Source of the DNA: Gemmatimonadales bacterium
Lineage (GTDB): Bacteria > Gemmatimonadota > Gemmatimonadetes > Gemmatimonadales > Gemmatimonadaceae
Assembly (NCBI GenBank): GCA_044449085.1
Contig: JBIOHR010000001.1
Span: 1,134-65,133 of the forward strand
Direction: 5' to 3'
DNA length: 64,000 bases
Part shown: positions 1 through 64,000 of the stretch, in pieces
Position numbering within the stretch: position 1 is the stretch's first letter
How the letters are laid out: each line of letters starts with the position of its first letter
Program-made: the position numbers and the translations under genes
The notes under the pieces: model-generated
Seen by the model: only the letters and a program-made list of their open reading frames with translations
Told to the model about the DNA's origin: nothing
Database searches by the model: none

Positions 1-574
1 CACCGTACAGCTGCCCCGTCTGCGCGAGGTACGCGTTCCCTTCATCGAAGTACTCGGTGGAGAACAGCCCGCTGCGCTCGCCGATCGCCGCCGTGAGGAT
101 CGGCGTGTCGACGCGCAGGAATCCGCGCGCGTAGTAGAAGTCGTGCGTCGCCTGCTCGATCTCGCTGCGGATGCGCGCAATCGCCACCTGGCGCGGTGAG
201 CGAAGCCAGAAGGTGCGGTTGTCGAGCAGGAAATCGATGCCGTGCTCCTTCGGCTGGATCGGGTAGTCGAGCGGGCTCTCGCCGATGATCGAAAGGTCCG
301 CGATACCCAGCTCGTAGCCGCCGGGCGCGCGCGCATCGGCGCGCACCTCGCCCGAGACGCTCAGCGACGTTTCCTGCGTGAGGCGCGCGAAGTGATCCCA
401 CGTTTCCGGCGCGACTGCGCTCTTGACGAGCACCGTCTGGAGGACGCCCGTGCCGTCGCGCATCACGATGAACGCAACCTTGCCGGACGACCGGAGGTGC
501 GTCACCCAGCCGCGGACGGTGACGGATTTTCCGGCGTAGTTGGAGAGTTCGTTGATTCGTACGGATTGCATCAT
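1..574 (-). CDS. asnS: asparagine--tRNA ligase, N-terminal part (gene runs off the left edge)
   Basis: Absent from the ORF track because it has no stop inside the window. Hand translation of the minus strand from ATGATG (574-569) gives MMQSVRINELSNYAGKSVTVRGWVTHLRSSGKVAFIVMRDGTGVLQ...SPLDYPIQPKEHGIDFLLDNRTFWLRSPRQVAIARIRSEIE...GFLRVDTPIL. That is an OB-fold anticodon-binding domain followed by the start of a class IIb core. The YPIQPKEHG..FL.DNR..WLRS block is the AsnRS signature. Track ORFs 42..641(-) and 242..601(+) are shadow frames. Confidence 0.75.
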   Translation of the reverse strand, partial: MMQSVRINELSNYAGKSVTVRGWVTHLRSSGKVAFIVMRDGTGVLQTVLVKSAVAPETWDHFARLTQETSLSVSGEVRADARAPGGYELGIADLSIIGESPLDYPIQPKEHGIDFLLDNRTFWLRSPRQVAIARIRSEIEQATHDFYYARGFLRVDTPILTAAIGERSGLFSTEYFDEGNAYLAQTGQLYG

Positions 575-582
575 GCAAACTC

Positions 583-656
583 GATGGAAGATGAAAGATG
601 AAAGATGGAAAGTCGAAGGCGACGGAGTGGAGGTCTTCCATCTTTCATCTTCGATC
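583..656. repeat. intergenic palindromic element, GATGGAAGATG family, copy 1
   Basis: Arms GATGGAAGATGAAAGATGAAAG (583-604) and CTTCCATCTTTCATCTTCGATC (635-656) pair at 20 of 22 positions around a 30-nt loop. It lies between the dehydrogenase stop (669) and the asnS start (574). The same arm motif recurs at 9561-9745 and 24426-24539. Confidence 0.7.
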
Positions 657-668
657 TCACATCGCGAT

Positions 669-1967
669 TCACTTGCCCCTGTAACTGACCTTGTAGATCG
701 TCCCGCTGACATCGTCCGAGATGTACAGCGACCCGTCCGTCCCCTGGGCCAGTCCCGTCGGGCGGTGGATACGCCCGTCCTTTCCGGGTCCGCCGGCGTC
801 GGAGAAGTCGACCGCGAAATCTTCGAACGGCCCGGTGGCCGCCCCCTTCATCGGCAGGAACACGACGCGAAATCCCTGCTGCGGCTTCGGCGCGCGATTC
901 CACGATCCGTGAAACGCGATGAACGCGCCGTCCTTGTACCTCGCGGGAAACTCGGAGCCCGTGTAGAACATCATGTCGTTCGGCGCCCAGTGGCCGGGGA
1001 ACACATACGCCGGCTGCGTCCTCGACGTGCAGCGCGAGGCGTTCTTTCCGTCGCCGCCGTACTCGGGCGCGTTCACGAGCTTCTTCTCGGCGGTCGAGTA
1101 GTAGCAGTACGGCCAGCCAAAGTCGGCGCCTTTCGTGATGTGATTGACCTGCTCGCCGGGATTCTCGGCGCTGTAGTCATCCGAGAAGCCCCAGTCGTTC
1201 AGCTGGTCGCGCCCATGCATGGTGGCCCAGAGTGTGTTGTCGCGCGGGTTCACCGTGAGCGACACGGAGTTGCGCATGCCTGTCGCATAGCGCACGCCGT
1301 CCGCGGGATGCTGTCGCATCTTGTTCGCATCGAACGTCCACACGCCCGCGCGAGACTCGAGTTCCATGCATGGATCCACGCCGGGAGCCTTCCCCTTGCG
1401 GTCGAGGTCGGGCGGCTGGCACGCGTTGGTCCGCGAGCCAACGTTCATGTAGATCGTGCTGCCGATGATCTTGAAGTTGTACGCCGTATGGCCACCGGTC
1501 GCGAACCCTGAGACGACCGTGTCGGCCGCGCCCAGCGCGGTGTCGCCGGTCGCGTACTTGTACCGCACGATGGCCGGTCCGGCCGAGGTGTACAGGTAGC
1601 CGTTCGCGAGCGCGATTCCCGATCCGCTTCCGGGCTTCATCTTCAGGACGAGCTCGGCCTTGCCATCGTGGTTCGCGTCGCGCAGCAGCATCAGCGAGCC
1701 GCCGGTTCGCGCGCCCCCGGCTTCAGCGTTCGTCTGATACGGGTTGCCGATCACCAGCAAGTCGCCGTTCGGCGCGACCACCATGTGGCGGGGCGCGCCG
1801 ACCTTGTCGGCGAACACCGTCGCACAGAAGCCCGGCGGCAGAGTGAGGTCTGCGTTGTTCGCGTCGCAGGGGACGGCGCGCGCACGTACGTGCGCCGGTG
1901 GCGACGCGGCGGCGAGCATTGCGGCAACGGCGAGCGCGAAAGCACTGCCTGACGTTGAGGGGCGCAT
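669..1967 (-). CDS. PQQ-dependent sugar (glucose/sorbosone) dehydrogenase family beta-propeller protein, secreted
   Basis: 432 aa. N-terminal signal-like MRPSTSGSAFALAVAAMLAAA. LPPGF..TVFADKVGAPRHMVVAPNGDLLV, DGKAE and GWPYCYY blocks are typical of the soluble sorbosone/glucose dehydrogenase family. Confidence 0.7.
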   Translation of the reverse strand: MRPSTSGSAFALAVAAMLAAASPPAHVRARAVPCDANNADLTLPPGFCATVFADKVGAPRHMVVAPNGDLLVIGNPYQTNAEAGGARTGGSLMLLRDANHDGKAELVLKMKPGSGSGIALANGYLYTSAGPAIVRYKYATGDTALGAADTVVSGFATGGHTAYNFKIIGSTIYMNVGSRTNACQPPDLDRKGKAPGVDPCMELESRAGVWTFDANKMRQHPADGVRYATGMRNSVSLTVNPRDNTLWATMHGRDQLNDWGFSDDYSAENPGEQVNHITKGADFGWPYCYYSTAEKKLVNAPEYGGDGKNASRCTSRTQPAYVFPGHWAPNDMMFYTGSEFPARYKDGAFIAFHGSWNRAPKPQQGFRVVFLPMKGAATGPFEDFAVDFSDAGGPGKDGRIHRPTGLAQGTDGSLYISDDVSGTIYKVSYRGK

Positions 1968-2022
1968 CGGTCCGAAGGTGACAGGTACGAAATCAGCGAT
2001 CGGGGACGCCGATAATCTAACC

Positions 2023-4149
2023 TCAGCCGACCCTGAACAACTCCAGCGCGCGGCCGTACCGCTTGCGCAGCACGTCGTGGAGCGGCTTGTTCGCTTTGCT
2101 CGTCAGCCCCGGGTCGGCGGCAAGAAGCTCCCCTGCGCCAGCGCGGGCGACTTCGCCGAGTTCGAGGTCGCGGAGCGGGTCGGCCACGCGGAAGGTCGGC
2201 TCCCCGCTCTGCCGTTCGCCGAAGAGGTCACCCATTCCGCGGAGGCGCAGGTCGGCCTCGGCGATCTCGAACCCGTCGTCCGTTCCGACGAACACGTCGA
2301 GGCGCTCGGCGACCTCGGGACTGACGTCGCCGAGCAGGATGCAGAAGCTCTCCTCTGCGCCGCGCCCCACGCGGCCGCGCAGCTGGTGGAGCTGCGAGAG
2401 GCCGAAGCGCTCCGGGTGCTCGATGAGCATGACGGTCGCGTTGGCGACGTCGATTCCCACCTCGATAACGGTCGTCGAGACGAGAATGTCGACCTCGCCG
2501 TCGCGGAAACGGCGCATCGTGCTGTCCTTCTCCGCGGCATCGAGCCGCCCGTGGAGCAGCGCGACCCTCCGCGCAGCGAAGCGCCCGGTGCGCAGGGCTT
2601 CGAATTCCTTCGTCGCGGCGCGGAGCGCGACTTTGTCGCTTTCGTCGATCAGCGGAAACACGATATAGGCCTGGCGCCCCTTCGCGACCTGCGCATCCAG
2701 AAAGTCGAAAACTTTTGCACGCCCCTTTTCCGCGCGCATCGCGGTGGTCACCGGGTGCCGTCCCGGCGGACGCTCATCGAGGATGCTGACATCGAGATCG
2801 CCGTAAAGCGTGAGCGCGAGCGACCGGGGAATCGGCGTCGCGCTCATCAGCAGGACGTCGGGGCGGTCACCCTTCTTGCCGAGCGCGAGCCGCTGTTCGA
2901 CGCCGAAGCGATGCTGTTCGTCCACCACCGCGAGGCCGAGCCGCGCGAAACTGGTTCCCTCCTGGGTCAGCGCGTGCGTGCCGACGACGATCAGCGGCTC
3001 GGTGCTCGCCAGCCGCGTTGCCGCAGCCTTCCGCTCGCGCGCGGTGAGCGCCCCGGTGACGAGGAGCGGCGACATTCCGAGCGGCGCGAGCTGCGCGGCG
3101 AAGGTGCGCGCGTGCTGTTCCGCGAGCAGTTCGGTGGGTGCCATGACCGCCGCCTGGTATCCGTTCTCCACGGCGAGCAGCGCGGCGAACAGCGCGACAA
3201 TGGTCTTCCCGCTGCCGACGTCGCCCTGCAGGAGGCGATGCATGCGCTGCGGACTCGTCATGTCCTGCACGATCTCGCGCGTGGCGCGGACCTGCGCGCC
3301 CGTGAGTTCGAAGGGCAGCAAAGCCTTGAGGCGCGACGTGAGCACACGTTTGTTCTCGAAGCGGATCCCGGCGCGCGCCTCGCGGGCGAGCGCCTTGGCC
3401 CGGAGCTTGAGGATGTGCACGCACAGCAGTTCCTCGTACGCCAGCCGCGCGCGGCCCGCGTGCGCCTCCGCAAGCGTGCGCGGCCGGTGGACGGCGCGCA
3501 ATGCATCGGGCAGCGCCGGGACGCCGGCGGCCGCAATGAGCGCCGGCGGGATGTATTCCGAGAACAGTGGCAGGTACTCGTCGAGATGCCGCTCGATGAG
3601 CGCGCGCAGCTGCTTGAACGAAAAACCTTCCGTCGCCGGATAGACCGCGAGTACCCGGCCTCCGCTCGTGCCCGTCGCTGTGTCCTCGGGACCGAGGTTC
3701 ACGAACTCCCGCGGCGCGAGCACGCGCCCGTGGAAGAACCGCACCGGTCCGCTCAGCAACAGGACGTCGTCCTTCTTGATCACACGATCGAGAAACGGCT
3801 GGCCGGGCCAAGACGCTTCGATCAGCCCGCTCGAATCCTGCACCACGGCCTGAAAGACGCGCAGCCCTTTCCGGGTGGGGATCACGCCTTTGGAAATCAC
3901 GGTGCCGATCACGGTCGCGTCGTCACCGATGCGGAGTTTCGCGATGGCCGTGACCGTGCTCGCGTCTTCGTAGCGGTGGGGGATGTGGAGGAACAGGTCG
4001 CGCGCGGTGAAGATGCCGAGCCGCCGCAATGCGTCGGCTCGCGCTGGACCGACGCCGGTGAGATAGGTGACGGCCGTGTCGAGCGACCGCGCGGGCGGCC
4101 CGCCGGGGCGGCCGGGCCCACCGGAGTTGCCGCCGCGTCGCGCGGTCAC
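2023..4149 (-). CDS. recG: ATP-dependent DNA helicase RecG
   Basis: 708 aa. Wedge/OB N-terminus, then LTGAQVRATREIVQDM..PQRMHRLLQGDVGSGKT (Walker A), VVDEQHRFG (DEQH box) and helicase C motifs QLHQLRGRVGRG. Confidence 0.95.
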   Translation of the reverse strand: MTARRGGNSGGPGRPGGPPARSLDTAVTYLTGVGPARADALRRLGIFTARDLFLHIPHRYEDASTVTAIAKLRIGDDATVIGTVISKGVIPTRKGLRVFQAVVQDSSGLIEASWPGQPFLDRVIKKDDVLLLSGPVRFFHGRVLAPREFVNLGPEDTATGTSGGRVLAVYPATEGFSFKQLRALIERHLDEYLPLFSEYIPPALIAAAGVPALPDALRAVHRPRTLAEAHAGRARLAYEELLCVHILKLRAKALAREARAGIRFENKRVLTSRLKALLPFELTGAQVRATREIVQDMTSPQRMHRLLQGDVGSGKTIVALFAALLAVENGYQAAVMAPTELLAEQHARTFAAQLAPLGMSPLLVTGALTARERKAAATRLASTEPLIVVGTHALTQEGTSFARLGLAVVDEQHRFGVEQRLALGKKGDRPDVLLMSATPIPRSLALTLYGDLDVSILDERPPGRHPVTTAMRAEKGRAKVFDFLDAQVAKGRQAYIVFPLIDESDKVALRAATKEFEALRTGRFAARRVALLHGRLDAAEKDSTMRRFRDGEVDILVSTTVIEVGIDVANATVMLIEHPERFGLSQLHQLRGRVGRGAEESFCILLGDVSPEVAERLDVFVGTDDGFEIAEADLRLRGMGDLFGERQSGEPTFRVADPLRDLELGEVARAGAGELLAADPGLTSKANKPLHDVLRKRYGRALELFRVG

Positions 4150-4178
4150 CGGGGCGTCACCGGGACGTCACCGCGGCA

Positions 4179-5087
4179 TCACCGGTCGAACAGCTCCGAG
4201 GCGAAGCGCGCAGGGTCAAAGGGCCGAAGATCGTCCGCGCCCTCGCCGACGCCGACGAACTTCACCGGAACGTCGAGCGCCTCGTGCACCGCGACGATCA
4301 CGCCGCCCTTCGACGTGCCGTCGAGTTTCGTTACGACAATTCCCGTGACGGGAACCGACGCCGCGAAGGTCGATGCCTGCGCAATCGCGTTCTGACCGAT
4401 GGTCCCGTCGAGCACGAGCAACGACTCGTGCGGCGCACCCGCCAATCGCTTGCCGATCACGCGCGCGACTTTTCGAAGTTCTTCCATGAGGTCATCGCTC
4501 GTGTGCAGGCGCCCCGCCGTGTCTACGATGATGACATCGGCACCGCGCGTCACTCCGGCGTCAATCGCGCTGAACGCGACGGCCGCGGGATCGCCGCCGC
4601 TCGCACCTGCGACGAACTCCACTCCGGTCCGCTCCGCCCACACGCGGAGCTGGTCCACGGCGCCGGCCCGGAAGGTGTCGCCGGCCGCGACGAGCACCTG
4701 CTTTCCCTCGCGTTTCAATCGCGACGCCAGCTTGCCGATGAACGTCGTCTTTCCCGCGCCGTTCACGCCGAGCACGAGGATCACGGTGGGCTTCGCCGCG
4801 GCATGCACGAGCGCGGGATCGCTCCGTCCGCTGGTGAGCGCGGCCGCGACCGCCGTCCTGAGAGCGCCCTCGAAGTCCGCCGCAGACTTGATTTCACCGC
4901 GGCGCGCGCGCTGCTCGATGTCCGCCACCAGGCGCGACGACACCTTCACGCCAAAATCCGCTTCGATCAGCAGCGTCTCCAGGCGCTCGAGCGATCCGGC
5001 GTCGACGCCGCCGCGCGCGAACACCGCGACGTCGGTGAGCGCGACGTCCCTGATGCGCTGCCAGAGCGATTTTTTCGGCGCGATCAC
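4179..5087 (-). CDS. ftsY: signal recognition particle receptor FtsY
   Basis: NG domain motifs GVNGAGKTTFIGKLA, DTAGRLH and TKLDGTSKGG. The track ORF runs to 5606 across the upstream gene. An in-frame GTG at 5087, 23 nt after the upstream stop, gives VIAPKKSLWQRI and a 302-aa protein. Confidence 0.9.
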   Translation of the reverse strand: MIAPKKSLWQRIRDVALTDVAVFARGGVDAGSLERLETLLIEADFGVKVSSRLVADIEQRARRGEIKSAADFEGALRTAVAAALTSGRSDPALVHAAAKPTVILVLGVNGAGKTTFIGKLASRLKREGKQVLVAAGDTFRAGAVDQLRVWAERTGVEFVAGASGGDPAAVAFSAIDAGVTRGADVIIVDTAGRLHTSDDLMEELRKVARVIGKRLAGAPHESLLVLDGTIGQNAIAQASTFAASVPVTGIVVTKLDGTSKGGVIVAVHEALDVPVKFVGVGEGADDLRPFDPARFASELFDR

Positions 5088-5110
5088 CCGGCCGCGCCCC
5101 TTCGCCGCGC

Positions 5111-6904
5111 TCACCGAAGCCCGACCTTGCGCCGGAGGACCCACTCCGCGCAGAGTGCGGCGATGGCAAGCGCATACAGCCACCAGAGCGTGCGCGCCCG
5201 CGGCGCTCGGTCCGCCGCCGGCGCGGATCCCACTGCGCCCGACCGGACCATCGGCCGGCGCGGCAGCCATTCTGCCGATGCGTTCACCGCCAGCAGGCCA
5301 TCGCCGCCCGCCGTATGCGTCTCGTAGACTCCCGGCGCGAGCGGCGGCGTCTCGGCAACGCCCGTCGCGCCTGCGAAGCGCTGGTGACGGGTGTCGGCCC
5401 GCGTGGCGCCGTTCGCGCGAACGACGACGGTCGCGACCGAGTCGCGCGGACTCCCCCGGCGCCAGCGCACGGGCTCGCCCGAGCGGAGCCACGGGGTGAC
5501 CGGATGCGCAGCGCGCGCGTCGGTTTCGTCGCCCGTGAGCCAATCGAAGATGGAACCCCACACCGCGGTGAAGGCGTCGGCGCTGCGGCCGCCGCGGAAT
5601 TTCCACCGCCAGAGTCCTGCCGCGCTCACCACCACCACGCGGCGCGGCTTCGAGCTCCCCGACACGAGCGGCCGCTCATCCATGCGGCGCGCACGGCGCG
5701 CGGTCACCGCAACCCATTCCGCGTCGCGCGCGGCGATGCCGGTCTCAACCGGCGGCAGCGAGTCCCAGGGCAGGCCGCTGAGCGCGGCGAGCAGCGGTGA
5801 CGGCGGCGCGCCGGTGGCATAGAAATCGTCGCCCTTCTGCGCAGGGGGCGCGATGAGCGCGAGGGCGCCGCGCGTGAGCGGGCGCGGCGCACCGAACACC
5901 GCGGTGTCGCCGTGCAGGATGGCGAGCGGTGCCTCGGCCACGGTGCGGCGCACTTCCTCCTCGGGCACCACGTTGAGCGAGCCGTCCTGCACCCAGCGGC
6001 CCGGCGCGACGCGAAAATATCCGCGGGTCGGCACCGCGAGCGTGCCGCGCAGCACGTCGAGCGCGTAGCGCGCATCTTCATCCGGCGCGGAAGAAACGAA
6101 CACCGCCGACGCGCCGCGAGCGACATCGAGCGTGAACGTCAGCGTATCGTCGGCCGCAAGCGCGTCGCCGTCGGTGGTGAGCACGAGGCGCAAGAGGCGC
6201 GCACCCGGCACGCCGCCGACCGGCGTGCGGAGGCGCACCGTGCGCTCCTCGTACGCCGCGAGCGTGTCCACCTTGGCAGTGGCGAGCGTCGCCGGCCCCT
6301 GCATGAGCGAGATTTTTCCGGCATGGGATCCTGCACCGCCCGCCACGATCACCGTGTTGAACTCCACGGTATCACCTGCGACCGCCGCAGAGGGGCCATC
6401 CACCGACGCCACGGCCGCGTCCGGGCGCGCCGCGCCGTCGAGCGTAACGACGTGCGAGCCCGCCGGGAGATCCGCGAGACGTTCGGGATCATCCACCCGG
6501 CCGTCGGTCACGAACACCGCGGCGCGACCGGCGCCCAGCGCGCGCTCGACAAGCGGTGCCACGCGCGTCGCGCGGTCGGCGGGCGCCGTAGGCGCGCGAC
6601 CGGCGCGCACGGAGTCGCCGACGAGCAGCAGCGTGTCGGCACCGACTGAGTCGGCGCTCTGCACCGCACGCCGCCACAGCGCCGTGTCACCCGAGGCGAC
6701 CCAGCTCGCCGACGCGTCGAGCGCCGCGTAGGGGCGCACGCGCCGCGACGGCCCGCCGGGCGCGTCAAACAGCATCGCAATCACGATGACGACGGCCACC
6801 GCGCGGAGCGCACGCGGCACCGGGGCGTTCGCGGCGCCGCCCGACCGGTACTGCACGAACGCGAGTGCCGACCCGGCGGCGAGGGCGAAAATCCAGATGA
6901 GCAT
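5111..6904 (-). CDS. hypothetical membrane protein (N- and C-terminal TM helices, large central domain)
   Basis: 597 aa, ATG start at 6904. Hydrophobic MLIWIFALAAGSALAF and AVAVVIVIAMLF at the N-terminus, LWWLYALAIAALCAEWVL at the C-terminus. High third-position GC. I do not recognise a specific family. Confidence 0.6.
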   Translation of the reverse strand: MLIWIFALAAGSALAFVQYRSGGAANAPVPRALRAVAVVIVIAMLFDAPGGPSRRVRPYAALDASASWVASGDTALWRRAVQSADSVGADTLLLVGDSVRAGRAPTAPADRATRVAPLVERALGAGRAAVFVTDGRVDDPERLADLPAGSHVVTLDGAARPDAAVASVDGPSAAVAGDTVEFNTVIVAGGAGSHAGKISLMQGPATLATAKVDTLAAYEERTVRLRTPVGGVPGARLLRLVLTTDGDALAADDTLTFTLDVARGASAVFVSSAPDEDARYALDVLRGTLAVPTRGYFRVAPGRWVQDGSLNVVPEEEVRRTVAEAPLAILHGDTAVFGAPRPLTRGALALIAPPAQKGDDFYATGAPPSPLLAALSGLPWDSLPPVETGIAARDAEWVAVTARRARRMDERPLVSGSSKPRRVVVVSAAGLWRWKFRGGRSADAFTAVWGSIFDWLTGDETDARAAHPVTPWLRSGEPVRWRRGSPRDSVATVVVRANGATRADTRHQRFAGATGVAETPPLAPGVYETHTAGGDGLLAVNASAEWLPRRPMVRSGAVGSAPAADRAPRARTLWWLYALAIAALCAEWVLRRKVGLR

Positions 6905-6990
6905 CGCTGTAAACTACGCGCGGAGCGCGATTATCGCGGGAGCGCATGGTAAGTCCCCAGACTTCCCAACTCGACGCTGATGTCCCTCGG

Positions 6991-7030
6991 CTTCAGTTCA
7001 CCACTGTCAGCTTGCGGCGGTGAACCGAAG
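6991..7030 (-). terminator. candidate hairpin downstream of the M23 peptidase gene (no U-tract)
   Basis: CTTCAGTTCACC (6991-7002) pairs with GGTGAACCGAAG (7019-7030) at 11 of 12 positions, with a 16-nt loop. It lies 50-90 nt past the stop at 7079. No T/U run follows, so function is uncertain. Confidence 0.3.
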
Positions 7031-7078
7031 CGGAGCGATTTCAGCCGAAAGTCCGGCGACTTCAGACCGGCCCGTCGG

Positions 7079-8359
7079 TCAGTGCGCGGTACCCGTCGTG
7101 GAGGGAGCGCGCAGCGTCCCAGCCGGCTCCTCGAGCTCCGCCAGCGCCGCGTGGCGCATCCGGTCGAACGCCGCGAGCTCGCCCGCGGCAAGCGGCGGTC
7201 CGGCCGTGGCCTTGAGCGCCTTGAGCGGGTCGCGCTGCACGCCGTCGACGAGCACTTCGAAGTGCAGGTGCGGCCCGGTGGTGAGGCCCGTGACCCCCAC
7301 GTAGCCGATCGTCTGCCCCATGGCAACGCGCGTGCCCGGGCGTATCCCGGCCGCGAACCCGCGCATGTGGCCGTAGCGCGTCACGAACCCGTTCGGATGG
7401 CGGATGTCGATGCTGTTGCCATAGCCGCCGTGTGGGCCCGCGAACACGACCACGCCGTCGCCGACACTGCGCACCGGCGTGCCGATCGCGGCGGCGTAAT
7501 CCGTCCCCTTGTGGGCGCGGATGTCGCCGAGGATCGGGTGTTCGCGCATGCCGAACACGCTGGAGATGCGCCGGAACGAGAGCGGCGCCCGCAGGAAACT
7601 CGCGCGCAGCGACCGCCCGTCCTGGTCGTAGTAGTCCGCGCGGCTCTCGCCCGCGGGGACGAACCGTATCGCCTGAAGTTCGGCGCCGCTCCGCTCGAGA
7701 CCGGCGGCGAGAATCGCGCCGATGCGCACGAGTCCGGACGGTGACCGCGAGCGCTCGAACACGGCGCGCACGGCGTCGCCGTCCTGGAGTTCGCGGCTCA
7801 TGTCAATGCGGTACTCGAAGATGTCGGCGATCGTCCACGCGAGCTCGGCACGCGCCCCCTTCGTGAGAAGGTCGCCTGACCCGGCGTTGACGGCGTCATA
7901 GAGATTGGAGTGCACCACGCCGTGCATCACGATCGTGTCGGTCGTCCAGGGCGTCCGCTCCTCGCGCGACGACCACGCGCTGCCGGTCCTCATCAGGTGC
8001 AGCGTGCGGTCGGCCGAAAGCAGAAGCGCGACGTCCGTCGGGCGCGGATCGGTGCCGTTGGTGCTGTCGCCGCTGAAGCGAACTTCCATTCCGGCGGGAA
8101 TCTTGCGCGGGTCGATCCCGGTTGCCGCGCGAATCGCGGCGGTCTGGTCGTCCCCGCCGAGGCCGCCGCGCGCGAGCACGGCGGCGAGCGATTCCCCTTT
8201 TTCGAGCGTGTCGAGCGTGGTCCACGCGCCTGCCGGCGTCGCGGGCTGCGACGGTGCATGGGGCACGGGCACAGGGCCAAAGACGAGCGCGGCGACAGCC
8301 AGAATGGCCGCCGCCGCGCCTGCTCCCCAGAGGGCGACGCGACTGCGCAGCGCCTTCAA
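7079..8359 (-). CDS. M23 family metallopeptidase (murein endopeptidase / EnvC-NlpD-like)
   Basis: 426 aa. N-terminal TM/signal region. C-terminal LytM core HKGTDYAA..GTPV..GDGVVVFAG..GGYGNSIDIRH..G.VTRYGHM...GYVGVTGLTTGPHLHFEV. The TTG start at 8359 overlaps the ftsZ stop (TTGA). Confidence 0.9.
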   Translation of the reverse strand: MKALRSRVALWGAGAAAAILAVAALVFGPVPVPHAPSQPATPAGAWTTLDTLEKGESLAAVLARGGLGGDDQTAAIRAATGIDPRKIPAGMEVRFSGDSTNGTDPRPTDVALLLSADRTLHLMRTGSAWSSREERTPWTTDTIVMHGVVHSNLYDAVNAGSGDLLTKGARAELAWTIADIFEYRIDMSRELQDGDAVRAVFERSRSPSGLVRIGAILAAGLERSGAELQAIRFVPAGESRADYYDQDGRSLRASFLRAPLSFRRISSVFGMREHPILGDIRAHKGTDYAAAIGTPVRSVGDGVVVFAGPHGGYGNSIDIRHPNGFVTRYGHMRGFAAGIRPGTRVAMGQTIGYVGVTGLTTGPHLHFEVLVDGVQRDPLKALKATAGPPLAAGELAAFDRMRHAALAELEEPAGTLRAPSTTGTAH

Positions 8360-9552
8360 TCCATCTGCCTCCGAATGAACGTCGGAATCTCGAGGTCGTC
8401 GAGATCCGGCTGCGGGCGGCGCTCAGGCGCGGGTTGCGGCGCCGCGCGGCGCGCGGGGGCCGCACCACCGCCGGAGGCCGGCTGTCCCTGATACGCGCTG
8501 CCGATGACCGGACGCGGACGCCCGCCGTCGATCGGGATCACCGGAGTGCCGGTCGAGGCGCGGGAGTACGATGGCGCCGCCTGCGCATGAGCCTTGCCAA
8601 AACCCGTGGCGACCACGGTCACGCGAATCTCGCCCTGCATGGACGGTTCCTGCACGGCACCGAAAATAATTTCGGCGTCGTCGCCCGCCGCATCGTGGAT
8701 GATGTCCGCGATCGCCGTGACTTCGCCAATGGAAAGATCCTGTCCGCCCGTGACGTTGAGCAGCACGCCGGTGGCACCCGAAATCGAGACGTTGTCGAGG
8801 AGCGGGCTGGAGATCGCCTGCTGCGCCGCTTCCATCGCGCGGTTGTCGCCGCGGCCGATGCCGGTGCCCATGAGCGCGGCGCCGCCGTCCTTCATCACGG
8901 TGCGCACGTCGGCGAAGTCCACGTTGATCATGCCGATGCCGCTGATGATCGTGGAGATGCCGCTGGTCGCGTGCAGGAGGACTTCGTCCGCTTTCTTGAG
9001 CGCGTCCTGGAACGGAATCCCCTTGCCCACAACCGCCAGCAGGCGCTCGTTCGGGACGATGATCATCGTGTCGACATACTTGGCCATCTCGGCGATTCCT
9101 TCGTCGGCCTGGCGCATGCGCTTCCGGCCTTCGAACAGGAACGGCTTCGTGACGATGCCGACGGTCAGCGCGCCGGCTTCGCGAGCGAGTTCGCAGACCA
9201 CAGGCGCAGCCCCCGTGCCCGTGCCGCCGCCCATGCCGCAGGTGACGAACACGAGGTCGCAGTTGGCGAGCACGCGCAGGACTTCTTCCCGATTTTCCTC
9301 GATCGCCTGACGCCCGATTTCAGGACGGGCACCGGCGCCGAGACCGCGGGTGAGTTTCTTGCCGATCTGGATTTTGATGTCGGACTTCGAGTTGAGCAGG
9401 GCCTGCGCGTCGGTGTTGACGGAGATGAACTCGACGCCGCTGAGGCTTTCCTCGATCATCCGGTTGACCGCATTCCCGCCGCCGCCGCCGACTCCAACGA
9501 CGCGCATCCGTGCGCTCTGGGCGGGGGTTTCCTCGAATTCGAAGATGCTCAT
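8356..9552 (-). CDS. ftsZ: cell division GTPase FtsZ
   Basis: 398 aa. GVGGGGGNAVNRM, tubulin signature GGGTGTGAAPV, and the C-terminal conserved peptide DDLEIPTFIRRQ. Confidence 0.98.
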   Translation of the reverse strand: MSIFEFEETPAQSARMRVVGVGGGGGNAVNRMIEESLSGVEFISVNTDAQALLNSKSDIKIQIGKKLTRGLGAGARPEIGRQAIEENREEVLRVLANCDLVFVTCGMGGGTGTGAAPVVCELAREAGALTVGIVTKPFLFEGRKRMRQADEGIAEMAKYVDTMIIVPNERLLAVVGKGIPFQDALKKADEVLLHATSGISTIISGIGMINVDFADVRTVMKDGGAALMGTGIGRGDNRAMEAAQQAISSPLLDNVSISGATGVLLNVTGGQDLSIGEVTAIADIIHDAAGDDAEIIFGAVQEPSMQGEIRVTVVATGFGKAHAQAAPSYSRASTGTPVIPIDGGRPRPVIGSAYQGQPASGGGAAPARRAAPQPAPERRPQPDLDDLEIPTFIRRQMD

Positions 9553-9560
9553 TTTGAACG

Positions 9561-9745
9561 GCGATGGAGGATCGAAGATGGATGATCGAAGTTGGTTCAG
9601 TGAATATATCTGCGAATCAACTCGCCACGTAGTTAGGACGACTCACGGTCAAAAACAGAACGTGCGCAAGCAGGTGGGTTTATCCACATCCGATCGCGCA
9701 CGAAATGAAAGTGACCTCCATCCTACACCTTCGATCTGTCATCGC
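9561..9745. repeat. intergenic palindromic element, GATGGAAGATG family, copy 2 (long-range arms)
   Basis: Left arm GCGATGGAGGATCGAAGATGGATGATCGAAG (9561-9591). Right arm CCTCCATCCTACACCTTCGATCTGTCATCGC (9715-9745). GCGATG/CATCGC, GATCGAAG/CTTCGATC and GATGGAGG/CCTCCATC are complementary. The arms bracket a lower-GC core of about 120 nt in the ftsA-ftsZ spacer. Confidence 0.55.
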
Positions 9746-9747
9746 AG

Positions 9748-11013
9748 TTAGAAGAAGTCCTGAAGCCATGTCTTGAACCGCTGCGCCAGCTTGTCCATCG
9801 ACGGCGCCGCAGTCGCCATCGAGAGGCGCTTCCCCTTCGCACCGCCCGAGCCGAGCGCCACGCGGTGCGCCCCGTACTGCGCCAGTCCTACAACGGTCGA
9901 ATACCGCGGCGCCTGCACCGAGTCCGCCAGCCCGCCGAGAAACTCCCCCGGCTCGCCGACCCGCGCTCCCGTTCCGAACACCTCGCTGGCGAGCTCGCCG
10001 GTCCCCGGCTGGGCCGCAGCGCCACCCGTCACAACCACGCCCGCGGCGAGCCGCTTCAGGAACCCGGCTTCGTCCACGTCGCGCAGCACGAGCTCGAAAA
10101 TCTCCGCCGTCCGCTGGTGGATGATGTGCGCGAGCAGCTCGCGCGGAATCTGCCGGTCGCCCTGCGCCACGGTACTCGGCAGCTTGATGATCTCGGCGTG
10201 GTCCACCATCGGCTCGTACGCGCAGCCGTAGGCCTCCTTCAGGCGCTCGGCGTCCGCCTGCGTCACGCCCAGCCCGTGCACGATGTCGCTCGTGACGTTG
10301 TTGCCGCCATAGTTCACCGTGCCGAGGTGGCGGATCTTCCCCTCGTGAAACACGGCGATGTCGGTGGTGCCCGCGCCCATCTCCACGAGGCACACGCCGA
10401 GTTCCTTCTCGTCTTCCGTGAGCACGCTGAGCGCGCTCGCGAGCGGCTCGAGCACCAGCTCACCAACCCTGTAGCCCGATTTCTCGACCGCCTTTCGCAG
10501 GTTCATCGCGGGCGATGAACCGATGGTCACGAGATACATCTCCGTCTCGAGCCGAGTGCCGATCATCCCGATCGGATCGCGGATGCCGATGTTCTTGTCG
10601 ACGGTGTATTCCTGGGGAATCGCGTGGATCAACTCGCGGTCCTGCGGAATCGCCTGCGCGCGCGCCACCGAGTTCGCGCGGTCCACGTCGGCCTTGGAGA
10701 TTTCCGCGCCCGTGACCGACGCGATTCCCTTCGACGTCATCGCCTGCACGTGCTCGCCCGCGATGCCGGCGTAGACCGTCTGGACTTGTGCGCCGGCCAT
10801 GCGCTCGGCGTCCTGCATCGCCTTCGTGATCGAGCGCGTGGTCTCGTCGATGTCAGCCACCACACCGCGTCTCAGCCCGGTGGTCCGCGCCTGTCCGACA
10901 CCCAGGATGTTGACCGTGGGATGCTTGGGAAGATCGCCGACGACCTCCGCGATCACGGCGGTGGTCTTTGCGGATCCTATGTCGAGGCCGGCTACGAGTC
11001 GATCGAGGTTCAT
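9748..11013 (-). CDS. ftsA: cell division protein FtsA
   Basis: 421 aa actin-fold ATPase. LDIGSAKT, GGNNVTSDI and VVTGGAA blocks, plus a C-terminal amphipathic helix LAQRFKTWLQDFF. Confidence 0.97.
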   Translation of the reverse strand: MNLDRLVAGLDIGSAKTTAVIAEVVGDLPKHPTVNILGVGQARTTGLRRGVVADIDETTRSITKAMQDAERMAGAQVQTVYAGIAGEHVQAMTSKGIASVTGAEISKADVDRANSVARAQAIPQDRELIHAIPQEYTVDKNIGIRDPIGMIGTRLETEMYLVTIGSSPAMNLRKAVEKSGYRVGELVLEPLASALSVLTEDEKELGVCLVEMGAGTTDIAVFHEGKIRHLGTVNYGGNNVTSDIVHGLGVTQADAERLKEAYGCAYEPMVDHAEIIKLPSTVAQGDRQIPRELLAHIIHQRTAEIFELVLRDVDEAGFLKRLAAGVVVTGGAAAQPGTGELASEVFGTGARVGEPGEFLGGLADSVQAPRYSTVVGLAQYGAHRVALGSGGAKGKRLSMATAAPSMDKLAQRFKTWLQDFF

Positions 11014-11031
11014 GGGTTCTTCAGGCAGTGC

Positions 11032-11736
11032 TCATGGCAATCGGGCGATGACCTGGTCGCGGAATCGCAAATCGAGTTCGGCGGCGCGCTTCCCGCGGGC
11101 CGTCAGGTCCTGCTCGACGGGAACGATGTCGGACAGCCGGTCCGCGGTGACGTCGCCCGAGGCGAGGACGTCGTGCGCGGGACTGGCGGGTGATTCGGTC
11201 AGGCGAAACAGCAGGTAGAACGACGATCCCTCCGGTACGCGACGTACCTCGCCGATGCGCGCGAAGAGTGCCGGTGCCTGGTCGCGCACCTGGCCGAGCA
11301 CGCGCAGCACGAGTGTGTCGCGCACCGCGAGCACGGGAAGGTCCACATCGGCCGTGGCCGGATTCACCGGGAGAGAGCGCCCCGCCGCATCCACCACCAC
11401 CAGCCCCGACGCTGCCTGAACGAACGCGACGGGCAGGTTCTCCGTGATCCTCACGAGCAGGGTGCCCGGCAGTTTCCGCTCGATGCGCACGTCGCGAACG
11501 GACGGATGCTGCCGGACACGCTTTTCCAGCGGACCCACGTCGTCGAACAGCGACTGCGTGGTGTCTATCCTCAATCGCGAAACGATCTCATCGGGGCTGA
11601 CGTAACGCGCGCCCTCGATCTCCACGCGGCGCACGCGAAAGAAGTCGAGGCGGCGCAGGACGGCGCGGCCCCACCACGGACTCGCAACAAGAGCGAACAC
11701 CAGAACGCCGGCGCCGATCCGCCGGCCGATCTTCAT
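11032..11736 (-). CDS. ftsQ: cell division protein FtsQ
   Basis: The track ORF starts at 11922, inside murC. The ATG at 11736 gives MKIGRRIGAGVLVFALVASPWW (TM helix) followed by the POTRA block FFRVRRVEIEGARYVSPDEIV. 234 aa. Confidence 0.85.
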   Translation of the reverse strand: MKIGRRIGAGVLVFALVASPWWGRAVLRRLDFFRVRRVEIEGARYVSPDEIVSRLRIDTTQSLFDDVGPLEKRVRQHPSVRDVRIERKLPGTLLVRITENLPVAFVQAASGLVVVDAAGRSLPVNPATADVDLPVLAVRDTLVLRVLGQVRDQAPALFARIGEVRRVPEGSSFYLLFRLTESPASPAHDVLASGDVTADRLSDIVPVEQDLTARGKRAAELDLRFRDQVIARLP

Positions 11737-11783
11737 CAGGCGGTCACGGCGCCCCGGCGCGCCTTCCTCCGGCGCGGCCGCGG

Positions 11784-13166
11784 TCAACGCGCGGCACCCA
11801 GGAGGGCGAGCAGTTCGGGGCCCGTCTTCGTGACGTCGCCCGCCCCGACCGTCAGCACGACGTCCCCGTCCTGCACGAACGACGCGAGCGCAGGCGCCAT
11901 GTTCGATCGCGTCCCCATCCATGCGGGGCGGCGCCCGGCAATCGTGGTGCTCTCGGCGATCATCTGGCTGGTCACGCCAGGAATCGGCTGTTCGCGCGCC
12001 GGATAAATGTCGGCGAGAAAAAGCTGGTCGGACTTGGCGAGCGCGAGACCGAAGTCAGGCGCGAAATCCCGCGTGCGCGAAAACAGGTGTGGCTGGAACG
12101 CAACGATGATTCGCCGTCCCGGGAACGCGATGCGCGCCGCGGAAAGCGTCGCCCGGATTTCCGTGGGATGGTGTGCGTAGTCGTCCACGACCGTCACGCC
12201 GCGGATGGTCCCGAGGCGCTGGAAGCGCCGCTCGGCGCCAACGAAACCGGCGAGTCCCGGAGCCATCTGTTCGACGGTCACGCCGAAGCGCGAAAGGCCC
12301 ACGCCGAGCGCCGCCAGCGCGTTGAGCACGTTGTGCTCGCCGACGGCGCCGACGGTCACGCGCCCCGCGGCCTTGCCGTCGTAGTACGCGTCGAACGACG
12401 TGCGTCCGTCGGCGGTCGACGCATTGCGCGCGACGAGCCGCGCCTCGGCGCTCGCGATGCCGTAGCGGACGACCTCGGCCGACGCGGGCGTGCGCAGGGC
12501 GTTCGCGTTCGGCTGGTCCGCGCAGAGGACAATCCAGCGGGCGCCGCGCACGAATTGCGCGAACGCGCCGCGGAGGTCGTCGAGGCCGTGGTAAATGTCG
12601 AGATGGTCGGCTTCGATGTTCGTGACGACGGCGACGTCGGGTGCGAGCGCGAGGAAGCTGCGGTCGTATTCGTCCGCCTCGACGACGAACACGTCGTCGC
12701 CACCGCTGCTCAGGTTCCCATGCCATGACGCCACGCGCGCCCCCACCACGCCGGTCGGGTTGATCCCAGCCGCGGCGAGCGCCTGCGTGGTCATCACGGT
12801 CGTGGTGGATTTCCCGTGCGTGCCGGCGATGCCCACGAGCGTTCCGCCTGCGGTGACTTCGGCCAGCGCTTCGGCGCGGCGGATGACCGGAACGCCAAGC
12901 GACTTCGCGCGGACGATTTCAGGATGGTCCTTGGGAATGGCCGAGCTGACGACGAGCGCGCGGTGCCCTGCGATGTGCCCGGCGTCATGTCCTTCGCTGA
13001 CCGTGATGCCGAGGCCGGCGAGGTCGGGCGCACCGCCAGGGTGCTGGTCGCAGCCTGTGACCGCCGCGCCGCGCCGCTGGCAGAGCTCGGCGAGGGCGGA
13101 CATTCCCGCGCCGGCGATGCCCATGAAATGCACGGGGCGAGGATCGTTCGGGTCAATCAGGGACAT
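11784..13166 (-). CDS. murC: UDP-N-acetylmuramate--L-alanine ligase
   Basis: 460 aa. HFMGIAGAGMSALAE and GIAGTHGKSTTT Mur ligase motifs. Confidence 0.97.
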   Translation of the reverse strand: MSLIDPNDPRPVHFMGIAGAGMSALAELCQRRGAAVTGCDQHPGGAPDLAGLGITVSEGHDAGHIAGHRALVVSSAIPKDHPEIVRAKSLGVPVIRRAEALAEVTAGGTLVGIAGTHGKSTTTVMTTQALAAAGINPTGVVGARVASWHGNLSSGGDDVFVVEADEYDRSFLALAPDVAVVTNIEADHLDIYHGLDDLRGAFAQFVRGARWIVLCADQPNANALRTPASAEVVRYGIASAEARLVARNASTADGRTSFDAYYDGKAAGRVTVGAVGEHNVLNALAALGVGLSRFGVTVEQMAPGLAGFVGAERRFQRLGTIRGVTVVDDYAHHPTEIRATLSAARIAFPGRRIIVAFQPHLFSRTRDFAPDFGLALAKSDQLFLADIYPAREQPIPGVTSQMIAESTTIAGRRPAWMGTRSNMAPALASFVQDGDVVLTVGAGDVTKTGPELLALLGAAR

Positions 13167-13227
13167 TGCTCAAACTTACTCGTTCACGATGAGAACGCGG
13201 AACTAAACATCAGTGGCGGGTGCTGAG

Positions 13228-13307
13228 GGTGAGGTGGTGGGTGTCGAGTGAATGCAGAGTGAACGCAGTCACTCAACCCCGACCACTTGAACCTCACCAC
13301 CCACCAC
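13228..13307. repeat. structured intergenic element in the murG-murC spacer
   Basis: GGTGAGGTGGTGGGTG (13228-13243) faces ACCTCACCACCCACCAC (13291-13307). GTGGTGGGTG/CACCCACCAC is a perfect 10-bp pairing and GGTGAGGT/ACCTCACC an alternative 8-bp pairing. Inside it, a direct repeat GAGTGAATGCAG / AGTGAACGCAG and GAGTGA (13246-51) pairing with TCACTC (13269-74). Confidence 0.55.
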
Positions 13308-13313
13308 TGCAGT

Positions 13314-14408
13314 TCACGCTCGGGCACCCAACAACGCGACGATCCAGGACGCAATCTCCGCCGCCGCCCGCGGCCGGGCTCGCGCAATGGCATGCTGCCG
13401 AAGCGATTCCATCCGCGTCCGGTCACCCAGCAGCGCGCGCACGACCTGGTCGAGCGTGTCCGGGAACAGATCGCGCTGCGGCAGGTGCACCGCGGCGCCG
13501 GCCCTTTCGAGCGCGACCGCGTTGGATGTCTGATGATCCATCGCCGCCGTCGGCAGCGGACAGATGATCATCGGGAGTCCCCACGAGCAGAGCTCGGACG
13601 TGCCCATCATGCCGCCGCGCACGAACGCGAGGTCGGCCGCGGCGTACGCGTCGGCAATCGGAGAGAGGTACGGCACGACGCGCACGTCGGCGCGATCGAG
13701 CTGCTTGAACGCATCGAATTGCCCGGCGCCCGTTGCCCAGATCACGCAGAGCGACTCTGGAATCCCCTGGGCGACCCACGCCGCCACCGCGTGGTTCATC
13801 GCCCGCGCACCCTGGCTGCCGCCAAAGACCAGCAGCACGCGCGCCGCCGCCGGAAAGCCCCACTTCGCGCGCGATGCGGCGGGATCGGGACGGATGTCCG
13901 GCGGCGGCTCGATCGGATTTCCAGTATCGCGATAGACGCATCCGGAGTGCGGCAGCCACTCCTCCGCCTCCGGAAAGCCGAGATATGCCTCCGTCGAAAT
14001 GCGCGCGAAGAGTCGCGCGGTGGCGCCCGGATAGCTGTCGCCGATGTGCTGCACGATCGGCACCCGGTGTCTCCAGGCCCAGATGAGCGCCGCTCCGCTC
14101 GCGTACCCGCCCGTGCCGACGACGAGCGCGGGGCTCAGTTCGCGGCCGAGTGCGCCCATTCCGCGCCAGGCGGACCACGCGCCACGCAGCGTGCGCCAGT
14201 TCTTCCATACCGCCGGCCGATACACGGGGTGCAGGTCCAGCAGCGTGTAGGGAAACTCCGACTTCGGCAGGATGTCCCGCTCGATGCCGCGCATCGCGCC
14301 AACGAAATGCGGCCGCACCGAAGGATCGAGCCGGACGAGCGCCCGGGCGATTGCGAGCGCCGGATACAGGTGTCCGCCGGTGCCGCCCCCGGCGAAGACG
14401 ACGTTCAC
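13314..14408 (-). CDS. murG: undecaprenyldiphospho-muramoylpentapeptide beta-N-acetylglucosaminyltransferase
   Basis: The track ORF extends to 14744, inside ftsW. The GTG at 14408 overlaps the ftsW stop (GTGA) and gives VNVVFAGGGTGGHLYPALAIA, the MurG N-terminal glycine loop. 364 aa. Confidence 0.95.
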   Translation of the reverse strand: MNVVFAGGGTGGHLYPALAIARALVRLDPSVRPHFVGAMRGIERDILPKSEFPYTLLDLHPVYRPAVWKNWRTLRGAWSAWRGMGALGRELSPALVVGTGGYASGAALIWAWRHRVPIVQHIGDSYPGATARLFARISTEAYLGFPEAEEWLPHSGCVYRDTGNPIEPPPDIRPDPAASRAKWGFPAAARVLLVFGGSQGARAMNHAVAAWVAQGIPESLCVIWATGAGQFDAFKQLDRADVRVVPYLSPIADAYAAADLAFVRGGMMGTSELCSWGLPMIICPLPTAAMDHQTSNAVALERAGAAVHLPQRDLFPDTLDQVVRALLGDRTRMESLRQHAIARARPRAAAEIASWIVALLGARA

Positions 14409-15607
14409 CGCGCCGGGACCATCAGCGGCGCGGTTGGATCCGTCGCGCTGCCGCCGCCAACGCGCTCCCGCACGCTCCCGATGTTGACCAGGATTCCCGT
14501 CATGAGCATTGAAAGAATCAAGTTCGACCGTCCGAATGAAATGAACGGCAGGGTCAGGCCGGTCGTCGGCAGCAGGCCGATCACGACTCCGATGTGCAGG
14601 TACGCCGTGATGATCATTGTCGAGGTGATCCCGATGGCGACCAGCGACTGGAATGGCGTCCTCGCCTGCTTCGCGATCCGGAACCCGAGCCACCCCCACA
14701 AAGCATACAGCGCGATCAGCGCCGTGATCCCCACGAAGCCCCATTCCTCGCCGATGCTGCTGCCGATGAAGTCATCGTACGACAGCGGGAGGAATCCGTT
14801 CTGCTGGCGTCCCTCGCCGAACCCCGCGCCGAACCAGCCGCCCGATCCCACCGCGATCAGCGATTGCACGAGTTGATAATTGACCTTGGCGTGCGCCGCT
14901 CCCGCCATCTCGGAGAACCCCATCAGGCGCTCCATCACGTACTGCAGGCGCTGCGTTTCCGCCCACAGCACCGGGGTGAAGACGAGGCCGAGAAACACGA
15001 AGTGCCCGATGCGCGCCCCCGCGGCGAACACGATGATGACCATCTGGAGCGCAAAGAACAGCACCGTCGAGAGGTCGGGCTCGAACGCCGCCATCACGCA
15101 CAGCGCGCCGATCACCAGGAGGATCGGGAGGAGTCCCTTACTCAGGCGCTTGAGCTGGTCGCCCTTCTTGACGACGAGCATCGCGGTCCACACGATGACT
15201 GCAAGCTTCGCGAACTCCGACGGCTGAACGGAGCCGCGCATCAGGTAGCGGCGCGCGCCAAGGATCGGCGGCGCGATCCCCTTCGTGAACGGGAGAACGG
15301 TCAGGAGCATCGCGGCGAGCGCCACGAACATTACGACCCAAGCGAACGTGCGCCACAGCTCCGCGTCCGCCTTGGCGGCGAGCGCGAAGAACACGATTCC
15401 CACGGCGACACCCGTGAGCTGTTTCAGCAGAAAGTAGCTGCTGGGAAGCTTGTCGCGAACGGCCTCGAACGCACTGGCGCTGTAGAGCGACGCAAGGCCG
15501 AACGAAAGCAGCACCGCCGTGACCAGCACGAGCGCGCGCGCCTCGACGGTCATCCGCCAGCGCTCCCGCGAGTGCGCAGCCGTGCGCGGAACGGCGACGG
15601 CGGTCAT
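14405..15607 (-). CDS. ftsW: peptidoglycan glycosyltransferase FtsW (SEDS family)
   Basis: The ATG at 15607 overlaps the murD stop (ATGA). 400 aa polytopic membrane protein with SEDS blocks QPSEFAKL, EPDLST and LPLTGLTLPFISFG-like TTGLTLPFISFGRS. Confidence 0.93.
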   Translation of the reverse strand: MTAVAVPRTAAHSRERWRMTVEARALVLVTAVLLSFGLASLYSASAFEAVRDKLPSSYFLLKQLTGVAVGIVFFALAAKADAELWRTFAWVVMFVALAAMLLTVLPFTKGIAPPILGARRYLMRGSVQPSEFAKLAVIVWTAMLVVKKGDQLKRLSKGLLPILLVIGALCVMAAFEPDLSTVLFFALQMVIIVFAAGARIGHFVFLGLVFTPVLWAETQRLQYVMERLMGFSEMAGAAHAKVNYQLVQSLIAVGSGGWFGAGFGEGRQQNGFLPLSYDDFIGSSIGEEWGFVGITALIALYALWGWLGFRIAKQARTPFQSLVAIGITSTMIITAYLHIGVVIGLLPTTGLTLPFISFGRSNLILSMLMTGILVNIGSVRERVGGGSATDPTAPLMVPAR

Positions 15608-16968
15608 CGCACGGTGGCGAGGCGCCGGAACGTGTCGCCCCGCTCTTCGTAGTTGGCGAACATGTCGTAGCTGGAACACGCCGGAGAAAGAAGCACCGCG
15701 CCTCCGGGCCGGGCGGCGGCGCGGGCACACGCGATCACGTCATGAAAAGACGATCCTAGGCGGACGAGCGGCACGCGGCCCGCCAGGTCGGCCTCGATGA
15801 TCGGCGCGGCCTCGCCGTACGCAATCACGAGCGACGCGTGCGCAGCGAGTGCCGGCAGGAGTGCCGTGTATGGTTCGTGCTTGTGCTTCCCGCCGAGCAG
15901 CACCACCGTCGGGCGGGTCATCGCCTCGATTGCGACGCGCGCGGAACTCACGTTGGTCGCCTTGGAGTCGTCGATCCACTCCACGCCGCCCGCCACTGCG
16001 ACGACCTCCAGCCGGTGGGGGAGCGCCTTGAACGAACGCACACCGTCGACGAGCCGCGCGCGCGCGGTGGAAGTGCGGTACGACGGATCGGCGACCGCCA
16101 CCGCGAGCGCGGCCGCAAGCGTGTTCGAGATGTTGTGGCGCCCGAGCAACGGAATCTCCGCGGACGCGATGAAGTCCGCGCCGAGCAGGGCCCAGTGTTC
16201 GGCCGCGTGCGCGGGGCCGGCGTCGGCCGCGCGGTTGGTCATCGAAAAGCTGTGGCGGGCGCCCGGCAGACCGGCCGTTCGCCGTTCAACCTCAGCGTCG
16301 TCGCCGTTCGTCACCCAAACGGACTCGCGCGTCGCGTTCGCGAACAGCAGCATCTTGTCGCCGTAGTATTCCTCGAGCGATGCGTAGCGGTCGAGATGGT
16401 CGGGCTCGAGATTCGTGAGCACGCCGACCGCCGGCGCCACGCCCGGCGTATCGTGCAGCTGGAAACTCGAGAGCTCCAGCGCAACCCAGTCCGGCGGTAT
16501 GACGCGCAGCGCGATCTCCGAGAGCGGCGTCCCGATGTTCCCGGCCGCCACCGCGTCGGCACCGAGCGCGCGCAGGAGGTGCGCGACGAGCGCCGTGACC
16601 GTGCTCTTCCCGTTGGTCCCCGTCACGGCGATGTACTTCACCGACGGAAGGAAGGCGAGCGCAACCTCCACTTCGCTCACCACCGGAACGTTTCGCTCAC
16701 GCGCCCGCACGAGCGGCGCCGCGTTCGGTGGAACGCCCGGGCTCACGACGACCGCCGCGGCCGCGCCCACGCGATCGAGATCGTGTCCCCCGCCCCTCGC
16801 ATCGACGCCCGCCGCGGCAAGCCTGGCCAGCGTGCCCGCCTCCACCGCCGCGGCATCCGACGCGTACACCCGCGCGCCCGCATTGCGCAGCAACATCGAC
16901 ACGGACAAACCGCTGCGGCCAAGTCCGACCACCGCGACCTCCCCGCGAAGGATCAGCTCGCGGATCAC
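15604..16968 (-). CDS. murD: UDP-N-acetylmuramoylalanine--D-glutamate ligase
   Basis: The GTG at 16968 overlaps the mraY stop (GTGA). VAVVGLGRSGLS and VTGTNGKSTV motifs. 454 aa. The track ORF (to 17559) is over-extended. Confidence 0.95.
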   Translation of the reverse strand: MIRELILRGEVAVVGLGRSGLSVSMLLRNAGARVYASDAAAVEAGTLARLAAAGVDARGGGHDLDRVGAAAAVVVSPGVPPNAAPLVRARERNVPVVSEVEVALAFLPSVKYIAVTGTNGKSTVTALVAHLLRALGADAVAAGNIGTPLSEIALRVIPPDWVALELSSFQLHDTPGVAPAVGVLTNLEPDHLDRYASLEEYYGDKMLLFANATRESVWVTNGDDAEVERRTAGLPGARHSFSMTNRAADAGPAHAAEHWALLGADFIASAEIPLLGRHNISNTLAAALAVAVADPSYRTSTARARLVDGVRSFKALPHRLEVVAVAGGVEWIDDSKATNVSSARVAIEAMTRPTVVLLGGKHKHEPYTALLPALAAHASLVIAYGEAAPIIEADLAGRVPLVRLGSSFHDVIACARAAARPGGAVLLSPACSSYDMFANYEERGDTFRRLATVR

Positions 16969-18107
16969 CGAAGCTTGAGCGTGCCGAGCGCGACGAACGC
17001 GCAGAGAATACCAAGGATCCAGAAGCGCACCACGACCTGCGTCTCCGGCCACCCCTTCAGCTCGAAATGGTGGTGCAGCGGGGCACGCAGGAACACGCGG
17101 TGCTGCTGCGCGTATGCCAGGCCGTGCCGCCTGCGGCGGTACTTGAACACGAGGCGCTGGATGAGCACGGAGGTCGTCTCCGCGACGAACACGCCGCCGA
17201 CGAACACGATGAGGAACTCCGACTTGAGCAGCACCGCCACCGCCCCGAGCGCGCCGCCGAGGCCGAGCGCGCCGGTATCGCCCATGAACACCTGCGCCGG
17301 ATGCGCGTTGTACCAGAGAAATCCGACCGATGCGCCGAAGACCGCCGTGCAGAATACCGTCAGTTCCCCCGCGTCGCGCAGGTAGAAGAGCTGCAGGTAC
17401 TGCGACGCATCCACGCGCCCCATCGTGTACGCGAATATCGCGAACGTCGCCATCGCGATCGCCATGAGTCCCGCGGCGAGGCCGTCGAGCCCGTCCGTGA
17501 GGTTCACCGCGTTGGTCGTGGCAGTCATGACAAAGGTGACGAACGGCACGTAGAGCCACGCCGCGCCGATGGTCGCGGGCACGACGAGCATGTACTTGAG
17601 GAACGGAAGCGTCGTCGACGCGCCCGGCAGTGCGTTCAGCGGCGCCTTCCAGATGTACACCGCGAGCGCGAAGCCTATCGTCACCTGCCCGGCGAGCTTG
17701 TACCGCTCCACCAGGCCACGGTTCTCCTTCCCCTCGCGCTTCTGCTTGAGCTTGAGGTAGTCATCGAGAAACCCGATCGCGCCCATCAGGAGCGTGACGG
17801 CCAGCGCGAGCCACACATAGCGGTTGTCGAACCGCATCCAGAGCACCGTCGGGACGAACGTCGCGGCGAGGATGATCAGGCCGCCCATCGTCGGCGTCGT
17901 CCCCTTGGTCGCGTGCGACTCGGGCGTTCCCTTCCGCACCACCTGGTGGATCTGCATCCGCTGGAGGCGCCGGAGGATCAGCGGGCCGACGACGAACGCA
18001 ACCAGCAGCGCCGTCACCGCCGCGCCGGCCGCGCGGAACGACAGGTATCCGAACACGCGCAACGGACCGAAGTGCTGGCGGAACGGATACAGGAAGTAAT
18101 AGAGCAT
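16965..18107 (-). CDS. mraY: phospho-N-acetylmuramoyl-pentapeptide transferase
   Basis: 380 aa. TPTMGG, NAVNLTDGLDGLA, DTGALGLGGALG and HHHFEL motifs. Confidence 0.97.
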   Translation of the reverse strand: MLYYFLYPFRQHFGPLRVFGYLSFRAAGAAVTALLVAFVVGPLILRRLQRMQIHQVVRKGTPESHATKGTTPTMGGLIILAATFVPTVLWMRFDNRYVWLALAVTLLMGAIGFLDDYLKLKQKREGKENRGLVERYKLAGQVTIGFALAVYIWKAPLNALPGASTTLPFLKYMLVVPATIGAAWLYVPFVTFVMTATTNAVNLTDGLDGLAAGLMAIAMATFAIFAYTMGRVDASQYLQLFYLRDAGELTVFCTAVFGASVGFLWYNAHPAQVFMGDTGALGLGGALGAVAVLLKSEFLIVFVGGVFVAETTSVLIQRLVFKYRRRRHGLAYAQQHRVFLRAPLHHHFELKGWPETQVVVRFWILGILCAFVALGTLKLR

Positions 18108-18155
18108 CGGGTCGCGGTGACGGTGTCGGGCGTTATCCGGCCGTGCGGGCCGGTG

Positions 18156-19541
18156 TCAGCTGCTGCGGTACGGTGACGCGTCCTCGGCCGCCCACGCAGT
18201 GAGCTGTGGCAGTAGACGCTCGAGACGCACTCCGCGTGACGCTTTCAGCAGAATCGCCGCGTCCGCCGCGAGCCTCGACCGGAGCCTGGGCCAGAGGTCG
18301 TCCACGTCGGCCGCGGTCACGACACGATCGTCGTTCGGCGCCGTCCGGCGCAGCGCGTCCGCAAAATCGCCGATCCCCGCCACGATCGCGGCACCGGACG
18401 CCAGCGCGGCGCGGGCGATGTCGTCGTGCGCCGCGGAAGCGTGCGCACCGAGCTCGCGCATCGTGCCGAGTACGGCCACGCGCTGGCGCCCCTGGCCGAC
18501 CTGGGCGAGCAGCGCCAGAGCCGCCCGCGCCGAACCCGGGTTCGAATTGTATGCGTCGTTGATCAGCAACGCTTCGCCGAGCGGCGTGACCGCGGAGCGC
18601 ATCGCCGGCAGCGCCGCCACGTTCATGTCCGCGATCGCCGCGGCGGCATCGGCGATCTCCACGCCGCATTCGCGCGCGACCGCGAGCGCCAGCAGCGCGT
18701 TCCGCACGTTGTGCAATCCGCGCAACGGCACTGTCACGCGCGTGCCCTCCACCTCCGCCCATCCCGTTCCGTCGGGAGCCAGCCCTGAGGCCGATGCGGC
18801 GAGCGCTCCCATCCCCAGGCCGGCGGTCACGGTCCGTCGCGCGCGCCGTGCCGATTCCAGCGCGAGCACCGGTTCGTCCGAGGGAATCACCGCCACGGCC
18901 ACGCCGTCGAGCAGCGACGCCTCCTCGCGCATCACGCCGGCGAGATCGCCGAACCCCTCCAGGTGTTCCTCCTGCACGGTGGTGACCACGGCGATGTTCG
19001 CCTCGACGGTCCGCCGCAGGAGCGCGATCTCACCGGGCACATTGGTGCCGAGCTCGGCCACGACGACGTCCGCGCCATCCGGTATCGCGAGCAGCGTGAG
19101 CGGCACGCCGATCTGGTTGTTGAGGTTTCCCTTGGTGGCGTGCACCTCGAGGCGCGCGCTGAGCGCCGCGCGGATCAGCTCCTTGGTGCTTGTCTTCCCG
19201 TTCGACCCGCCGACGGCGACCAGCGGGCCGCCCCACGCGAGCCGCCGCGCGCGGCCGAGCGCCCCGAGCGCACGCAGCGTATCCGGCACGACGTAGGCAG
19301 GCACGCCGAGCCCGGCGGCTCGTCCGGCTTCGCTCACCACGACCGCGGCGGCGCCTTTCGCCACCGCCTCCGCGAGGTAGTCGTGCGCGTCGTGGTGCTC
19401 GCCGCGCAGTGCGACGAACAGGTCGCCGCGCCCGATCGCACGCGTGTCCGTGCACACCGAGTGAAGCGGGCGGTCGTCGCAAGGCCCGCCGCCGAGCGCG
19501 CGCGCGACGCGTGCGAGCGTCCAGAAAGCGGCCGCGGTCAT
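18156..19541 (-). CDS. murF: UDP-N-acetylmuramoyl-tripeptide--D-alanyl-D-alanine ligase
   Basis: 461 aa. VGGSNGKTSTKE and DAYNSNPGS motifs. The start overlaps the murE stop (ATGA). Confidence 0.95.
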   Translation of the reverse strand: MTAAAFWTLARVARALGGGPCDDRPLHSVCTDTRAIGRGDLFVALRGEHHDAHDYLAEAVAKGAAAVVVSEAGRAAGLGVPAYVVPDTLRALGALGRARRLAWGGPLVAVGGSNGKTSTKELIRAALSARLEVHATKGNLNNQIGVPLTLLAIPDGADVVVAELGTNVPGEIALLRRTVEANIAVVTTVQEEHLEGFGDLAGVMREEASLLDGVAVAVIPSDEPVLALESARRARRTVTAGLGMGALAASASGLAPDGTGWAEVEGTRVTVPLRGLHNVRNALLALAVARECGVEIADAAAAIADMNVAALPAMRSAVTPLGEALLINDAYNSNPGSARAALALLAQVGQGRQRVAVLGTMRELGAHASAAHDDIARAALASGAAIVAGIGDFADALRRTAPNDDRVVTAADVDDLWPRLRSRLAADAAILLKASRGVRLERLLPQLTAWAAEDASPYRSS

Positions 19542-21028
19542 CGTGCGTTCGCTCCCGTGCGCGGTGCCGGCAGCAGCCGCCCGACGATTTCCTTTTCGTC
19601 GAACGGAAGTTTCGTGGTGCCGCGCACCTGGTAGTCCTCGTGTCCCTTCCCGGCGAGCAGCACGACATCACGGGCGGGATCGGCGATCACGATCGCGTGC
19701 GCGATGGCCGCGTGCCGGTCTTCGATCCGCTCGTACCGCCCGGTCTGCAGCGCGGCCGCAATGTCGTCGAGAATCCGCTCCGGATCTTCGGTGCGCGGAT
19801 TGTCGCTCGTGATGATCACACGATCGGCGAGCCGGCTCGCGACCTCCGCCATCAAGGGCCTCTTGCCGCGGTCGCGGTCGCCGCCGGCGCCGAACACGAC
19901 GATGAGGGCGCCGGCCGTAAACGGCCGCAGCGCCGTCAGCGCGCGTTCGAGCGCGTCCGGCGTATGCGCGTAGTCGCGCAGCACCGTGGGATGCCGTCCG
20001 ATGATCTCGAGACGTCCGGGCACCTGCGGCTGGCTGCTGAGGCTTCCGGCGATCGCCGACGCGTCCATTCCCAGTGCGTGCGCGGCGGCCGCCGCACCGA
20101 GCGCGTTGGCCACGTTGAAATCTCCGATCAGCGGCAGCTGCACCGCGTGCGATGCGTCCTGTGTCACCAGCATCCACTCGCTCCCTTCCGGCCTGAACCC
20201 GACGTTCGTCGCGCGCACGTCCGCGCCGGAACCCATGCCGAACGTGACACGCCGCGGTGCGCGCGGGAGCGCGTCCCACGCGCGGTCGTCGGCGTTCACG
20301 ACGGCCGCGCCGTCGTCGGCGAGCTGGGACACCAGCGCGGCCTTCGCGGCGAAGTACTCTTCCATCGTGCCGTGATAGTCGAGGTGATCGCGCGTGAAGT
20401 TGGTGAACACGGCCGCGGCAAACCGGACGCCCTCGACCCGGTGCTGGTGCAGCGAATGCGACGACACTTCCATCGCCACCGTGCGTACGCCCGCGTCCGC
20501 GAGCGCGCGCAGGGTGCGCTGCAGTGCGACGGGGCCCGGCGTGGTGAGCGACGCCGCGCCCGCCGCGAGCGGTTCGCCCGCGCTCCCGACCAGAGTGCCG
20601 AGCGTACCGATGCTGGCGCTGCGCGCGCCGGTTCTATCGAGCAGGTGGCGGAGCATGCCGACTGTCGTGGTCTTTCCGTTGGTCCCGGTGACGCCGACAA
20701 TTCGCATCGCGCGCGCGGGTTCACCGTAGAACGCGGCGGCCGCAACGGCCGCGGCGCGGCGTCCGTCGCCGACGATGATTCCCGGCAACGGCGTGCGAGC
20801 CTGGTCTTCGACGATCATGGCCGTCGCACCGGCGGCCGCAGCGGCGTCGACATAGTCGTGGCCATCCCCCGTCGTTCCGCGGACGGCGGCAAAGAGCGCG
20901 CCCTCCGTCACCGCGCGGCTGTCGTCGGTGACCGCCGTGACGGTCTCGGGGAGCGTGCCCGTGATGGCCACGAGCAGACCGGCGCGCGAGAGGGCGCCCG
21001 TGATGTCGGCGAGGCGCACCGGCTTCAT
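19538..21028 (-). CDS. murE: UDP-N-acetylmuramoyl-L-alanyl-D-glutamate--2,6-diaminopimelate ligase
   Basis: 496 aa. VTGTNGKTTT, and a DNPR motif (SDNPRTEDP) consistent with meso-DAP specificity. Confidence 0.93.
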   Translation of the reverse strand: MKPVRLADITGALSRAGLLVAITGTLPETVTAVTDDSRAVTEGALFAAVRGTTGDGHDYVDAAAAAGATAMIVEDQARTPLPGIIVGDGRRAAAVAAAAFYGEPARAMRIVGVTGTNGKTTTVGMLRHLLDRTGARSASIGTLGTLVGSAGEPLAAGAASLTTPGPVALQRTLRALADAGVRTVAMEVSSHSLHQHRVEGVRFAAAVFTNFTRDHLDYHGTMEEYFAAKAALVSQLADDGAAVVNADDRAWDALPRAPRRVTFGMGSGADVRATNVGFRPEGSEWMLVTQDASHAVQLPLIGDFNVANALGAAAAAHALGMDASAIAGSLSSQPQVPGRLEIIGRHPTVLRDYAHTPDALERALTALRPFTAGALIVVFGAGGDRDRGKRPLMAEVASRLADRVIITSDNPRTEDPERILDDIAAALQTGRYERIEDRHAAIAHAIVIADPARDVVLLAGKGHEDYQVRGTTKLPFDEKEIVGRLLPAPRTGANAR

Positions 21029-23052
21029 GGCGCGCGAGACAGCTTGATCGTCGTGCCGGACGGCACGAGCGTGCCCGCCGCCGGCAGCGTGGCGCTCGCC
21101 GGTCCGGACGCGCCCGGCGTCACGAGCGAGACCCGAAAGCCGGCGCGGTGCAGCGCGTACACGGCGCGCCGGACCTGCAGCCCGCGCACGTTCGGCACCG
21201 CGTGCGCGGCAACGGCCACGGGCGCCGGCTTCGCGGGCACATCGAGGCGATAGACGTACGGCACGCTCCCCGACTCCGCGACGCGCACGATCGAGTCCGC
21301 GCGCGCGACGCTGTCCGGGACCGCGGCGGCGGCCTGGACGACTTCAGCGGCCTCCGCGCGCTTTGGTTCTTCGGCGAGATCCTTGCGGTCGAGCGACGCG
21401 TCGCGTGCCGCAATCGCCGCCTGCAGTACGGTCTTCGACACGGGAGCCGCCGCCTTGCCGCCGTAAATCGACGACGACGGGTTGTCGAGCTTCACCAGGA
21501 TCACCAGCTGCGGGTTGTCGGCAGGAAAGAGACCGACAAAACTCGCCGTGTATTTCCCGGCGACGTACTTGCCGTGTTCGGCGAGCTTCGCGGTGCCGGT
21601 CTTGCCCGCGACGTCGAAGGTCGCGAGGTTCGCCGCTTCGGCGGTGCCGCCCTCGACCACGCCGCGCAGCAGGCCGCGGACCGTCTGCGCGGTCTCCGAC
21701 GTCATCACACGTCGCACCACCGTGCGCTGATGCCGGTACAGCACCGTGCCATCGGTCGAGCGAATCTCCTTCACGATCGCCGGCTGGAGCAGCTCCCCGC
21801 CGTTCGCGATCGCTCCATACGCGTCGGCGAGCTGCAGCGGCGTCACGTTCAGCGCGTACCCCATCGCGAGCGACGCCGGGGTGAGCTTGTCCCACTTCTG
21901 GGGCGTGGGGAGCCGGCCGCTTTCCTCGGCGGGGTACGGCAGGCCGGACGGCGTGCCGAAGCCCACGTCGCGCAGCAGTTCGTACTGCTCGCGCGGCGAA
22001 AAGCGCATCGCGAATTGCACGATCCCGATATTGCTCGAGAACCGGATCACGTCGGCAAGTGAAAAGCTCGGCGACGGATGATCGTCCTCGATCTTCCGCC
22101 CGTTGAGCTCCCACTTCCCGTTGTACGTGTTCATGACCTCGTCCACGCGCGCGCGGTGGAGGTCGAGCAGCCGCGCGGCGACGAACGGCTTGAGTGTCGA
22201 CCCCGGCTCGTACGGCTCGGTGAGCGCGGTGGCCGAGGTGGACAGCGGGTCCGAACGGCGGCTCGCCATCGCGCGGATCTCGCCGTCGTTCGGATCGATC
22301 ATCACGATGTCGCCACCCGTGGCGCCGGTCTGGTGCACGGCGTCGGAGAGTGCCTTCTCGGCGATGTCTTGCAGAGTCTGGTTGACGGTGAGCACGACGG
22401 TATTGCCGGCCTTCGCGTCGTCCGCGTCGAGCCCCGGGGAGTCGAAGCGTATTCCGCGCGCGTCGCGCAGGAGCGCACGGTGTCCCGGTTCGCCGCGCAG
22501 GATCGGATCGAGTGCCTTTTCGAGGCCGTCCACCGGCCGGCCGGCGTCGTCGGCGCGCCCGACCAGACGGCGCAGCCCGTCGTCGGCCGGGGGAACGCGC
22601 TCGAGAACAGGTTCGGCATGCACGCCACGCATCGCAACCACCGCGCGCACGTCGCTCATCAGGAAGCGGCCCGGAATCGTGACCCACGCGCGCGAGGTAT
22701 CCGTGGCGCGCGCCACCCAGTCGCGTGCGACGCTCGCGCGCACCAGACCGTTCGCCAGCGCGGTCAGGCGGCGGTGTGCCGCGACCGCATCTTTTTTCGT
22801 GTCGCCGTACACCTCACGCGGCGCGACGTTCAGGCGCACGAGCTGCCGGCTTTCCACGAGCAACGCGCCCTTTTCGTCGAGGATCATCCCGCGAGGCGCC
22901 GGGAGCGGCGACGCCGCGAGCTGCTGGCTGCGGGCCTTCGCGCGCCACTGCGCGGTCTGGAACAGCTGGACCTGGGCCGCGCGCGCCACAAGCACGATGG
23001 CGAAGAGCGCGAACGCCCCGTGCATCAGGCCCACGCGACTCAGGCGGATCAT
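21025..23052 (-). CDS. ftsI: penicillin-binding protein / peptidoglycan D,D-transpeptidase FtsI with C-terminal PASTA-like domain
   Basis: 675 aa. N-terminal TM helix, dimerisation domain, and transpeptidase motifs (S.xK region YEPGSTLKP, SSN, KTGT). The last 65 aa or so, VPNVRGLQVRRAVYALHRAGFRVSLV..GASGPASATLPAAGTLVPSGTTIKL, match the PASTA fold pattern. Confidence 0.93.
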   Translation of the reverse strand: MIRLSRVGLMHGAFALFAIVLVARAAQVQLFQTAQWRAKARSQQLAASPLPAPRGMILDEKGALLVESRQLVRLNVAPREVYGDTKKDAVAAHRRLTALANGLVRASVARDWVARATDTSRAWVTIPGRFLMSDVRAVVAMRGVHAEPVLERVPPADDGLRRLVGRADDAGRPVDGLEKALDPILRGEPGHRALLRDARGIRFDSPGLDADDAKAGNTVVLTVNQTLQDIAEKALSDAVHQTGATGGDIVMIDPNDGEIRAMASRRSDPLSTSATALTEPYEPGSTLKPFVAARLLDLHRARVDEVMNTYNGKWELNGRKIEDDHPSPSFSLADVIRFSSNIGIVQFAMRFSPREQYELLRDVGFGTPSGLPYPAEESGRLPTPQKWDKLTPASLAMGYALNVTPLQLADAYGAIANGGELLQPAIVKEIRSTDGTVLYRHQRTVVRRVMTSETAQTVRGLLRGVVEGGTAEAANLATFDVAGKTGTAKLAEHGKYVAGKYTASFVGLFPADNPQLVILVKLDNPSSSIYGGKAAAPVSKTVLQAAIAARDASLDRKDLAEEPKRAEAAEVVQAAAAVPDSVARADSIVRVAESGSVPYVYRLDVPAKPAPVAVAAHAVPNVRGLQVRRAVYALHRAGFRVSLVTPGASGPASATLPAAGTLVPSGTTIKLSRAP

Positions 23053-23339
23053 TTCGAAACCCGTTTCTTCACCGGGCGCTGCAGGTAGATCACGAGACTG
23101 TCACTCGGGATGTGCATGTTGAGGCGCTGTTCGGCCACCTTCGCCAAGTTGGTTCGGCTGGACGCGTCGCGGATGTCGCCTTCCAGCTTGGCGCGCTCCG
23201 CGTCCAGCGCCGCGCGTTCCTGCTCGAGGCGCTGCTGGTCACGGGCGCGCGCCGTGCCGAAGCTCCGCCTCCATATGACGCCCGTGGCCACGAGGACGAA
23301 ACCGACCAGCACGAGGGCGACGACGGACCGGCCGCGCAT
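23049..23339 (-). CDS. ftsL: cell division protein FtsL
   Basis: The track ORF starts at 23414, inside rsmH. The ATG at 23339, 2 nt after the rsmH stop, gives MRGRSVVALVLVGFVLVATGVIW (TM helix) plus the coiled coil QQRLEQERAALDAERAKLEGDI. 96 aa. Confidence 0.8.
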   Translation of the reverse strand: MRGRSVVALVLVGFVLVATGVIWRRSFGTARARDQQRLEQERAALDAERAKLEGDIRDASSRTNLAKVAEQRLNMHIPSDSLVIYLQRPVKKRVSK

Positions 23340-23341
23340 GA

Positions 23342-24385
23342 CTACGAGTGCGGGGTGCGGAGTGCGGAACCGACGCGGGATGCGGAACTTCCCTCGGCCG
23401 GTTTCTTGCGCCATGCCCGGAGGTGCGCGCTGCGGGCGCGCGTGTTGCGCGCGATTTCGTCAGGACCGGCGCTGATCGCCTTGCGGGTGAGCAGCTCGCC
23501 CAGCGGGCGGCCACGACAGGTGCACACGATCTGTTTTGGGGGGCAGATGCAGGAGAGGCTCCACTCGCGGAAGGCGTGCTTGACGATCCGGTCCTCCCCC
23601 GAGTGGTACGCGATCACCGCCAGGACGCCCCCGGTGGCCAGTCGGTCACGCAGCGCGGGAAGGGCGCGCTCGAGCGCGGCGAGCTCACCGTTGACCGCGA
23701 TGCGCAGTGCCTGGAAGAGCCGGGCGAAGTCGCCCGGACCAGACCTCGGTCCGAGCACGCCCCTGATGGCGCCGACGAAATCGTCGCTCGTGGCGAACGG
23801 ACGATTACCGCGGCGCCGCACCACTTCGCGCGCGAGCCGGCCCGCCTTGGGCTCGTCGCCAAAGTTCTTGAAGACGGCGGCGAGCTCCTGCGCATCGGCC
23901 GTGTTCAGCAGGTCCGCCGCGGTCGCGACGGCATCGACCGTACCCGCTCGCGGGTTGTCGGTCGTCGATCGACCCGCCATTCGCGCCATTCGCATGTCGA
24001 GCGGAGCGCCCTCGCGAAAGGAAAAGCCGCGGGCCTCGTCGTCGAACTGGTGCGACGACACACCGAGATCGAGCAAGATGCCGTCAAACGCAACCGCGTC
24101 GAGTTCGTGAACCTGGTCGATGTCCGCGAAGCTCGACTGAATGGCGCGGAAGCGGTGCTGCGACTCGTACGAGGCGAGGCGCGCACGCGCCGCGGCGATG
24201 GCGTCGGGGTCATGGTCGAGGCCGGTGACCTGCGCGCCGGACTCGAGCAGCGCGAGGGAGTGGCCACCGCCGCCGAGGGTGCCATCGAGCGCGCGGAGGG
24301 GATGCGCACGCGTGCCGATGACGTCGAGGACTTCGGCGACGAGCACCGGCGAGTGGTACGGTGATTCGAATCGGGCGGCTTGCAC
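23342..24385 (-). CDS. rsmH: 16S rRNA (cytosine1402-N4)-methyltransferase
   Basis: 347 aa, GTG start. HSPVL, DGTLGGGGHS, DLGVSSHQFD and AYHSGEDRIVK motifs. Confidence 0.96.
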   Translation of the reverse strand: MQAARFESPYHSPVLVAEVLDVIGTRAHPLRALDGTLGGGGHSLALLESGAQVTGLDHDPDAIAAARARLASYESQHRFRAIQSSFADIDQVHELDAVAFDGILLDLGVSSHQFDDEARGFSFREGAPLDMRMARMAGRSTTDNPRAGTVDAVATAADLLNTADAQELAAVFKNFGDEPKAGRLAREVVRRRGNRPFATSDDFVGAIRGVLGPRSGPGDFARLFQALRIAVNGELAALERALPALRDRLATGGVLAVIAYHSGEDRIVKHAFREWSLSCICPPKQIVCTCRGRPLGELLTRKAISAGPDEIARNTRARSAHLRAWRKKPAEGSSASRVGSALRTPHS

Positions 24386-24425
24386 CAGCGAAAGATAGAC
24401 CGACGACCAAGGACCAAATTAAACC

Positions 24426-24539
24426 GCGATGGAAGATGCAAGATGGAAGATGACTGGCGGACTAAGACAGCGGCCCGCCGCTCGTGGTGAGCGGCGGGCC
24501 TCTGCGGGCGGTCATCCTCCATCTTCCATCTTACATCGC
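24426..24539. repeat. intergenic palindromic element, GATGGAAGATG family, copy 3 (best preserved)
   Basis: 29-nt arms GCGATGGAAGATGCAAGATGGAAGATGAC (24426-24454) and GTCATCCTCCATCTTCCATCTTACATCGC (24511-24539) are complementary at 26 of 29 positions. They enclose a second, GC-rich hairpin. Confidence 0.75.
24472..24500 (-). terminator. GC-rich hairpin nested in repeat copy 3, candidate terminator of the TPR gene
   Basis: GGCCCGCCGCTC-GTGGT-GAGCGGCGGGCC is a perfect 12-bp stem with a 5-nt loop, 50-78 nt past the stop at 24550. No clear U-tract on the minus strand. Confidence 0.4.
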
Positions 24540-24549
24540 TGTTCGTGCT

Positions 24550-26322
24550 TTACGGTTTCTTCGGCGGCGCGCAGAACACCTTCACCGCGTTCTGCACGGC
24601 GTCGGCCGTCTGCTGAATGGCCGGCATCAGCTGCGACACGGCGGCCGGGTTGGTCGCTCCGCCAAACTGGAGTTCGCTCGAGGCGTTAATCAGGTAGTCC
24701 TGCACCTGCTTCGCGCCGTCGCAGTTCTTTTGCGCGACGACATCGGGATACATGAGCGTCGCGATGTAGTAGTGGGCCACACCCATCTCGAACTTGGCCG
24801 TGTTTTTTGTCGTGCGGTCGCCCGAGACGCTGTCGGCGTACGCCACGTACGGAATCACCTTCTGCCAAAGGTCGAGCACGGGCGGCTTCGAATTGTTCGC
24901 GACGGTGAACAGTTTGCCGCCGATCGACAGGGCAAACTTGCCGATCTGGTCGGCGTTCTCGCCGGACTTCACGGCATCGTGCATCGCGACCATCGCGCTG
25001 TCGTACGCATTGGCGTCGACCAGCGACGACACGATCAGCAGCCGCGCGCCCTTCAGCGTCGGATCGATCTCGAGCGCGCGCCTCAGCGACACGACTGCCG
25101 GCTGCACCTGGCCCGCCTTCAGCTCGAGCTGGCCACGCTGGGCCCAATAGTCCGCGCGCTTCGGATACTTCGCCGTCGCGTGCGCCGCCGCGACCGCGGC
25201 GTTTGCCCACGCACTGTCCTGCCGGTACGCATCGATCGTGCGATCGTAATACGTCGTGTCCGCGAACGAGGTGTCCATCTTCACCATCTCGTCGCCGACC
25301 TTGACCATGGTCTTGTAGTCCTTGGTCGCGTACAGCAGCTGCCAGTACAGCTTCGTGAAGGTCACGTCACCCGGATTGTCCTCGACGGCCTTCGAAATGA
25401 TCTTGAGCGCCACGTCGTACTTGCCGGCCTGGGCGAGTTCGTACGTCACGGTCTGCTGGAGTTTCGTGTTGGTCGGGTCCGCCGCGAGGAGATTCGCCAG
25501 CGTCGCCATCTTGCTGTCCTTGTACCCGGCCGCCTTCACGCTGTCGTGGGCTGCCGTCGCCTGCTCGGCCAGCTGGTCGTATGCATCGACCTCGGCCTGA
25601 AGAGCGAACTTGCTCTTCGCGTCAAGCTGGAGAATCTCCTGCGCGACCTTCAGCAGGTCGGCGGGCGGCTTTTTCGAGTCGACCATCGCCTGCATCTCGC
25701 AGATGCGGAGGAGCGTCGACCTCGGATACTTCGAGATACCTCCGCTGGCGATGTTCATCGCATCGCCGCCCTTGTCCTCGCGGCGCGCGGCCCGGCACTT
25801 CTTCACGTCGTCGTACACTTTCTGGGCCGCCTGGAACGCCTTTGATATCTCCTTCGCGACGTCGCTCGGTTTCGGCCCGGTGAACGTTCCGAGCGGCTGG
25901 ACCTGGTTCTGGTCATACGTCATGACCATCCAGGCTTCCGTGGTGTAGCCAGCGCCGGTCGCGGTCTTGTTGATGGTCCCTTCAATGTATTCGTCGGCGC
26001 GCAGCTGCTTCGCGAGGAGGTTCGCATCGCCCTCGGTCAGCGCCGCCGTCATGTCGTAACCCGACGCCTGCAGTGTCGCGTCGATGTTCGCCTTGGACTG
26101 AACCTGGAGATCGCGATACGAGACGTCGCTCGAAATCTTGTCACGAACGGATTCGGCAAAGTCGACGCCGGCCTTCTTGTCGGCCGACTTGAACGTCACG
26201 ACTACGAGGATCGGAGCGTCCGGATTCGGCGGACGCACGAGCTGTGCTTCCGTCGAAAACGGGAATCCACCGAGAAACATGGCCGCGACCGCCGCGGCCA
26301 CCCGAGACTGGTGCCGAACCAT
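24550..26322 (-). CDS. secreted TPR-like repeat protein
   Basis: The track ORF starts at 26400, abutting the tRNA. The ATG at 26322 gives MVRHQSRVAAAVAAMFLGGFPFSTEAQ (signal peptide). The remainder is helical-repeat rich (A..Y..A...KY..A pattern). 590 aa. Confidence 0.75.
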   Translation of the reverse strand: MVRHQSRVAAAVAAMFLGGFPFSTEAQLVRPPNPDAPILVVVTFKSADKKAGVDFAESVRDKISSDVSYRDLQVQSKANIDATLQASGYDMTAALTEGDANLLAKQLRADEYIEGTINKTATGAGYTTEAWMVMTYDQNQVQPLGTFTGPKPSDVAKEISKAFQAAQKVYDDVKKCRAARREDKGGDAMNIASGGISKYPRSTLLRICEMQAMVDSKKPPADLLKVAQEILQLDAKSKFALQAEVDAYDQLAEQATAAHDSVKAAGYKDSKMATLANLLAADPTNTKLQQTVTYELAQAGKYDVALKIISKAVEDNPGDVTFTKLYWQLLYATKDYKTMVKVGDEMVKMDTSFADTTYYDRTIDAYRQDSAWANAAVAAAHATAKYPKRADYWAQRGQLELKAGQVQPAVVSLRRALEIDPTLKGARLLIVSSLVDANAYDSAMVAMHDAVKSGENADQIGKFALSIGGKLFTVANNSKPPVLDLWQKVIPYVAYADSVSGDRTTKNTAKFEMGVAHYYIATLMYPDVVAQKNCDGAKQVQDYLINASSELQFGGATNPAAVSQLMPAIQQTADAVQNAVKVFCAPPKKP

Positions 26323-26402
26323 CACTGTGTCATCCTCCCGATCGGTGACCTGGCCGTTCGCCGGCGCGAGACCAAATGGCTCGCCGGCTCCATCAATCAA
26401 AA

Positions 26403-26476
26403 TGGGCGAAGAGGGATTCGAACCCCCGACACCCTGCGTGTAAGGCAGGTGCTCTAACCAGCTGAGCTATTCGCCC
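26403..26476 (-). tRNA. tRNA-Val (anticodon UAC)
   Basis: The reverse complement reads GGGCGAATAGCTCAGCTGGTTAGAGCACCTGCCTTACACGCAGGGTGTCGGGGGTTCGAATCCCTCTTCGCCCA. It has a 7-bp acceptor stem, D-arm GCTC/GAGC, anticodon stem CCTGC/GCAGG with loop CTTACAC, T-arm GGGGG/CCCTC with loop TTCGAAT, and discriminator A. CCA is not encoded. Confidence 0.95.
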
Positions 26477-26484
26477 GGCAACGC

Positions 26485-26655
26485 CTACGAGATGATCGCG
26501 ATTGGTATGAGGATCCCGTAACCGATGACGAGCAGGATTGGGGCGTTGGTATCACCACCGCGCGCAAGATCGGCGTATCCGGCGGCCAGCACCACGGCCG
26601 CCACGCCCCACTTCAACGCGGTACTGCCACGTCTCCCCGACTCCGTATCTGCCAT
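26485..26655 (-). CDS. small hypothetical membrane protein (56 aa)
   Basis: Below the ORF-track size cutoff. Hand translation gives MADTESGRRGSTALKWGVAAVVLAAGYADLARGGDTNAPILLVIGYGILIPIAIIS, with two hydrophobic segments and mostly G/C third positions. No family recognised. Confidence 0.4.
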   Translation of the reverse strand: MADTESGRRGSTALKWGVAAVVLAAGYADLARGGDTNAPILLVIGYGILIPIAIIS

Positions 26656-26715
26656 AGGCGGCTGAGTTTAGACCCTGCGTGATAGGGTGTCAAGCAAGTT
26701 CAAGCCACTTTGCCA

Positions 26716-27723
26716 TCAGTTAATGAGATTCTCATTTCCCGGCTTTGTTCCGCTGTCCGGCGGCGGGTGCTGTCCCCGTTCGGACTCGGCGTAAAGTAGC
26801 GCGCGTAACACAACTTCGCGCTCGCGCCGCTCCTCTCCTTCGTCCGCAGCCCGCATCGCGGCCATCCGCGCACGGTCGCGGCGGCGCCGGATCAGCCAGA
26901 ATGGCCACACGACGGCCAGCAGGACTCCCACGGCGAACGACACGTCGGCGAACAGCGCGAGCGCGCCGTACCGGCGCCGCGTGCCCGCCCGCCACCGCAC
27001 CTCGAACGCGGCGCCGGTGAGGCCGTATGCCCCGCGCATGGCCCGATCCATCGACTGCGTGCCGCGCCAGTACCGGAAAAACAGCGACAGCCCGTGCACG
27101 GGGTCGAGCGCCGCGATCGCCGCCACCGCGCTCCGCGCAAGCGCGTACCCCGTCTGTGCATTCGCTTCGCCGCCTTCGAAAAACGGATCGAGCGAGTCGA
27201 GCGGCGGGACGCCGCGGAACACGAGCGCGACGTTCGTCGCGAGCACATCGTCGCGTCCCGTCTCGCCGGCGGCGTACGAGGCATACCCTTCGTCGAACCA
27301 GCGCGGCGGGAGGTCGCCGAGCACCTCGTGCAGCGCGAGGTGCGCCAGTTCGTGGCGCAGTGTGGCACGCGGGTCGCCCGCGGCGGAGTTCGCCCGGCTC
27401 CCCTGCATCACGATGCGGCCATCGGCTGGAGTCGCGATCGCCGCGCCCCACTCCGGCGCCGAGGGCCCGATGGCGTCGTGGAAATGGGGCGCGTCGGGCG
27501 TGATCAATATCCGCGCGTGCGCTCGCGGCCGCGGCAGTCCGGGGAAGGTGTCGCGGCTCAGCGCCTCCAGCAGCAGCGACCGTGCCAGCGCGGCGTCACG
27601 CGGAAACGCCACGAAGGTGAAGCGCCCCGAATCGATTTCCACGGGGCGCGCCTGCACCGGCTCCTGCGCCGCGAGCGTCCGCGCCATCAACAGCGCGACC
27701 CACGCAAGCCGCGCGCGGCTCAC
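26716..27723 (-). CDS. membrane-anchored zinc metallopeptidase, peptidase-MA-like (HExxH)
   Basis: The GTG at 27723 overlaps the upstream stop (GTGA). Signal-like VSRARLAWVALLMARTLAA, then HELAHLALHEV (HExxH) and FDEGYASYAAGE (third-ligand Glu block). A C-terminal TM helix FAVGVLLAVVWPFWLI is followed by a charged tail. 335 aa. Confidence 0.75.
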   Translation of the reverse strand: MSRARLAWVALLMARTLAAQEPVQARPVEIDSGRFTFVAFPRDAALARSLLLEALSRDTFPGLPRPRAHARILITPDAPHFHDAIGPSAPEWGAAIATPADGRIVMQGSRANSAAGDPRATLRHELAHLALHEVLGDLPPRWFDEGYASYAAGETGRDDVLATNVALVFRGVPPLDSLDPFFEGGEANAQTGYALARSAVAAIAALDPVHGLSLFFRYWRGTQSMDRAMRGAYGLTGAAFEVRWRAGTRRRYGALALFADVSFAVGVLLAVVWPFWLIRRRRDRARMAAMRAADEGEERREREVVLRALLYAESERGQHPPPDSGTKPGNENLIN

Positions 27724-28583
27724 ACACGCGGAGGTTCGCCTCCAGCCTCCACCGTCTTGAGCAACTCCGCGCACCGCTTGCCCCATGGATTGAATTTGTT
27801 CGCCGAGAATCCGCGCTTCCACGCGTTCACCGCCTCATCCCGCTGGTCGTTGAACCAGTACGCCCGCCCCATCTCGAAGTAGGCCTCGATCAGGTTGGGC
27901 CCGAGCACGAGCGTCTTCTGGAAAAAGTTCTCTGCGTCCTCGTACATCTCGCGCTCGAGGTACACGAGGCCGAGGTAGAAATGTGCGTACAGCACCGCTT
28001 TCTTGTCGTTGTCGAGGCGAATGGCCTTGGAAAGGTGCTCGATCGCCTCGCCGAAAATCTTCTTCTTGAGGCAGATATACCCGACGTTGATGCGCGCGAG
28101 CGCGTTCGACGGCTCCCGCATCAGCACCTTGCCGAACGTGCCAAGCGCCTCGTCGTATTTCTCGTTGAGCATCTGCGCCCAGCCGAGCAGTGCCTCGCTC
28201 TGAGGGTCGCCGGGCGAGAGCTCGATCGCCTTGTTGAGGGCGGCCTCCGCTCCGTCGTAGTCCCCGAGCGACAGGCGGCTCCACCCCTTCTCGATGAACG
28301 TCGACGCGCCGATATGGTCTGCATGCACGACGGGCTTGTCCGCCGAAAATTGCGGGGCGAGCGAGGGCGCCGCGGCGGCCTGCTGCGCCTTCCACTTTTC
28401 CACAAGCAAGCGGATCTCTTCCTTGAGCGCCGCAAGGTCCGCCGTGGCCTGCTCGACGGTCTTGAACAGGCCGATGATCTCGACTTTTACGTTCGCGCGG
28501 TCGGCTTCGCCGAGGCCGGCGTCGAGCCGCCGGTTGATATCCGCGTATCGCGCGCGGAACTCGGCCAGCGTTTCATCAGGCAT
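27720..28583 (-). CDS. coiled-coil + TPR repeat protein
   Basis: 287 aa. N-terminal coiled coil (LAALKEEIRLLVEKWKAQQ), then about 5 TPR units (e.g. GDYDGAEAALNKAIELSPGDPQS, KYDEALGTFGKVLMREPSN). Overlaps the cheW stop by 8 nt. Confidence 0.85.
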   Translation of the reverse strand: MPDETLAEFRARYADINRRLDAGLGEADRANVKVEIIGLFKTVEQATADLAALKEEIRLLVEKWKAQQAAAAPSLAPQFSADKPVVHADHIGASTFIEKGWSRLSLGDYDGAEAALNKAIELSPGDPQSEALLGWAQMLNEKYDEALGTFGKVLMREPSNALARINVGYICLKKKIFGEAIEHLSKAIRLDNDKKAVLYAHFYLGLVYLEREMYEDAENFFQKTLVLGPNLIEAYFEMGRAYWFNDQRDEAVNAWKRGFSANKFNPWGKRCAELLKTVEAGGEPPRV

Positions 28584-29103
28584 CCGTCTTGGCCCCCGCC
28601 ACGGCTTGTTCGAGTACGATGCGTTCGCGCGCGGTGAGCAGCTGCGCGACGTCCAGGACGACGATCACGGGATCCTCCTCTGTCTTCGCGCGCACGAGGG
28701 CGCGCACGTACGGCTTTGCCAGGCCCTTGAACACCGGCGGCGGCGCCGAGAGGCGCGCCGAGGCGATCGTGACGACTTCGTCCACGCCGTCCACGATCGC
28801 GCCGATCCAGTCCTCACCGGCGACGACCACCAGGATGCGCGCACCGTCGCGGCGCGGCACCGGCGGGAGCTCGAAGCGCGCGCGCAAGTCGATCACCGGC
28901 ACCACGCGCCCGCCGTAGTCGATGACGCCCTCGAGCCACGCCGGCACGTTGGGAATCGGGCGCGGCGCCGCGTACCGCAGCACCCGCTCGACGGAAAAGA
29001 TGTCGGCGGCAAACAGGTCGTCGCCCACGCGGAAGGTGACGAGCTGCGTGCGGTCCGCGGGGGCCGCGTCGAGCGCGGGCCGTGGTCCCGAAGTTCTGGT
29101 CAT
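28576..29103 (-). CDS. cheW: chemotaxis coupling protein CheW
   Basis: The ATG at 29103 overlaps the upstream stop (ATGA). LVTFRVGDDLFAADIFSVERVLRY..PIPNVPAWLEGVIDYGGRVVPVIDLRARF is the CheW-domain core. 175 aa. Confidence 0.9.
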   Translation of the reverse strand: MTRTSGPRPALDAAPADRTQLVTFRVGDDLFAADIFSVERVLRYAAPRPIPNVPAWLEGVIDYGGRVVPVIDLRARFELPPVPRRDGARILVVVAGEDWIGAIVDGVDEVVTIASARLSAPPPVFKGLAKPYVRALVRAKTEEDPVIVVLDVAQLLTARERIVLEQAVAGAKTDA

Positions 29104-29567
29104 GACGCCATCCCGTCGACGAGAGTTCCGCTCCGCGACACCATCGCCGCGAGCGCATCCACGCGCACCACGTTCACCAGCGGGGTCCCCGCGCGGCCCA
29201 CGCGCCGCCGCGCACGAAACCAAATTCCGCTGAGCACACCGTCGGCATCCGCGCCCGGCGGCGTGGCGCGCACCTGGAGCGGTTCGATGCGGACCATCTC
29301 GGTCACGTCGTCGACCACCAGCGCGAAGCGGCGTTCACCGTCGCGCACGAGGAGTGCGGCACCGGCCGCGGCCGGTGCCGCGAAGCGGAACAGCCAGCCC
29401 GCATCCCACGCGCCAACCATGCGGCCGCGGTACGCCAGTTGGCCGAGCATGCCTTTCGGAACACCGGGCACCCACTCGATGACCGGAGCGTCGACGGCTT
29501 CCTCGACCTCGGAGGCCGGAAACGCGAAGTGCTCGCCGCCCACGCGCGCAATGATGTGCAGGCTCAT
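29100..29567 (-). CDS. cheW: CheW-like coupling protein (divergent)
   Basis: The ATG at 29567 overlaps the cheB stop (ATGA). MSLHIIARVGGEHFAFPASEVEEAVD...VPKGMLGQLAYRGRMVGAWDAG...ALVVDDVTEMVRI follows the CheW fold pattern. 155 aa. Confidence 0.8.
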   Translation of the reverse strand: MSLHIIARVGGEHFAFPASEVEEAVDAPVIEWVPGVPKGMLGQLAYRGRMVGAWDAGWLFRFAAPAAAGAALLVRDGERRFALVVDDVTEMVRIEPLQVRATPPGADADGVLSGIWFRARRRVGRAGTPLVNVVRVDALAAMVSRSGTLVDGMAS

Positions 29568-30685
29568 CGCGCGCTCCCCACCGCGCGACGCGCGCTCATG
29601 AGCGCCAGCACGGACGCCGCGACGCCGCCGAGCGGCGCGACGACGTCCGCGCCGGCGTGCACGAGCGCGGAGTGCGGCATGCCATAAATCGTCGCGGTTG
29701 CTCGGTCCTGCACGACGGCACCCCCGCCCGCGGCACGCACCGCCGCGAGGCCGGCGCTGCCGTCGCGTCCCATGCCGGTGAGGACCACGCCGGTGCACGC
29801 CGCACCGAAGTGTCTCGCGACGGACGCGAACAGCGGGTCGGCCGCGGGGCGTACGCCCCATACCGGCGCGGATTCGTCCAGCGCGATGCGGGCCTGCGCG
29901 CCGTCCGACGACACGGTCATGTGCTGGCCCCCCGGCGCGATGTAGACATGGTTCGCCAGCACGGCTTCCCCGTGCACCGCCTCGGACACCTCGAGCGACG
30001 ACATCCCATCGAGGCGCCGGGCGAGGCCGGCCGTGAAGCCGCGCGGCATGTGCTGCGCGACGAGCACCGCCGCCTCGAGTTCGCGCGTGAGCGCGGGCAC
30101 CACCTCAACGAGCGCACGGGGTCCGCCGGTGGACGCGGCAATCGCAACCGCGGCGCGCGCGCCGCGCGCCGAAATGCGCTCCCGGCCGGGCCCCGGCGAC
30201 AGGCGCGCCAGCATCGGCACGCCACGCAGATTGACGACGGCCGCGGCGCGGAGCGCCTCGTGCAGGCGTTCCGACATCGCCGGCATCGCCTCGCTAAACG
30301 CACCCGCTGGCTTGCGGACGAAATCGACCGCACCCAGCTCGAGCGCGCGGAGGGTGAGGTCGACCGCTCCACGGGCCTCGATGCCGCTCAGCATCACGAC
30401 GGCGCGCGGCGCCTCGCTCATGATGTACCCGAGTGCCGCGATGCCGTCGACCACCGGCATTTCGATGTCGAGCGTCACAATGTCGGGATCGAGCGCATGG
30501 ACCTTGGCGAGCGCGTCCATGCCGTCGCGGGCCGTGCCGATCACCGCGAAGTCGTCGAACCGCGCGATGAGGTCGCACACGACCTGCCGCACCAATGTGC
30601 TGTCGTCCACGACGAGCACCGTGCGCCGCGTGCCGCGCCCGGGGCCGCCAGCGCCGTCCGGCAGGCCCGATTCCCTAGAGGTCAC
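29564..30685 (-). CDS. cheB: chemotaxis response regulator protein-glutamate methylesterase CheB
   Basis: 373 aa, GTG start. Receiver domain VLVVDDSTLVRQ...PDIVTLDIEMPVVDG, followed by a methylesterase domain (AIAASTGGPRAL, HMPRGFT, LTGMGRDG). Confidence 0.93.
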   Translation of the reverse strand: MTSRESGLPDGAGGPGRGTRRTVLVVDDSTLVRQVVCDLIARFDDFAVIGTARDGMDALAKVHALDPDIVTLDIEMPVVDGIAALGYIMSEAPRAVVMLSGIEARGAVDLTLRALELGAVDFVRKPAGAFSEAMPAMSERLHEALRAAAVVNLRGVPMLARLSPGPGRERISARGARAAVAIAASTGGPRALVEVVPALTRELEAAVLVAQHMPRGFTAGLARRLDGMSSLEVSEAVHGEAVLANHVYIAPGGQHMTVSSDGAQARIALDESAPVWGVRPAADPLFASVARHFGAACTGVVLTGMGRDGSAGLAAVRAAGGGAVVQDRATATIYGMPHSALVHAGADVVAPLGGVAASVLALMSARRAVGSAR

Positions 30686-31151
30686 GTTCGCCTCCGCGCA
30701 CCGAGCGCACCTTTACCTGCCCCGTGAAGACGTCGAACGACACCGTCCGCCCGCTCTCCCCGCCAACGTCCTCGGCCAGCACCGGCACGCGCGCTGCCGC
30801 GAGCGCCGTGCGCGCGGCGGCGACGTTCCGGGCGCCCACCGATCCGCCGAACGCAAGCAGCGGCCCGAAGAGCGCGGCGCCGCCCACGAGCGCACCGGTC
30901 CACGGGCCCGCCGCGCCGAGTTCGCGCATCTCCTCGAGGAGCAGCGGCACGGCGCTCGAGGCGTAGCGCGCACGGTTCTCCACGGCGCGTCCGAGCGCGG
31001 CGTCGGGGAGCAGCACGTGCGCGAGTCCGCCGACTTTGGCGACGCGATCGTGGATCGTGATCGCCACGCAGGAGCCGAGGCCGATCGTCACGATCCGCGA
31101 GTGCCCCTTGGCGACCGCATGGTGTGCGATGCGCACGCGCAGCTCCGTCAC
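30675..31151 (-). CDS. cheD: chemoreceptor glutamine deamidase CheD
   Basis: 158 aa. The GTG start overlaps the cheR stop (GTGA). IVTIGLGSCVAITIHD..KVGGLAHVLLP is the CheD Cys/His active-site block. Confidence 0.9.
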   Translation of the reverse strand: MTELRVRIAHHAVAKGHSRIVTIGLGSCVAITIHDRVAKVGGLAHVLLPDAALGRAVENRARYASSAVPLLLEEMRELGAAGPWTGALVGGAALFGPLLAFGGSVGARNVAAARTALAAARVPVLAEDVGGESGRTVSFDVFTGQVKVRSVRGGERDL

Positions 31152-31975
31152 GGGCGCCGAAAGATGCGCTGCCGCGAGTCCACCGCGTCGAACAGCTTGC
31201 GCGACGGTCCCAGCAGGGTCTCGACTTTCCCGAGCACCAGATAGCCGCCCGGCGCGAGTGCGTCATGGAAGCGCCGCATGAGCGCGTCCTGCGACTCGCG
31301 GTCGAAATAGATGATCACGTTCCGGCAGGTGATCAAGTGCATCGCGTGCGGTGGCGGTGCCTCGAGCAGGAGGTCGCGGCGCTCGAACCGGATCAGCGAC
31401 CGGATCTCCGCGCCCGCCCGCCATTTTCCGGCGCCCGCCGGGACGAACCAGCGCTCGCGCAGCGCCGGCGGCGTCTCGGTGAACGACTCCGCGCCATAGG
31501 TCCCCGCCTCGGCCGCAGAGAGGCTGTCCCGGTCGATGTCGCTCGCCGTCACATGCACCCGCGACGCCGCGCCCGGCGTGCCGGCGCCGCCGCCCGCGGA
31601 TTCCATCCAGAGCGCCGCGAGCGTGTACGCCTCCTCGCCGGAGGCGCAGCCGGCGACCCAGCAATTCAACCGCGGCGCGGCGAGCGCGCGAAGCGCGGGC
31701 AGCACGGCCGTCGCGACGGCATCCCACGCTTCCGCATTGCGGAAGAGTTTGGTCACGTTCACGGTGAGCGCCGCGATCAGCCACTCGTATTCAGCGGGAT
31801 CGCTGTCGAGGAGCCGGCTGTACGACGCATAGTCGGCCGCGCCGCGGGCGCGCATGCGCACCGCGATGCGGCGCCGCATGCAGGTGTCCTTGTAATTCGC
31901 GACGCCAAAGCCGCGGTCGCGCGAGATCTTCGACGTCAGCGCAACGAAAGCGTCGTCGCCGCCCGTGTCGCTCAC
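31148..31975 (-). CDS. cheR: chemotaxis protein methyltransferase CheR
   Basis: The GTG at 31975 overlaps the upstream stop (GTGA). MRRRIAVRMRA, TVNVTKLFRN, WVAGCASGEEAYTLA and ITCRNVIIYF motifs. 275 aa with no TPR extension. Confidence 0.92.
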   Translation of the reverse strand: MSDTGGDDAFVALTSKISRDRGFGVANYKDTCMRRRIAVRMRARGAADYASYSRLLDSDPAEYEWLIAALTVNVTKLFRNAEAWDAVATAVLPALRALAAPRLNCWVAGCASGEEAYTLAALWMESAGGGAGTPGAASRVHVTASDIDRDSLSAAEAGTYGAESFTETPPALRERWFVPAGAGKWRAGAEIRSLIRFERRDLLLEAPPPHAMHLITCRNVIIYFDRESQDALMRRFHDALAPGGYLVLGKVETLLGPSRKLFDAVDSRQRIFRRP

Positions 31976-33591
31976 GACGCCGCCCGGGCCGCCTCGATGT
32001 TCTTGCGGGCCGTCTGGTTCCCGGGATCGAGCTGCAGCGCGCGCTCCCAGCACCGCACGGCATCATCGCGCTCGTTGCGCTTGAGCCGAATGTTCCCGAG
32101 CTTGAGCCAGACGTCCGGCCCGAGCATGTCGTTGAACTTCACGGCGCGCTGGTATGCGTCGAAGGCCTCGTCGAACATGCCGACGCGGTATTGCGCGTCG
32201 CCGATGTTCTTGTGCAGCTGCGCGATGCCCGCATCTTCCGAGACGCCGCGCTCCGCGGCCGCAAGCGCGTCCTTGTCCCGTCCGGCCCGCTCGAGCACGA
32301 CCGAAAGATTGTTGTGCAGCACGGCCGCGTGCGGATACGCCGCGGTGCCCTCCTCGAGCAGGCCGATCGCCTGCTCGGACTTCCCGCCGAGCGCGTAACA
32401 CAGCGCCGCGTAGTGAAACCACGCCGGTGACGGTGCGCGCCCCGAGTACAGCGGCCGCGCCGCGACGAAACTCGCCTCCGCCGCCGGAAGGTCGCCGTCG
32501 CGCAGCGCGAGCACGCCGAGCGACGTGTGCACGCGCGCGTCGCTTTCGCCGCCGCGCTTGATCGCTTCGACCAGGGCCTCGCGCGCCTTGGCGGGCTCGC
32601 CCTTCCGCTCGAAGGCGAACGCGAGGTTGTGCAGCACCGCGGGCGCCACCGCGCGCTGGTGCGCCGTATGCTCGAAGTCCGCCACCGCCTCGTCCCAGCG
32701 CGCGAGGCGCAGGTGCACGAGGCCGAGGAAGAACCGGGCCTGCATGTCGGTGGCGCGCAGGTCCACCACGCGGCGAAACTCGCGCTCGGCTTCGTCGAGC
32801 ATGCCGGTCTTGTAGAACGCCATGCCAAGGTTGCGGTGCTCCTCGACGCGCGCGTCCGGCGCAATCACATCCGGCGCGCGCGACTTTCCCACGCGATGCA
32901 GGAACCCGGCGGTGGAAAGCCCGTACAGCGCCTTGCCGACCTGGAACTCCACGAGGCCCGAGTCCTCGATGATCGCGGTCACGTCCCGCCGGCCGTCGAT
33001 CAGCGGGAGCAGCACCTGCTGTTCGGCGGTGAGTTTCGCGCCGCTCTCCTCGAGACGCTTGATGTCAATGTCGAAGACGATGTCGAACGATGGAATCTTC
33101 TTCTCGATGAGGCTCCACTCGTCCACCCGGCGCGCGCCCTCCAGCAACAGCGACTCCGGGTTGATCATCACGAGGAAGTCCTGCTCCTCTGGGCGGATGT
33201 CGCCCTCGAAGTTGAACGTCCCCTGCGTCCACGTGAACAGGAAGTAGACGGCCTCCTCGATTTGCAGCCGGATCTGGCTGTGCAGGTCCTCGCGCGAGAT
33301 GATGCGGAGGCCGACGAGGATTTCGCCGAGGCGCTTGTCGCGCTGTTTCTCCTGCGCGTCGATCGCCTCCTGCAGCTGTGACGGAGTGATCGCGCCGCTC
33401 TTGAGCAGGATGTCACCGAGGCGGTCGCGCCGGTTGACGATCGCCGCGTAACAGATGCGCCCCTTGTCGAAGTAGATCGAGCCGAAGTTGTTCCGGTGCG
33501 TGACCGACAGGCAGCCGGTTTTCTTCCCCATCGCGAGGAGCTGGAGCACGTCGGGGAGGCTCGCCTCCTTGAGGCTTCCCTTGATTGCCAT
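31972..33591 (-). CDS. PATAN/DUF4388 domain protein with C-terminal TPR repeats
   Basis: 539 aa. The N-terminus MAIKGSLKEASLPDVLQLLAMGKKTGCLSVT...GSIYFDKGRICYA...AVYFLFTWTQGTFNFE is the DUF4388 (PatA N-terminal type) signature with a helical insertion. The C-terminal half holds about 8 TPR units. Confidence 0.85.
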   Translation of the reverse strand: MAIKGSLKEASLPDVLQLLAMGKKTGCLSVTHRNNFGSIYFDKGRICYAAIVNRRDRLGDILLKSGAITPSQLQEAIDAQEKQRDKRLGEILVGLRIISREDLHSQIRLQIEEAVYFLFTWTQGTFNFEGDIRPEEQDFLVMINPESLLLEGARRVDEWSLIEKKIPSFDIVFDIDIKRLEESGAKLTAEQQVLLPLIDGRRDVTAIIEDSGLVEFQVGKALYGLSTAGFLHRVGKSRAPDVIAPDARVEEHRNLGMAFYKTGMLDEAEREFRRVVDLRATDMQARFFLGLVHLRLARWDEAVADFEHTAHQRAVAPAVLHNLAFAFERKGEPAKAREALVEAIKRGGESDARVHTSLGVLALRDGDLPAAEASFVAARPLYSGRAPSPAWFHYAALCYALGGKSEQAIGLLEEGTAAYPHAAVLHNNLSVVLERAGRDKDALAAAERGVSEDAGIAQLHKNIGDAQYRVGMFDEAFDAYQRAVKFNDMLGPDVWLKLGNIRLKRNERDDAVRCWERALQLDPGNQTARKNIEAARAAS

Positions 33592-35501
33592 CAGCGGAAA
33601 TCCTCAATCACGCGCGCGCCGACCTCGGGCCAGTCCCACACGATCTTCTCGGCGTCCATGAATGCGGGGTCGCGCTCGTCGTGGCGGCGCGCCGCCACGG
33701 GCACGCCCGCGTACGGGGTCGCGACGCCGAGTTCACTGCGCACGAGGGCCGCGTCGAGCGCCGTGCCCGCCGCATGCGCCACGGCGCCGAGCCGGTTCAC
33801 GATCCCGATAATTTCGCGCACGCTTTGCACCGGCTGCTGGCCGAGCAGGGTGAGCAGGTGCGCATCGGGCTCGCGCCCCGAGGCCACGAGGAACCGGGCG
33901 AAGAGCTTCTCGCGGAGGGTGCGATCCGGCGCCTGGATCTGCACCACGAGGCCGCCTTCGAAGCGCGAGCGCAGGCGAACCTCGAGGTCGGGGATCGCCG
34001 CGGGCGGCTGATCGCTCGTGAGCACCACCTGCTTCCCCGCCCCGACGATCTCGTTGAACAGGAGGAACAGCTCCTCCTGCGTCCGCTCCTTGTCCGCGAC
34101 GAACTGCACGTCGTCGATCATCAGCGCATCCACCGACCGGTAGCGCGCGCGCCAGCGCTCGACCGTCCCGCCCTGAATCGAGGCGATCAGCTCGTCGATG
34201 AACTGCTGCGCGTGCACGCACGCCACCACGAGCCTCGACCCGGGGGCCTGCACGAGCGCGTTGCCGATCGCGTGCAGGAGGTGCGTTTTCCCGACGCCGC
34301 TCACGCCGTGGATCAGCAGCGGGTTGTACTTCGCGCCCGGCGCCGCGATCACCGCGTCTGCGGCGTGCACGGCGAGCTGGTTCGACGTGCCGATTTCGTA
34401 CGCCTCGCGCGTGAACGCCGCGCTCGGCCCGGATGGCGGCGTCTCGCCGGCGAGTGCACGCTCCACGAGGTCTTCCGCGGCCGCCATCCGTTCCGGATCG
34501 CGAAACACGGGGTCGCTGCCGAGGGCGAGATCCACCTCGACCGCCGCGCGCTCGAGGTCGCGCAGGTGTTCGACGGCGGCGGTGAAGGTCGCGAGCAAGC
34601 CTGCGACGTCCGGCGCCTTCCGCAGCGTGAGCGCGCGCTCGAGCACCGCCGTGCGGTACCCTTCCCCGTTCCAGTACGCGATCGCCTCGCGGAGGCGCGC
34701 CTGCCACGACTCCACCTGCTGCTGCACCACCGTCGACACTTCGGAGAGGAAGCTCTCGAACTCGCCAGTCGGGCGGTCTGCCGGCGTCGGCCGCGCCGGC
34801 GTGCGCCGCGCCACGGCCTCCGCGGCTTCCTCCTCGGCGCTCAGCGACTTGGCGGCGACGAGGCGGTTGAGCGCGCCCTGCAGCGCGCGGACGTTGTTGA
34901 AATTGAATCGCGCGAGCTCCTCGAGCACGCCGGTCTTGAACTCGAGATGCCGCTCCTCGCAGTTCGCGCGCAGGATCGCCACGCGTGTTTCGTAGTCCGG
35001 AGCCGTGACGTCGACGATCAGTCCGCCCGAAAGGCGGCTGATCAGCCGTTCGTCAACGTCCGGAATTTCCGTGGGCGGGCGGTCGCTGGTGAGCATGACC
35101 TGGCCGCCCGCGGCCTGCATGCGCTCGAACAGCCGGAGGAACTCGGCCTGCGTTTCGCGGCGGCCCGTGAGAAATTGCACGTCGTCGATCAGCAGCAGCC
35201 CCACCCGCTCGTAGCGGCGCGAGAACGCGTCCATCTGCCCCGCCGACACGGAGGCATGCAGCTGCTCGACGAACTCGTCGAGCGACAGGTACTCCACCTC
35301 GAGCTGCGGCTGGAGCGCGGCCGCGAGGTGCCCGACCGCGGAGAGCAGGTGCGTCTTGCCAAGGCCGGTGCCGCCGTAGACGAACAGCGGGTTGTACACC
35401 GCGCCGGGCGACTCCGCCACGGCGCGCGCGGCCGCGACCGCCAGGCGGTTGCCTGTGCCGACGACGAGACTGTCGAACCGGAGGCGCGGGTCGAGCTGCA
35501 C
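33591..35501 (-). CDS. tandem DnaA-type AAA+ ATPase (two DnaA domain-III modules; no domain I/II, no domain IV)
   Basis: 636 aa, GTG start 2 nt after the mglA stop. Module 1 (aa 1-217): LDPRLRFDSLVVGTGNRLAVAAARAVAESPGAVYNPLFVYGGTGLGKTHLL, LLLIDDVQFL, VMLTSDRPP, DERLISRLSGGLIVDV.APDYETRVAIL, NVRALQGALNRL. Module 2 (aa 363-590): FTREAYEIGTSNQLAVHAA..PGAKYNPLLIHGVSGVGKTHLL, ALMIDDVQFV, VVLTSDQPP, EVRLRSRFEGGLVVQI.APD, SVREIIGIVNRL. These are the DnaA Walker A, Walker B, sensor 1, box VII and sensor 2 blocks, each present twice. No helix-turn-helix DnaA-box-binding C-terminus. Confidence 0.85.
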   Translation of the reverse strand: MQLDPRLRFDSLVVGTGNRLAVAAARAVAESPGAVYNPLFVYGGTGLGKTHLLSAVGHLAAALQPQLEVEYLSLDEFVEQLHASVSAGQMDAFSRRYERVGLLLIDDVQFLTGRRETQAEFLRLFERMQAAGGQVMLTSDRPPTEIPDVDERLISRLSGGLIVDVTAPDYETRVAILRANCEERHLEFKTGVLEELARFNFNNVRALQGALNRLVAAKSLSAEEEAAEAVARRTPARPTPADRPTGEFESFLSEVSTVVQQQVESWQARLREAIAYWNGEGYRTAVLERALTLRKAPDVAGLLATFTAAVEHLRDLERAAVEVDLALGSDPVFRDPERMAAAEDLVERALAGETPPSGPSAAFTREAYEIGTSNQLAVHAADAVIAAPGAKYNPLLIHGVSGVGKTHLLHAIGNALVQAPGSRLVVACVHAQQFIDELIASIQGGTVERWRARYRSVDALMIDDVQFVADKERTQEELFLLFNEIVGAGKQVVLTSDQPPAAIPDLEVRLRSRFEGGLVVQIQAPDRTLREKLFARFLVASGREPDAHLLTLLGQQPVQSVREIIGIVNRLGAVAHAAGTALDAALVRSELGVATPYAGVPVAARRHDERDPAFMDAEKIVWDWPEVGARVIEDFR

Positions 35502-35503
35502 GC

Positions 35504-36103
35504 TCAGACACCCCCGCCCGCGCTCAGTTTGCGAAGCACCTGCTCGCTCACCGCGCGGAGCGTCTCGAACACGCCCGGCCCGTGCAGCGCGTCGGCCCCG
35601 AAGGACGGAACGCCCCGGAAGTTGAGCTGCTCCTCGAGTTCTGCCTCGGGGAGAATGAGGTCCGCAGGGAGGTCCCGCTTGTTGTACTGGATGACGAGCG
35701 GCACGGTGCGCGTGTCCACGCCGTACTCGGCGAGGTTCGCGTGCAGGTCTTGCATCGATTCGACGTTCTCGTCGAGTTGCCTGGCCTGGCTGTCTGCCAC
35801 GAACACCACCCCATCGGCCCCCTGCAGCACAAGGCGGCGCGTCGTCTGGTAATACACCTGGCCTGGCACCGTGTAGAGCTGGAAGCGCGTCGTGAAGCCC
35901 GAGATGATCCCGAGGTCGAGCGGAAGGAAATCAAAGAAGAGCGTGCGGTCGGTCTGCGTCGCGAGCGACACCATCTGGCCTTTTCGGTCGCCCGGAACCT
36001 GGCCGTAAATGTAATGGAGGTTCGTCGTCTTCCCCGACCGGCCGGGCCCGTAGTAGACGATCTTGCAGGTAATCTCACGCGCCGCGTAGTTGACGAGGGA
36101 CAT
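35504..36103 (-). CDS. mglA: Ras-like polarity GTPase MglA
   Basis: The track ORF is over-extended to 36628. The ATG at 36103 gives MSLVNYAAREITCKIVYYGPGRSGKTTNLHYIY...TDRTLFFDFLPL...FQLYTVPGQVYY...VVFVADSQ...VIQYNKRDL. This is near-colinear with Myxococcus MglA as I recall it (P-loop, switch-I Arg, PGQ switch II, NKRD). 199 aa. Confidence 0.92.
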   Translation of the reverse strand: MSLVNYAAREITCKIVYYGPGRSGKTTNLHYIYGQVPGDRKGQMVSLATQTDRTLFFDFLPLDLGIISGFTTRFQLYTVPGQVYYQTTRRLVLQGADGVVFVADSQARQLDENVESMQDLHANLAEYGVDTRTVPLVIQYNKRDLPADLILPEAELEEQLNFRGVPSFGADALHGPGVFETLRAVSEQVLRKLSAGGGV

Positions 36104-36573
36104 CAGGCGCGCCCGAACATCACGGCGAGGTTTCGGTTGAGTTCGCGCTCGAAGTCGTCTCCGAGCGCGGCGGACACCGGTGTGGTCGCGGGCACGATCG
36201 TCGCGACGTTCGCACAGAACTCGGCGAAGTACAGCTGCACGAGGCCGAGCGAACTCTCGTCGTCGAACACCGCGAGCAGGATCAGCGAACCGGCCGCCGT
36301 CGGCACCCGTCCGAGAAATATCTGCCGGATCTTGCCGGCGTAGTGGAGCCCGGCGAACGGCTTCCCGTTCACCTGGCGCCCGAGCTCCGCGGACGAGGCG
36401 GTGGTCGCCGCGGCCAGGGCGCACGCGGTCATCACGTCGACAGACCGCGCGAACCCGAATTGCCCCAGCACCTGGCCGCTCGGGTTGAGCAGCACCGCAA
36501 GCTGTACGCGCGCCTCGTCCACGAATTGCTTCAGCGGCGCCTCGACCCAGTTTTCCGCGACCGAAAGTTTCAT
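36103..36573 (-). CDS. mglB: Roadblock/LC7 protein, MglB-like GAP partner
   Basis: The ATG at 36573 overlaps the upstream stop (ATGA). 156 aa. LAVLLNPSGQVLGQFG...LILLAVFDDESSLGLVQLYFAEF matches the MglB block VVLVVIFDNRTSLGLVRLRIKK. It sits immediately upstream of mglA, as in the mglBA operon. Confidence 0.85.
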   Translation of the reverse strand: MKLSVAENWVEAPLKQFVDEARVQLAVLLNPSGQVLGQFGFARSVDVMTACALAAATTASSAELGRQVNGKPFAGLHYAGKIRQIFLGRVPTAAGSLILLAVFDDESSLGLVQLYFAEFCANVATIVPATTPVSAALGDDFERELNRNLAVMFGRA

Positions 36574-36917
36574 GCGATCGACTCCAGCGCCTTGAGCAGC
36601 TCGACGCGCAGCAGCCCCACATTCGCACGCGGCTCCGCCACGACGACGATCACGAGGTCGTCGCGGCCCGCCGCGCACATGCGCCCGCCCTCCGCGTCGA
36701 GCTCGAAGAAACCCGTCGAGCCGAATCCGGCTGCGCCCGCCGCGCGGCGGGCCTTCCGGTACAGCGACGCGGTCAGGGCGGCGAACGCGTCGCCGTTCAC
36801 GCCGATCTGCAGGCTCGAGTCGACGATCATGCCGTCCGCTTCACCCACCACCATACAGCCCGTCACGCCGCGGTGGCGGATGAGCGACGCCAGCAGCGTA
36901 CTGAACGGGCTGGTCAT
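36570..36917 (-). CDS. Roadblock/LC7 domain protein (MglB/MglC paralogue)
   Basis: The ATG at 36917 overlaps the upstream stop (ATGA). 115 aa. VTGCMVVGEADGMIVDSSL...AAGRDDLVIVVVAEPRANVGLLRVEL follows the single-domain Roadblock pattern. Confidence 0.8.
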   Translation of the reverse strand: MTSPFSTLLASLIRHRGVTGCMVVGEADGMIVDSSLQIGVNGDAFAALTASLYRKARRAAGAAGFGSTGFFELDAEGGRMCAAGRDDLVIVVVAEPRANVGLLRVELLKALESIA

Positions 36918-37726
36918 GCGCGCCACCCCATCCATTCGTTGGCGCGATCGAGCGACCGCTCCAGCAGGCGCCGCACGTACCCGAGAGGGACGCTGCGCGG
37001 CGCGGCCACGAGGAGCACGCCTCCGCCGCCCGGGGCCATGGCGACGCTCGCCATGTCCGCCTCGAAGACAATCTGGCGCCAGCGGCCCAGCCCGAGATGG
37101 CGCATGGCGCGGTTGGCCTCGTCGCTCACGCCCGAGAGCTGCGCACCGATGTCCGCGCCGAGGTCGCGTCCGTCTTCCGTGCGGTACTCGCCGGCCACGA
37201 CGTAGCCATCGGCGTCGAGCAGGATCGCCGTCTGCGCGGCGTCGCCGAGCACGTCGTGGAACAGCGTGCGCGCGTCGACCATGCGTGCGGGCTCGGTCGG
37301 CGCCTCCTCGATCGGCCTGCCGTCGGCCTGCGACGCGCGCACCGTGTCGAGTGCCGCCGAGAGCGACTGATCGGCCGGGTCCGCGGCGAGCGCGGCACCA
37401 AGATAGCGCGCGGCCTCGTCGAGATCGCCCTGCTGGAAGCACAGAAAACCCAGCCCCTTCTGCGCGCCCCCGTGTCCCGGCGCCAGCGCGAGGACCGATT
37501 CCCATTCATCGCGGGCGCGCGCGAAATCGCCGCGGTCGATCGCGATGCGCGCGACGAGGTCGTGCGCGTCCGCGCGCTGCGCATGCCGCTCCAGTCCCCG
37601 GGTCGCGACGCGCCACGCAAGTTCGAGCTGACCAAGCCGCCGGAGCGCCTCGCCCAGCTGCACGAACACGATGCTCGACGGATCCGCGGCGAGCGTCTCG
37701 CTGAGCGTGCGGATGTCGTCACTCAT
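36914..37726 (-). CDS. TPR + Roadblock/LC7 fusion protein
   Basis: The ATG at 37726 overlaps the upstream stop (ATGA). 270 aa. The N-terminal 130 aa or so are TPR-like (GDFARARDEWESVLALAPGH, GDLDEAARYLGAALAADPAD). The C-terminal part, AILLDADGYVVAGEY...IVFEADMASVAMAPGGGGVLLVAAPRSVPLGYV, is Roadblock-type. Confidence 0.8.
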   Translation of the reverse strand: MSDDIRTLSETLAADPSSIVFVQLGEALRRLGQLELAWRVATRGLERHAQRADAHDLVARIAIDRGDFARARDEWESVLALAPGHGGAQKGLGFLCFQQGDLDEAARYLGAALAADPADQSLSAALDTVRASQADGRPIEEAPTEPARMVDARTLFHDVLGDAAQTAILLDADGYVVAGEYRTEDGRDLGADIGAQLSGVSDEANRAMRHLGLGRWRQIVFEADMASVAMAPGGGGVLLVAAPRSVPLGYVRRLLERSLDRANEWMGWRA

Positions 37727-38796
37727 GCGGGTGCGCCTCCACCGGGCCTGCGCGGGAGTGCGTTTGCGCCGCCCTGCGCTGGGTACCTCGCCTCGACGAG
37801 CGCGCGGAGCCTCGCCGCGGACTCGAGGCCGTCGCGCACGCGTCCGGTCATGTCGTGCCGCGGATGCGCCTGCAGCCACGTGGCCCATGACCCCACCGCG
37901 CTCTGGAAGTCACCGCGGAGCACGTACTGGAACCCGCGCTCGAGGTCGTCGGCACCGTCGGCGACCGGCGGCGGCGGGACGGCGAGCGGTGCGACCACCG
38001 GCGTCGGCACGTCGGCCACCGCGCGCGTGCCGATCGGCGGCGTTGGCGCACGCGCGGCGACCCGCTCGGCCACCGAAGGCGGAACCACGAGCTCCACCAC
38101 GCCCGTGCTCACGAGACCGTACACGACCTTCGCCGTGTCGAACTCCGTGCGCGCGAGCTGCGATGCGATCGCGCGCAGGTCGAGCGAGCCGTCGATCATC
38201 GTGAGCACCTCCCACTCACTCGGCAGGAGGTCGAGCATCGGCGCGTGCTGGTCGTCCTTCAGCGACGCGAGGCGGGGGATGGCGAGAAGGCTCGGCACGC
38301 GGTCGGAGATGCGCGACCACTCGTCGATGCGGCGCGCGCCCTCCATGAGCAGCGCCTCGGTGCCGATCTGCACCATCGGGTCGCCGTCCATCGCGCCTTC
38401 CTCAAAACGGAAGAAACCCTCGCGCCACGACAGCAGTTCGAAGATGACCGCCTCGATCTGGAGGCGCACCTGGCGCTCGAGTTCCTTTTGCGAGATCGCG
38501 CCCATCTCGAGCAGGATCTCACCGAGGCGGCGGCTGTCGCCGCGTTCCTTCTGCGCGGCGCTCGCCGCCGCCACCTGGGCGGCGGTGACGCGGCCTGTCC
38601 GCATCAGGAGATCGCCGAGGCGGTGCGGATTGCTCCGGATCGCCGCCGCTACGACCCTGCCATTCTGGAAGTGGACCGTCCCCTCGTTGTCGCGCAGCTC
38701 GGAGGTGACGGCAAGCGTTCCCGTCTTCCGGCTCAGGTCGAGAAGCTGGAAGACGTCGTGGATCCCGAGTTCGCGGAGCGGCCCTTCGATCGCCAT
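37723..38796 (-). CDS. PATAN/DUF4388 domain protein
   Basis: 357 aa. MAIEGPLRELGIHDVFQLLDLSRKTGTLAVT...GTVHFQNGRVVAA...VIFELLSWREGFFRFEE is a second copy of the DUF4388 signature, with the same helical insert (RLGEILLEMGAISQKELERQ). The Pro/Ala-rich C-terminus has no TPR. Confidence 0.85.
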   Translation of the reverse strand: MAIEGPLRELGIHDVFQLLDLSRKTGTLAVTSELRDNEGTVHFQNGRVVAAAIRSNPHRLGDLLMRTGRVTAAQVAAASAAQKERGDSRRLGEILLEMGAISQKELERQVRLQIEAVIFELLSWREGFFRFEEGAMDGDPMVQIGTEALLMEGARRIDEWSRISDRVPSLLAIPRLASLKDDQHAPMLDLLPSEWEVLTMIDGSLDLRAIASQLARTEFDTAKVVYGLVSTGVVELVVPPSVAERVAARAPTPPIGTRAVADVPTPVVAPLAVPPPPVADGADDLERGFQYVLRGDFQSAVGSWATWLQAHPRHDMTGRVRDGLESAARLRALVEARYPAQGGANALPRRPGGGAPA

Positions 38797-38798
38797 GG

Positions 38799-41522
38799 TC
38801 AGTGCCCTCCGAGGCGGCTGCCGAACACCGTCAGCAGGTCTTCGGCCGACCGCATCTCGCGGCGGGCACGCCGCGCGTAGTCACCCGCCGGCTCGAGTTC
38901 GATGACGCGGTGCCACCGCGCGATCGCCTCGCGATAGCGCTTCTGCGCGGCGAGGATGGCGCCGTCGTAGAACGTCGCGCCTGCGTGGTCGGGATCGAAC
39001 GCGAGCACGCGACGGAACGCCCTCGCGGCATCCGCGGGCCGGCTGAGCTCGATGAGCGTCTCGCCGAGCGCGATGTGTCCGTCAAAGTTGTAGGAGTCCC
39101 GCTGCAGCAGGTCGACGAGCAGGCTCACCGCCTCGCGCTGCTGGCCCGTGAGGCGGCGCAGCGTCGCGAGCTCGAGCGTCGCCTCCGCGTACGTCGGCAC
39201 CGCGTCGAGCGCGGCGACGAGTTCCTGCTCCGCTTCGCGCCACAGATGGCGCTGCATCAGGAGGCGCGCCAGATCGAAGCGCACGGCGGCGAAATCGGCG
39301 TCGAGCGCGAGCGCGTCGCGGTACGCGCGAATCGCGCCGTCGACGTCCCCGAGCGACCGCGTGATGTTGCCGGTCCAGCGGAGCACGTCCGCGCGCTCCG
39401 GCGCGAGCGCGCGCGCCGCGTCGAGGGCTTCGAGGGCCGCCGCGGGATCACCGGCCTCGAACCGGCACGTCGCCACGAGCATCAGCGCGTCGACGTCGTT
39501 CGGCACGGCAATGAGCACCTGCTCGGCGATCTCGCGCGCTTCCGCACCGCGGCCGAGGAGGAGCAGCGTCTGCGCCTCGCCGCGCCGCGCCCGCAGGTGC
39601 CACGGGTTCGCCGCGAGCGCCGCACGGTACTTCTCGAGTGCATCGCCGAACGCGCCCTGCCGGCACAGGATGTCGCCGAGCAGCGCGTTCCCCTCCGCCT
39701 CGTCGGCGCCCCGCAGGATGGCCCGGCTCGCCTCCGCCATCGCGCGGTCGTAGAGGCCCGTCGAGAGGTAATCGGCGGCCATCGTGAACGCGTCGGCCTC
39801 CACCATCACCGGCGGCGGCGGTTCAGGGGGCGGCGCGAGCTCGCTGAACAGCGATTCGAGCAGCCTCGGGTCGAACGTGAAGCTCTCGACTTCGCCGCTC
39901 GTGCGCTGCTCGCCGCCGAGGTCCGGCACGACCGAGAGGTCGGGGTCTTCGTACTCGAGGTCGATGGCCAGCGCGAATTTCTGCGGCACGTAATAGGGGT
40001 CGATCTCGAGCGCGCGCTTCGTTTCGCGCAGCGCGCCTTCGTGGTCCCCCAGGTTCGAGAGCGTGAAGCTCAGGTTGTAGTGCGCCTCGGCAAAGCGCGG
40101 CCGCGCCTGGATCGCGCGCGCGAAGCTGTTTCGCGCCTCCTCGAACTTGCGCAATTCCCCGAGCACGAGGCCGACGCCGTTCCAGGCGAGCGGGCTCTCC
40201 GGCTCCGTGACGAGCACCTGCTTGTACGCCTCGAGCGCGAGCTGGAAGCGGCGGCTCTTGGTGAGCAGCAACCCGAGGTTCAGCCGCGCCTTCACGAAGC
40301 CGGCGTTCGCTCCGAGGGCGTCGCGGAAGGCGTCCACGGCACGCTCGCGTTCGCCCGCGTGGTACAGTGCGACGCCGAGATTGTTGTGCGCAATCGCATA
40401 CAGCGGATCGGCCTCGAGCGAGCGGCGGTAGTTCTCCGCCGCCTCGGTGAAGCGGCCATCCTGGTGCTCCGCCACGCCGCGCTCGTTCCAGAGCTTCGGG
40501 CTGTCCGGCGTCTCGCGCAGGAGGCTGTCGTAGAGCGCGATGGCGGCCGCGGGATCCTTGCGCAGAATGTGCACTTCCGCCATCGCCTGCAGCACGAGCG
40601 CGCGGTCCTCGCCGCGCTCGAGCGCGAGTTGGTACTCGCGCTGCGCCTCCGAGTAGTACCCTTTCTGCCGGAACGCGAGGCCGAGGTTGTAGTGCGCGAG
40701 CTGGCCGCCCTCCGCCACCTGCATCATGCGCGCGGAACGCCGTTCATGCGGGCCCGGCGCGAGCTCGGCGTACTTCTCCGGGTTGTACTGGTCGAGCGAG
40801 AGGTTCGCCTGCGCGCGCGACAGCGTCGGGTTGAGGTGCACCGCGCGCTTGCTCGCCGCGGCCGCGTCCTCGTGGCGCCCCATGTCGCCGTAGACGAAGC
40901 TCAGCAGGAAAAGGGCGTCGGGGTTCTCGGGGTTCAGCTCGATCGCGCGCTTGAGCGCGTCGAGTGCCTCCTCCATGCGCCCCTGGTTGTAGAGAACTTC
41001 GCCGAGATAGAAGCGCGTGACCGAGCTGGCGGAATCGAGCCGGATGGCCTCTTCGAACCAGTGCTGAGCGGCCCCGAGGTTGCCGCCGGCCTTCTCCGCG
41101 AGACCGAGCTGCACGACGGCACCCAAATCGTTGGGATGATGCCGCAGCAGCGCCGTGAACTCCGCCACCGCGTCCTCGGACTGGCCGAGCAGCGCGTACG
41201 CGCGGCCGAGTTCCCAGCGTGCGTCGCGATCGTCCACGCGAAAGCGCAGCTTCTCGCGCAGTTCCGCGATGCGACGGTCGTAGTACCCCGTGTTGAAGTA
41301 GGCGACTTCGAGGTTGCGCTGCGCGACCTGCATCTTGGGGTCGAGCTCGAGCGCCTTCGTGAACGCGGCGGCCGCCTCCTCGTAGAGTCCCTTGTTGTAG
41401 TAGAGGACGCCGAGGTTGTTGTGTGCGCCGGCATCGGACGGATCGATGCGCCGCGCGAACGACTTGAGCGTGTCGCGGTCGCGGTCGGAGGCGAGCGGGG
41501 CGGACACGGGATGCTCAGCCAA
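38799..41522 (-). CDS. large all-TPR scaffold protein (about 900 aa)
   Basis: 907 aa from the TTG at 41522 (8-nt overlap with cheC). The alternative GTG at 41507 lies 8 nt after the cheC stop. More than 20 recognisable TPR units (AHNNLGVLYYNKGLYEEAAAAFTKALELDP, AHYNLGLAFRQKGYYSEAQREYQLALE, and so on). Confidence 0.88.
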   Translation of the reverse strand: MAEHPVSAPLASDRDRDTLKSFARRIDPSDAGAHNNLGVLYYNKGLYEEAAAAFTKALELDPKMQVAQRNLEVAYFNTGYYDRRIAELREKLRFRVDDRDARWELGRAYALLGQSEDAVAEFTALLRHHPNDLGAVVQLGLAEKAGGNLGAAQHWFEEAIRLDSASSVTRFYLGEVLYNQGRMEEALDALKRAIELNPENPDALFLLSFVYGDMGRHEDAAAASKRAVHLNPTLSRAQANLSLDQYNPEKYAELAPGPHERRSARMMQVAEGGQLAHYNLGLAFRQKGYYSEAQREYQLALERGEDRALVLQAMAEVHILRKDPAAAIALYDSLLRETPDSPKLWNERGVAEHQDGRFTEAAENYRRSLEADPLYAIAHNNLGVALYHAGERERAVDAFRDALGANAGFVKARLNLGLLLTKSRRFQLALEAYKQVLVTEPESPLAWNGVGLVLGELRKFEEARNSFARAIQARPRFAEAHYNLSFTLSNLGDHEGALRETKRALEIDPYYVPQKFALAIDLEYEDPDLSVVPDLGGEQRTSGEVESFTFDPRLLESLFSELAPPPEPPPPVMVEADAFTMAADYLSTGLYDRAMAEASRAILRGADEAEGNALLGDILCRQGAFGDALEKYRAALAANPWHLRARRGEAQTLLLLGRGAEAREIAEQVLIAVPNDVDALMLVATCRFEAGDPAAALEALDAARALAPERADVLRWTGNITRSLGDVDGAIRAYRDALALDADFAAVRFDLARLLMQRHLWREAEQELVAALDAVPTYAEATLELATLRRLTGQQREAVSLLVDLLQRDSYNFDGHIALGETLIELSRPADAARAFRRVLAFDPDHAGATFYDGAILAAQKRYREAIARWHRVIELEPAGDYARRARREMRSAEDLLTVFGSRLGGH

Positions 41523-42129
41523 CGCGGATCGCGCGGAGCATGGCAGTCAGGCTGCCGAGGTCTGGCATCAGGAGGAAGAATCCGCGGAGCGACTCGTTGA
41601 GCTCGGTCAGGTGGAATTCCGTCTCCACGCAGAACACGTACTCCGCGCCCTGCGCCATCTCGACGAACGTCGAGCTCATGACGGCGTCCGACATGTCGAT
41701 GGCGAGTGACGGCGGCGACGGGAGGAGGATCATGCCCATGAACTCGCTGAGCGCGTTGAGGTACGCGGCGCTCAGGATGTTCCCCGCCTCGCGCAGCGCG
41801 GACTGCTCGATCTCGCCGAGCGACTCGACCGCGTCGCGCTTCATCATCAGCCCGGCCACGCGCCGCGCCGTGGCCTGCGGAAAGATGAGCAGCGCGAGGC
41901 CCGTGAGGTCGCCGAGAATCTTCATGAGCACGGCCGCCACCGGCTCCTCGTCGGACCCGACCTGGTTCGGGATGTCCTCGAGGGCGGCGATGTTGATCTG
42001 CGGCACGCTGATCATGATCGTGTGGCCCGTCATCTGCGAGAGCGCGGTCGCGGCGTGCCCCGCGCCGATGTTCGCCACCTCGCGGAGGGCATCGAGCTGG
42101 AGTGCCTTGAGTTTGCGGATGTCGTCCAC
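41515..42129 (-). CDS. cheC: CheY-P phosphatase CheC
   Basis: 204 aa, GTG start 2 nt after the cheA stop. Two CheC active-site repeats are present: DALREVANIGAGHAATAL and SALREAGNILSAAYLNAL (D/S-x3-E-x2-N). Confidence 0.88.
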   Translation of the reverse strand: MDDIRKLKALQLDALREVANIGAGHAATALSQMTGHTIMISVPQINIAALEDIPNQVGSDEEPVAAVLMKILGDLTGLALLIFPQATARRVAGLMMKRDAVESLGEIEQSALREAGNILSAAYLNALSEFMGMILLPSPPSLAIDMSDAVMSSTFVEMAQGAEYVFCVETEFHLTELNESLRGFFLLMPDLGSLTAMLRAIRVG

Positions 42130-42131
42130 CG

Positions 42132-44093
42132 TTAACTCCCCTCGAAGAGGCTGCCCACGTCCATGATCAATGCCGGCGCGCCGTCCGCGAGGATCGTCGC
42201 CCCGCTGAACAGCGCGAGCGCGTCGCGCGCCGCGTCAAACTGCTTCACGACGATGTCCTGCTGGCCGATCAGCTCGTCCACGACGAGCCCGGACCGGCGC
42301 TCGCCGCGCTCGAGCACGACGATCTCCCGGTTCGCGACGGCGGCGCCGCGCGGGGCCGGCGCCGCGGCGCCCTGCCGCACAACGTCGCGCAAGTCGAGCA
42401 GCGGCAGCACCTCGTCGCGGAGCACCAGCACCCGCTTCCCCTTCACGTGCTGGACGACGTCGTCGCCGTACTCGAGCGTCTCGCGCACGTGCGTGAGCGG
42501 CAGCGCATAGCGCTCCGTGCCCGACCGCGCGAGCAGCGCGCGCACGATCGCCAGCGTGACGGGAAGGCGGATCGTGATCGTCGTGCCCTCGCCCGGCACG
42601 CTCTTCAGCTCCACCGATCCACCGAGTGCGCGCGCCTTGGACTGCACCACGTCGATCCCCACGCCGCGCCCCGAAAGATCGGAAACCTCGTCGGCCGTCG
42701 AGAAGCCGGGCTGCGCGATCAGCCGGAATAGGGTGTCGTCGTCGACGTCGCGCGTGGCCTCGTCCACGAGCCCCGAGGCGCGCGCACGCGCCAGCACCCG
42801 CGCGCGGTCGATGCCGCGGCCGTCGTCGCTCACGCGGATGAGCACCGCCGCGCGGTCGCGCGAGGCGCTCAGCACGAGGCGGCCGGAGCGCGGCTTCCCG
42901 GCGGCGGCGCGCGCCGCGGGCGACTCGATCCCGTGGCCGATGGCGTTGCGCAGCAGGTGCACGACCGGTTCGCCGATTTCGTCGAGCAGCGAGCGGTCCA
43001 GCTCGATCTCCTTCCCCTCGACGACGAAGTTCACGTCCTTGTTCAGCTGGCGCGCCGCATCGCGCACGAGGCGCGGAAAGCGGTCGAACACCTGCCACAC
43101 CGGAACCATGCGCATCGTCATGATTTCGGTCTGCAGGTCCGATACGAGGCGTGCCGCCATCTGCATGGCCTCGTCGAGCGCGGGGTCGCCGTTCGTCGCG
43201 GTGAGCTGGAGCAGGCGGCCGCGCGTGATGACGAGCTCGCCGATGAGGTTCATCAGCGCGTCGAGACGTGCCAGGTCGATCCGCACGTGACGCGTCGGAC
43301 GCGCGGACGGCCGCGCGGACTCTCCCCCCTCCTCCACGACTTCGATGGTCGTCCGCGACACATGCCGCGTGCGCCCCGCGACGTCGACTTCCACGAACGC
43401 GATGTCGCCGGCCGAGCGCACCGCCGCCTCGATCTCGTCAACGGACGCCGTCGTCACGACACGCATCGCGAACGCGAGCGGCGCGGTCGCCGCCTGCAGC
43501 TGCTCAACCGCCGGATCCGTCGCCGCGACGTCGCCGAGCGCGCGCACGCGCTGCACAGTCATGAACGCGCGCACCCCGGGAAGCGCCGTGTCCGCGGACT
43601 GCCGGACGCGCACGATCACCCCCGGGCCGTCGAGCGGATCGGACGCGGCGATCTGCACCAGCGCACCCGCCCCGCCGGCCGGTATCGCGGGGAACTCGCT
43701 CGTCGCCGAGCCGCCCGCGACGTCGCGCAGACGCTGCAGCGCGGCGATCATCGCCGGCGTCTGCACCGCGTGTTCGGACGCCGCGTCGATCGCGCTCTCG
43801 AGTGCGTCCGCCGACGCGAACAGCGCGTCCATGAGGTCGGGCGCCAGCAGCTGGTCCCCGCGACGCACGCGGTCGAGCACCGACTCGAGCTCGTGCGCGA
43901 ATTCCGCGACGGCATGGTACCCCATCGTCGCGCTCATGCCCTTCACGGTGTGCACGGCGCGGAACACGACGCTCACCGGCTCCACCGGATCCGTGCCCTC
44001 CTCGAGCGAGAGCAGCGCGCGATTGATCGCGGTGAGCTGCTCGCGGCTCTCCGTGCGGAAAAGCTCCGCGTAGCGCGATGGGTCGAGACTCAT
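42132..44093 (-). CDS. cheA: chemotaxis histidine kinase CheA
   Basis: 653 aa. Hpt P1 (FRAVHTVKGMSATMG), dimerisation P3 (RIDLARLDALMNLIGELVI), HATPase (HLLRNAIGHGIE, DDGRGID, GRGVGIDVV) and the C-terminal CheW-like P5. Confidence 0.96.
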   Translation of the reverse strand: MSLDPSRYAELFRTESREQLTAINRALLSLEEGTDPVEPVSVVFRAVHTVKGMSATMGYHAVAEFAHELESVLDRVRRGDQLLAPDLMDALFASADALESAIDAASEHAVQTPAMIAALQRLRDVAGGSATSEFPAIPAGGAGALVQIAASDPLDGPGVIVRVRQSADTALPGVRAFMTVQRVRALGDVAATDPAVEQLQAATAPLAFAMRVVTTASVDEIEAAVRSAGDIAFVEVDVAGRTRHVSRTTIEVVEEGGESARPSARPTRHVRIDLARLDALMNLIGELVITRGRLLQLTATNGDPALDEAMQMAARLVSDLQTEIMTMRMVPVWQVFDRFPRLVRDAARQLNKDVNFVVEGKEIELDRSLLDEIGEPVVHLLRNAIGHGIESPAARAAAGKPRSGRLVLSASRDRAAVLIRVSDDGRGIDRARVLARARASGLVDEATRDVDDDTLFRLIAQPGFSTADEVSDLSGRGVGIDVVQSKARALGGSVELKSVPGEGTTITIRLPVTLAIVRALLARSGTERYALPLTHVRETLEYGDDVVQHVKGKRVLVLRDEVLPLLDLRDVVRQGAAAPAPRGAAVANREIVVLERGERRSGLVVDELIGQQDIVVKQFDAARDALALFSGATILADGAPALIMDVGSLFEGS

Positions 44094-44141
44094 CGTCTGC
44101 GTCCGTTACGTCGGTGACACGTTCGGCGGGCGGCCGCGCGC

Positions 44142-44504
44142 TCAGCCGAGCACGCGCTGGACTGCCTCCAGCACGCGGCTCGGCTGGAAGGGCTTGACGA
44201 CGAAGTCCTTCGCTCCCGCCTGTATCGCCTCGACGACGAGCGCCTGCTGCCCCATCGCGCTGCACATCAGCACCTTCGCCTCGGGGTCGAAGCGCGTGAT
44301 CTCGCGCACCGCGTCGATGCCGCCCATGTCCGGCATGACGATGTCCATCGTCACGAGGTCAGGGCGAAGCTGCTTGTAGCGCTCGACCGCCTGCGCGCCG
44401 GTCTCCGCCTCGCCGACCACCTCGAAGCCCGCCTGCTGCAGGATGTCGCTGACCATCGTCCGCATGAAGATCGCGTCATCGCAAATGAGCACCGTAGGAG
44501 CCAC
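44142..44504 (-). CDS. cheY: chemotaxis response regulator CheY
   Basis: 120-aa single receiver domain. VLICDDAIFMR, LVTMDIVMPDMGG, and CSAMGQ..AGAKDFVVKPF. Confidence 0.95.
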   Translation of the reverse strand: MAPTVLICDDAIFMRTMVSDILQQAGFEVVGEAETGAQAVERYKQLRPDLVTMDIVMPDMGGIDAVREITRFDPEAKVLMCSAMGQQALVVEAIQAGAKDFVVKPFQPSRVLEAVQRVLG

Positions 44505-44547
44505 CGTACCCTCGCACAGAAAGAGTGATCGCGTGCCGCAACGCCGC

Positions 44548-45030
44548 CTAAAGCACCAACGCCTGTCTCACAATTTCGGCGACGTCGACGATGAGCGCCG
44601 TTTCCGCCCGCGACCCGCCGACATGCGCCAGGCCGCGGACAATCCCGCCTGCCGCGCGCTGCGAGTCGACAGTCTCGAGCGCGTCCTCCGACACATACTG
44701 CACGTCCCGCACTTCATCCACGCCGATCCCGAACGCCTTTCCCGCCGCCTCAACCACGACGATCGACTTGGCCCCGCCGCCGTCGGCATTGAACCGGACC
44801 GCCAGGTCGACCACCGTCACGAGCGTGCCGCGCAGGTTGATCAGGCCACGCACCCATGCCGGGGCGCCCGGCAGGCGCGTCGCCGGCCGCATCGCCACGA
44901 TCTCCCGCACCGCCTCGAGATCGCACGCGCACAGCCGTCCCGCGACCCCGAACAGGAGGAAGCGGCGAAGCTCCAGATCAGCCGTCGACTCTATAGAAGC
45001 CAAGGTACTCCAGCGGATCAGGGTGGGCAA
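44548..45030 (-). CDS. cheW: chemotaxis coupling protein CheW
   Basis: CheW core FLLFGVAGRLCACDLEAVREIV...LPGAPAWVRGLINLRGTLVTVVDLAVRF. The start is uncertain: TTG at 45030 (53-nt overlap with rluD) or TTG at 45003 (26-nt overlap). Confidence 0.85.
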   Translation of the reverse strand: MPTLIRWSTLASIESTADLELRRFLLFGVAGRLCACDLEAVREIVAMRPATRLPGAPAWVRGLINLRGTLVTVVDLAVRFNADGGGAKSIVVVEAAGKAFGIGVDEVRDVQYVSEDALETVDSQRAAGGIVRGLAHVGGSRAETALIVDVAEIVRQALVL

Positions 45031-45958
45031 TCAAATCCGCCATGTCCGACGCCGAAATCAGTGACTGCCGCAGGTCCTCCGGCAACCTCGACCGGAAGTC
45101 GAGCAGCTCACCCGTGACCGGGTGCTTGAAGACGAGCCAGCCCGCATGGAGGAAATGCCGCCTCGGCGGCAGCCCCATCAGCCGCCGCGCCCCGCCGCCC
45201 CCGTACGTGTCGTCACCCACGACCGGATGGCCGACCGACTCGAGGTGCACGCGAATCTGGTGCGTGCGTCCGGAGTGCAGGTGGGCGCGCAGCAGTTCGC
45301 TCGTGTCGAATCGCGCCAGCCGGTGAAAATCGGTGCGTGCCGCCCGTCCCGCCGACGCGATTGTCATGCGCTTGCGGTTGTTCGGATCGCGCCCGATCGG
45401 CCGGTCGACGGTGAAGTCGTCCTTTTCAATGTGCCCCCAGCTGAGCACGGCGTAACGGCGCGCGACGCGACGCTCGGTGATCGCCTTGCCGAGCGTGCGC
45501 AGCGCGCGCTCCGTCTTCGCGACGACGATCAGCCCCGAGGTGTCCTTGTCGAGGCGGTGCACGAGTCCGGCCCGCTCGTCGGTCGCGCCCCCGGCCAAAC
45601 CCTGCCCGCGCCCCTTCAACGCGTTCACGAGCGTCCCGGTCCAGTTTCCGGGCGCGGGGTGGACCACCATGCCCGCAGGCTTGTCCACCACCAGCAGTTC
45701 GTCGTCCTCGTACGCGATCGAGAGCGGGATATTCTCGCCCTCGACGGTGCGCGCCCGGCTCGCGGGAACTTCGACGACTACTTCGTTGCCGTGCTCGGCC
45801 TTGAAGCTCGCCTTTTGCCGCCGTCCGTCGACGAGCACCGCGCCCGTCGCGATGAGCGTGGCAGCCTGGGAACGGGAGAGGTCGAGACGGCGCGCGACGA
45901 GGAGGTCCAGCCTCGCGGCGTCGTCCCCCTCAACCGTGAACCGCCGCGTCCGGTCCAC
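44978..45958 (-). CDS. rluD: 23S rRNA pseudouridine synthase, RluA family (RluD-type)
   Basis: 326 aa. S4 domain (RLDLLVARRL.LSRSQAATLI), then VVDKPAGMVVHP and HRLDKDTSGLIVVAK catalytic Asp block, and GRTHQIRVH. Confidence 0.93.
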   Translation of the reverse strand: MDRTRRFTVEGDDAARLDLLVARRLDLSRSQAATLIATGAVLVDGRRQKASFKAEHGNEVVVEVPASRARTVEGENIPLSIAYEDDELLVVDKPAGMVVHPAPGNWTGTLVNALKGRGQGLAGGATDERAGLVHRLDKDTSGLIVVAKTERALRTLGKAITERRVARRYAVLSWGHIEKDDFTVDRPIGRDPNNRKRMTIASAGRAARTDFHRLARFDTSELLRAHLHSGRTHQIRVHLESVGHPVVGDDTYGGGGARRLMGLPPRRHFLHAGWLVFKHPVTGELLDFRSRLPEDLRQSLISASDMADLIAHPDPLEYLGFYRVDG

Positions 45959-46484
45959 TCGCCTTCACGCCGGACTGGGCGGCGGCCGCGGCCGCCGTGT
46001 CTTCCTTCCAGAGCACGATCGCCAGCAGCACCGCGCCGCAGGTGACGGCCATGTCGGCCACGTTGAACGTCGGCCACCGCAGCGTGCCGACGCCGACGTC
46101 GATGAAATCCACCACGCCGCGTGCCGACCTGAGCCGGTCGACGAGGTTGCCGAGCGCGCCGCCGCACACGAGCGAGAGCGCCAGCGTGCGCACCGTGTCG
46201 CCCGGACGCGTCGTTCGATAGAGCTCCCACAGCAGCACGAGCGCGCCGACGGTGAGCGCGGTGAAAATCCACCGCGACCACGGGCCGAGATGCAGGCCGA
46301 AGGCGGCGCCCGGATTGAAGACGAGCGTCAGCCGGAGCGTCTCGCCGATTACCGCGCGCGGCAGGCGCGCCGGCATCAGCCGGTCGACCGCCATGATCTT
46401 CGTGAACGCGTCGACGAGCACGACCGACGCGGCGAGCCCGAAGAACAGGCGCGAATTCGGATTACTTCTTGCCATCTTCCTCAC
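45930..46484 (-). CDS. lspA: lipoprotein signal peptidase II
   Basis: 184 aa (or start at the ATG at 46475). NPGAAFG, GGALGNLVDR, VVDFID and FNVADM motifs. Confidence 0.93.
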   Translation of the reverse strand: MRKMARSNPNSRLFFGLAASVVLVDAFTKIMAVDRLMPARLPRAVIGETLRLTLVFNPGAAFGLHLGPWSRWIFTALTVGALVLLWELYRTTRPGDTVRTLALSLVCGGALGNLVDRLRSARGVVDFIDVGVGTLRWPTFNVADMAVTCGAVLLAIVLWKEDTAAAAAAQSGVKASGPDAAVHG

Positions 46485-46881
46485 GCTGCTTGCACTCGAT
46501 GCAGAAGCGAGCGTGCGGCAGCGCGTCGAGCCGGTCGAAGCCGATCTCGCCGCCGCACTGGTGACAGCGGCCGTAGGTCTCCGGCGACCGGTAGAGGCGG
46601 CGCAGCGCCTCGTCGATGTGCCAGAGGAAGCGCCCCTCCTGGCTCGCGAAGAGGAACGCCTTCTCGCGTTCGCTCGCGTCGGTCCCCTGGTCGGCCATGT
46701 GGAACGAGTACGACGACAGGTCGCCGTCGGCGCCCTGCGGCGTGGAGCCGAAGGTCTCGTCGTAATGGCCGAGTTCCTTCAGCACGCGCTTGCGCTCTTC
46801 GAGCAGCCGTTTTTCGAAATGCTGGATCTGCTTCTTGACCATCGGCTTGAACTTCTTATCGCCTTCCGCTGTTGGCGCCAT
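46462..46881 (-). CDS. TraR/DksA family C4 zinc-finger protein
   Basis: 139 aa. Coiled-coil N-terminus and CHQCGGEIGFDRLDALPHARFCIECK, a four-Cys finger. Confidence 0.85.
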   Translation of the reverse strand: MAPTAEGDKKFKPMVKKQIQHFEKRLLEERKRVLKELGHYDETFGSTPQGADGDLSSYSFHMADQGTDASEREKAFLFASQEGRFLWHIDEALRRLYRSPETYGRCHQCGGEIGFDRLDALPHARFCIECKQREEDGKK

Positions 46882-46883
46882 CG

Positions 46884-49800
46884 TCAGGTGTCCCTTGTGA
46901 GTGCTATATGAGCGGTCATCCCGTCGAGCTCGAGCGCGACGGCCGTTGGATCAGCCGAGAGAACGTCGGTGACAATCATCTCCCGGGCGAGCACTTCACC
47001 GGCGATCCACTGCCGGTGCTGTTCTGCAATCGCACGCAACGTGTCGGGACCGGCGATCTGCAGCCGGATCCGGTCGCTCACGGCGAGTCCCGTATCCTTC
47101 CGAAGCCGCTGCACGCGGCTCACCATTTCCCGTGCAATACCCTCCGCCCGCAGTTCCGGTGTCACGGTCGCGTCGATCGCCGCGAACCGCGCTCCGTCCT
47201 CCTGCACCACCAGCGGCCCGCTCGCCTTGCGGTGGATCGTGACTTCGTCGACGGTGAGCCGGTGGTCCGTGCCGTCCACGCCGATGATCACCGGCTCGCC
47301 GCGCTCGAATGCGCGCAGCGTGTCCGTGGAAAGCGCCGCCACAGCGGCTGCTGCCCGCGGCGTCTCCTTTCCCCAGCGCTGGCCGAGCGCGCGGAAGTTC
47401 GGCTTGGCTTCGAGTGAAACGAGTGCGTCGGCGCTCGACGCGAACTCCACCGCCTTCACGTTGAGCTCGGCGGCCAGCAGCGGAACGAGCTCCTGCACGA
47501 ACGCCTCCACGCCGGCCTCGTGCCGCGGCAGCACGCAGACCATCCGGGCCAGCGGCTGGCGCACGTTCACGCCCGCGGCCTCGCGCGCCGCGCGCCCGAG
47601 TGTGGCGAGCGTCCGGATCTCGCGCATCGCCTCCTCGAGCATCGGCTTCGGCGAGAACGGCTCCGGCCGCACGTACGGCGCGAGGTGCACCGACTCGCCG
47701 GTGAGCTCGCGATGCATCCAGTCGGTGACGAACGGCGCGAACGGCGCCAGCAGGCGGCAGGCGGCCACGAGCACCTCGTGCAGCGTCGCGAACGCCGCGC
47801 GGCTGTCCGTCCCGCGCACGTCCCAGAAACGCTCGCGCGACCGGCGCACGTACCACTTGGACACGTCGTCATCCACGAACTCCATCACGACGCGCGCGGC
47901 GCCGGTCGCGTCATACTCGCCGAGCAAGCGCGACGCCTCGGCCTCCACCGTGGCGAGCCGCGACAGCACCCATCGGTCGAGTGCGGGCCGGCTCTCGCGT
48001 CCCGGGTCCGCCGGCGACGGCGCCCAGCCGAAGTTCGCGTACTCGGCAAACACGCCGCTGTACAAATTCTTGAGCGTGACGAGAAACCGCCCGGCGGTTC
48101 CCCGAATCACGTTCTCGTCGAAGCTGCGCGGCTTCCACACCTGGCTCGCCGTCGTGAGAAAGAGCCGCACGGCGTCCGCCCCGTGGCGCTCCATCACCGC
48201 CATCGGCTCGACCGTGTTGCCCTTGCTCTTGGACATCTTCTGGCCGTTCGCATCGAGCACGAGGTCGTTGACGACGACGTTCCGGTAGGGCCGAGCCAGC
48301 GGATTCACGTCGGCGTTCGCCGGCGCGGTGCCGCCGGCCGCCGCGCCGCGCGGCGCAAGCGCATCGCCGAGTCCCGTCGCGATCGCGAGCAGCGAGTAGA
48401 ACCACCCGCGCGTCTGGTCGACGCCTTCGGCGATGAAATCCGCCGGGAAGTGGCGCGTGAATTTGTCCGCGTGCTCGAACGGGTAGTGCCACTGGGCGAA
48501 CGGCATCGAGCCCGAATCGAACCACGCGTCGATCACTTCGGGCGCTCGCCGCATGGTTCCCTTGCCGGACTTCGCGGGCCAGGTGTAATCGTCGATGAAC
48601 GGCTTGTGCGGGTCGAAGTCGGCGGCGAGCACGCGGCCGCTGCGCGCCGCGAGTTCCGCAAAGCTCCCGATCGCTTCGATCTCCGCCGGATCCTCGTCGT
48701 TCACCCAGACCGGCAGCGGTGTGCCCCAGTAGCGGTCCCGCGAAATGGCCCAGTCGATGTTGTTCTCCAGCCACACGCCGAAGCGACCGGTGCCCATCTC
48801 CGGCGGCGTCCAGTTGACCGCCGCGTTGCGCGCGATCATCTCGTCCTTGAACGCGGTCGTGCGCACGAACCACGACGAGCGCGCGTAGTAGAGCAGCGGC
48901 GTGCCGCAGCGCCAGCAGTGCGGATACGGGTGGCGCACCGTGCCGGCCTTCCAGAGCACGTCGCGCTTCTTGAGCTCGTCGATGATCTGCTGCGCCGCGT
49001 CGCGCACCTTCATCCCGCCGACGACCGGGATGTCCGCCGGAAACTCGCCGCGCGCGTTCACGGGCTGCAGGAACGCGAGCCCGTGCTTCTTCCCCGCGAT
49101 GTAGTCGTCCGCGCCGAACGCCGGCGACATGTGCACGACGCCGGAACCGTCGTCGGCCGACACGAAATCTTCGGCAACGATCACCTCGTGTTCGCCCTCC
49201 GGGTACGCGACCCAGTCGAGCGGGCGACGGTAGCGCATGCCCGCAAGCTCGGCGCCGGTGAACGTCGCCACGATCTCCCACTTGGTGCTCCACTCCTGGC
49301 CGAGCACCGCCGCCGCGCGCGATTCCGCGAGCAGCAGCGTCCAGTCCGTCCGCCCGTTCTTGCGCACCTCGATGTACGTGAGTTCCGGATTCACCGCGAG
49401 CGCCGCGTTCGAGAGCAGCGTCCATGGCGTGGTGGTCCAGACCACGATGCGCCGCCGGCCTGCCGCGTCCCGGCGCACCGCCTCCCCATCCCTCACCAAG
49501 TCGAGCGCCAGGTAGACGCTCGGGTCGTCGGTATCCTCGTATCCCTGCGCGACCTCGTGCGACGACAGCGACGTGCCGCAGCGCGGACAGTACGGCAGAA
49601 TCTTGTGGCCCGCGTACAGCAGCTGCTTGTCGAAGAGTGTCTTCAGCGCCCACCACACGCTCTCGACGTACTCGTTCGAGTACGTGACGTAGGGATCGTC
49701 GTAGTCGAGCCAGTACCCCATGCGCGCGCTGAGCCGCTCCCACTCCTCGCGGTACTTCCACACGCTTTCGCGGCACAGCCGGTTGAACTCGGCGACGCCG

Positions 49801-50162
49801 ACACGCTCGATGTCCTGCTTGCCGCTGATGCCGAGCGCCTTCTCGACCTCGATCTCCACGGGAAGCCCGTGCGTGTCCCATCCGGCCTTGCGTGACACGT
49901 GGAATCCACGCATCGCGCGATACCGGCAGAAGAGGTCCTTCAGCGTGCGCGCGAACACATGATGAATGCCGGGACGCCCGTTGGCGGTGGGCGGCCCCTC
50001 GAAAAACACGAACTCGGGCGCGCCCTCACGGGCGGACACCGACCGGCGAAAGAGTTTCTCCTCTTTCCAGCACGCGAGGAGTTCGTCTTCCATCTCGCGC
50101 GCGGGCTGCTCCGGAGGAAGCTTGCGATAGCGCACGGCGTGATCCACGGCGCCCGCGGTCAT
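46884..50162 (-). CDS. ileS: isoleucine--tRNA ligase (type 2, PGIHH-type HIGH motif)
   Basis: 1092 aa. GPPTANGRPGIHHVFAR (HIGH region), a CP1 editing domain, KMSKSKGN, and a long C-terminal extension. The start overlaps the punA stop (ATGA). Confidence 0.96.
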   Translation of the reverse strand: MTAGAVDHAVRYRKLPPEQPAREMEDELLACWKEEKLFRRSVSAREGAPEFVFFEGPPTANGRPGIHHVFARTLKDLFCRYRAMRGFHVSRKAGWDTHGLPVEIEVEKALGISGKQDIERVGVAEFNRLCRESVWKYREEWERLSARMGYWLDYDDPYVTYSNEYVESVWWALKTLFDKQLLYAGHKILPYCPRCGTSLSSHEVAQGYEDTDDPSVYLALDLVRDGEAVRRDAAGRRRIVVWTTTPWTLLSNAALAVNPELTYIEVRKNGRTDWTLLLAESRAAAVLGQEWSTKWEIVATFTGAELAGMRYRRPLDWVAYPEGEHEVIVAEDFVSADDGSGVVHMSPAFGADDYIAGKKHGLAFLQPVNARGEFPADIPVVGGMKVRDAAQQIIDELKKRDVLWKAGTVRHPYPHCWRCGTPLLYYARSSWFVRTTAFKDEMIARNAAVNWTPPEMGTGRFGVWLENNIDWAISRDRYWGTPLPVWVNDEDPAEIEAIGSFAELAARSGRVLAADFDPHKPFIDDYTWPAKSGKGTMRRAPEVIDAWFDSGSMPFAQWHYPFEHADKFTRHFPADFIAEGVDQTRGWFYSLLAIATGLGDALAPRGAAAGGTAPANADVNPLARPYRNVVVNDLVLDANGQKMSKSKGNTVEPMAVMERHGADAVRLFLTTASQVWKPRSFDENVIRGTAGRFLVTLKNLYSGVFAEYANFGWAPSPADPGRESRPALDRWVLSRLATVEAEASRLLGEYDATGAARVVMEFVDDDVSKWYVRRSRERFWDVRGTDSRAAFATLHEVLVAACRLLAPFAPFVTDWMHRELTGESVHLAPYVRPEPFSPKPMLEEAMREIRTLATLGRAAREAAGVNVRQPLARMVCVLPRHEAGVEAFVQELVPLLAAELNVKAVEFASSADALVSLEAKPNFRALGQRWGKETPRAAAAVAALSTDTLRAFERGEPVIIGVDGTDHRLTVDEVTIHRKASGPLVVQEDGARFAAIDATVTPELRAEGIAREMVSRVQRLRKDTGLAVSDRIRLQIAGPDTLRAIAEQHRQWIAGEVLAREMIVTDVLSADPTAVALELDGMTAHIALTRDT

Positions 50163-51040
50163 CGCATGCGCTCCAGCACGCCGCGCACGAGCGTGGTGAG
50201 GTGCGGTTCTGCGCCGCGCGCCGCCGCGATGATGCGCTCGAGCGTCACCGGCTCGAGCGTCTCGGGCACCGCCATGTCGGTGATGATCGAAAGACCGAGC
50301 ACGCGCATCCCCGCGTGGCCCGCAACGATCACCTCGGGCACGGTGGACATCCCGACGACATCCGCGCCGATCGTCCGCAGCATCCGGTATTCCGCGCGCG
50401 TCTCGAGGTTCGGGCCCGCGACCGCCGCGTACACGCCCTCGCGCACGGTGATGCCGTGCTGCGCGGCCACCGCCCGTGCAACTTCGCGCAGGCGCGCATC
50501 GTACGGCGCGCTCATGTCCGGAAAGCGCGGCCCAAGCGAGTCGTCATTGGGGCCGATGAGCGGACTGTCACCGAGCAGGTTGATGTGATCCGCGATGAGC
50601 ATCACCTCGCCCGGATGCCACTCGGCGCGCACCGTTCCGCATGCGTTGCTGACGATGAGCGTGCGCGCGCCGAGCGCGTGCAGCACGCGCACGGGAAAGG
50701 TCACCTGCTGGAGCGAGTAGCCCTCGTACCGGTGGAAGCGCCCCTGCATCGCGGCGACGCGGCGACCGCCGAGCGAGCCAAGGAGCAGGCGCCCCGTGTG
50801 TGACTCGACGGTCGAGAGCGGAAACCCCGGGATGTCGGCGTAGGGGACGGTGGCCTCGACGTCGATCGCATCGCCGAGCCCGCCGAGTCCCGTGCCGAGC
50901 ACGATGGCGACGTCCGGCGCAGCCGCCGACCCGGCGCGCGCGCGGATGGCCGCAGCCGCATCGCGCACCGGCCCGGCGCGATGCGCGTGCTCCGCGCCCC
51001 CGGTGACGTCGGGGCGTGTCGTCTCCTGCACAGCCTCCAC
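50159..51040 (-). CDS. punA: purine nucleoside phosphorylase (trimeric PNP / PunA type)
   Basis: 293 aa. VAIVLGTGLGGL, IPGFP.STVESHTGRLLLG, MQGRFHRYEGY, NACG and VGMSTVPEV motifs. Confidence 0.9.
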   Translation of the reverse strand: MEAVQETTRPDVTGGAEHAHRAGPVRDAAAAIRARAGSAAAPDVAIVLGTGLGGLGDAIDVEATVPYADIPGFPLSTVESHTGRLLLGSLGGRRVAAMQGRFHRYEGYSLQQVTFPVRVLHALGARTLIVSNACGTVRAEWHPGEVMLIADHINLLGDSPLIGPNDDSLGPRFPDMSAPYDARLREVARAVAAQHGITVREGVYAAVAGPNLETRAEYRMLRTIGADVVGMSTVPEVIVAGHAGMRVLGLSIITDMAVPETLEPVTLERIIAAARGAEPHLTTLVRGVLERMR

Positions 51041-51043
51041 GAT

Positions 51044-51604
51044 CTACTCCGCTTTGACGTTTGCGTCGAGCCAGGAAGCGCCCTTCGCCGGTGCCTGCCT
51101 CGCGTCGCCACCCTCGGTCTGCGTGCGCGCGGGCTCCGCGCTCGCCGCCTCCGCGGACTGCAGCTCCGCCAGATGGCGCTCCGCCATCGAGCGCATGTGC
51201 GCGAGGTAGGTGCGCCGCGCGCGCTCGAGCGCATCGATGTCGACCTGGAGCCGGTGCACTTCGGCGCGCGCGTCATCGAGCGCGCGCTCACCCTCGGCGC
51301 GCGCCTCTCGCAGGATGAGCTGTGCCTCGCGGTCGGCCTGCTCGCGCGTTTCGGCGCGCAGCTGCTGCGCGGAGATCAGCGCATCGTTCAGCGCCTTGTC
51401 GCGTTCGCGAAACGCGCGCAGCTGCTCGTGGAAGCCCTTGGCCTTGGCCTCGAGTTCCTGCGCCACGCGGCTCATCCGTTCGAGCTCGTCGGCCACATCG
51501 TCACGGAACCGATCCACGCGCGTCTTGTCGTAGCCGCGCAGCGCCGACCCGAAGTCGTAGCGCCGCACGTCCACCGGTGTCAGGTGAAAGGCCTCGTCAG
51601 TCAT
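51044..51604 (-). CDS. divIVA: DivIVA domain protein
   Basis: 186 aa. The N-terminal lipid-binding domain LTPVDVRRYDFGSALRGYDKTRVDRFRDDV is followed by a long coiled coil. Confidence 0.9.
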   Translation of the reverse strand: MTDEAFHLTPVDVRRYDFGSALRGYDKTRVDRFRDDVADELERMSRVAQELEAKAKGFHEQLRAFRERDKALNDALISAQQLRAETREQADREAQLILREARAEGERALDDARAEVHRLQVDIDALERARRTYLAHMRSMAERHLAELQSAEAASAEPARTQTEGGDARQAPAKGASWLDANVKAE

Positions 51605-52303
51605 TTACGTCCTCGCTCCGAACAGGACCGTGCCCAACCGCACCATCGTCGCGCCCTCTTCCACCGCGATCGCATAGTCTCCCGACATTCCCATCGACAG
51701 TTCGCGCGCGGGGTGACCCGCAGCGACCAGGATTTCTCGCGAGGCGCGTGCGCCAGCGAACACCTCCCGCAGCGCGCGCTCGTCCGCGTCGAACGGCGCC
51801 ATCGTCATCACGCCCGCGATCCGCACACCCGCCTTCGACCGCAGCCGCTCCGCTTCCGCCCTCACATCCGACGTCGCGAACCCACCCTTGGTTTCCTCGC
51901 CGGCGATGTTCACCTGCAGGAGCGCGTCCACCGGCCGGCCGCGCTTCGAGCCGAAATCGCCGACCGTATCGGCAAGCCGCGAGCTATCCAGCGCGTGCAG
52001 CATTGCGAACCGGTCAAGAAACTTCACCTTGTTGCGCTGCAGGTGTCCGATCAGGTGCCACCGCAGCCCCGCGGCCGCGGCGACCGGTCCGTGCAAGGCA
52101 TCCTGTTTGTCGAGCGCCTCCTGCACTTTGTTCTCGCCGACATCGAGGACTCCCGCGCGCATTGCGGCTTCGACAGCCTCCGGCCCGTGCGTCTTGGTGA
52201 CGGCGATGATCCGGACCTCCTGGCGATGTCCACCACGCCGCACCGCGTCCGCGATGAGCCCCCTGATTTCGGCGACTCGTTCGTTGACGTCTGGAAATGG
52301 CAT
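51605..52303 (-). CDS. yggS: YggS family pyridoxal-phosphate homeostasis protein
   Basis: 232 aa. VTKTH (PLP Lys), WHLIGHLQRNK and SMGMSGDY motifs. The stop abuts the divIVA start. Confidence 0.92.
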   Translation of the reverse strand: MPFPDVNERVAEIRGLIADAVRRGGHRQEVRIIAVTKTHGPEAVEAAMRAGVLDVGENKVQEALDKQDALHGPVAAAAGLRWHLIGHLQRNKVKFLDRFAMLHALDSSRLADTVGDFGSKRGRPVDALLQVNIAGEETKGGFATSDVRAEAERLRSKAGVRIAGVMTMAPFDADERALREVFAGARASREILVAAGHPARELSMGMSGDYAIAVEEGATMVRLGTVLFGART

Positions 52304-52471
52304 AACACACGAAATTATCGAGGTTTACCTCGTTCGGGCAAGGCCCGCGTTCAGCCGAGTGGTGGCAACGTCCCCGTTGTGCCCGAGACGGTGGTGAGTC
52401 AGACGTCATCGTCTGCGGAACCTGCATACTTTGCACAGGTTCAATCAACACCACCTGAAAGGAACTGCCAC

Positions 52472-53071
52472 ATGCGACGAATAGCCCTGCTCGGTCTCGT
52501 GATCATGGTCGGCTGCACACCGGCGAGCGCACCGAAGCTTGTGTCTGGTGTCGTTCTTACGAACAGCGCCTCCGCCGCGGGCCTGTTCCCCGGCGACACG
52601 TTTCACGTGACGGCAACGCCGTACGACGCCACCGGCACCCCGATCCCGATCACCACGTTCCCGCCGACGTATTCGAGCAGCAACACCAGCGTCGCGACCG
52701 TCAGTTCCGGCGGGCTGGTCACCGCAGTGGCTCCGGGAACGACCAAGCTCCAGGCGCAAGCCGACGGGATATTCTCCGGCGCATATCTGATCACGGTCGA
52801 TGGAAACGTGACCTCGCGCATCGTGGTCACGCCGAACGCTCCGCTGGTGACGGCCGGGAACCAGATTCAGCTCACCGCGGTGGTGTATACGACAGTGGGC
52901 AACCCTGCGCGCGGGAAATCCGTAACGTGGTCGACGTCGGACGCGACCAAGGCGACGGTCGACGGCTCGGGTAACGTCTCGGGCGTCGCCGCGACGACCG
53001 GGGTGTCGATCTGCGCCACCTCCGTCGACGCACCGTCCGTCCAGGGGTGCGCGACCGTGACCGTTCACTAG
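52472..53071 (+). CDS. lipoprotein with two bacterial Ig-like (Big_2) domains
   Basis: Only the last 199 aa of the 696-aa track ORF look real. The ATG at 52472 is preceded by GAAAGGAA. The lipobox is MRRIALLGLVIMVGC. Two repeats of the Big_2 pattern follow (F.VTATPYDATG....SSSNTSVATVSSGGLVTAVAPGTT, and LTAVVYT..G......VTWSTSDATKATVDGSGNVSGVA.G). Confidence 0.8.
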   Translation: MRRIALLGLVIMVGCTPASAPKLVSGVVLTNSASAAGLFPGDTFHVTATPYDATGTPIPITTFPPTYSSSNTSVATVSSGGLVTAVAPGTTKLQAQADGIFSGAYLITVDGNVTSRIVVTPNAPLVTAGNQIQLTAVVYTTVGNPARGKSVTWSTSDATKATVDGSGNVSGVAATTGVSICATSVDAPSVQGCATVTVH

Positions 53072-53128
53072 CGACGAAACGCTGCGGCCGCCGCGCCCCG
53101 CCGACCCGCGGCGGAGCCGGCGCCGCGC

Positions 53129-55099
53129 TCAAGCCGGCGAGGGCTCCGGTCCGCCGAGCAGCGGCGGCGTGACGCGCTTGGGTTCCGGGATCGCCGGTGA
53201 CGACGGCGGGAGCGGCGGAACCGCCGACGGCGGCCGTGGAGGAAGCGTGCCACCCTTGATGAGGATCGCAAAATCCTCGCGTGTGAGCGTCTCACGCTCG
53301 AGCAGCCCCGCGGCAATCGCGTCGAGGAGGGGACGGTTTTCCGTCAGCACCTTCTTCGCGCGCTGATACGCGGTGTCGATCACGCGCGCGACCTCGTCGT
53401 CCACCTGCTGCGCGGTGCGCTCGGAAACGACGCGACGGCTCGTCAGCTGCTGGCCCAGGAACACTTCCTGCTCGTTGTCGCCGACGAGCACTGGACCGAT
53501 CGTGTCCGACAATCCCCACTGCGAGACGTAGCGGCGGGCGATCGCCGTCGCCGTCTGGATGTCGCTCGCGGCGCCCGTGGTGACGCGGTCGCGTCCGAAC
53601 ACAAGCTCCTCCGCCGCGCGGCCGCCGTACGCCATCACGAGACGCGCTTCGAGCTGCTCGCGCGTCACGCTCACGCGGTCGTCCTCGGGCAGCGTAAAGG
53701 CGAGCCCGAGCGCGCGCCCACGCGGCACGATCGTCACCTTGTGCAGCGGGTCATTCCCCTTGACCATCATCGCGCACACGGCGTGGCCGCCCTCGTGGAA
53801 CGCGGTGAGGCGGCGCTCTTCCTCACGCATCACGAGCGATTTCCGCTCGGCGCCGAGCATCACCTTGTCCTTCGCGTCCTCGAGATCGACCATGTAGATC
53901 TTGTCGTGATTGCGGCGCGCGGCGAGCAGCGCGCCCTCGTTCACGAGGTTGGCAATGTCGGCGCCGGCCATGCCCGGCGTGCCCTTCGCGATCGACGTGA
54001 TGTCCACGTCGTCCGCGATCGGCTTGTTCCGCACGTGCACCCGGAGGATTCCTTCGCGCCCGCGCAGGTCCGGTGCATCGACGACGATCTGCCGGTCGAA
54101 CCGGCCCGGCCGCAGCAGTGCGGGATCGAGCACGTCCGGACGGTTGGTCGCGGCGATGAGGATCACGCCTTCGTTCGACTCGAAGCCGTCCATCTCGACG
54201 AGCAGCTGGTTGAGCGTCTGTTCGCGCTCGTCGTGCCCGCCGCCAAGCCCTGCGCCGCGGTGACGGCCGACCGCATCGATTTCGTCGATGAAGATGATGC
54301 ACGGCGCATGCGCCTTGCCCTGCTCAAACAGGTCGCGCACGCGGCTCGCGCCGACGCCGACGAACATCTCGACGAAATCGGAACCGGACATCGAGAAGAA
54401 GGGACGCCCCGCCTCGCCCGCGACGGCGCGCGCAAGCAGCGTCTTGCCCGTGCCCGGAGGTCCGACGAGCAGCGCGCCCTTGGGCAGGCGCCCGCCAAGT
54501 TTCGTGAACTTCGCGGGATCCTTGAGGAATTCGATGATCTCCTCGAGCTCGACCTTTGCCTCGTCACATCCCGCCACGTCGGCAAACGTGACCTTGGGAG
54601 TATCTCCGGCCAGCAGTTTCGCCTTTGATTTTCCGAACGAGAACGCCTTGGCGCCACCGGCCTGCATCTGCCGGATGATGAAGATCCAGATGCCGATCAT
54701 CACCACCCACGGAAGTATCGTGAGCAAGAGGTTGCCGATCGAGGCACGCGCATCTTCCGCGGAGACCTGGACCTTCTGCGCGCGCAGGCGCTCGAGATCG
54801 CGATCGCCGATCTGCCCCGTGAGCTTCACGGTGAAATGCTTCGCGTTGACGCCGCCGATCGACTGCGTTGTCTTGAACTCGCCCGTGATGTCCTTGCCCG
54901 CGGTGACGGTCACCTTGGCGATGTTGCCGGCGTCGAGCTCATCCTCGTACTGCGTCACGTCGAGACGCGGCGCGGGGTCGCTCTTGGAACCCTGGAACTG
55001 GAAGAACGCAATCGGAACCAGGATGACGAGCAGCCAGAAGGCCAGCGTCGTCGAGTGTCGTCTCCAGGAACCGGGCTTGTTGGGCGGCTGTGTGGACAT
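53129..55099 (-). CDS. ftsH: ATP-dependent zinc metalloprotease FtsH
   Basis: 656 aa. Two TM helices, the AAA+ module ([27 protein letters not shown]) and the HEGGHA zinc site. Confidence 0.98.
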
Positions 55100-55141
55100 T
55101 TGAAATGCAGCTAGGCTGCGAGTCGGGTCGAAATGGCGGGA

Positions 55142-55714
55142 CTACTCAAGGCTTGCAACATATGGCAGGTGCCTGAAGTCCTCTGCATGATCCAGGCCGT
55201 ATCCCACCAGAAACTCATTCGGAGCATCGAAGCCGACGAACCGCGTCGGATAACGCAACGCCGTGGCGATGTGCTTGTGGAGCAAAGCGCAGATCTCGAT
55301 CGACTTCGGTGCCCGCGTATGTAAGACATCTACCAGGCGGTTAAGCGTTCGCCCGGAGTCGACGATGTCCTCGACGAGCAGGATGTGCTTCCCCGCCAGC
55401 GTCGTCTCAGGATCGTACACCAGATTGACCATCCCGGACGACGCCGTCCCATCGCCGTAGCTCGACGCGACGATGAAATCGACTTGCAACGGCCGCCTGA
55501 TCTGCCGAACCAGGTCTGCCAAAAAGACGAAGCTCCCCTTCAGCAATCCAAGCACCAGCAACTCGCCGTCGGGATACGCCGCAGTGATCTCCTCGCCAAG
55601 TTCGTGCACGCGTCCTGCGATTTCCGGCGCCTCGAATGCGATCCGCTTCACCGCCCGGCCGAGCAAACGCGGATCGTCCGGGTTCGCCGACGCGGCGCTG
55701 GAAGCGGCAATCAT
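55142..55714 (-). CDS. hpt: hypoxanthine phosphoribosyltransferase
   Basis: The track ORF is over-extended to 56143. The ATG at 55714, 1 nt after the tilS stop, gives 190 aa with the PRPP loop ILLVEDIVDSGRTL and the YGLDHAE motif. Confidence 0.93.
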   Translation of the reverse strand: MIAASSAASANPDDPRLLGRAVKRIAFEAPEIAGRVHELGEEITAAYPDGELLVLGLLKGSFVFLADLVRQIRRPLQVDFIVASSYGDGTASSGMVNLVYDPETTLAGKHILLVEDIVDSGRTLNRLVDVLHTRAPKSIEICALLHKHIATALRYPTRFVGFDAPNEFLVGYGLDHAEDFRHLPYVASLE

Positions 55715-55715
55715 A

Positions 55716-56729
55716 CTATAAATATACTGCGTCTTCGGCTCCGGAGGCGCGCAGGACGAAGGTAGAGGCCGTGCGTTCGACCCCGGCCCCCCCCGAGAGC
55801 GGAATCCGCCCGCCGGTCTTGCCGGTGGTCGTGAAGGCGACGAGGCGCTCCGTGCCGCGCCAGTCGAGAACGATTCCCGCGCGTCCCGCGATGGCCGGCC
55901 AGAGCACGCCGAGCGCCTCAACCGGCAGCGCGCGCAGCGGATCGAGCGGAACCACGAGCGGCGGCAGCAGCTGAGTGCCCAGCGTGTCCACAACCCGCTC
56001 AACCGACTCGCGCCATTCCGCCGCGCGCCGCGCAATGCCGATGAGCTCGGCGCCAAAGCCCGGACACGCGGTCTCCAGCGCCGGGAGCAGGTCCAGGCGC
56101 ACGCGGTTGCGCAGGTACGCGCGATCGACGTTGGACGGGTCATCGACGTACCGGATCTGATGCGCGGCCGCGTAGGCCGCGACGTCGGAACGCCCGACGG
56201 TCAGCAACGGTCGCGCCACTGGCGACGGAGCGTACATCGCCGCGAGGCCACGTACGGACGTGTGTCGTGGGTCGCGGAGCACGCGCATGGCGACGGTCTC
56301 GAGCTGGTCGTCGCGCGTGTGCGCCGTGACGACCGTCGCCGTGAGTTCCTTTGCCCGGCTTGACAGGAACTTCCACCGGGCGCCACGCCATGCAGCTTCG
56401 CGAGCCGGGCCGCCGGCCGGCCGTCGTCCCGAGACTACCCGCACCGACCGCAGCCGACCCTCCTCCTCCACGAGACGCGCTGCACGCTCGGCCGCTGGTC
56501 CAGTGGCGTGGTCAAAGGTTCCCACCGCGACAATGTCCGCGCGACAGCCGGCGAACGCGTCGAGCAGCACCATCGAATCCCGGCCGCCGGAGACGGCAAG
56601 CAGGTATCGTCCGTGAGGCAGCGCGCGAATGGGAGCCAACACCCGCTCGCTGAAGTCATCGGACAGCGCCGCTTTACTCGCTCGCGTCATGGCGTTAAGA
56701 TAAGACCGTCGCGCAGCTCGCATTCGCAC
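55716..56729 (-). CDS. tilS: tRNA(Ile)-lysidine synthase
   Basis: 337 aa (the alternative ATG at 56690 gives MTRASK). PP-loop LLAVSGGRDSMVLLD and VTAHTRDDQLET. Confidence 0.9.
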   Translation of the reverse strand: MRMRAARRSYLNAMTRASKAALSDDFSERVLAPIRALPHGRYLLAVSGGRDSMVLLDAFAGCRADIVAVGTFDHATGPAAERAARLVEEEGRLRSVRVVSGRRPAGGPAREAAWRGARWKFLSSRAKELTATVVTAHTRDDQLETVAMRVLRDPRHTSVRGLAAMYAPSPVARPLLTVGRSDVAAYAAAHQIRYVDDPSNVDRAYLRNRVRLDLLPALETACPGFGAELIGIARRAAEWRESVERVVDTLGTQLLPPLVVPLDPLRALPVEALGVLWPAIAGRAGIVLDWRGTERLVAFTTTGKTGGRIPLSGGAGVERTASTFVLRASGAEDAVYL

Positions 56730-56751
56730 TTACTCAGGTCGGTCCCAAACT

Positions 56752-56943
56752 ATGGAACACAGCTTCGGCGGGCCCCTCGGCACCCTGTTCGTTGGCCTCG
56801 GGCTTGGCGCGTTCTACTCGGCGTTGATTTGGATCAACCTGCTGCTCGGCGTGTTCCTGACGCCGTTGTTCCTGGTGCCGCTGACGTGGGTGCAGGATGC
56901 CATTATGGCGAAACGGGCTGGAGTCTCGGGCGGGAAGGCCTGA
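56752..56943 (+). CDS. small hypothetical membrane protein (63 aa)
   Basis: MEHSFGGPLGTLFVGLGLGAFYSALIWINLLLGVFLTPLFLVPLTW has two hydrophobic helices. G/C dominates third positions. A strong terminator follows. It is divergent from tilS. Confidence 0.6.
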   Translation: MEHSFGGPLGTLFVGLGLGAFYSALIWINLLLGVFLTPLFLVPLTWVQDAIMAKRAGVSGGKA

Positions 56944-57004
56944 CGGTTTTCGGCCTGGGCTGTTTCGCCGGAAAAGCAGTGAACTGAGTTCTGACATGAC
57001 TGAG

Positions 57005-57032
57005 GGGCCAGCAGAGATGCTGGCCCTTTTTT
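57005..57032 (+). terminator. canonical rho-independent terminator
   Basis: GGGCCAGCA-GAGA-TGCTGGCCC is a perfect 9-bp stem with a 4-nt loop, followed by TTTTTT. It lies 62 nt past the stop at 56943. It is the only stem plus U-tract terminator I could find in the window. Confidence 0.85.
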
Positions 57033-57165
57033 GCATTACACTCTGCGTATCCGTGAACGATCTTGAAAACAATTGGTGAAGCATATTTGTGATCACCACA
57101 TCTCATGTCGGGCGATATGCAGAGATGCATATGGGCTTTCTTGAATATCCACACCACGAATTTTG

Positions 57166-57194
57166 TTGATGCAATACATCACCCTCAATATAAT
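57166..57194 (+). promoter_or_regulatory. candidate sigma-70-type promoter inside the AT-rich island
   Basis: TTGATG (57166-57171), a 17-nt spacer, then TATAAT (57189-57194). The match is exact at -10 and 4 of 6 at -35. AT-rich DNA produces such hexamers by chance, and no confident downstream gene exists. Confidence 0.25.
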
Positions 57195-57219
57195 AACATC
57201 GCATTATGTAAGCTGTTAC

Positions 57220-57238
57220 ATACATCGATACGATGTAT
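57220..57238. promoter_or_regulatory. perfect 19-bp palindrome (candidate operator or RNA hairpin)
   Basis: ATACATCG-ATA-CGATGTAT has perfect 8-bp arms. A second inverted repeat, TGCAA-AATGA-TTGCA, lies at 57254-57268. Confidence 0.3.
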
Positions 57239-57562
57239 TTTAGCGCAATTTTATGCAAAATGATTGCACGATGTGGAAATTCGCCGAAATGGCGACCCAA
57301 CCGTGCGCATTGTCCTGCTCATGCCCCGCTGCGGCACGCACCGTGCGGCCCCGTTGCGCGGATCTGAGGCGGACACCGACGCGCCGCATCGCACCGGTCA
57401 GCTCGGCACGACGGGCCGCTCGACCGTCCGCTCGACGATCTGGCGCAGGGATACGCCATGGACGCCGGGGAGCGAACCGCCGGCTCGTCAGCCTGTCACT
57501 TTGACTTGAGTACGAGTTGCAGCGGTGCGGGGGTTCCCGGGGCCGCGCCGCGACTCGACGAG

Positions 57563-58192
57563 CTACGGGGTCACGTTGATCACACCGGTTTCGCCGTGGA
57601 CCGGGCAGTGGTATGTGAACGTCCCGGCCACTGGGAACGGCCTATCGAAGGTGCCCGTTGTCGCGGAAACAGGGACGTTTGTAGGTGCTCCCGACACGGC
57701 ATCGAACGCCACGCCGTGGCCGCGCGTGATGGAAAACCTGACGGAGAGCCCCGCTTTGACCGTAACCGAAGTCGGCACGAACGCCGGAGTCGAGTAGTCG
57801 GACACGATCGCCGCCATACCATCCGTGCTCGGCAGCACCGAGATGTCGATTGGGGACGCCTGATAGCCGCTATATGACGCGGTGATCGTGGTCGATCCAA
57901 CCGATCGGCCGAAGATCACGAAGCCGCCCACGGTCGCGACGCTCGGATCGGAACTGGTAGCACTGAACAAACCGTTGTTCTGCAGCCCCGCACCGCCGAG
58001 CGAGCCGGTGATCGAGACGGTGTCCCCGACCATCACGCTCGACGTGGCGACGTTCAGCGTCAGGATCGTCGTCCCCGGGTTCGCACCCGTGGGGTAGCCG
58101 GCGTCTGCGCCGTCGTTGCTCACGGGGTGCGAAAGAGTGCCACAAGCCGCGGCCAAGACCGCCGCTCCCGCCGTCAAGAATCGCAGCTGCAT
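57563..58192 (-). CDS. lipoprotein with Ig-like domain and C-terminal cupredoxin-like domain
   Basis: The ATG at 58192, 2 nt after the paaZ stop, gives MQLRFLTAGAAVLAAACG (lipobox). The middle has a Big_2-like pattern (SSDPSVATVGGFVIFGRSVGSTTITASY). The C-terminus FVPTSVTVKAGLSVRFS..RGHGVAFD......GTFTYHCPVHGETGVINV follows the plastocyanin/azurin-type pattern. 209 aa. Confidence 0.75.
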   Translation of the reverse strand: MQLRFLTAGAAVLAAACGTLSHPVSNDGADAGYPTGANPGTTILTLNVATSSVMVGDTVSITGSLGGAGLQNNGLFSATSSDPSVATVGGFVIFGRSVGSTTITASYSGYQASPIDISVLPSTDGMAAIVSDYSTPAFVPTSVTVKAGLSVRFSITRGHGVAFDAVSGAPTNVPVSATTGTFDRPFPVAGTFTYHCPVHGETGVINVTP

Positions 58193-58194
58193 CG

Positions 58195-60237
58195 CTAGCC
58201 CTCCTTGCGTCTCACAAGCGTGAGGATCGTGTAGACCGCGACGGGTTCGCGGTTCTGATTCTGCACCTCGACGTCCCACGCCACCACGCCCTGGGGAATC
58301 CCGCCGTCCGGCGTCTCCTTGGCCGTCTTCTGCTTGCAGGTCAGCCGCACGTGGATCGTGTCGCCCGGGTACACCGGCTTGGTGAAACGTAGGTTTTCAA
58401 GGCCGTAGTTTGCAAGCACCGGGCCAAACGCCGGATCCACGAACAGCCCGGCGGCCGCCGAAACGATGAAGTATCCGTGGGCGACCCGGCGTTCGAAGAT
58501 GCCCTTCCGCGCGTCATCGTCGCTCATGTGCGCGTAGAATCTGTCCCCGCTCAACTCGGCGAACTTCACGACGTCCTCGAGGGTGATCTCGCGCGTTCCT
58601 GTGATGAGCGTGTCGCCCACCTCCAGCTCGTCGAAATACCGCCGGAACAGGTGCGATCCGCCCGTCTTCTGCGCCGCACCGGGCATGTACTCATGCACGA
58701 TCCCCGAGAGCGCTGTGGGCGAACCCTGAAGCGCCGTGCGCTGCATGTAGTGAAGGACGCCGCGCACGCCGCCCAGTTCCTCGCCGCCCCCGGCACGGCC
58801 TGGTCCGCCGTGGACGAGGTTCGGAAGCGGCGAGCCGTGACCGGTGCTTTCCTTGGCGCTGGAGCGGTCGAGCACGAGAATCCTGCCATGGTAGGGCGCG
58901 ACTCCGAGGACGACCTGGCGCGCGACCTTTGCGTCCGCCGTGAACAGGGACCCGCACAGGCTGCCGCGTCCAAGCTTGGCCAGTTCGATCGCTTCATCGA
59001 CCGAACCGTACGGCATCACGGTGTTGACCGGTCCGAACGCCTCGATATCGTGGGGCTCGCTCGACGCAAATGGCGTGTCGCAGGAGAGCAGCATGGGCGC
59101 AAAGAACGCTCCCTTCTCGCGATCGGCGCCTATGACCGCAAAATCTCCGTCGCCAAACACGACCTCGGCCACCTCGCCGATTTTCTCGGCGTTGGCGCGC
59201 ACGTCGCGCACCTGCGCCATGCTCGCGAGCGGTCCCATCCGTACGCCGTCCACTGCAGGGTCGCCGACCGTGACGCCGGCGAGCCGCTTGGAGATGGCCT
59301 TGATCACCGCCTCCTCCGTGCCCGCTGGGACGATCGTCCGGCGGATGGCAGTGCACTTCTGTCCTGCCTTCACCGTCATCTCGCGCGCGACCTCCTTTAC
59401 GAACAGGTCGAACTCCTCGGTGCCCGGCTGTGCGTCGGGGCCGAGGATCGAGCAGTTGAGCGAGTCCGCTTCCATGTTGAAGCGGACTGAGTTGCCGACG
59501 ATCGCGGGGCTTTCCTTGAGCATGCGGCCCGTCGCTGCAGAGCCGGTGAAGGCGACCGTGTCCTGAAGCCCGAGGTGCGAGAGCAGGTCGCCGGCACTGC
59601 CGCAGATCAGCTGCAGCGCGCCCGCCGGGAGCAGCCCCGACTCGATCATCGCGCGAACCATCGCCTCGGTGAGGTACGACGTGACCGTCGCCGGCTTGAC
59701 GATCGCCGGAACGCCGGCGAGCAACGCCGGCGCAAGCTTCTCGAGCATTCCCCAGCAAGGGAAATTGAACGCGTTGATATGGACCGCGACGCCTTCCAGC
59801 GGAACGCAAATGTGGCGGCCCACGAACGTCCCGTGCTTCGACAGCGCCTCCGTCGCGCCGTCCACGAAGAACGTTTCGTTCGGCAGATCGCGGCGGCCGC
59901 GGCTCGAGAAGGAGAACAGCGTTCCGATCCCGCCCTCGATGTCGATCCACGAGTCCGTGCGCGTCGCACCCGTCGCGGCGGAGAGGGCGTAGAACTCCTC
60001 CTTCCGGTCCATCAAGTACTTCGCGAGCGCCTTGAGCATCAGCGCGCGCTCGTGGAAAGTCATCTTGCGCAGTACCGGCCCACCGACGGCACGCGCGTAC
60101 GCGGCCATCGCCTCGAAGTCGAGTCCGCCGCTCGACGCCTCGCCGATCACTTCGCCGGTGACGGCATTGAACAGCTCGGCGGGCTTCCCGCTGCCTGCCA
60201 CCCACTCGCCCATCGCGTAGCTCTCGAGCTTCATCAT
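58195..60237 (-). CDS. paaZ: bifunctional oxepin-CoA hydrolase / 3-oxo-5,6-dehydrosuberyl-CoA semialdehyde dehydrogenase
   Basis: The ATG at 60237 overlaps the thiolase stop (ATGA). 680 aa. An N-terminal aldehyde dehydrogenase domain ([21 protein letters not shown]) is followed by a C-terminal MaoC hot-dog domain ([15 protein letters not shown]...VAHGYF). Confidence 0.88.
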
Positions 60238-61445
60238 GCGCGCTCCAGGACCATCGCCATTCCCTGCCCCACGCCGATGCACATGGTGCAGAGGGCATAG
60301 CGTTTGTTCGTCCGCTCGAGCTCGCGCACGGCGGTGAGCACGAGCCGCGCCCCCGACATCCCGAGCGGATGTCCGAGGGCGATCGCACCGCCGTTGGGAT
60401 TCACGCGTGGATCGTCGTCGGCAAGCCCAAGTTCACGCAGGCACGCGAGCGACTGCGCGGCGAAGGCTTCGTTCAGTTCGATCACGTCCATCTGGTCGAG
60501 CGTGAGCCCGGCGAGCGCGAGTACGTTGCGTGTGGAGGGCACCGGCCCCATGCCCATGATGCGCGGTTCGACTCCGGCGGCGGCGCTCGCCACTACGCGC
60601 GCCACTGGCGCGAGTCCGAACTCCCTGACCGCGGACGCTCCCGCGAGGAGCAGCGCGGCGGCGCCGTCGTTGAGTCCCGACGAGTTGCCCGCGGTGACCG
60701 AGCCCTTGCCGTCCGCGCGAAAGGCGGGCTTGAGCCGCGCGAGCGCGTCTGCCGACGTTTCTGCGCGGATGAACTCGTCGTGCTCGACACGCTTCGGCTC
60801 GCCTTTCTTCTGCGCGATTTCAACGGGCGCAATTTCGACGGCAAAACGCCCCGCCGCGCGTGCCGCCGCGGCCTTCTGCTGCGAGCGCAGCGCAAACGCG
60901 TCTTGATCTGCGCGAGTCACGCCGTACTGTTCGGCAACATTCTCCGCAGTCTGCCCCATCGAATCCGTGCCGTATTTCGCCTTCAGAGCCGGGTTCACAA
61001 AACGCCATCCAAGCGTTGTGTCGAAGAACTCGAGGTCGCGACCGAATGGCTTGGCGGATTTCGAGAATACGTACGGCGCGCGCGTCATGCTCTCGACACC
61101 GCCGGCCACATACAGCGCACCCTCGCCGGTCTTTACTCCACGCGCGGCGCTCGCCACCGCGCTCAGCCCGGACGCGCACAAGCGATTGATGGTCTCGCCG
61201 GGGACGCTGGCAGGCAGCCCCGCGAGGAGCAGCGCCATGCGCGCCACGTTCCGGTTGTCTTCGCCCGCCTGGTTGGCGCACCCCATGATCACGTCGGCGA
61301 TCTCCGCCGGCGGCACACTTGGGCTTCGCGCGCAGAGTTCGCGAATCGCGTGCGCGGCGAGGTCGTCCGCGCGCACCTCGCCCAGCCCGCCGCCGAGGTT
61401 GCCGACTGGAGTGCGGATGCCATCGATGATGAATGCGTCAGTCAC
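60234..61445 (-). CDS. paaJ: 3-oxoadipyl-CoA / 3-oxo-5,6-dehydrosuberyl-CoA thiolase
   Basis: 403 aa thiolase. INRLCASGL (active Cys), [22 protein letters not shown] and CIGVGQG. Confidence 0.9.
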
Positions 61446-61481
61446 TGTGGGGCCTGGATCTTGTTGGTGTGTGTGAGCGGT

Positions 61482-62690
61482 TCACGCCGAGAGCCGCGCG
61501 CCGGACTCTGCGGCACGCCGCAGCAGCGGGCTCGCGCGGTAACGATCTTCGCCGTACTCGGCGTGCAGCGAGTCGAGCAGTTCCAGCACGGGCGCGGCCC
61601 CGAGTTCGTCGCACCACGCGAGCAGTCCCTTCGGATAGTTCACGCCCTTGGTCATCGCGACGTCGAGATCGTGCGCCGTGGCGATCCGCAGGTTGAGCGC
61701 CTCGACCGCTTCGTTGATGAGCATCGCGAGCACGCGATCCACCACGCGGCCGGCAAGCTCGCGGTCTTCCGTGGGCCTCGGCGCGGCGGCACCGTCGCGG
61801 TAGTCGTAATAGCCGAGCTTCGTCTTGCGGCCGAGGCGGCCGCTCTCCACGAGGCGGCGCTGCGTGAGCGCGGGACGATAGCGCGGATCGTAGAACATCC
61901 CTTCGAACACCGAGCTGGTGACCGCGTAATTGACGTCGTTGCCGATGAAGTCCATCAGCTCGAACGGGCCCATGCGGAAGCCGCCGATCGTGCGCATGGC
62001 CCAGTCGATGGTCGCGCAATCGGCGATCCCTTCCTCGAACACGCGCAGCGACTCGCCGTAGAACGGGCGCGCCACGCGGTTCACGATGAAACCGGGCGTA
62101 TCCGCCGCGACCACGGTAGTCTTGCCCCACGAGTCTACGAGCGCGCGCGCCGTGCCGGCGACCGCCGCACTCGTCGTGAGCGCGGGGACGATCTCGACGA
62201 GCGGCATCACCCGCGCGGGATTGAAAAAGTGGATCCCAACCACGCGCTCAGGATTCGTCGCCGCCGACGCCAGCGACGCAATCGACAGCGACGACGTGTT
62301 CGTCGCGAGGACCGCATCGGACGAGACGACGCCCGCGAGGGCCGTGAAGAGCGCGCGCTTCGCCCCGAGCTCCTCGACGATCGCCTCGACGACCACGCCG
62401 CACTCACGATATATGGAAGGCGTGCCCGCGAGCGGCGCGTCGACGAACGTGATCCGCCCGAGCAGCGCCGTTCGTGCGTCCGCGGCAAGCTTTCCCTTCT
62501 CGACGAGCTTCGCGAGCGCCGCACCGATCGAGTCGCGCGCACTCGCGGCCGCGCCCGGCCGCGCGTCGGCGAGGACCACGCGATGCCCCGCCGCGGCCGC
62601 GACCTGCGCGATGCCGGCGCCCATCGCGCCTGCGCCGACGACGCCGATGAGGGCGCGCGCGCCGCCGCCCGCCGCTGATGCATCGGTCAT
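61482..62690 (-). CDS. paaH: 3-hydroxyacyl-CoA dehydrogenase (PaaH type)
   Basis: 402 aa. IGVVGAGAMGAGIAQVAA (Rossmann fold), NTSSLSI and GFIVNR, plus an additional C-terminal 3HCDH repeat. Confidence 0.85.
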   Translation of the reverse strand: MTDASAAGGGARALIGVVGAGAMGAGIAQVAAAAGHRVVLADARPGAAASARDSIGAALAKLVEKGKLAADARTALLGRITFVDAPLAGTPSIYRECGVVVEAIVEELGAKRALFTALAGVVSSDAVLATNTSSLSIASLASAATNPERVVGIHFFNPARVMPLVEIVPALTTSAAVAGTARALVDSWGKTTVVAADTPGFIVNRVARPFYGESLRVFEEGIADCATIDWAMRTIGGFRMGPFELMDFIGNDVNYAVTSSVFEGMFYDPRYRPALTQRRLVESGRLGRKTKLGYYDYRDGAAAPRPTEDRELAGRVVDRVLAMLINEAVEALNLRIATAHDLDVAMTKGVNYPKGLLAWCDELGAAPVLELLDSLHAEYGEDRYRASPLLRRAAESGARLSA

Positions 62691-62700
62691 CGAGTACGCC

Positions 62701-63489
62701 TCACCGGCCGGTGAACACAGGTTTGCGCTTTTCGAGGAACGCCTTCACGCCCTCGGCATAGTCTGCCGTGCGCCCGGCCTCCCGCTGCAGCTCCTCTTCG
62801 TACTCGAGTTGCGCAGCGAGGTCCACGCCGAGCGAGCGATTGAACCCGCGCTTGATCAGCCCGAGCGCGCGTGTCGGCTGCGTGGCGAGATGGGCCGCGG
62901 TCGCCTGCGCCGTCGCGAGGAGCGCGGACGGTTCGCACGCCTTGTAGATCAATCCCCACTCGAGGGCCTGCGCCGCCGTGATCTTTTCGCAGAGCATCGT
63001 GAGCGCGGCGGCGCGCTGCAGGCCGACCAGCCGCGGCAGGATGAACGTCCCGCCGCTGTCCGGAATCACGCCGATCTTCGCGAACGACTGAATGAAAGTC
63101 GCGTCGGACGCGGCGAAGACGATATCACAGGCGAGCGCGAGGTTCGCGCCCGCGCCGGCCGCGGTCCCGTTCACCGCGCAGACCACCGGCTTCTCGAGCG
63201 TGCGGATCGCGAGAACTATTGGATTCCAGGAGTTGCGCACGAAATCGCCAAGGTCGGGGAGCACCCCGCCCTTCGGCATCGCTTCGGCGAGGTCCTGCCC
63301 CGCGCAAAACGCGCGGCCGGCTCCGGTGATGAGCACCGCGCGCACGGAGTCGTCAGCCGCCACGGCGGTGATCGCGGCGCGCAGCTCGCCAGCCATGGCG
63401 CTGTTGAAGCTGTTGAGGACGTCGGGACGGTTCAGCGTGATCGTCGCGACGCCATCAGCTGTCGAGCGGAGGATCGAGTCGGTCGCCAT
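62701..63489 (-). CDS. paaG: enoyl-CoA hydratase/isomerase family, PaaG-like (1,2-epoxyphenylacetyl-CoA isomerase)
   Basis: The track ORF is over-extended to 63585. The ATG at 63489 gives MATDSILRSTADGVATITLNRPDVLNSF...ITGAGRAFCAGQDL...VNGTAAGAGANLALACD. 262 aa. Confidence 0.85.
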   Translation of the reverse strand: MATDSILRSTADGVATITLNRPDVLNSFNSAMAGELRAAITAVAADDSVRAVLITGAGRAFCAGQDLAEAMPKGGVLPDLGDFVRNSWNPIVLAIRTLEKPVVCAVNGTAAGAGANLALACDIVFAASDATFIQSFAKIGVIPDSGGTFILPRLVGLQRAAALTMLCEKITAAQALEWGLIYKACEPSALLATAQATAAHLATQPTRALGLIKRGFNRSLGVDLAAQLEYEEELQREAGRTADYAEGVKAFLEKRKPVFTGR

Positions 63490-63616
63490 CGTCGTGGTCT
63501 CGGGGAGTGGTTCCGGCGCGAATGGAAAGATAGCGCGCGAACCGTTTGAGCGACTCAGGGCGGGCGTTCGAGACCCGCGATTCAATGCGTCGTTCTTGTC
63601 GGCGCAACCCCACCGG

Positions 63617-64000
63617 CTACTGCACTACCAGCTGCAATGAGTCAGCGAGCGCGCCTCTCGTCGCAACGATCCAGGTCACGCCGGACTTCCGCGCGATGAC
63701 GGTCGCCGCGCGAATCCCAACGGGGGCGACGGTCGCGATGGTCGTATCCCGCGTCAGATACGTCACGACCGGCGAGCCCGCCTTCGGGTTCGCGGTGGAA
63801 CTGGTCAGAGCGGCGATCTGGCGGTTGAGGGCGTCAAACCCGTCGACCCACACCGACCAGGCGCCGCCGACCGCGAGCGTGTCGCACGCCTGCGTATCGG
63901 GACAGCGGAGCCGGATGCGCGTGACGCGCTGCGTGAGAACGATGCTCTTGTAGCCGGTGTGGCGCTGCTGCTCGGTCTGTATCGTGTGGCACTCCGGCGT
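63617..64000 (-). CDS. Ig-like (Big_2-type) domain protein, C-terminal part (gene starts beyond the right edge)
   Basis: The track shows only 63617..63853. Hand translation shows the same frame is open to position 64000 (TPECHTIQTEQQRHTGYKSIVLTQRVTRIRLRCPDTQACDTLAVGGAWSVWVDGFDALNRQI...). The tail LTSSTANPKAGSPVVTYLTRDTTIATVAPVGIRAATVIARKSGVTWIVATRGALADSLQLVV fits the Big_2 pattern. Confidence 0.6.
   Translation of the reverse strand, partial: TPECHTIQTEQQRHTGYKSIVLTQRVTRIRLRCPDTQACDTLAVGGAWSVWVDGFDALNRQIAALTSSTANPKAGSPVVTYLTRDTTIATVAPVGIRAATVIARKSGVTWIVATRGALADSLQLVVQ

Follow-up and report, generated by a model that had tools for sequence, protein, structure and literature searches.

A string of 19 minus-strand genes in Gemmatimonadota DNA, running from 45030 to 26716 of the 64-kb window (the whole stretch analysed), places the mglBA genes of a small-GTPase polarity switch between the kinase half (cheW-Y-A-C) and the adaptation half (cheR-D-B-W-W) of a chemosensory gene set, and this interleaving is conserved among relatives. 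We read it as a chemosensory–polarity string in which Che and c-di-GMP signals would converge on MglA polarity, a reading held tentatively, as possible though not quite probable. The original observation on the gene string is confirmed: a base-by-base check found every junction to be an overlap or a gap of at most 48 nt, and Pfam searches uphold the gene order given in an earlier note (for mglB a PDB match does so instead). In coding order, headed by two upstream neighbours, the features are:

45930..46484, minus strand: lspA (Pfam Peptidase_A8), absent from the earlier note's gene list
44978..45958, minus strand: rluD-like pseudouridine synthase (Pfam S4 and PseudoU_synth_2)
44548..45030, minus strand: cheW1 (Pfam CheW, 3.5e-29)
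44142..44504, minus strand: cheY, single-domain response regulator (Pfam REC)
42132..44093, minus strand: cheA, Hpt-P2-dimerisation-HATPase-CheW (P1-P5; Pfam, PDB CheA matches)
41515..42129, minus strand: cheC/cheX-type CheY-P phosphatase (Pfam CheC 8.8e-23, CheX 3.8e-11)
38799..41522, minus strand: 907-aa all-TPR protein, TPR907 (Pfam)
37723..38796, minus strand: PATAN (DUF4388) protein (Pfam DUF4388 3.9e-34; NCBIfam NF053729 above cut-off)
36914..37726, minus strand: TPR-Roadblock/LC7 fusion (Pfam TPR families and Robl_LC7 4.8e-6)
36570..36917, minus strand: stand-alone Roadblock/LC7 protein, 115 aa (Pfam Robl_LC7 1.7e-6; PDB 7yh1 Roadblock protein 6e-6)
36103..36573, minus strand: mglB, Roadblock-type GAP partner of MglA, 156 aa (PDB match to M. 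xanthus MglB)
35504..36103, minus strand: mglA, group-1-type Ras-like GTPase (Pfam Arf-like; M. xanthus MglA E 5.5e-74)
33591..35501, minus strand: tandem DnaA-domain-III AAA+ protein, 636 aa (Pfam Bac_DnaA 2.1e-105, two stretches)
31972..33591, minus strand: PATAN-TPR fusion with MshEN-type c-di-GMP motif (Pfam; NCBIfam NF053729)
31148..31975, minus strand: cheR methyltransferase (Pfam CheR 8.7e-46, CheR_N)
30675..31151, minus strand: cheD receptor deamidase (Pfam CheD 1.1e-21)
29564..30685, minus strand: cheB, REC and methylesterase (Pfam)
29100..29567, minus strand: cheW2 (Pfam CheW 3.3e-17)
28576..29103, minus strand: cheW3 (Pfam CheW 2.3e-32)
27720..28583, minus strand: 287-aa TPR protein, TPR287, cytoplasmic (Pfam)
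26716..27723, minus strand: HExxH metallopeptidase (Peptidase_MA_2; Pfam 1.1e-7, slightly below cut-off)

Gaps (in nt, overlaps negative) are +43 for cheW1-cheY, +48 for cheY-cheA, +2 for cheA-cheC, -8 for cheC-TPR907, +2 for TPR907-PATAN, -4 at PATAN/TPR-Roadblock, TPR-Roadblock/Roadblock and Roadblock/mglB, -1 for mglB/mglA, +2 for mglA/AAA+, -1 for AAA+/PATAN-TPR, -4 at PATAN-TPR/cheR and cheR/cheD, -11 for cheD/cheB, -4 at cheB/cheW2 and cheW2/cheW3, -8 for cheW3/TPR287 and -4 for TPR287/peptidase. The particular overlaps claimed before are all present: ATGA at 37726, 36917, 36573, 29567 and 29103, GTGA at 31975, 31151 and 27723, 1-nt TGATG at 36103 and 33591, and 8-11 nt at 41522, 30685 and 28583. 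The cheW1 start may be 45030 (TTG) or 45003, the latter closer to the median overlap among relatives. No ORF of the 19-gene string contains an internal stop, no sigma-70-like promoter was found inside the string, and its terminator-like sites (10, against 7.3 +/- 2.4 in shuffles) are all weak; 3' of the peptidase gene lies a 239-nt gap, then tRNA-Val.

The tight string does not begin at cheW1. It runs on upstream through rluD, lspA, dksA, ileS, PNP, divIVA and yggS (cheW1-rluD -53 or -26, rluD-lspA -29, lspA-dksA -23, dksA-ileS +2, ileS-PNP -4, PNP-divIVA 0, divIVA-yggS 0), making 27 genes from about 52303 to 26716. The tight junctions of the proposed 19-gene unit stand, but its upstream boundary is set by function: because the string continues through housekeeping genes, no dedicated operon is marked off by tight junctions, which are a property of the whole gene-dense region. 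Nor do they by themselves imply the stoichiometric co-production and physical coupling put forward earlier, as ileS-lspA-rluD are joined to cheW equally tightly, and co-transcription would therefore not prove shared function.

The arrangement is clearly not unique to one genome. Our census covered the 80 closest mglA loci in species-representative genomes, plus eight more (L081-L088) to which the AAA+ protein led. Among the 80, cheA/cheC lie upstream of mglA in all 42 loci with at least 7 kb upstream, cheR/D/B lie downstream in 52 of the 52 with at least 5 kb downstream, and both Che halves surround mglBA in every locus with both flanks (33/33). Of the 29 long loci, 26 are colinear, and junctions are tight in relatives too, with a median gap of +3 nt for cheC to TPR907 and of -4 nt for PATAN-TPR to cheR, the latter overlapping in 88% of loci. 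In all lineages the module has rluD as its conserved first neighbour; the 26-53-nt overlap of rluD with cheW1 is kept in 24/24 relatives. CheY (78-98% identity, full-length matches) and MglA (72-92%) are the two most conserved products of the string, with CheY first, where rluD shows 45-84%, as would fit hub proteins with many partners.

The mglB/mglA pair is genuine, with intact catalytic motifs. MglA is ~65% identical to M. xanthus MglA over its full length (T. thermophilus MglA, E 8.8e-67) and keeps the Arg in 'TDRTLFFDF' (arginine finger), 'TVPGQ' (TxxGQ, with the catalytic Gln) and 'NKRD'. A Pfam search of MglB gave no match; in the PDB it matches three M. xanthus MglB structures (E 2.7e-6), and Robl_LC7 weakly matches its L084 orthologue. 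Pfam searches revealed neither a RomR/RomX-like exchange factor or FrzZ/FrzX-like regulator nor a motility-machine gene in the string or window. Pfam and tblastn with MCP hairpin probes also found no receptor (MCP) gene in the string, the 64-kb window or the 80 related loci, which makes the earlier description 'full Che pathway' an overstatement.

The two PATAN proteins both score above the cut-off of the NCBIfam c-di-GMP motif model (51.3 bits vs 38 for the PATAN-TPR fusion) and match MshE/PilB N-domains; the stand-alone one, which matches the MshE/PilB/PilF N-domains in the PDB, carries two tandem MshEN-type motifs within a helical insert, followed by a Pro/Ala-rich linker and then a helical C-terminal region. 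These motifs predict c-di-GMP binding. TPR907 shows no TM segment or signal peptide, indicating a cytoplasmic protein, is 46-85% conserved and may serve as a scaffold or as an MglA effector. TPR287 is unusually conserved (54-87%, full-length matches, where rluD has 45-84%); cheW2 is poorly so (28-57%). In the tandem AAA+ protein (TIGR00362, 503 bits, two stretches), the N-half matches B. subtilis DnaA domain III at E 1.5e-59 and both ATPase modules keep Walker A/B, the box VII arginines and the sensor-II arginine; DnaA domain I and DNA-binding domain IV are absent. The peptidase, encoded by the final gene, is the sole non-cytoplasmic product, with a HELAH motif, a signal-like sequence at its N-terminus and a TM helix at its C-terminus.

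Related lineages show that sub-modules are separable. A compact variant (L072/L073/L080) keeps che, mgl and PATAN and lacks the AAA+, cheD, cheW2/3, TPR287 and peptidase genes; a reduced one (L085-L088) keeps Roadblock-AAA+-PATAN/TPR-peptidase without che and mglA at the same genomic site, its Roadblock gene overlapped by rluD. The PATAN-TPR fusion occurs in full, compact and reduced variants, and the tandem AAA+, PATAN-TPR, Roadblock protein and membrane-anchored peptidase form a separable sub-module. That mglBA lies between the Che halves is upheld, but its insertion into a Che operon is just one of the possible evolutionary scenarios, because the reduced core occupies the same site. Che and Mgl are co-present or co-absent in all variants seen, a small sample.

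Starting from the observed gene content, order and junctions, the deep conservation, this shared presence or absence and the intact catalytic motifs, we propose the following scheme. Receptors encoded elsewhere would feed a CheW/CheA core of the Thermotoga/archaeal (F1-like) type; CheA would phosphorylate the single-domain CheY, which CheC would reset, with receptor adaptation by CheR, CheD and CheB. CheY-P, possibly through contact with the PATAN or Mgl proteins, and c-di-GMP, read by both PATAN proteins through their MshEN motifs, would then converge on the MglA/MglB switch, in which MglB, the two further Roadblock proteins and the TPR scaffolds may take part. The signal would flow from Che to MglA, and the putative output is that the pole where MglA-GTP activates a polar machine is set or inverted. 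Domain fusions support this scheme by the 'Rosetta stone' argument. In cyanobacterial regulators of pilus taxis that bind the motor PilB, one protein joins PATAN and a CheY-like receiver (bioRxiv 10.1101/2021.06.11.447907), and MshEN occurs in fusions with REC, CheA and CheX (PMC5013675).

Alternatively, the polarity module may act on the Che proteins, not they on it. CheY is ~63% identical to Thermotoga maritima flagellar CheY (E 1e-50), with a nearly identical alpha4-beta5-alpha5 face, the motor/phosphatase-binding face; CheA (NCBIfam CheA_Halo, 4e-134) has P2 and, by Pfam, no receiver domain; archaeal models are the best NCBIfam matches for CheA and CheY; the set also includes CheC, CheD and three CheW genes. 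The species Gemmatimonas aurantiaca has been described as flagellated. With such flagellar-type proteins, the target of CheY may simply be a flagellar motor, in an ordinary F1-like chemotaxis system where MglA/MglB, Roadblock, PATAN, TPR and AAA+ proteins would serve as spatial organisers, placing or segregating the chemoreceptor array and/or flagellum at a pole, information passing from polarity module to Che localisation. In other bacteria ParC/ParP, PpfA or FlhF/FlhG have this role, with positioning NTPases encoded inside che/fla operons. We consider this unlikely, if well worth weighing: CheA-P2 and CheC bind the same CheY face, so that its conservation is no proof of motor binding, flagellar genes are absent nearby, no organism is known in which MglA positions chemoreceptor arrays or flagella, and the literature ties PATAN proteins to type IV pilus control, not flagella (bioRxiv 10.1101/2021.06.11.447907).

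Less likely still, che and mgl/PATAN/AAA+ would be functionally independent neighbours that inertia keeps together in a dense, co-directional block of genes, housekeeping and cell-division genes among them, the junctions reflecting genome compaction. The upstream extension of the overlaps, the separate loss of sub-modules and the lack of an MCP gene in cis favour this. Against it, the interleaving of kinase half, Mgl block and adaptation half persists in clades with no more than ~48-56% rluD identity, Che and Mgl come and go together, and Che-MglA and Che-PATAN functional links have independent precedent. Most improbable is a cell-cycle or division-linked polarity system, in which the AAA+ protein would talk to DnaA or the origin, with MglA/MglB as pole marker, for instance in the budding-like division that Gemmatimonas is reported to undergo, and with Che and c-di-GMP inputs as gates: the DnaA likeness of the AAA+ protein, the conserved position between yggS-divIVA-ileS-rluD and mraW-ftsI-mur-ftsW-ftsA-ftsZ (window and L081) and the persistence of the reduced core speak for it, but the missing domain IV, the compact variant with Che and Mgl and no AAA+, a purely hypothetical AAA+/DnaA contact and an adjacency to the division cluster that could be a relic of history (ileS-lspA-rluD and divIVA are ancient neighbours, as in Bacillus gene order) speak against.

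The interpretation in the earlier note is partly supported. In the searchable literature we found no paper that describes a che operon with MglA inside it. The PATAN-MglA/MglB neighbourhood has been published before, two MglA loci of Gemmatimonas aurantiaca among the cases, in work that does not mention the che linkage. The Che set looks like the Thermotoga/archaeal flagellar type and not like Myxococcus Frz: CheA lacks REC, FrzZ-type and FrzCD-type genes are absent, CheY is T. maritima-like and the best NCBIfam models are archaeal. In Myxococcus, Frz acts on MglA/MglB through response regulators (PMC3441718, PMC4316618), and frz and mglBA are separate loci, as the earlier note had it (PMC4316618). 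The function that we propose for the string would be analogous, with its connectors encoded in cis, and che and MglA/MglB in one string would make these Gemmatimonadota soil bacteria a natural system for chemosensing–polarity wiring.

The minus-strand genes of the window form a near-continuous run of GC3-supported open reading frames. Within it, the 19 genes between 45030 and 26716 are joined just as had been claimed: every junction matches the sequence, with eight overlaps of 4 nt (five ATGA and three GTGA), two 1-nt TGATG overlaps, three overlaps of 8–11 nt, and gaps of 2, 2, 2, 43 and 48 nt elsewhere. Pfam agrees with the proposed gene order, in which the kinase and adaptation halves of a Che gene set enclose a middle block.

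Gene order of the string (45030 to 26716), by Pfam
Kinase half, minus strand: CheW, CheY, CheA (Hpt-P2-dimerisation-HATPase-CheW), CheC/X
Middle block, first part, minus strand: 907-aa TPR protein, PATAN (DUF4388) protein, TPR-Roadblock protein, Roadblock protein, 156-aa protein (no Pfam match)
Middle block, second part, minus strand: small GTPase, protein with two Bac_DnaA domains, PATAN-TPR protein
Adaptation half and tail, minus strand: CheR, CheD, CheB, CheW, CheW, TPR protein, Peptidase_MA_2 protein

Strong terminators or promoters that might divide the Che and Mgl parts are not found in the string beyond shuffle expectation. Terminator-like sites number 10, all weak, compared with 7.3 ± 2.4 in shuffles, and a consensus scan found no sigma-70-like promoter within the string; the scan covered sigma-70 and rho-independent consensus patterns only, which may not suit Gemmatimonadota. 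One transcript over the string is putative, on the indirect grounds of the overlaps, the lack of terminator or promoter excess and the conserved junctions. Translational coupling and stoichiometric production of the gene products are likewise putative. The string ends in a 239-nt gap, followed by a promoter-like site and tRNA-Val (26403–26476, minus strand), which lies after the peptidase gene and is the only structured RNA that Rfam reports. The promoter match, at 26665–26693 on the minus strand directly upstream of the tRNA, is the sole sigma-70-like match of the region. The next gene (24550–26400, minus strand) encodes a 616-aa weak-TPR protein; its longest ORF begins 2 nt past tRNA-Val, so the true start is probably further downstream.

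The description of a 19-gene super-operon holds for its 18 tight junctions, but the tightness does not start at cheW, and by junctions alone the run comprises 27 genes (approximately 52303–26716). The rluD gene overlaps the first cheW, so that tight junctions run on upstream. An lspA gene (signal peptidase II; 45930–46484, minus strand; Peptidase_A8, E 5e-36), absent from the earlier note, overlaps both rluD and dksA and occupies what appeared to be a 503-nt intergenic space. Upstream of dksA come ileS (gap +2 nt), a PNP-family phosphorylase gene (−4 nt), divIVA (0 nt) and yggS (0 nt). Junctions throughout the yggS-divIVA-PNP-ileS-dksA-lspA-rluD block are no looser than those among the che genes, and the arrangement is reminiscent of the divIVA-ileS-lspA-rluD order of Bacillus. 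Downstream of the string lies a division and cell-wall cluster running from mraW to ftsZ (8356–24385, minus strand: mraW, ftsI, murE, murF, mraY, ftsW, murC, ftsA, ftsZ), so that the string sits directly between this cluster and yggS-divIVA-...-rluD (51044–52324, minus strand). The mraW side is shared with two related loci, L072 and L081. A 600-aa GC3-supported ORF (5111–6913, minus strand) that adjoins ftsZ and an M23 peptidase gene belongs to no Pfam family.

The small GTPase aligns over its full length (residues 1–198) with Myxococcus xanthus MglA at about 65% identity (E 5.5e-74) and, also over its full length, with Thermus thermophilus MglA (E 8.8e-67). It keeps the arginine finger (R53 in M. 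xanthus), the catalytic glutamine (Q82) and the threonine that replaces aspartate in G3 (TxxGQ); in the alignment, the segments TDRTLFFDF and YTVPGQ are identical to those of M. xanthus MglA. A putative cognate mglB is adjacent, as the 156-aa gene directly upstream, overlapping mglA by 1 nt. Judged by its sequence, the GTPase is a true MglA of group 1 as delimited by Wuichet & Sogaard-Andersen 2014. The sole PDB matches of the 156-aa protein are M. xanthus MglB chains (E 2.7e-6); Pfam finds no Robl_LC7 match in it and a weak one in its orthologue at the related locus L084. We regard it as a putative MglB, predicted to be the Roadblock/LC7 GAP of MglA.

Both PATAN proteins carry an alpha-helical insertion, such that the 122 positions of the DUF4388 profile (Pfam E 3.9e-34 and 5.1e-38) are stretched across about 160 residues. 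The helical insert of each contains two tandem MshEN-type motifs, for example RLGDILLKSGAITPSQLQEAIDAQ and RLGEILLEMGAISQKELERQVRLQ. The tandem pattern RLGxx(L/V/I)(L/V/I)xxG... is present, NF053729 scores 40.1 and 51.3 bits (cut-off 38), and both proteins match MshE (PDB 5htl) and the PilB/PilF N-domains. This suggests that both are c-di-GMP receptors of the MshEN type. The 636-aa AAA+ protein consists of two DnaA domain III modules, the N-terminal one matching Bacillus subtilis DnaA at E 1.5e-59, and both halves retain Walker A/B, the box VII arginines and the sensor II arginine. Its matches span DnaA positions ~103–329 only, with no Bac_DnaA_C match and no domain I; lacking both domain I and the DnaA-box-binding domain IV, it is not a DnaA orthologue. 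Searched against 1.8 billion representatives, it belongs to a diverse tandem DnaA-domain family of roughly 600–700 aa, with identities down to 31%. Three much larger proteins matched in this search (P0190, P0192 and P0201; 1645–1990 aa) bear a DnaA-domain-III module 36–42% identical to that of the window. The peptidase has a signal-like N-terminus, an HELAH motif and a C-terminal transmembrane helix, while all the other products of the string look cytoplasmic. The 287-aa TPR protein (27720–28583, minus strand) is the third most conserved product, with full-length matches 54–87% identical and about 60–65% identity in clades where rluD stands at about 50%; its conservation suggests a hub role.

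The earlier note spoke of a full Che pathway. Kinase and adaptation genes are indeed present, but a chemoreceptor (MCP) gene is absent from the string, the 64-kb window and 80 related loci: neither Pfam on all supported ORFs nor tblastn with Tsr/Thermotoga-type hairpin probes, run without a positive control, found one in the window or the 80 loci. With no receptor gene in cis the pathway is incomplete in cis, and the presence of CheR, CheD and CheB implies receptors elsewhere. The CheA contains no Response_reg domain by Pfam and is therefore not a receiver fusion of the FrzE type, the only receivers being CheY and the CheB N-domain. A Frz-like (ACF-class) set is ruled out, since CheA lacks REC, FrzZ and FrzCD are missing, the string includes CheC and CheD, and its CheY resembles that of Thermotoga. 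Specifically, the CheY identity to the Thermotoga maritima protein is about 63% (E 1e-50), and the alpha4-beta5-alpha5 face is almost unchanged between the two. The best NCBIfam models are archaeal (CheA_Halo and CheY_Halo), both below their equivalog cut-offs. By Pfam, the string holds the component set of flagellar class F1 (Wuichet & Zhulin 2010), namely CheA (P1–P5), CheW, CheY, CheR and CheB plus CheC and CheD; the F1-like label is drawn from proxies, the T. maritima CheY identity and the NCBIfam models.

MglA relatives at 85–95% identity number in the thousands, and the named ones are all Gemmatimonadota except one labelled Planctomycetes. Our census of mglA loci took, from species-representative genomes, the best 80 of at least 594 matching stretches, these 80 being all of Gemmatimonadales type; since some of the peptide patterns are common to other phyla, this total is no count of the architecture. 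Among the best 80 loci, 76 are labelled Gemmatimonadota or a subgroup, two bear the label "bacterium" only, and two are short contigs with other labels (L071, Solirubrobacterales; L076, Acidimicrobiia), whose string genes are Gemmatimonadales-like and which are probably misbinned. By tblastn with the window proteins, gene order follows that of the window in 26 of the 29 loci that span at least 19 kb. In the best 80 loci, cheA/cheC occur wherever at least 7 kb lies upstream (42/42), cheR/D/B wherever at least 5 kb lies downstream (52/52), and both Che halves in all 33 loci having both flanks. Junctions in the relatives are overlaps or short gaps (medians −55 to +13.5 nt), including those at which the middle block meets the Che halves: the median is +3 nt from cheC to the 907-aa TPR gene and −4 nt from the PATAN-TPR gene to cheR, the latter overlapping in 88% of loci. 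Only the junction from cheB to the second cheW departs from this, and some genomes have an extra AAA_22 ATPase gene there; this gene (265 aa; L010 16563–17360, likewise in L011 and L022) is not in the window. The best conserved products, by full-length matches, are CheY (78–98%), MglA (72–92%) and the 287-aa TPR protein (54–87%), with rluD at 45–84% in the same loci. The juxtaposition of Che and Mgl, kept in all 33 of the best 80 loci that have both flanks, is therefore not a peculiarity of one genome, the case that the earlier note named as refuting, and to judge from this distribution it is an ancient, stable architecture. One apparent variant without cheA (L078) proved to be the same operon split by many frameshifts in a long-read MAG.

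Departures from the full order point to modules. A compact form (L072, L073 and L080) retains cheW-Y-A-C, TPR, PATAN, two Roadblock genes, mglB, mglA, PATAN-TPR, cheR and cheB, and is without the AAA+, cheD, second and third cheW, 287-aa TPR and peptidase genes; in L072 (2477–14073) a GDP-mannose dehydratase gene follows cheB. L081, reached through an AAA+ protein 33% identical to that of the window, has the complete order except for cheB and the second and third cheW, and L084 has the same middle block as the window. In a reduced form (L086–L088) the order is yggS-divIVA-PNP-ileS-rluD-Roadblock-AAA+-PATAN/TPR-Peptidase_MA_2, che and mglA being absent altogether; L085, a short locus, shows rluD-Roadblock-AAA+ only.

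Reduced core: Roadblock (146–168 aa), tandem DnaA-domain AAA+, PATAN-TPR and Peptidase_MA_2, four genes
L085: 2284–4158 (part of the core)
L086: 9470–14824
L087: 9464–14440
L088: 9564–15539

In L086–L088 this core comes after ileS-rluD, at the chromosomal position that the string occupies; IleS of the reduced form is about 52% identical to that of the window (compared in L086 only). Among the loci sampled here, Che and Mgl are either both present or both absent. The Roadblock/AAA+/PATAN-TPR/peptidase set is, on the evidence of these loci, a separable core at the same site, and it looks like an undescribed system on its own. Grouped by clade, the window is A, L047, L066, L067 and L081 are B, the reduced core (L085–L088) is C and the compact L072 is D. 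Pairwise identities of rluD, PATAN-TPR and peptidase give a three-way clade split that favours neither gain nor loss of Che/Mgl.

We tentatively favour a reading in which Che and c-di-GMP signals act on a complex of MglB, Roadblock and TPR proteins and thereby set the position of MglA-GTP and of a polar machine, although we hold it at somewhat less than even confidence. CheA would be driven by receptors encoded elsewhere; CheY-P and c-di-GMP, the latter through the PATAN/MshEN proteins, would converge on the MglB/Roadblock/TPR complex, and the complex would set the site at which MglA-GTP accumulates and so control the polar machine. Support comes from the Frz-MglA precedent for Che input to MglA (PMC3441718, PMC4316618), from cyanobacterial fusions of PATAN to a receiver, which bind the pilus motor (bioRxiv 10.1101/2021.06.11.447907) and from MshEN domains fused to REC, CheA and CheX (PMC5013675). 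The Thermotoga-like CheY lends weight to the reverse relation, in which the Mgl block would position a flagellar-type Che system or the flagellum itself, a reading we consider rather unlikely. That overlaps extend into the housekeeping genes is what would be expected if the Che and Mgl modules were independent within a compact conserved block, which we rate as very unlikely. A cell-cycle or division-linked polarity system, suggested by the DnaA-derived ATPase and the divIVA/dcw neighbourhood, seems to us the most improbable of these. The reading of Che and c-di-GMP input to MglA can be taken further, into an integrated machine: an ancestral, undescribed core of Roadblock, tandem DnaA-type AAA+, PATAN-TPR and membrane peptidase would have merged in Gemmatimonadota with a flagellar-type Che phosphorelay and MglA/MglB, so that chemoreceptor signals, c-di-GMP and possibly replication or division state would jointly set polarity by direct CheY-P-PATAN-Roadblock-MglA contacts. 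We think this extension decidedly unlikely, if less so than independent modules.

To our knowledge, signalling from a chemosensory pathway to a small-GTPase polarity switch is understood only in Myxococcus, where the parts are dispersed and genetics was slow to reveal what connects them. Gemmatimonadota, an abundant soil phylum, are little studied. Here, one conserved string of this phylum brings MglA/MglB and further Roadblock proteins together with Che, PATAN adaptors of c-di-GMP type and TPR scaffolds, and thus offers a parts list of candidate connectors. MglA may accordingly be linkable to a flagellar (F1-like) type of Che and not just to the Frz type, and an uncharacterised family of tandem DnaA-domain ATPases tied to Roadblock and PATAN proteins is now exposed. 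Cultured Gemmatimonas strains exist, making the predictions testable.

A close functional parallel is the Frz-MglA/MglB system of M. xanthus (with RomR, MglC and RomX/Y), with which the string shares an MglA orthologue (~65%), a putative Roadblock GAP MglB, further Roadblock paralogues (compare MglC) and a pathway of CheA, CheW, CheR and CheB that plausibly acts upstream of the GTPase; its TPR proteins may likewise serve as MglA effectors (compare SgmX). In Myxococcus, however, frz lies at a locus apart from mglBA (PMC4316618), whereas in the window the che and mgl genes are interleaved in one string. Unlike Frz/ACF, the string has a CheA without REC, no FrzZ/FrzX or FrzCD, both CheC and CheD, and a Thermotoga-like CheY; it also lacks RomR/RomX in cis and adds PATAN/MshEN proteins, the tandem DnaA-type AAA+ and the peptidase. 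Cyanobacterial pilus-taxis systems (Tfp-class Che, with PATAN-REC proteins of PatA type such as PixG/PixE) similarly combine PATAN with a Che-type phosphorelay, there setting the polarity of the motility machine, and the MshEN-type insert suggests a c-di-GMP input in common. Their PATAN is fused to REC, whereas in the string it is fused to TPR or a Pro-rich tail with CheY as a separate gene, MglA/MglB are present, and PilB/pilus genes are absent nearby.

The view that this is not a described architecture needs dividing. The PATAN-MglB/MglA neighbourhood was already published (Makarova et al. 2006, as cited in PMC4316618), and Table S2 of PMC4316618 gives "MglB>MglA>" for GAU_1115 and "PATAN>MglA>-PATAN>" for GAU_1409 of Gemmatimonas aurantiaca. 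Group-1 MglA with MglB and PATAN was thus recorded in the same phylum (Makarova et al. 2006; Wuichet & Sogaard-Andersen 2014), whereas these surveys list MglA, MglB and PATAN only and are not known to mention the two Che halves, an AAA+ protein, Roadblock paralogues or the conserved order of 19–20 genes. In open-access text we found no mglA inside a che operon, and no description of mglBA interleaved with che genes, of the tandem DnaA-type ATPase or of the reduced core.

Actinobacterial conservons (CvnA–D) also unite a histidine kinase with a Roadblock protein and a GTPase of the MglA family in one operon, the kinase being wired in cis to the small GTPase; their kinase is a membrane sensor kinase and not CheA, their GTPase belongs to MglA group 2 and lacks the group-1 catalytic set-up, and Che adaptation enzymes, PATAN and AAA+ are all missing from them. 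Positioning NTPases (ParC/ParP, PpfA, FlhF/FlhG) are encoded within che/fla operons. They resemble the string in embedding an NTPase switch in a chemotaxis operon, which hints at what the Mgl block might do, but are of ParA/MinD or SRP type, none being MglA/Roadblock. Finally, the 636-aa AAA+ resembles DnaA/Hda in that both its halves are DnaA domain III modules with intact motifs; unlike them, it is duplicated in tandem, lacks domains I and IV, and lies in a signalling context rather than at a replication origin.

Follow-up and report, generated by a model that had tools for sequence, protein, structure and literature searches.

The locus considered here raises the question of what a DnaA-like ATPase does directly after mglA, in an operon for polarity and chemosensory proteins. 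The window, by which we mean the whole stretch of 64,000 nucleotides analyzed from a Gemmatimonadales (Gemmatimonadota) soil bacterium, carries the gene at positions 33591..35501 on the minus strand (ORF list), with a GTG start, a stop codon at 33591-33593 and a product of 636 amino acids, hereafter the twin protein. A protein 100% identical to it is found in a Gemmatimonadales MAG (P0001), and the GC3 value of the gene is 0.92. We found no paper that describes this family of twin DnaA modules, and a full-text search of the literature recovered no paper tying MglA or PATAN proteins to a DnaA-like ATPase.

The two AAA+ modules and their ATP sites

The twin protein contains two complete DnaA domain III AAA+ modules and lacks DnaA domains I and IV, in agreement with the original prediction of two tandem DnaA-type modules. 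Two stretches match the Bac_DnaA model in Pfam (PF00308, E 2e-105), no Pfam match to DnaA_N or Bac_DnaA_C was obtained in the twin protein, and its start corresponds to the first residues of DnaA domain III. Searches with tblastn of the window and 28 related loci were negative for domain I (DnaA_N), and seven domain IV sequences used as queries recovered no domain IV in any frame.

Module 1 (residues 3-219; 34845..35495, minus strand) was delimited by profile, alignment and structure match, and module 2 (residues 359-591; 33729..34427, minus strand) by profile and alignment; the two are 42% identical. Module 1 aligns without gaps to residues 111-337 of B. subtilis DnaA (8bv3/8btg, E about 1e-59), with an rmsd of 1.8 A to domain III in Foldseek, and there is no alignment gap in the modules at the position of the initiator-specific helical insert. 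The DnaA profile TIGR00362 gives 271 bits for module 1 and 236 bits for module 2, as compared to 89 and 75 bits for the Hda profile TIGR03420, which scores the whole protein at 157.7 bits (cut-off 194.8). The placement of both modules in the DnaA clade, rather than in another AAA+ clade, is thus supported by DnaA profiles scoring best. The AF2 monomer model has a pTM of only 0.48, and the relative placement of the two modules in it is without confidence.

The motifs named in the original prediction were all located in both modules in an alignment with 27 homologs. In module 1 these are Walker A K49/T50, Walker B D106/D107, the sensor 1 residue D140, box VII R152/R156 and the sensor 2 residue R205, and the corresponding residues in module 2 are K405/T406, D463/D464, D497, R509/R513 and R562. 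Invariant among the 27 homologs are K49/K405, D106-D107/D463-D464, D140/D497, R152 and R156/R509 and R513, and R562, while R205 is kept except in one homolog with a deletion. Across 311 family members, each module keeps its ATP-site residues in about 87-98% of cases, including the Walker A lysine (96% in module 1, 95% in module 2), the two Walker B aspartates (98% and 96% for module 1, 96% and 93% for module 2), the arginine finger (90% and 87%) and the sensor 2 arginine (88% and 90%). Both ATP sites thus look catalytically competent. The sensor 1 aspartate, which is present in the twin protein itself, is variable in the family (60% in module 1, 48% in module 2), and hydrolysis may therefore be slow or absent in many members.

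A conserved family with a middle domain and a C-terminal peptide

The gene had been called an orphan, which does not hold: several hundred relatives of about 630-700 amino acids share the same architecture down to about 31% identity, and every relative with an organism name belongs to the Gemmatimonadota. It had also been anticipated that automated annotation would label the protein as the chromosomal replication initiator. This is true of the JGI/IMG records, which use the name "chromosomal replication initiator protein", and the two modules taken together pass the NCBIfam cut-off, but NCBI names the relatives "DnaA/Hda family protein" or "DnaA ATPase domain-containing protein". In neighbor-joining trees, which have moderate support only, the module 1 sequences group in one clade (bootstrap 0.72) and those of module 2 in another (0.76); on the question of duplication versus fusion, this topology indicates that a single ancient duplication gave rise to the twin modules.

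The stretch between the modules had been described as a linker of about 145 amino acids. Such a stretch exists, but only about 25 residues of it are variable, namely a Pro/Ala-rich linker at residues 220-245 or thereabouts (34767..34844, minus strand), recognized from alignment gaps that reflect its differing length among the homologs, with pLDDT values below 50 at residues 223-247 in AF2. The remainder is a family-specific helical middle domain of about 105 amino acids (residues about 246-352; 34446..34766, minus strand), as defined by the alignment and an AF2 sub-model in which it is entirely helical with a pLDDT of 87. In the 27-sequence alignment it is conserved to the same degree as the modules, with invariant residues F248, F251, E264, W266, R269, W277-x-G-x-G-Y282, R289-A-L291 and F333-R-D-P336. 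No relative of this domain could be detected: Pfam gave no match, and Foldseek returned no fold match in the PDB (best E 6). We also considered whether it might be a DnaA domain IV, and rejected this on an hhalign probability of 0.4% and the lack of a Foldseek match.

The claim that the C-terminal residues contain no domain IV was upheld; they are, however, not featureless. A conserved Trp-rich, acidic peptide at residues 611-636 (D..F.D.EK.VW.WP....R.IE..R; 33594..33671, minus strand) was identified by alignment and has six invariant residues in the 27 sequences (D616, E618, W622, W624, R630, E633), and the motif EK.VW.WP....R.IEE.R recurs throughout the family down to about 31% identity. Residues 595-636 have pLDDT values below 50 in AF2, and the C-terminal tail is predicted to be flexible. 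Neither the whole stretch between the modules nor the C-terminal 65 amino acids gave a Pfam match even at E<=10, and Pfam, tblastn and, for the middle domain, Foldseek and hhalign were all negative for a cryptic helix-turn-helix domain IV.

The operon around mglA

The gene directly upstream (35504..36103, minus strand) encodes a genuine MglA of 199 amino acids, which matches M. xanthus MglA from end to end (E 5.5e-74). Both junctions of the twin gene are as originally read: a 2-nt gap separates it from mglA (TGA-GC-GTG), and its stop codon shares one base with the start of the next gene (TGATG), which encodes a PATAN-TPR protein of 539 amino acids (31972..33591, minus strand; Pfam DUF4388 and TPR) with an MshE-type c-di-GMP motif (NF053729, 51.3 bits versus a cut-off of 38). 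The genes for CheR, CheD, CheB and CheW follow downstream (28576..32053, minus strand), as assigned from ORFs, synteny and, for CheW, Pfam; CheR and CheD are annotated by Pfam in the more distant locus L022.

Upstream of mglA, and with a stop codon that overlaps its start, lies a gene for a conserved protein of 156 amino acids (orf156; 36103..36573, minus strand), which has no Pfam or NCBIfam match and is kept in 19 of 21 genome loci, with a counterpart of 153 amino acids at the same position in L022. It is preceded by a Roadblock/LC7 (MglB-like) gene with a 115-aa product (36570..36917, minus strand; Pfam Robl_LC7, E 1.7e-6), for which L022 has a 114-aa Robl_LC7 counterpart, and by a gene for a fusion of TPR and Roadblock/LC7 domains (36914..37726, minus strand; Pfam TPR and Robl_LC7). 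The longest ORF for the fusion protein extends to 37888, but translation probably begins at 37726, with a start that overlaps the stop of a gene for a PATAN protein of 357 amino acids (37723..38796, minus strand; DUF4388, E 3.9e-34), which also carries the MshE-type motif (NF053729, 40.1 bits versus 38). Further upstream are genes for a 907-aa TPR protein (38799..41522, minus strand; Pfam) and for CheW, CheY, CheA and CheC/CheX (41515..45030, minus strand; Pfam), the latter in the same order in L022. Adjoining genes overlap or are separated by no more than 2 nt, which suggests co-translation.

The order TPR907, PATAN, TPR-Roadblock, orf156, MglA, twin gene, PATAN-TPR, CheR, CheD, CheB was recovered in 21 Gemmatimonadaceae loci, scored wherever the contig reaches far enough, and is maintained in L022. 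The predicted co-occurrence with mglA stood in all 20 informative Gemmatimonadaceae loci, where mglA is directly upstream of the twin gene, as well as in L023 and in L022, whose twin protein is 33% identical to ours. It did not extend to the deeper lineages L025, in which a Roadblock gene is present but no mglA is adjacent, and L027, in which neither is adjacent; with these exceptions, operon-level co-location with mglA and Roadblock/MglB genes is conserved. Given these two lineages, the association with MglA may be restricted to certain lineages. The PATAN-TPR gene is directly downstream in L001-L019, L021, L022 and L025, while in L027 a homolog of the 907-aa TPR protein (867 aa; 29% identity over 783 aa, E 2e-89) is encoded directly upstream. 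A TPR-containing neighbor was present in every lineage examined, L025 and L027 included.

Possible roles and relation to known systems

It appears that an ATPase of the replication type has been co-opted for signaling in this operon. As a joint reading, to which we give even odds, the twin protein would be a non-initiator DnaA paralog that assembles in an ATP-dependent manner and serves as a switch or scaffold within the MglA/Roadblock-PATAN-TPR-Che module. Because both ATP sites look competent and the box VII arginine finger is kept in each module, ATP binding would be expected to drive head-to-tail contacts between modules as in DnaA, whether these belong to one chain or to different chains. 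Docking onto the PATAN-TPR and 907-aa TPR proteins might be the task of the middle domain and the C-terminal peptide, an idea drawn from gene adjacency and from the C-terminal peptide, which we take to resemble EEVD-type C-terminal TPR ligands. The twin protein would then work within the MglA/Roadblock-PATAN-Che module for polarity and chemosensing and would not open replication origins. ATPase activity, oligomerization, docking to TPR proteins and a functional link to MglA are what we infer from these data. The gene does not appear to be at a replication origin; DnaA boxes are not in excess in the window (3 observed versus 1.7 expected), and the cumulative GC skew is monotonic across it, with no inflection.

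A role in replication control, similar to that of Hda, is unlikely to account for the family, but several features are in line with it. The twin protein would co-assemble into oligomers with the genuine DnaA through its AAA+ faces and arginine fingers; the joint claim, which is equally unlikely, is that it caps or inactivates DnaA-ATP and so links the initiation of replication to polarity, cell division or the chemosensory state. Compared with Hda, the modules are much nearer to DnaA, as seen from the gapless alignment of module 1 and the TIGR00362 scores, the box VII arginines are conserved, and the cluster is located between DivIVA and the dcw division cluster both in the window and in L022, although the adjacency to dcw is weak evidence. 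Hda binds the beta clamp with a QL[SP]LPL-like motif. No such motif is present at the N-terminus of the twin protein (M[QR]LD.RLRFD), which is the start of DnaA domain III (LNP.YTFD) and in which Q2 is not conserved. The conserved neighbors are polarity and signaling proteins rather than replication genes, and the closest canonical DnaAs are from unrelated phyla, which gives no hint that the protein co-evolved with the DnaA of its host.

It is improbable that the protein forms a filament on single-stranded DNA or RNA, with a DnaA-like ssDNA pore in module 2 that serves DNA uptake via type IV pili or polar anchoring of the nucleoid. Module 2 nevertheless has K471-E-R473 where E. coli DnaA has K243-E-R245, and a hydrophobic residue at the V211 position; these E. 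coli residues bind ssDNA. In module 2 of the family members, the R245 position is Arg in 81%, the V211 position Ile or Val in 53% and the K243 position Lys in 47%, which leaves room for a nucleic-acid role, and L026, a locus from another organism, encodes fusions of DnaA modules with MshEN in a type IV pilus gene cluster. However, module 1 has His/Arg and Glu/Asp at the same positions, the module 2 residues may have been kept for structural reasons, the window contains no pilus or competence genes, and in the trees the L026 modules group with neither the module 1 nor the module 2 clade.

That the twin protein is the real chromosomal replication initiator, unusually built, is extremely improbable. 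The whole protein scores above the NCBIfam equivalog cut-off for DnaA (TIGR00362, 503 versus 343.9 bits) and JGI annotates its relatives as initiators, but this score is the sum of the two modules, each of which alone falls below the cut-off. Domains I and IV were not found in any frame of the window or of the 28 related loci, the window has neither a DnaA-box cluster nor a skew inflection, the gene shares its operon with those for MglA, PATAN and Che proteins and not with dnaN, recF or gyrB, and the equivalent slot in G. aurantiaca T-27 adjoins GAU_1409, a mid-range locus tag. A mobile-element helper ATPase (IstB/DnaC-like) or defense NTPase that is in the operon by chance is effectively ruled out by the conserved chromosomal position. 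The weak secondary matches to IstB_IS21 and STAND-type NTPase models score far below DnaA, synteny is fixed throughout the phylum with no transposase or defense genes nearby, and the base composition of the gene is that of its surroundings.

The putative switch or scaffold can be set against several known systems. DnaA provides the best profile and structure matches, and each module corresponds to its entire domain III, core and lid, and carries the Walker A, Walker B, sensor 1, box VII arginine and sensor 2 elements. In contrast to DnaA, the twin protein lacks domains I/II (helicase and DiaA contacts) and IV (the helix-turn-helix that binds DnaA boxes), has the module in duplicate together with an extra helical domain and C-terminal peptide, and has its gene in an operon for polarity and chemosensory proteins rather than at an origin. 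Hda/HdaA likewise has a DnaA-family AAA+ module with an arginine finger and no domain IV, and Hda is a regulator and not an initiator, but it is a single module of about 230 amino acids with an N-terminal clamp-binding motif. Two AAA+ modules per polypeptide are also found in the tandem type II proteins p97/Cdc48, NSF and ClpB; these are, however, stacked closed hexamers of the classic clade, whereas the twin modules belong to the initiator clade, and the resemblance is generic (TM about 0.3, 14-16% identity). Modules of the DnaA clade form open spirals.

The MshEN-DnaA-module fusions in L026 also combine two domain III modules without domain IV, and their c-di-GMP-binding MshEN domain parallels the MshE-type motif of the PATAN neighbors here, but they have no middle domain or C-terminal motif in common with the twin protein, their first module has degenerated and their modules are set apart by long coiled coils. 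None of the M. xanthus MglA partners (MglB, MglC, RomR-RomX, SgmX, FrzS) is an AAA+ ATPase, but they resemble the twin protein in being encoded with or acting on MglA, and the Myxococcus Roadblock and TPR proteins and the Frz chemosensory system have their counterparts in the operon of the twin gene.

Architecture of the twin protein

In the window, which was annotated by means of GC3-based gene calls and Pfam, the twin gene covers positions 33591-35501 on the minus strand, starts with GTG and codes for a protein of 636 amino acids, with a GC3 value of 0.92 that is similar to those of its neighbours. The open reading frame and the two-module architecture proposed in the original prediction were both borne out: two Bac_DnaA (PF00308) stretches were identified in Pfam (E = 2e-105), as expected from the profile search that had been suggested, with zero matches to DnaA_N and zero to Bac_DnaA_C. 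The NCBIfam equivalog model for DnaA, TIGR00362, also matches the protein twice, each time from profile position 103 on, which is the start of domain III. Module 1 (residues 3-219) gives a gapless alignment to residues 111-337 of DnaA from B. subtilis (E ~1e-59), module 1 and module 2 (residues 359-591) are 42% identical over 202 residues, and the full-length structural model superimposes on domain III of the B. subtilis protein at 1.8 A rmsd.

The segment of about 145 residues between the modules, previously described as a linker, is present but is not a mere linker. It consists of about 25 variable Pro/Ala-rich residues and a strongly conserved helical domain of about 105 residues (the middle domain, residues ~246-352), in which the residues that are invariant in an alignment of 27 sequences include W266, W277-x-G-x-G-Y282 and F333-R-D-P336. 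The AlphaFold2 pLDDT of this domain is 87 when it is modelled alone and about 85-90 inside the full-length model. Pfam gave no match to it at E<=10, a Foldseek comparison of its model with the PDB gave no fold match (best E 6), and a profile-profile alignment to DnaA domain IV with hhalign yielded a probability of only 0.4%. A cryptic domain IV was rejected on these three results and on a negative tblastn search, in agreement with the original claim that the protein lacks this domain. The C-terminus (residues 611-636) is a conserved peptide, ..D.EK.VW.WP....R.IE..R, in which D616, E618, W622, W624, R630 and E633 are invariant across the 27 sequences. The peptide is predicted by AlphaFold2 to be flexible, and its motif is recognisable at the extreme C-terminus in nearly all distant relatives.

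A protein family in the Gemmatimonadota

The protein had been called an orphan, which does not hold, since many full-length relatives were recovered and the named ones are all from Gemmatimonadota. An exact-sequence look-up of the twin protein and of the related protein P0001 returned no record, and a word-indexed search identified P0001, from a Gemmatimonadales MAG, as 100% identical to the twin protein. All of the 120 matches listed in that search are relatives of about 570-690 amino acids or fragments, with 59-100% identity. An exhaustive phmmer search of representatives clustered at 50% identity added dozens of further full-length relatives with identities as low as about 31%, and searches seeded with two distant members produced further ones. 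Every match with a named organism belongs to the Gemmatimonadota (Gemmatimonadaceae, Gemmatimonadales, Longimicrobiales or "Gemmatimonadetes bacterium"), and the most divergent query, P0163, with which a wider taxonomic range was tested, again gave named matches from this phylum without exception.

In a neighbour-joining tree of the modules, all first modules of the proteins that carry the C-terminal motif group in a single clade (bootstrap 0.72) and all second modules group in another (0.76). Since there is one clade per module position, the duplication appears to have occurred once, before the radiation of the family. That the modules are a recent copy of the host dnaA was rejected because the module clades are family-wide and the best-scoring canonical DnaA proteins are from unrelated phyla (Terrybacteria, Dehalococcoidales).

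Tandem DnaA-module proteins found elsewhere are independent of this family. One of them, P0193 (L029:583-2604), is a protein of 673 amino acids that contains two tandem DnaA modules and a Bac_DnaA_C domain, and in the tree each of its modules is most closely related to the other, which indicates an independent duplication inside a DnaA-like protein. Another locus (L026:2681-13179), from an organism with 63% GC, encodes proteins of 921 and 1876 amino acids in which an MshEN c-di-GMP-binding domain is fused to a pair of DnaA domain III modules with long coiled coils between them. They are adjoined by a single DnaA module of 246 amino acids and surrounded by prepilin peptidase and PilB-like genes of a type IV pilus cluster, and the fusions look like a separate recruitment of DnaA modules.

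A polarity and chemosensory operon

All 40 confidently called genes in positions 1-64000 of the window are on the minus strand, the cumulative GC skew falls steadily, and the twin gene is part of a long co-directional block. The block begins with genes for DivIVA, a PNP-family phosphorylase, IleRS, a DksA-like protein, LspA and an RluD-like synthase, followed by CheW, CheY, CheA and CheC/X, and then by a 907-aa TPR protein, PATAN, TPR-Roadblock, Roadblock, orf156, MglA, the twin gene and PATAN-TPR. Next are CheR, CheD, CheB and CheW, a TPR protein, a Peptidase_MA_2 protein and a second TPR protein, and the block ends in the dcw division cluster, RsmH through FtsA. The che genes are split around the MglA block (28576-45030, minus strand), and no gene for a methyl-accepting chemoreceptor was identified among the called window genes scanned with Pfam. 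The polarity and che cluster is placed between DivIVA...IleRS-LspA-RluD and the dcw genes (RsmH, FtsI, MurE, MurF, MraY, FtsW, MurC, FtsA), and the same flanking is seen in a related locus, L022. A single perfect DnaA box, TTATCCACA, is located in the dcw region at 9680-9688 on the plus strand, just upstream of the FtsA gene (9748-11013).

The gene that precedes the twin gene is a true mglA, whose product matches MglA of M. xanthus over its full length (E = 5.5e-74). Both junctions of the twin gene are as originally claimed: the mglA stop codon is separated from the GTG by the dinucleotide GC, and the TGA of the twin gene shares a base with the ATG of the gene for PATAN-TPR (539 aa) in TGATG. 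Each junction examined from the gene for the 357-aa PATAN protein (PATAN357) to PATAN-TPR is overlapping or at most 2 nt wide, and the twin gene is probably co-translated with its tightly packed neighbours mglA and PATAN-TPR.

The Roadblock/LC7 (MglB-like) gene for 115 aa (36570-36917, minus strand) was hidden among longer spurious reading frames in this high-GC region; it overlaps the TPR-Roadblock stop with its start, and with its stop the start of orf156. The latter (36103-36573, minus strand), directly upstream of mglA, encodes a conserved 156-aa protein with zero Pfam or NCBIfam matches, which most of the related loci encode in this position as well (153 aa in L022). The idea that it is a diverged Roadblock protein was supported neither by BLASTP against the neighbouring Roadblock domain nor by Pfam. 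Both PATAN (DUF4388) proteins match NF053729, the NCBIfam model of an MshE-related c-di-GMP-binding motif (cut-off 38 bits), PATAN-TPR at 33277-33423 with 51.3 bits and PATAN357 at 38473-38622 with 40.1 bits, both on the minus strand. Since these matches exceed the cut-off and sit within the PATAN helical insert, the two proteins may be c-di-GMP receptors.

Across 21 Gemmatimonadaceae genome loci, the genes from that for the 907-aa TPR protein through cheB keep their order wherever the contig reaches, and each of the 20 informative loci has mglA immediately upstream of the twin gene. The suggested co-occurrence with mglA extends to L022, where the twin protein is only 33% identical and the operon is identical in order, but not to two other lineages. 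On a 3.6-Mb contig (L025:9470-13802), Roadblock, the twin gene and PATAN-TPR alone are left, in an unchanged chromosomal position behind the RluD-like gene, with no mglA and no che genes at the locus; module 2 has lost a recognisable lid in this lineage. In a Gemmatimonadota MAG with 49% GC (L027:1765-10094), the twin gene comes immediately after a gene whose 867-aa product is homologous to the 907-aa TPR protein (29% identity, E = 2e-89), with neither MglA nor PATAN near it; a bactofilin gene pair is located a few genes upstream. MglA is thus a constant neighbour within two large lineages, and the contexts in L025 and L027 leave a TPR-containing protein as the sole constant neighbour of the twin gene.

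A survey of prokaryotic Ras-like GTPases lists GAU_1409 of G. aurantiaca with the neighbourhood "PATAN>MglA>-PATAN>", in which an unnamed gene, undiscussed in the paper, occupies exactly the slot of the twin gene (PMC4316618). Full-text searches identified no paper that links MglA or PATAN to a DnaA-like ATPase, and the family is undescribed in the literature searched.

Possible functions of the twin protein

Conservation of the ATP sites was counted over 311 two-module members of the family. The residues are retained in module 1 and module 2, respectively, at the following frequencies: the Walker A Lys (96% and 95%), the first (98% and 96%) and second (96% and 93%) Walker B Asp, the Box VII arginine finger (90% and 87%) and the sensor 2 Arg (88% and 90%), followed by the sensor 1 Asp (60% and 48%). 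The twin protein of the window has all of them in both modules. The interpretation offered in the original prediction is supported in part. Most likely, the twin protein is a non-initiator DnaA paralogue that switches or assembles via ATP-dependent module contacts. As a proposal for the mechanism, these contacts would be mediated by the arginine fingers, within one chain or between chains, and the middle domain and the C-terminal peptide would bind the neighbouring TPR proteins and thereby hold the twin protein in a polarity/chemosensory complex. An acidic C-terminal peptide beside TPR proteins recalls TPR ligands of the EEVD type, which offers a lead.

A less likely rival explanation is that the twin protein regulates DnaA in the manner of Hda. 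Scored apart, modules 1 and 2 reach 271 and 236 bits with the DnaA model and 89 and 75 bits with the Hda model, and membership in Hda was rejected on these scores and the lack of a clamp motif. Either module alone misses the DnaA cut-off of 343.9 bits but their sum of 503 passes it, which explains the JGI/IMG name "chromosomal replication initiator protein". The mislabelling anticipated in the original prediction is thus found in JGI/IMG, where it affects hundreds of relatives and can mislead origin prediction and marker-gene analyses, but not at NCBI, where relatives are named "DnaA/Hda family protein" or "DnaA ATPase domain-containing protein".

Another such rival is a filament on single-stranded nucleic acid, formed via module 2. 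At the positions of V211, K243 and R245 in E. coli DnaA, which bind single-stranded DNA, module 2 has Ile or Val in 53%, Lys in 47% and Arg in 81% of the 311 proteins; in module 1, His or Arg and Glu or Asp are found there.

A reading that we consider unlikely is that the twin protein, as an ATP switch derived from DnaA, forms a physical link between the state of the chromosome or its replication and cell polarity. Module 2 would then bind single-stranded DNA or genuine DnaA, and the TPR and PATAN (c-di-GMP-binding) partners of MglA would be contacted through the middle domain and the C-terminal peptide, such that in Gemmatimonadota replication status would gate polarity, budding/division or reversals of motility, or would be gated by them. 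That the twin protein is the real chromosomal initiator is very unlikely given that domains I and IV are missing, that the operon partners speak against it, and that the window, in which a replication origin was rejected, has neither an excess of DnaA boxes (3 with at most one mismatch versus 1.7 expected) nor a GC-skew inflection.

What is unusual is a tandem DnaA-type form that lacks every DNA-recognition domain, is conserved across a single phylum and is encoded by a gene packed between those for the polarity GTPase MglA and a PATAN-TPR protein with a c-di-GMP-binding motif. If the preferred reading of a non-initiator switch is true, it provides a testable candidate for a link between polarity and chemosensing, and possibly the cell cycle as well, in a phylum that has received little study. 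The twin family, conserved across that phylum, belongs to an already known kind, the DnaA/Hda-family AAA+ proteins, for which the tandem architecture, the two conserved elements and the cellular context are new. To our knowledge, AAA+ modules of the DnaA type have been described almost exclusively in proteins that initiate replication or control its initiation (DnaA, Hda) and in helicase loading, and the MglA/MglB polarity switch has so far been described as purely a system of GTPase, GAP and GEF, to which the twin protein would add an ATP-driven component.

What the first reader, a model, noticed from the sequence alone, without database searches (positions are those of the whole stretch)
35504..37726. 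mglBA core expanded to four consecutive partner genes: three Roadblock/LC7 proteins, one fused to TPR
Seen in the sequence:
- Upstream of a highly canonical MglA (P-loop GPGRSGKTT, switch-I TDRTLFFDF, switch-II TVPGQ, NKRD) lie three Roadblock-fold genes chained by 4-nt ATGA overlaps.
- They are an MglB-like 156-aa protein, a minimal 115-aa Roadblock and a 270-aa TPR-Roadblock fusion.

Established knowledge: MglB acts as a dimeric Roadblock GAP for MglA. Roadblock paralogues such as MglC modulate polarity in Myxococcus.

Inference: three different Roadblock proteins made in fixed ratio with one GTPase suggests hetero-oligomeric GAP, GEF or adaptor complexes. The TPR fusion could tether them to the TPR and PATAN scaffolds of the operon.
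Basis: partly seen in the sequence, partly recalled or inferred. Interest (0 to 1): 0.62.

Follow-up and report, generated by a model that had tools for sequence, protein, structure and literature searches.

The report
Three-Roadblock cassette beside MglA GTPase
In soil bacteria of the class Gemmatimonadetes, the Ras-like cell-polarity switch MglA is encoded next to three different Roadblock-fold helper proteins (an MglB, a minimal Roadblock and a TPR-Roadblock fusion) that are inherited and lost as one block; this is an undescribed elaboration of a known bacterial polarity module.

Summary
On the minus strand, 35504-37726 encodes a TPR-Roadblock fusion (270 aa), a minimal Roadblock (115 aa), an MglB orthologue (156 aa) and a canonical group-1 MglA (199 aa). 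The first three genes are joined by ATGA overlaps. MglB and MglA share one base (TGATG), not ATGA.

The genes lie inside a 17-gene chemosensory, PATAN, TPR and DnaA-like operon. Gene order is collinear in 34 loci from several orders of the class Gemmatimonadetes. The three Roadblock genes are all-or-none: five clusters lack all three, including the Gemmatimonas-type cluster, and none keeps one or two.

The three proteins are distinct lineages:
- The 156-aa protein matches only MglB structures and has a conserved C-terminal helix.
- The 115-aa protein is a generic Roadblock with the Asp-Gly pair.
- The fusion's Roadblock domain is a sister of the 115-aa protein, but carries the Asp-x-x-Gly signature of MglA-coupled MglBs.

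My best reading is that MglB is the GAP. The other two would be non-catalytic adaptors, analogous to MglC, that tie MglB and MglA to the TPR and PATAN scaffolds. No interaction could be tested here.

Published tables list at most two MglB genes per group-1 MglA. I rate this a new variant of a known kind, of moderate interest.

The parts
36914..37726 (-). TPR-Roadblock fusion, 270 aa. The TPR helices cover residues 2-134 (about 37325-37723). A disordered linker covers residues 137-146. The Roadblock domain covers about residues 150-269 (36917-37279).
   Evidence: Pfam gives several TPR families plus Robl_LC7 at 26.6 bits against a cut-off of 23. The AlphaFold model has pLDDT 89.7, with eight helices, a linker, then an alpha-beta-beta-alpha-beta-beta-beta-alpha domain. 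The Roadblock-domain profile hits Roadblock and MglB structures (7f8m 3e-5; T. thermophilus MglB 9.5e-5). Invariant D171-x-x-G174 aligns with D36/G39 of M. xanthus MglB. The family has 371 clusters at 50% identity, and every named member is from Gemmatimonadota.
36570..36917 (-). Minimal Roadblock/LC7 protein, 115 aa, with a near-invariant Asp28-Gly29 pair.
   Evidence: Pfam Robl_LC7 scores 28.1 bits against a cut-off of 23. The family profile hits archaeal Roadblock proteins first (7f8f 3e-12, 7f8m, 7yh1, 9jue). It then hits dynein Roadblock, CvnB5, MglB (1.6e-4) and LAMTOR2. hhalign to the fusion's Roadblock domain gives probability 90%, E = 1.5e-6.
36103..36573 (-). MglB orthologue, 156 aa: a Roadblock core plus a conserved C-terminal amphipathic helix (residues 141-152).
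   Evidence: It has no Pfam hit. The family profile hits only MglB structures (M. xanthus 4e-16, T. thermophilus 1e-10). The AlphaFold model has pLDDT 84 and pTM 0.79. Foldseek ranks 1-29 are all MglB. Invariant F141, E142, L145, L149 and F153 lie in the C-terminal helix.
35504..36103 (-). Group-1 MglA small GTPase, 199 aa. It is the only MglA homologue found in this 91%-complete genome.
   Evidence: It matches M. xanthus MglA at E = 5.5e-74 and T. thermophilus MglA at 8.8e-67. The P-loop, the Arg finger in TDRT, TVPGQ and NKRD are all present. The genome holds a single copy.
37723..38796 (-). Context: PATAN (DUF4388) protein, 357 aa. Its stop codon overlaps the start of the TPR-Roadblock gene (ATGA).
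   Evidence: Pfam DUF4388 at 3.9e-34. NCBIfam MshE-related c-di-GMP-binding motif NF053729 at 40.1 bits against a cut-off of 38.
38799..41522 (-). Context: 907-aa all-TPR protein.
   Evidence: Pfam TPR families. Its position is conserved in all loci.
33591..35501 (-). Context: double DnaA-type AAA+ protein, 636 aa, starting 2 nt after the mglA stop codon.
   Evidence: Pfam Bac_DnaA matches twice, E = 2.1e-105.
31972..33591 (-). Context: PATAN-TPR protein, 539 aa.
   Evidence: Pfam DUF4388 plus TPR.
41515..45030 (-). Context: upstream half of the chemosensory operon, made up of CheW, CheY, CheA and CheC/CheX.
   Evidence: Pfam hits.
27720..32053 (-). Context: downstream half of the operon, made up of CheR, CheD, CheB, CheW-type genes and a 287-aa TPR protein.
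   Evidence: Pfam hits.

Best explanation
The locus is the regulatory core of a chemosensory-driven MglA polarity module that is conserved across the class Gemmatimonadetes.

Shown:
- MglA is a canonical group-1 GTPase with its own arginine finger.
- The 156-aa protein is its MglB orthologue, with a Roadblock core and a conserved C-terminal helix.
- The 115-aa protein and the C-terminal domain of the 270-aa protein are two further Roadblock lineages, sisters of each other.
- The three Roadblock genes are start-stop overlapped, and they are kept or lost as one block.

Inferred:
- An MglB homodimer acts as the GAP for MglA-GTP, and perhaps as an exchange helper through its C-terminal helix.
- The 115-aa Roadblock and the TPR-Roadblock fusion are non-catalytic adaptors, either as homodimers or as a heterodimer.
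- They would stack on the MglB dimer Roadblock-to-Roadblock, as MglC does in Myxococcus xanthus.
- The TPR arm would link the GAP complex to the operon's TPR and PATAN scaffolds, and so to the CheA-CheY output.
- Chemosensory signalling could then reposition or switch MglA activity at a cell pole. The likely output is type IV pili, because the genome has four PilT-family ATPases.
For: Identity of the parts:
- MglA: E = 5.5e-74 to 5ymx.
- MglB: the family profile hits only MglB structures, and Foldseek ranks 1-29 are all MglB.
- Roadblock assignments: both other proteins exceed the Pfam cut-off, and their profiles hit Roadblock and MglB structures in the PDB.
- Sister relation of the two extra Roadblocks: hhalign probability 90%. 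Each is far from MglB.

Evidence that they form a functional unit:
- Gene order is collinear in 11 Gemmatimonadaceae loci, in 16 loci from three families of the order and in 6 loci from other orders.
- All three genes are absent together from five reduced clusters. Three of these keep the rest of the operon apart from CheR.
- The Roadblock-Roadblock junctions overlap in 19/22 and 22/22 loci, whereas MglB/MglA overlaps in 1/22.
- Each family has its own invariant residues, so all three are under purifying selection.
- Exploratory residual rate correlations: TPR-Roadblock with MglB 0.44, with the 907-aa TPR protein 0.46, with PATAN 0.39.

Precedent from the literature:
- In group-1 systems with two coupled MglB genes, one belongs to the MglC-type clade (PMC4719450).

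Genome context: four PilT-family genes, five MCP genes elsewhere and flagellin genes.
Against: - No interaction, stoichiometry or activity was tested.
- The 115-aa family does not match the MglC structures in the PDB, even at E <= 1. It shows no residual rate correlation with MglB or with the fusion.
- The M. xanthus interface residues are not conserved. MglB R115 of the KRK patch is mostly Gln here.
- The GAP-relevant Asn-37 is Ser or Ala here, and the Arg-98 position is variable. Even the GAP role of this MglB is therefore inferred from homology.
- The conserved Asp of group-1 coupled MglBs sits in the TPR-Roadblock fusion, not in the MglB orthologue. This could mean the fusion contacts MglA directly.
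- Reduced clusters keep MglA, PATAN, TPR and the DnaA-like gene without any Roadblock gene. The operon can therefore work, or be retained, without the cassette. Those genomes do carry a second MglB-MglA pair.
Confidence: 0.5

Rival explanations
1. Each of the three Roadblock proteins is a separate homodimeric regulator that binds MglA directly. For example, MglB could be the GAP, while the TPR-Roadblock fusion is a scaffold-anchored second GAP or an exchange platform (Ragulator-like), and the 115-aa protein is a competitor or inhibitor.
For: - The TPR-Roadblock fusion, not the MglB orthologue, carries the invariant Asp-x-x-Gly signature typical of MglBs coupled to group-1 MglA (PMC4316618 section 15).
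- The Asp-Gly pair of the 115-aa protein is the residue pair conserved in MglBs of MglA groups 2-5. That Asp is predicted to lie within 5 A of MglA.
- Roadblock dimers serve as GTPase platforms in many systems (PMC10329633 discussion).
Against: - Both extra families are only remotely similar to MglB. The 115-aa family scores E = 1.6e-4. The fusion's Roadblock domain scores 9.5e-5 against T. thermophilus MglB and 0.02 against M. xanthus MglB. The true orthologue scores 4e-16.
- Neither has the C-terminal helix that binds MglA in M. xanthus MglB.
- In M. xanthus the second Roadblock paralogue, MglC, does not bind MglA (PMC4719450).
Confidence: 0.22
2. The two extra Roadblock proteins regulate or scaffold a different operon component rather than the MglA/MglB pair. 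Candidates are the double DnaA-type AAA+ ATPase and the CheA-CheY pathway. This follows the general idea that Roadblock/LC7 proteins regulate NTPases.
For: - The DnaA-like ATPase gene directly follows mglA, and its position is conserved in all complete loci.
- Roadblock proteins are proposed as general NTPase regulators (Koonin and Aravind 2000, as cited in PMC4316618).
- The 115-aa family shows no rate correlation with MglB or MglA.
Against: - The DnaA-like gene is retained in the reduced clusters that lack all three Roadblock genes, so it does not depend on them.
- The extra Roadblock genes overlap each other and mglB, not the ATPase gene.
- No Roadblock-AAA+ partnership of this kind is documented in the papers read.
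Confidence: 0.1
3. The extra Roadblock genes are redundant or decaying duplicates of mglB with no distinct role.
For: Some lineages have lost them, including the Gemmatimonas-type cluster.
Against: - Intact reading frames with family-specific invariant residues are kept across several orders, at about 33-45% identity.
- The three families are too divergent from one another to be recent duplicates.
- Loss is all-or-none rather than piecemeal.
Confidence: 0.03

Closest known systems
Myxococcus xanthus polarity module: MglA, MglB and MglC, with RomR/RomX, RomY and the Frz chemosensory system
   Same: - A group-1 MglA with an intrinsic Arg finger and TVPGQ.
- An MglB Roadblock partner with a C-terminal helix.
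- Additional Roadblock paralogue(s).
- Control by a Che-type pathway.
   Different: - Here all parts sit in one operon. In M. xanthus mglC, romR and frz are unlinked.
- There are two extra Roadblock proteins rather than one, and one is fused to TPR repeats.
- The 115-aa protein does not match the MglC structures by sequence.
- The MglC-FDI / MglB-KRK interface residues are not conserved.
- I did not search for RomR, RomX or RomY.
- PATAN, TPR and a double DnaA-like ATPase take the neighbouring positions.
Group-1 MglA systems coupled to two MglB-family genes, often with PATAN neighbours (Wuichet and Sogaard-Andersen 2014, Table S2; McLoon et al. 2016). Examples are Chloroflexus, Herpetosiphon, Chloroherpeton and Sphaerobacter.
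   Same: - One MglA with more than one adjacent Roadblock gene.
- One of these genes is a true MglB and the other is divergent.
- PATAN proteins are encoded nearby.
   Different: - All published group-1 rows show at most two coupled MglB genes.
- No TPR fusion and no embedding in a che operon is tabled.
- The only Gemmatimonadota genome analysed there, G. aurantiaca, has the reduced cluster without Roadblock genes (GAU_1409, 'PATAN>MglA>-PATAN').
Eukaryotic Ragulator-Rag and archaeal or Asgard Roadblock proteins
   Same: - Several different Roadblock-fold proteins are associated with one small-GTPase system.
- The 115-aa family is closest in sequence to archaeal Roadblock proteins (7f8f, 7f8m, 7yh1, 9jue) and to dynein Roadblock.
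   Different: - Ragulator uses obligate Roadblock heterodimers stacked under Rag GTPases, which carry their own Roadblock domains.
- No heterodimer is shown here.
- MglA has no Roadblock domain.
Actinobacterial conservons (CvnA-D)
   Same: An operon that couples an MglA-family GTPase, a Roadblock protein (CvnB) and a kinase-type sensor.
   Different: - Conservons use a group-2 MglA without an Arg finger.
- They have one Roadblock protein, a DUF742 protein and a membrane histidine kinase.
- They have no Che pathway, PATAN protein or TPR fusion.

Membership tests
MglA family, group 1 (Wuichet and Sogaard-Andersen 2014) | P-loop GxxxxGK[ST], an intrinsic arginine next to the G2 threonine, G3 motif TVPGQ and G4 motif [NT]KxD | tested here: met
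   GPGRSGKT, TDRT, TVPGQ and NKRD are in the translation. E = 5.5e-74 to M. xanthus MglA.
MglA family, group 1 | [quoted passage not shown] | tested here: met
   The mglB stop codon and the mglA start codon share one base.
MglB (GAP of group-1 MglA) | Roadblock/LC7 fold with closest similarity to characterised MglB proteins | tested here: met
   The 156-aa family profile hits only MglB in the PDB (4e-16 and 1e-10). The AlphaFold model has pLDDT 84. Foldseek ranks 1-29 are MglB with TM 0.73-0.88. It has no Pfam Robl_LC7 hit. In the published set, 5 of 63 MglB BLAST hits likewise matched no Pfam domain.
MglB (GAP of group-1 MglA) | C-terminal helix beyond the Roadblock core (the MglA-binding, exchange-active helix of M. 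xanthus MglB) | tested here: met
   A helix is predicted at residues 141-152. F141, E142, L145, L149 and F153 are invariant in 23 orthologues. Its function is not tested.
MglB (GAP of group-1 MglA) | Conserved Asp three residues before the invariant Gly (D36/G39 of M. xanthus MglB) | tested here: not met
   The 156-aa family has Asn, His, Thr, Glu or Leu at that position, while G33 is invariant. The signature is instead invariant in the TPR-Roadblock fusion (D171/G174).
MglB (GAP of group-1 MglA) | GAP-relevant Asn-37 and Arg-98 (PMC11016934) | tested here: inconclusive
   The Asn-37 position is mostly Ser or Ala, with occasional Thr, Val or Asn. The Arg-98 position lies in a variable loop, where many orthologues have Arg nearby but the window protein has Ser.
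MglB (GAP of group-1 MglA) | Stimulates GTP hydrolysis by MglA | not testable with these tools
   A biochemical assay is needed.
Roadblock/LC7 (Pfam PF03259) | Score above the Pfam gathering threshold of 23 bits | tested here: met
   The 115-aa protein scores 28.1 bits and the 270-aa protein 26.6 bits. The 156-aa protein does not reach the threshold, but belongs to the superfamily through MglB.
MglC / MglB_orphan1 clade (McLoon et al. 2016) | Asp directly before the invariant Gly, within the F25-D26-G27-I28 surface | tested here: inconclusive
   The 115-aa family has near-invariant D28-G29 followed by Met, Leu or Ile, but the Phe position is not conserved. The Asp-Gly pair is also typical of MglBs of MglA groups 2-5, so it is not specific to MglC.
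MglC / MglB_orphan1 clade | Detectable sequence relationship to M. xanthus MglC | tested here: not met
   No MglC chain (7CY1, named in PMC10329633) appears among the PDB hits of the 115-aa family profile, even at E <= 1, nor among those of the fusion's Roadblock domain.
MglC / MglB_orphan1 clade | Binds MglB (and RomR) but not MglA, and has no GAP activity | not testable with these tools
   Protein interaction assays or multimer prediction are needed.
TPR repeat proteins | Tandem helix-turn-helix repeats matching the TPR profiles | tested here: met
   TPR_19 scores 45.3 bits and TPR_2 43.5 bits. The model has eight helices in residues 2-134. Foldseek hits to consensus TPR proteins have rmsd 1.4-2.1 A.

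The most novel reading that the evidence does not exclude
The 115-aa Roadblock and the Roadblock domain of the TPR fusion form an obligate heterodimer. This heterodimer would stack on the MglB homodimer to give a multi-layered Roadblock platform under MglA, a bacterial counterpart of the Ragulator-Rag arrangement. The TPR arm would dock directly onto the operon's CheY~P-responsive TPR and PATAN scaffold. In that case a chemosensory phosphorelay would be physically hard-wired to a small-GTPase GAP complex.
Probability: 0.2. Interest if true: 0.75.

Novelty: new variant of a known kind. Interest (0 to 1): 0.48.

Why it matters
How chemosensory signalling reaches the MglA polarity switch is still unresolved in Myxococcus, where the parts are scattered over the genome. 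Here the GTPase, its MglB, two further Roadblock proteins, the candidate scaffolds and the Che pathway lie in one conserved operon. The interaction map could therefore be worked out with a handful of recombinant proteins.

Nature also supplies controls, because related genomes carry the same operon with the whole Roadblock cassette deleted. If the extra Roadblocks form a layered or heterodimeric platform, the Ragulator-like principle of Roadblock stacks read by a GTPase would extend to bacteria beyond Myxococcus.

The finding also shows that the one Gemmatimonadota genome used in the reference survey of prokaryotic small GTPases is atypical for its class.

Tried and rejected
- **Pfam and NCBIfam on the 156-aa protein.** There was no Pfam hit, and only a weak NCBIfam MglB hit (17 bits against a cut-off of 200). 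I replaced these with PDB profile and fold searches.
- **Foldseek on the whole TPR-Roadblock model.** The list was filled by TPR hits and gave no ranking for the Roadblock domain.
- **MglC membership of the 115-aa protein.** It stays an analogy only.
- **Residue-level transfer of M. xanthus interfaces** (MglC FDI, MglB KRK, MglB Asn-37/Arg-98). These residues are not conserved here, so they neither support nor exclude the model.
- **hhalign of the 115-aa family against the M. xanthus MglB fragment.** It placed Asp28 opposite the invariant Gly, one residue out of register. I did not use it for residue mapping.
- **Mirror-tree rate correlation**. The adaptation enzymes CheR and CheB correlate (0.41), which serves as a sanity check. 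With 20 related taxa and no significance test, I treat the result as a hint only.
- **Terminator and promoter scan** of 26500-46000. It found no more sites than the shuffled controls.
- **Taxonomic reach beyond the phylum.** The named members I sampled were all Gemmatimonadota. An earlier scan note says the operon also occurs in other candidate phyla. I had no genome handle there and did not test it.
- **The look-up of encoding contigs on a distant representative**. It returned a frameshift-ridden long-read contig with the same cluster and gave no new information.
Full report
**What is there.** All genes lie on the minus strand:
- 36914-37726 encodes a 270-aa protein.
- 36570-36917 encodes a 115-aa protein.
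- 36103-36573 encodes a 156-aa protein.
- 35504-36103 encodes a 199-aa GTPase.

The junctions PATAN/270-aa, 270-aa/115-aa and 115-aa/156-aa are ATGA overlaps.

**The GTPase.** It is a textbook group-1 MglA, with GPGRSGKT, TDRT (the intrinsic arginine), TVPGQ and NKRD. It matches M. xanthus MglA at E = 5.5e-74 and T. thermophilus MglA at 8.8e-67. It is the only MglA homologue in this genome, a 3.6-Mb assembly that is 91% complete.

**Fold assignments.**
- Pfam Robl_LC7 exceeds its 23-bit cut-off for the 115-aa protein (28.1 bits) and for residues 164-240 of the 270-aa protein (26.6 bits). The N-terminal half of the 270-aa protein gives several TPR hits.
- The AlphaFold model of the 270-aa protein has pLDDT 89.7. 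It shows eight helices (residues 2-134), a disordered linker (137-146) and an alpha-beta-beta-alpha-beta-beta-beta-alpha domain (157-269).
- The 156-aa 'MglB-like' protein has no Pfam hit. Alone it hits M. xanthus MglB in the PDB at 2.7e-6.
- As a 23-sequence family profile it hits only MglB: M. xanthus at 4e-16 and T. thermophilus at 1e-10.
- Its model has pLDDT 84 and pTM 0.79, and includes a C-terminal helix at residues 141-152. Foldseek ranks 1-29 are all MglB structures.
- That C-terminal helix contains five of the sixteen invariant residues of the family. This fits the MglA-binding C-terminal helix described for M. xanthus MglB (PMC11016934).

**Three different Roadblock lineages.**
- The 115-aa family profile hits archaeal Roadblock proteins first (7f8f at 3e-12, then 7f8m, 7yh1 and 9jue). 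It then hits dynein Roadblock, CvnB5, MglB (1.6e-4) and LAMTOR2. No MglC chain appears.
- The Roadblock domain of the fusion hits 7f8m (3e-5), 9jue and T. thermophilus MglB (9.5e-5).
- By hhalign, the fusion's Roadblock domain and the 115-aa family are related (probability 90%, E = 1.5e-6).
- Both are remote from the MglB orthologue (probability 16% and 0.5%).

**Signature residues.**
- The literature defines two signatures around the invariant glycine. MglBs coupled to group-1 MglA have an Asp three residues before it (D36/G39). The MglC-type clade and MglBs of groups 2-5 have Asp directly before it (PMC4719450; PMC4316618).
- The 115-aa family has a near-invariant D28-G29.
- The fusion has an invariant D171-x-x-G174, which hhalign places on D36/G39 of M. 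xanthus MglB.
- The MglB orthologue has neither: Asn, His or Thr sits at the first position, and Ser or Ala at the second.
- The GAP-relevant Asn-37 and Arg-98 of M. xanthus MglB are not strictly kept either.
- Arg115 of the MglB patch that contacts MglC is mostly Gln here.
- Residue-level transfer of the Myxococcus interfaces is therefore not possible.

**Context and conservation.** The four genes sit inside one long co-directional gene string. Its order is: CheW, CheY, CheA, CheC/CheX, a 907-aa TPR protein, PATAN, the four genes, a double DnaA-type AAA+ protein, PATAN-TPR, CheR, CheD, CheB, CheW-type genes and a 287-aa TPR protein.
- Related loci carry titles naming Gemmatimonadaceae or Gemmatimonadetes metagenome-assembled genomes.
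- The whole order is collinear in 11 such loci.
- It is also collinear in 16 loci from three families of the same order, and in 6 loci from other orders of the class.
- At order level, identity is about 82-88% for CheY and 73-79% for MglA, but only about 40-45% for each Roadblock protein.
- In a sample of 301 genomes of the phylum, the fusion is found at E <= 1e-15 in 180 genomes and in 76 of 126 genera.
- A profile of its Roadblock domain finds only 371 clusters at 50% identity among 1.84 billion representatives.
- Every named member I sampled is from Gemmatimonadales or Gemmatimonadaceae.
- JGI already labels these proteins 'predicted regulator of Ras-like GTPase activity (Roadblock/LC7/MglB family)'.

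**The cassette behaves as a unit.**
- Among 22 loci with clean gene calls, the fusion/115-aa junction overlaps in 19 and the 115-aa/MglB junction in all 22.
- The MglB/MglA junction overlaps in only one, with a median gap of 5.5 nt and a maximum of 109 nt.
- Thirty-four loci carry all three Roadblock genes. In one of them the 115-aa gene was too divergent for tblastn but is visible as a 122-aa ORF.
- Five loci carry none, and no locus carries one or two.
- Three of the five are otherwise complete operons that also lack CheR.
- One of these lies in a single-contig genome of 4,636,964 bp. Its arrangement matches the published entry GAU_1409, 'PATAN>MglA>-PATAN', for Gemmatimonas aurantiaca.
- Those genomes also have a separate MglB-MglA pair.
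- An exploratory rate-correlation analysis removed the shared phylogenetic signal. It gives residual correlations of the fusion with MglB (0.44), the 907-aa TPR protein (0.46) and PATAN (0.39). It gives none for the 115-aa protein. This analysis has no significance test and is only a hint.

**Most likely mechanism.**
- Shown: a canonical MglA with its MglB orthologue, plus two further, mutually related Roadblock proteins. The three Roadblock genes are co-inherited and probably translationally coupled.
- Inferred: MglB is the GAP, with a possible exchange role for its C-terminal helix. The two extra Roadblocks are non-catalytic adaptors that bind MglB Roadblock-to-Roadblock.
- Inferred: the TPR arm anchors the complex to the TPR and PATAN proteins of the operon.
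- The likely output is a polar machine. The genome has four PilT-family ATPases above the family cut-off, as well as flagellin genes, and its five MCP genes lie outside the operon.
- Main rival: the extra Roadblocks contact MglA directly. The coupled-MglB signature in the fusion keeps that reading alive.

**Comparison with what is known.**
- MglA coupled to two MglB-family genes, the MglC-type paralogue and PATAN neighbours are all published (PMC4316618; PMC4719450).
- In the published table, no group-1 row has more than two coupled MglB genes. No TPR fusion or che embedding is listed there.
- The only Gemmatimonadota genome in that table carries the reduced cluster.
- A full-text search for Gemmatimonad* together with MglA returns only that survey.
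- I therefore class the cassette as a new variant of a known kind.
- Earlier notes of this scan report the same triple in other Gemmatimonadota genomes. One checked note says the operon also occurs in another candidate phylum. I did not test the out-of-phylum claim.

**Limits.** No multimer prediction, interaction data or activity data were available.

Noticed in passing
window 37723-38796 (-): The 357-aa PATAN/DUF4388 protein just upstream matches the NCBIfam MshE-related c-di-GMP-binding motif NF053729 at residues 59-108 (40.1 bits, cut-off 38). It may therefore bring c-di-GMP input into the module.
   Followed up: no
window 33591-35501 (-): A 636-aa protein is made of two DnaA-type AAA+ modules (Pfam Bac_DnaA matches twice). 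It starts 2 nt after the mglA stop codon. It is kept in clusters that have lost all the Roadblock genes.
   Followed up: partly
G000:C5, locus L001 1016-1815 (-): A fourth Roadblock gene lies elsewhere in the genome. It encodes 130 aa, scores 34 bits on Pfam and has an 'RDGLLI' Asp-Gly motif. It sits directly upstream of a single-domain response-regulator gene, so it may be an orphan MglC-like plus receiver pair.
   Followed up: no
L050 (G096:C1:1682800-1702700), L057, L055: The Gemmatimonas-type operons and one other genus keep CheW through PATAN and MglA through CheB. They lack all three Roadblock genes and also CheR. Their PATAN gene runs almost up to mglA.
   Followed up: partly
L054 (G141:C3:449500-469400): In one genome the region from CheW through MglB is deleted, so that rluD is followed directly by mglA. 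Only a remnant of the DnaA-like gene is left.
   Followed up: no
window 26500-46000 and whole genome: The operon has CheA, CheY, CheW genes, CheR, CheB, CheD and CheC/CheX, but no receptor gene. Five MCP genes lie on other contigs (C49 twice, C63, C3, C29).
   Followed up: partly
L027 7001-8197; L041 8677-9531: In two long-read metagenome assemblies, neighbouring Roadblock genes read as one fused frame (398 aa and 284 aa). These are most likely indel errors rather than real fusions.
   Followed up: no
same-genus genomes G024, G229, G005, G015: Some genomes of the same genus lack the whole che-MglA cluster. They carry only the other MglA type (about 229-aa frames, 60-64% identity). The window's genome has only the cluster type. 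The two MglA systems are therefore distributed variably, even within a genus.
   Followed up: partly
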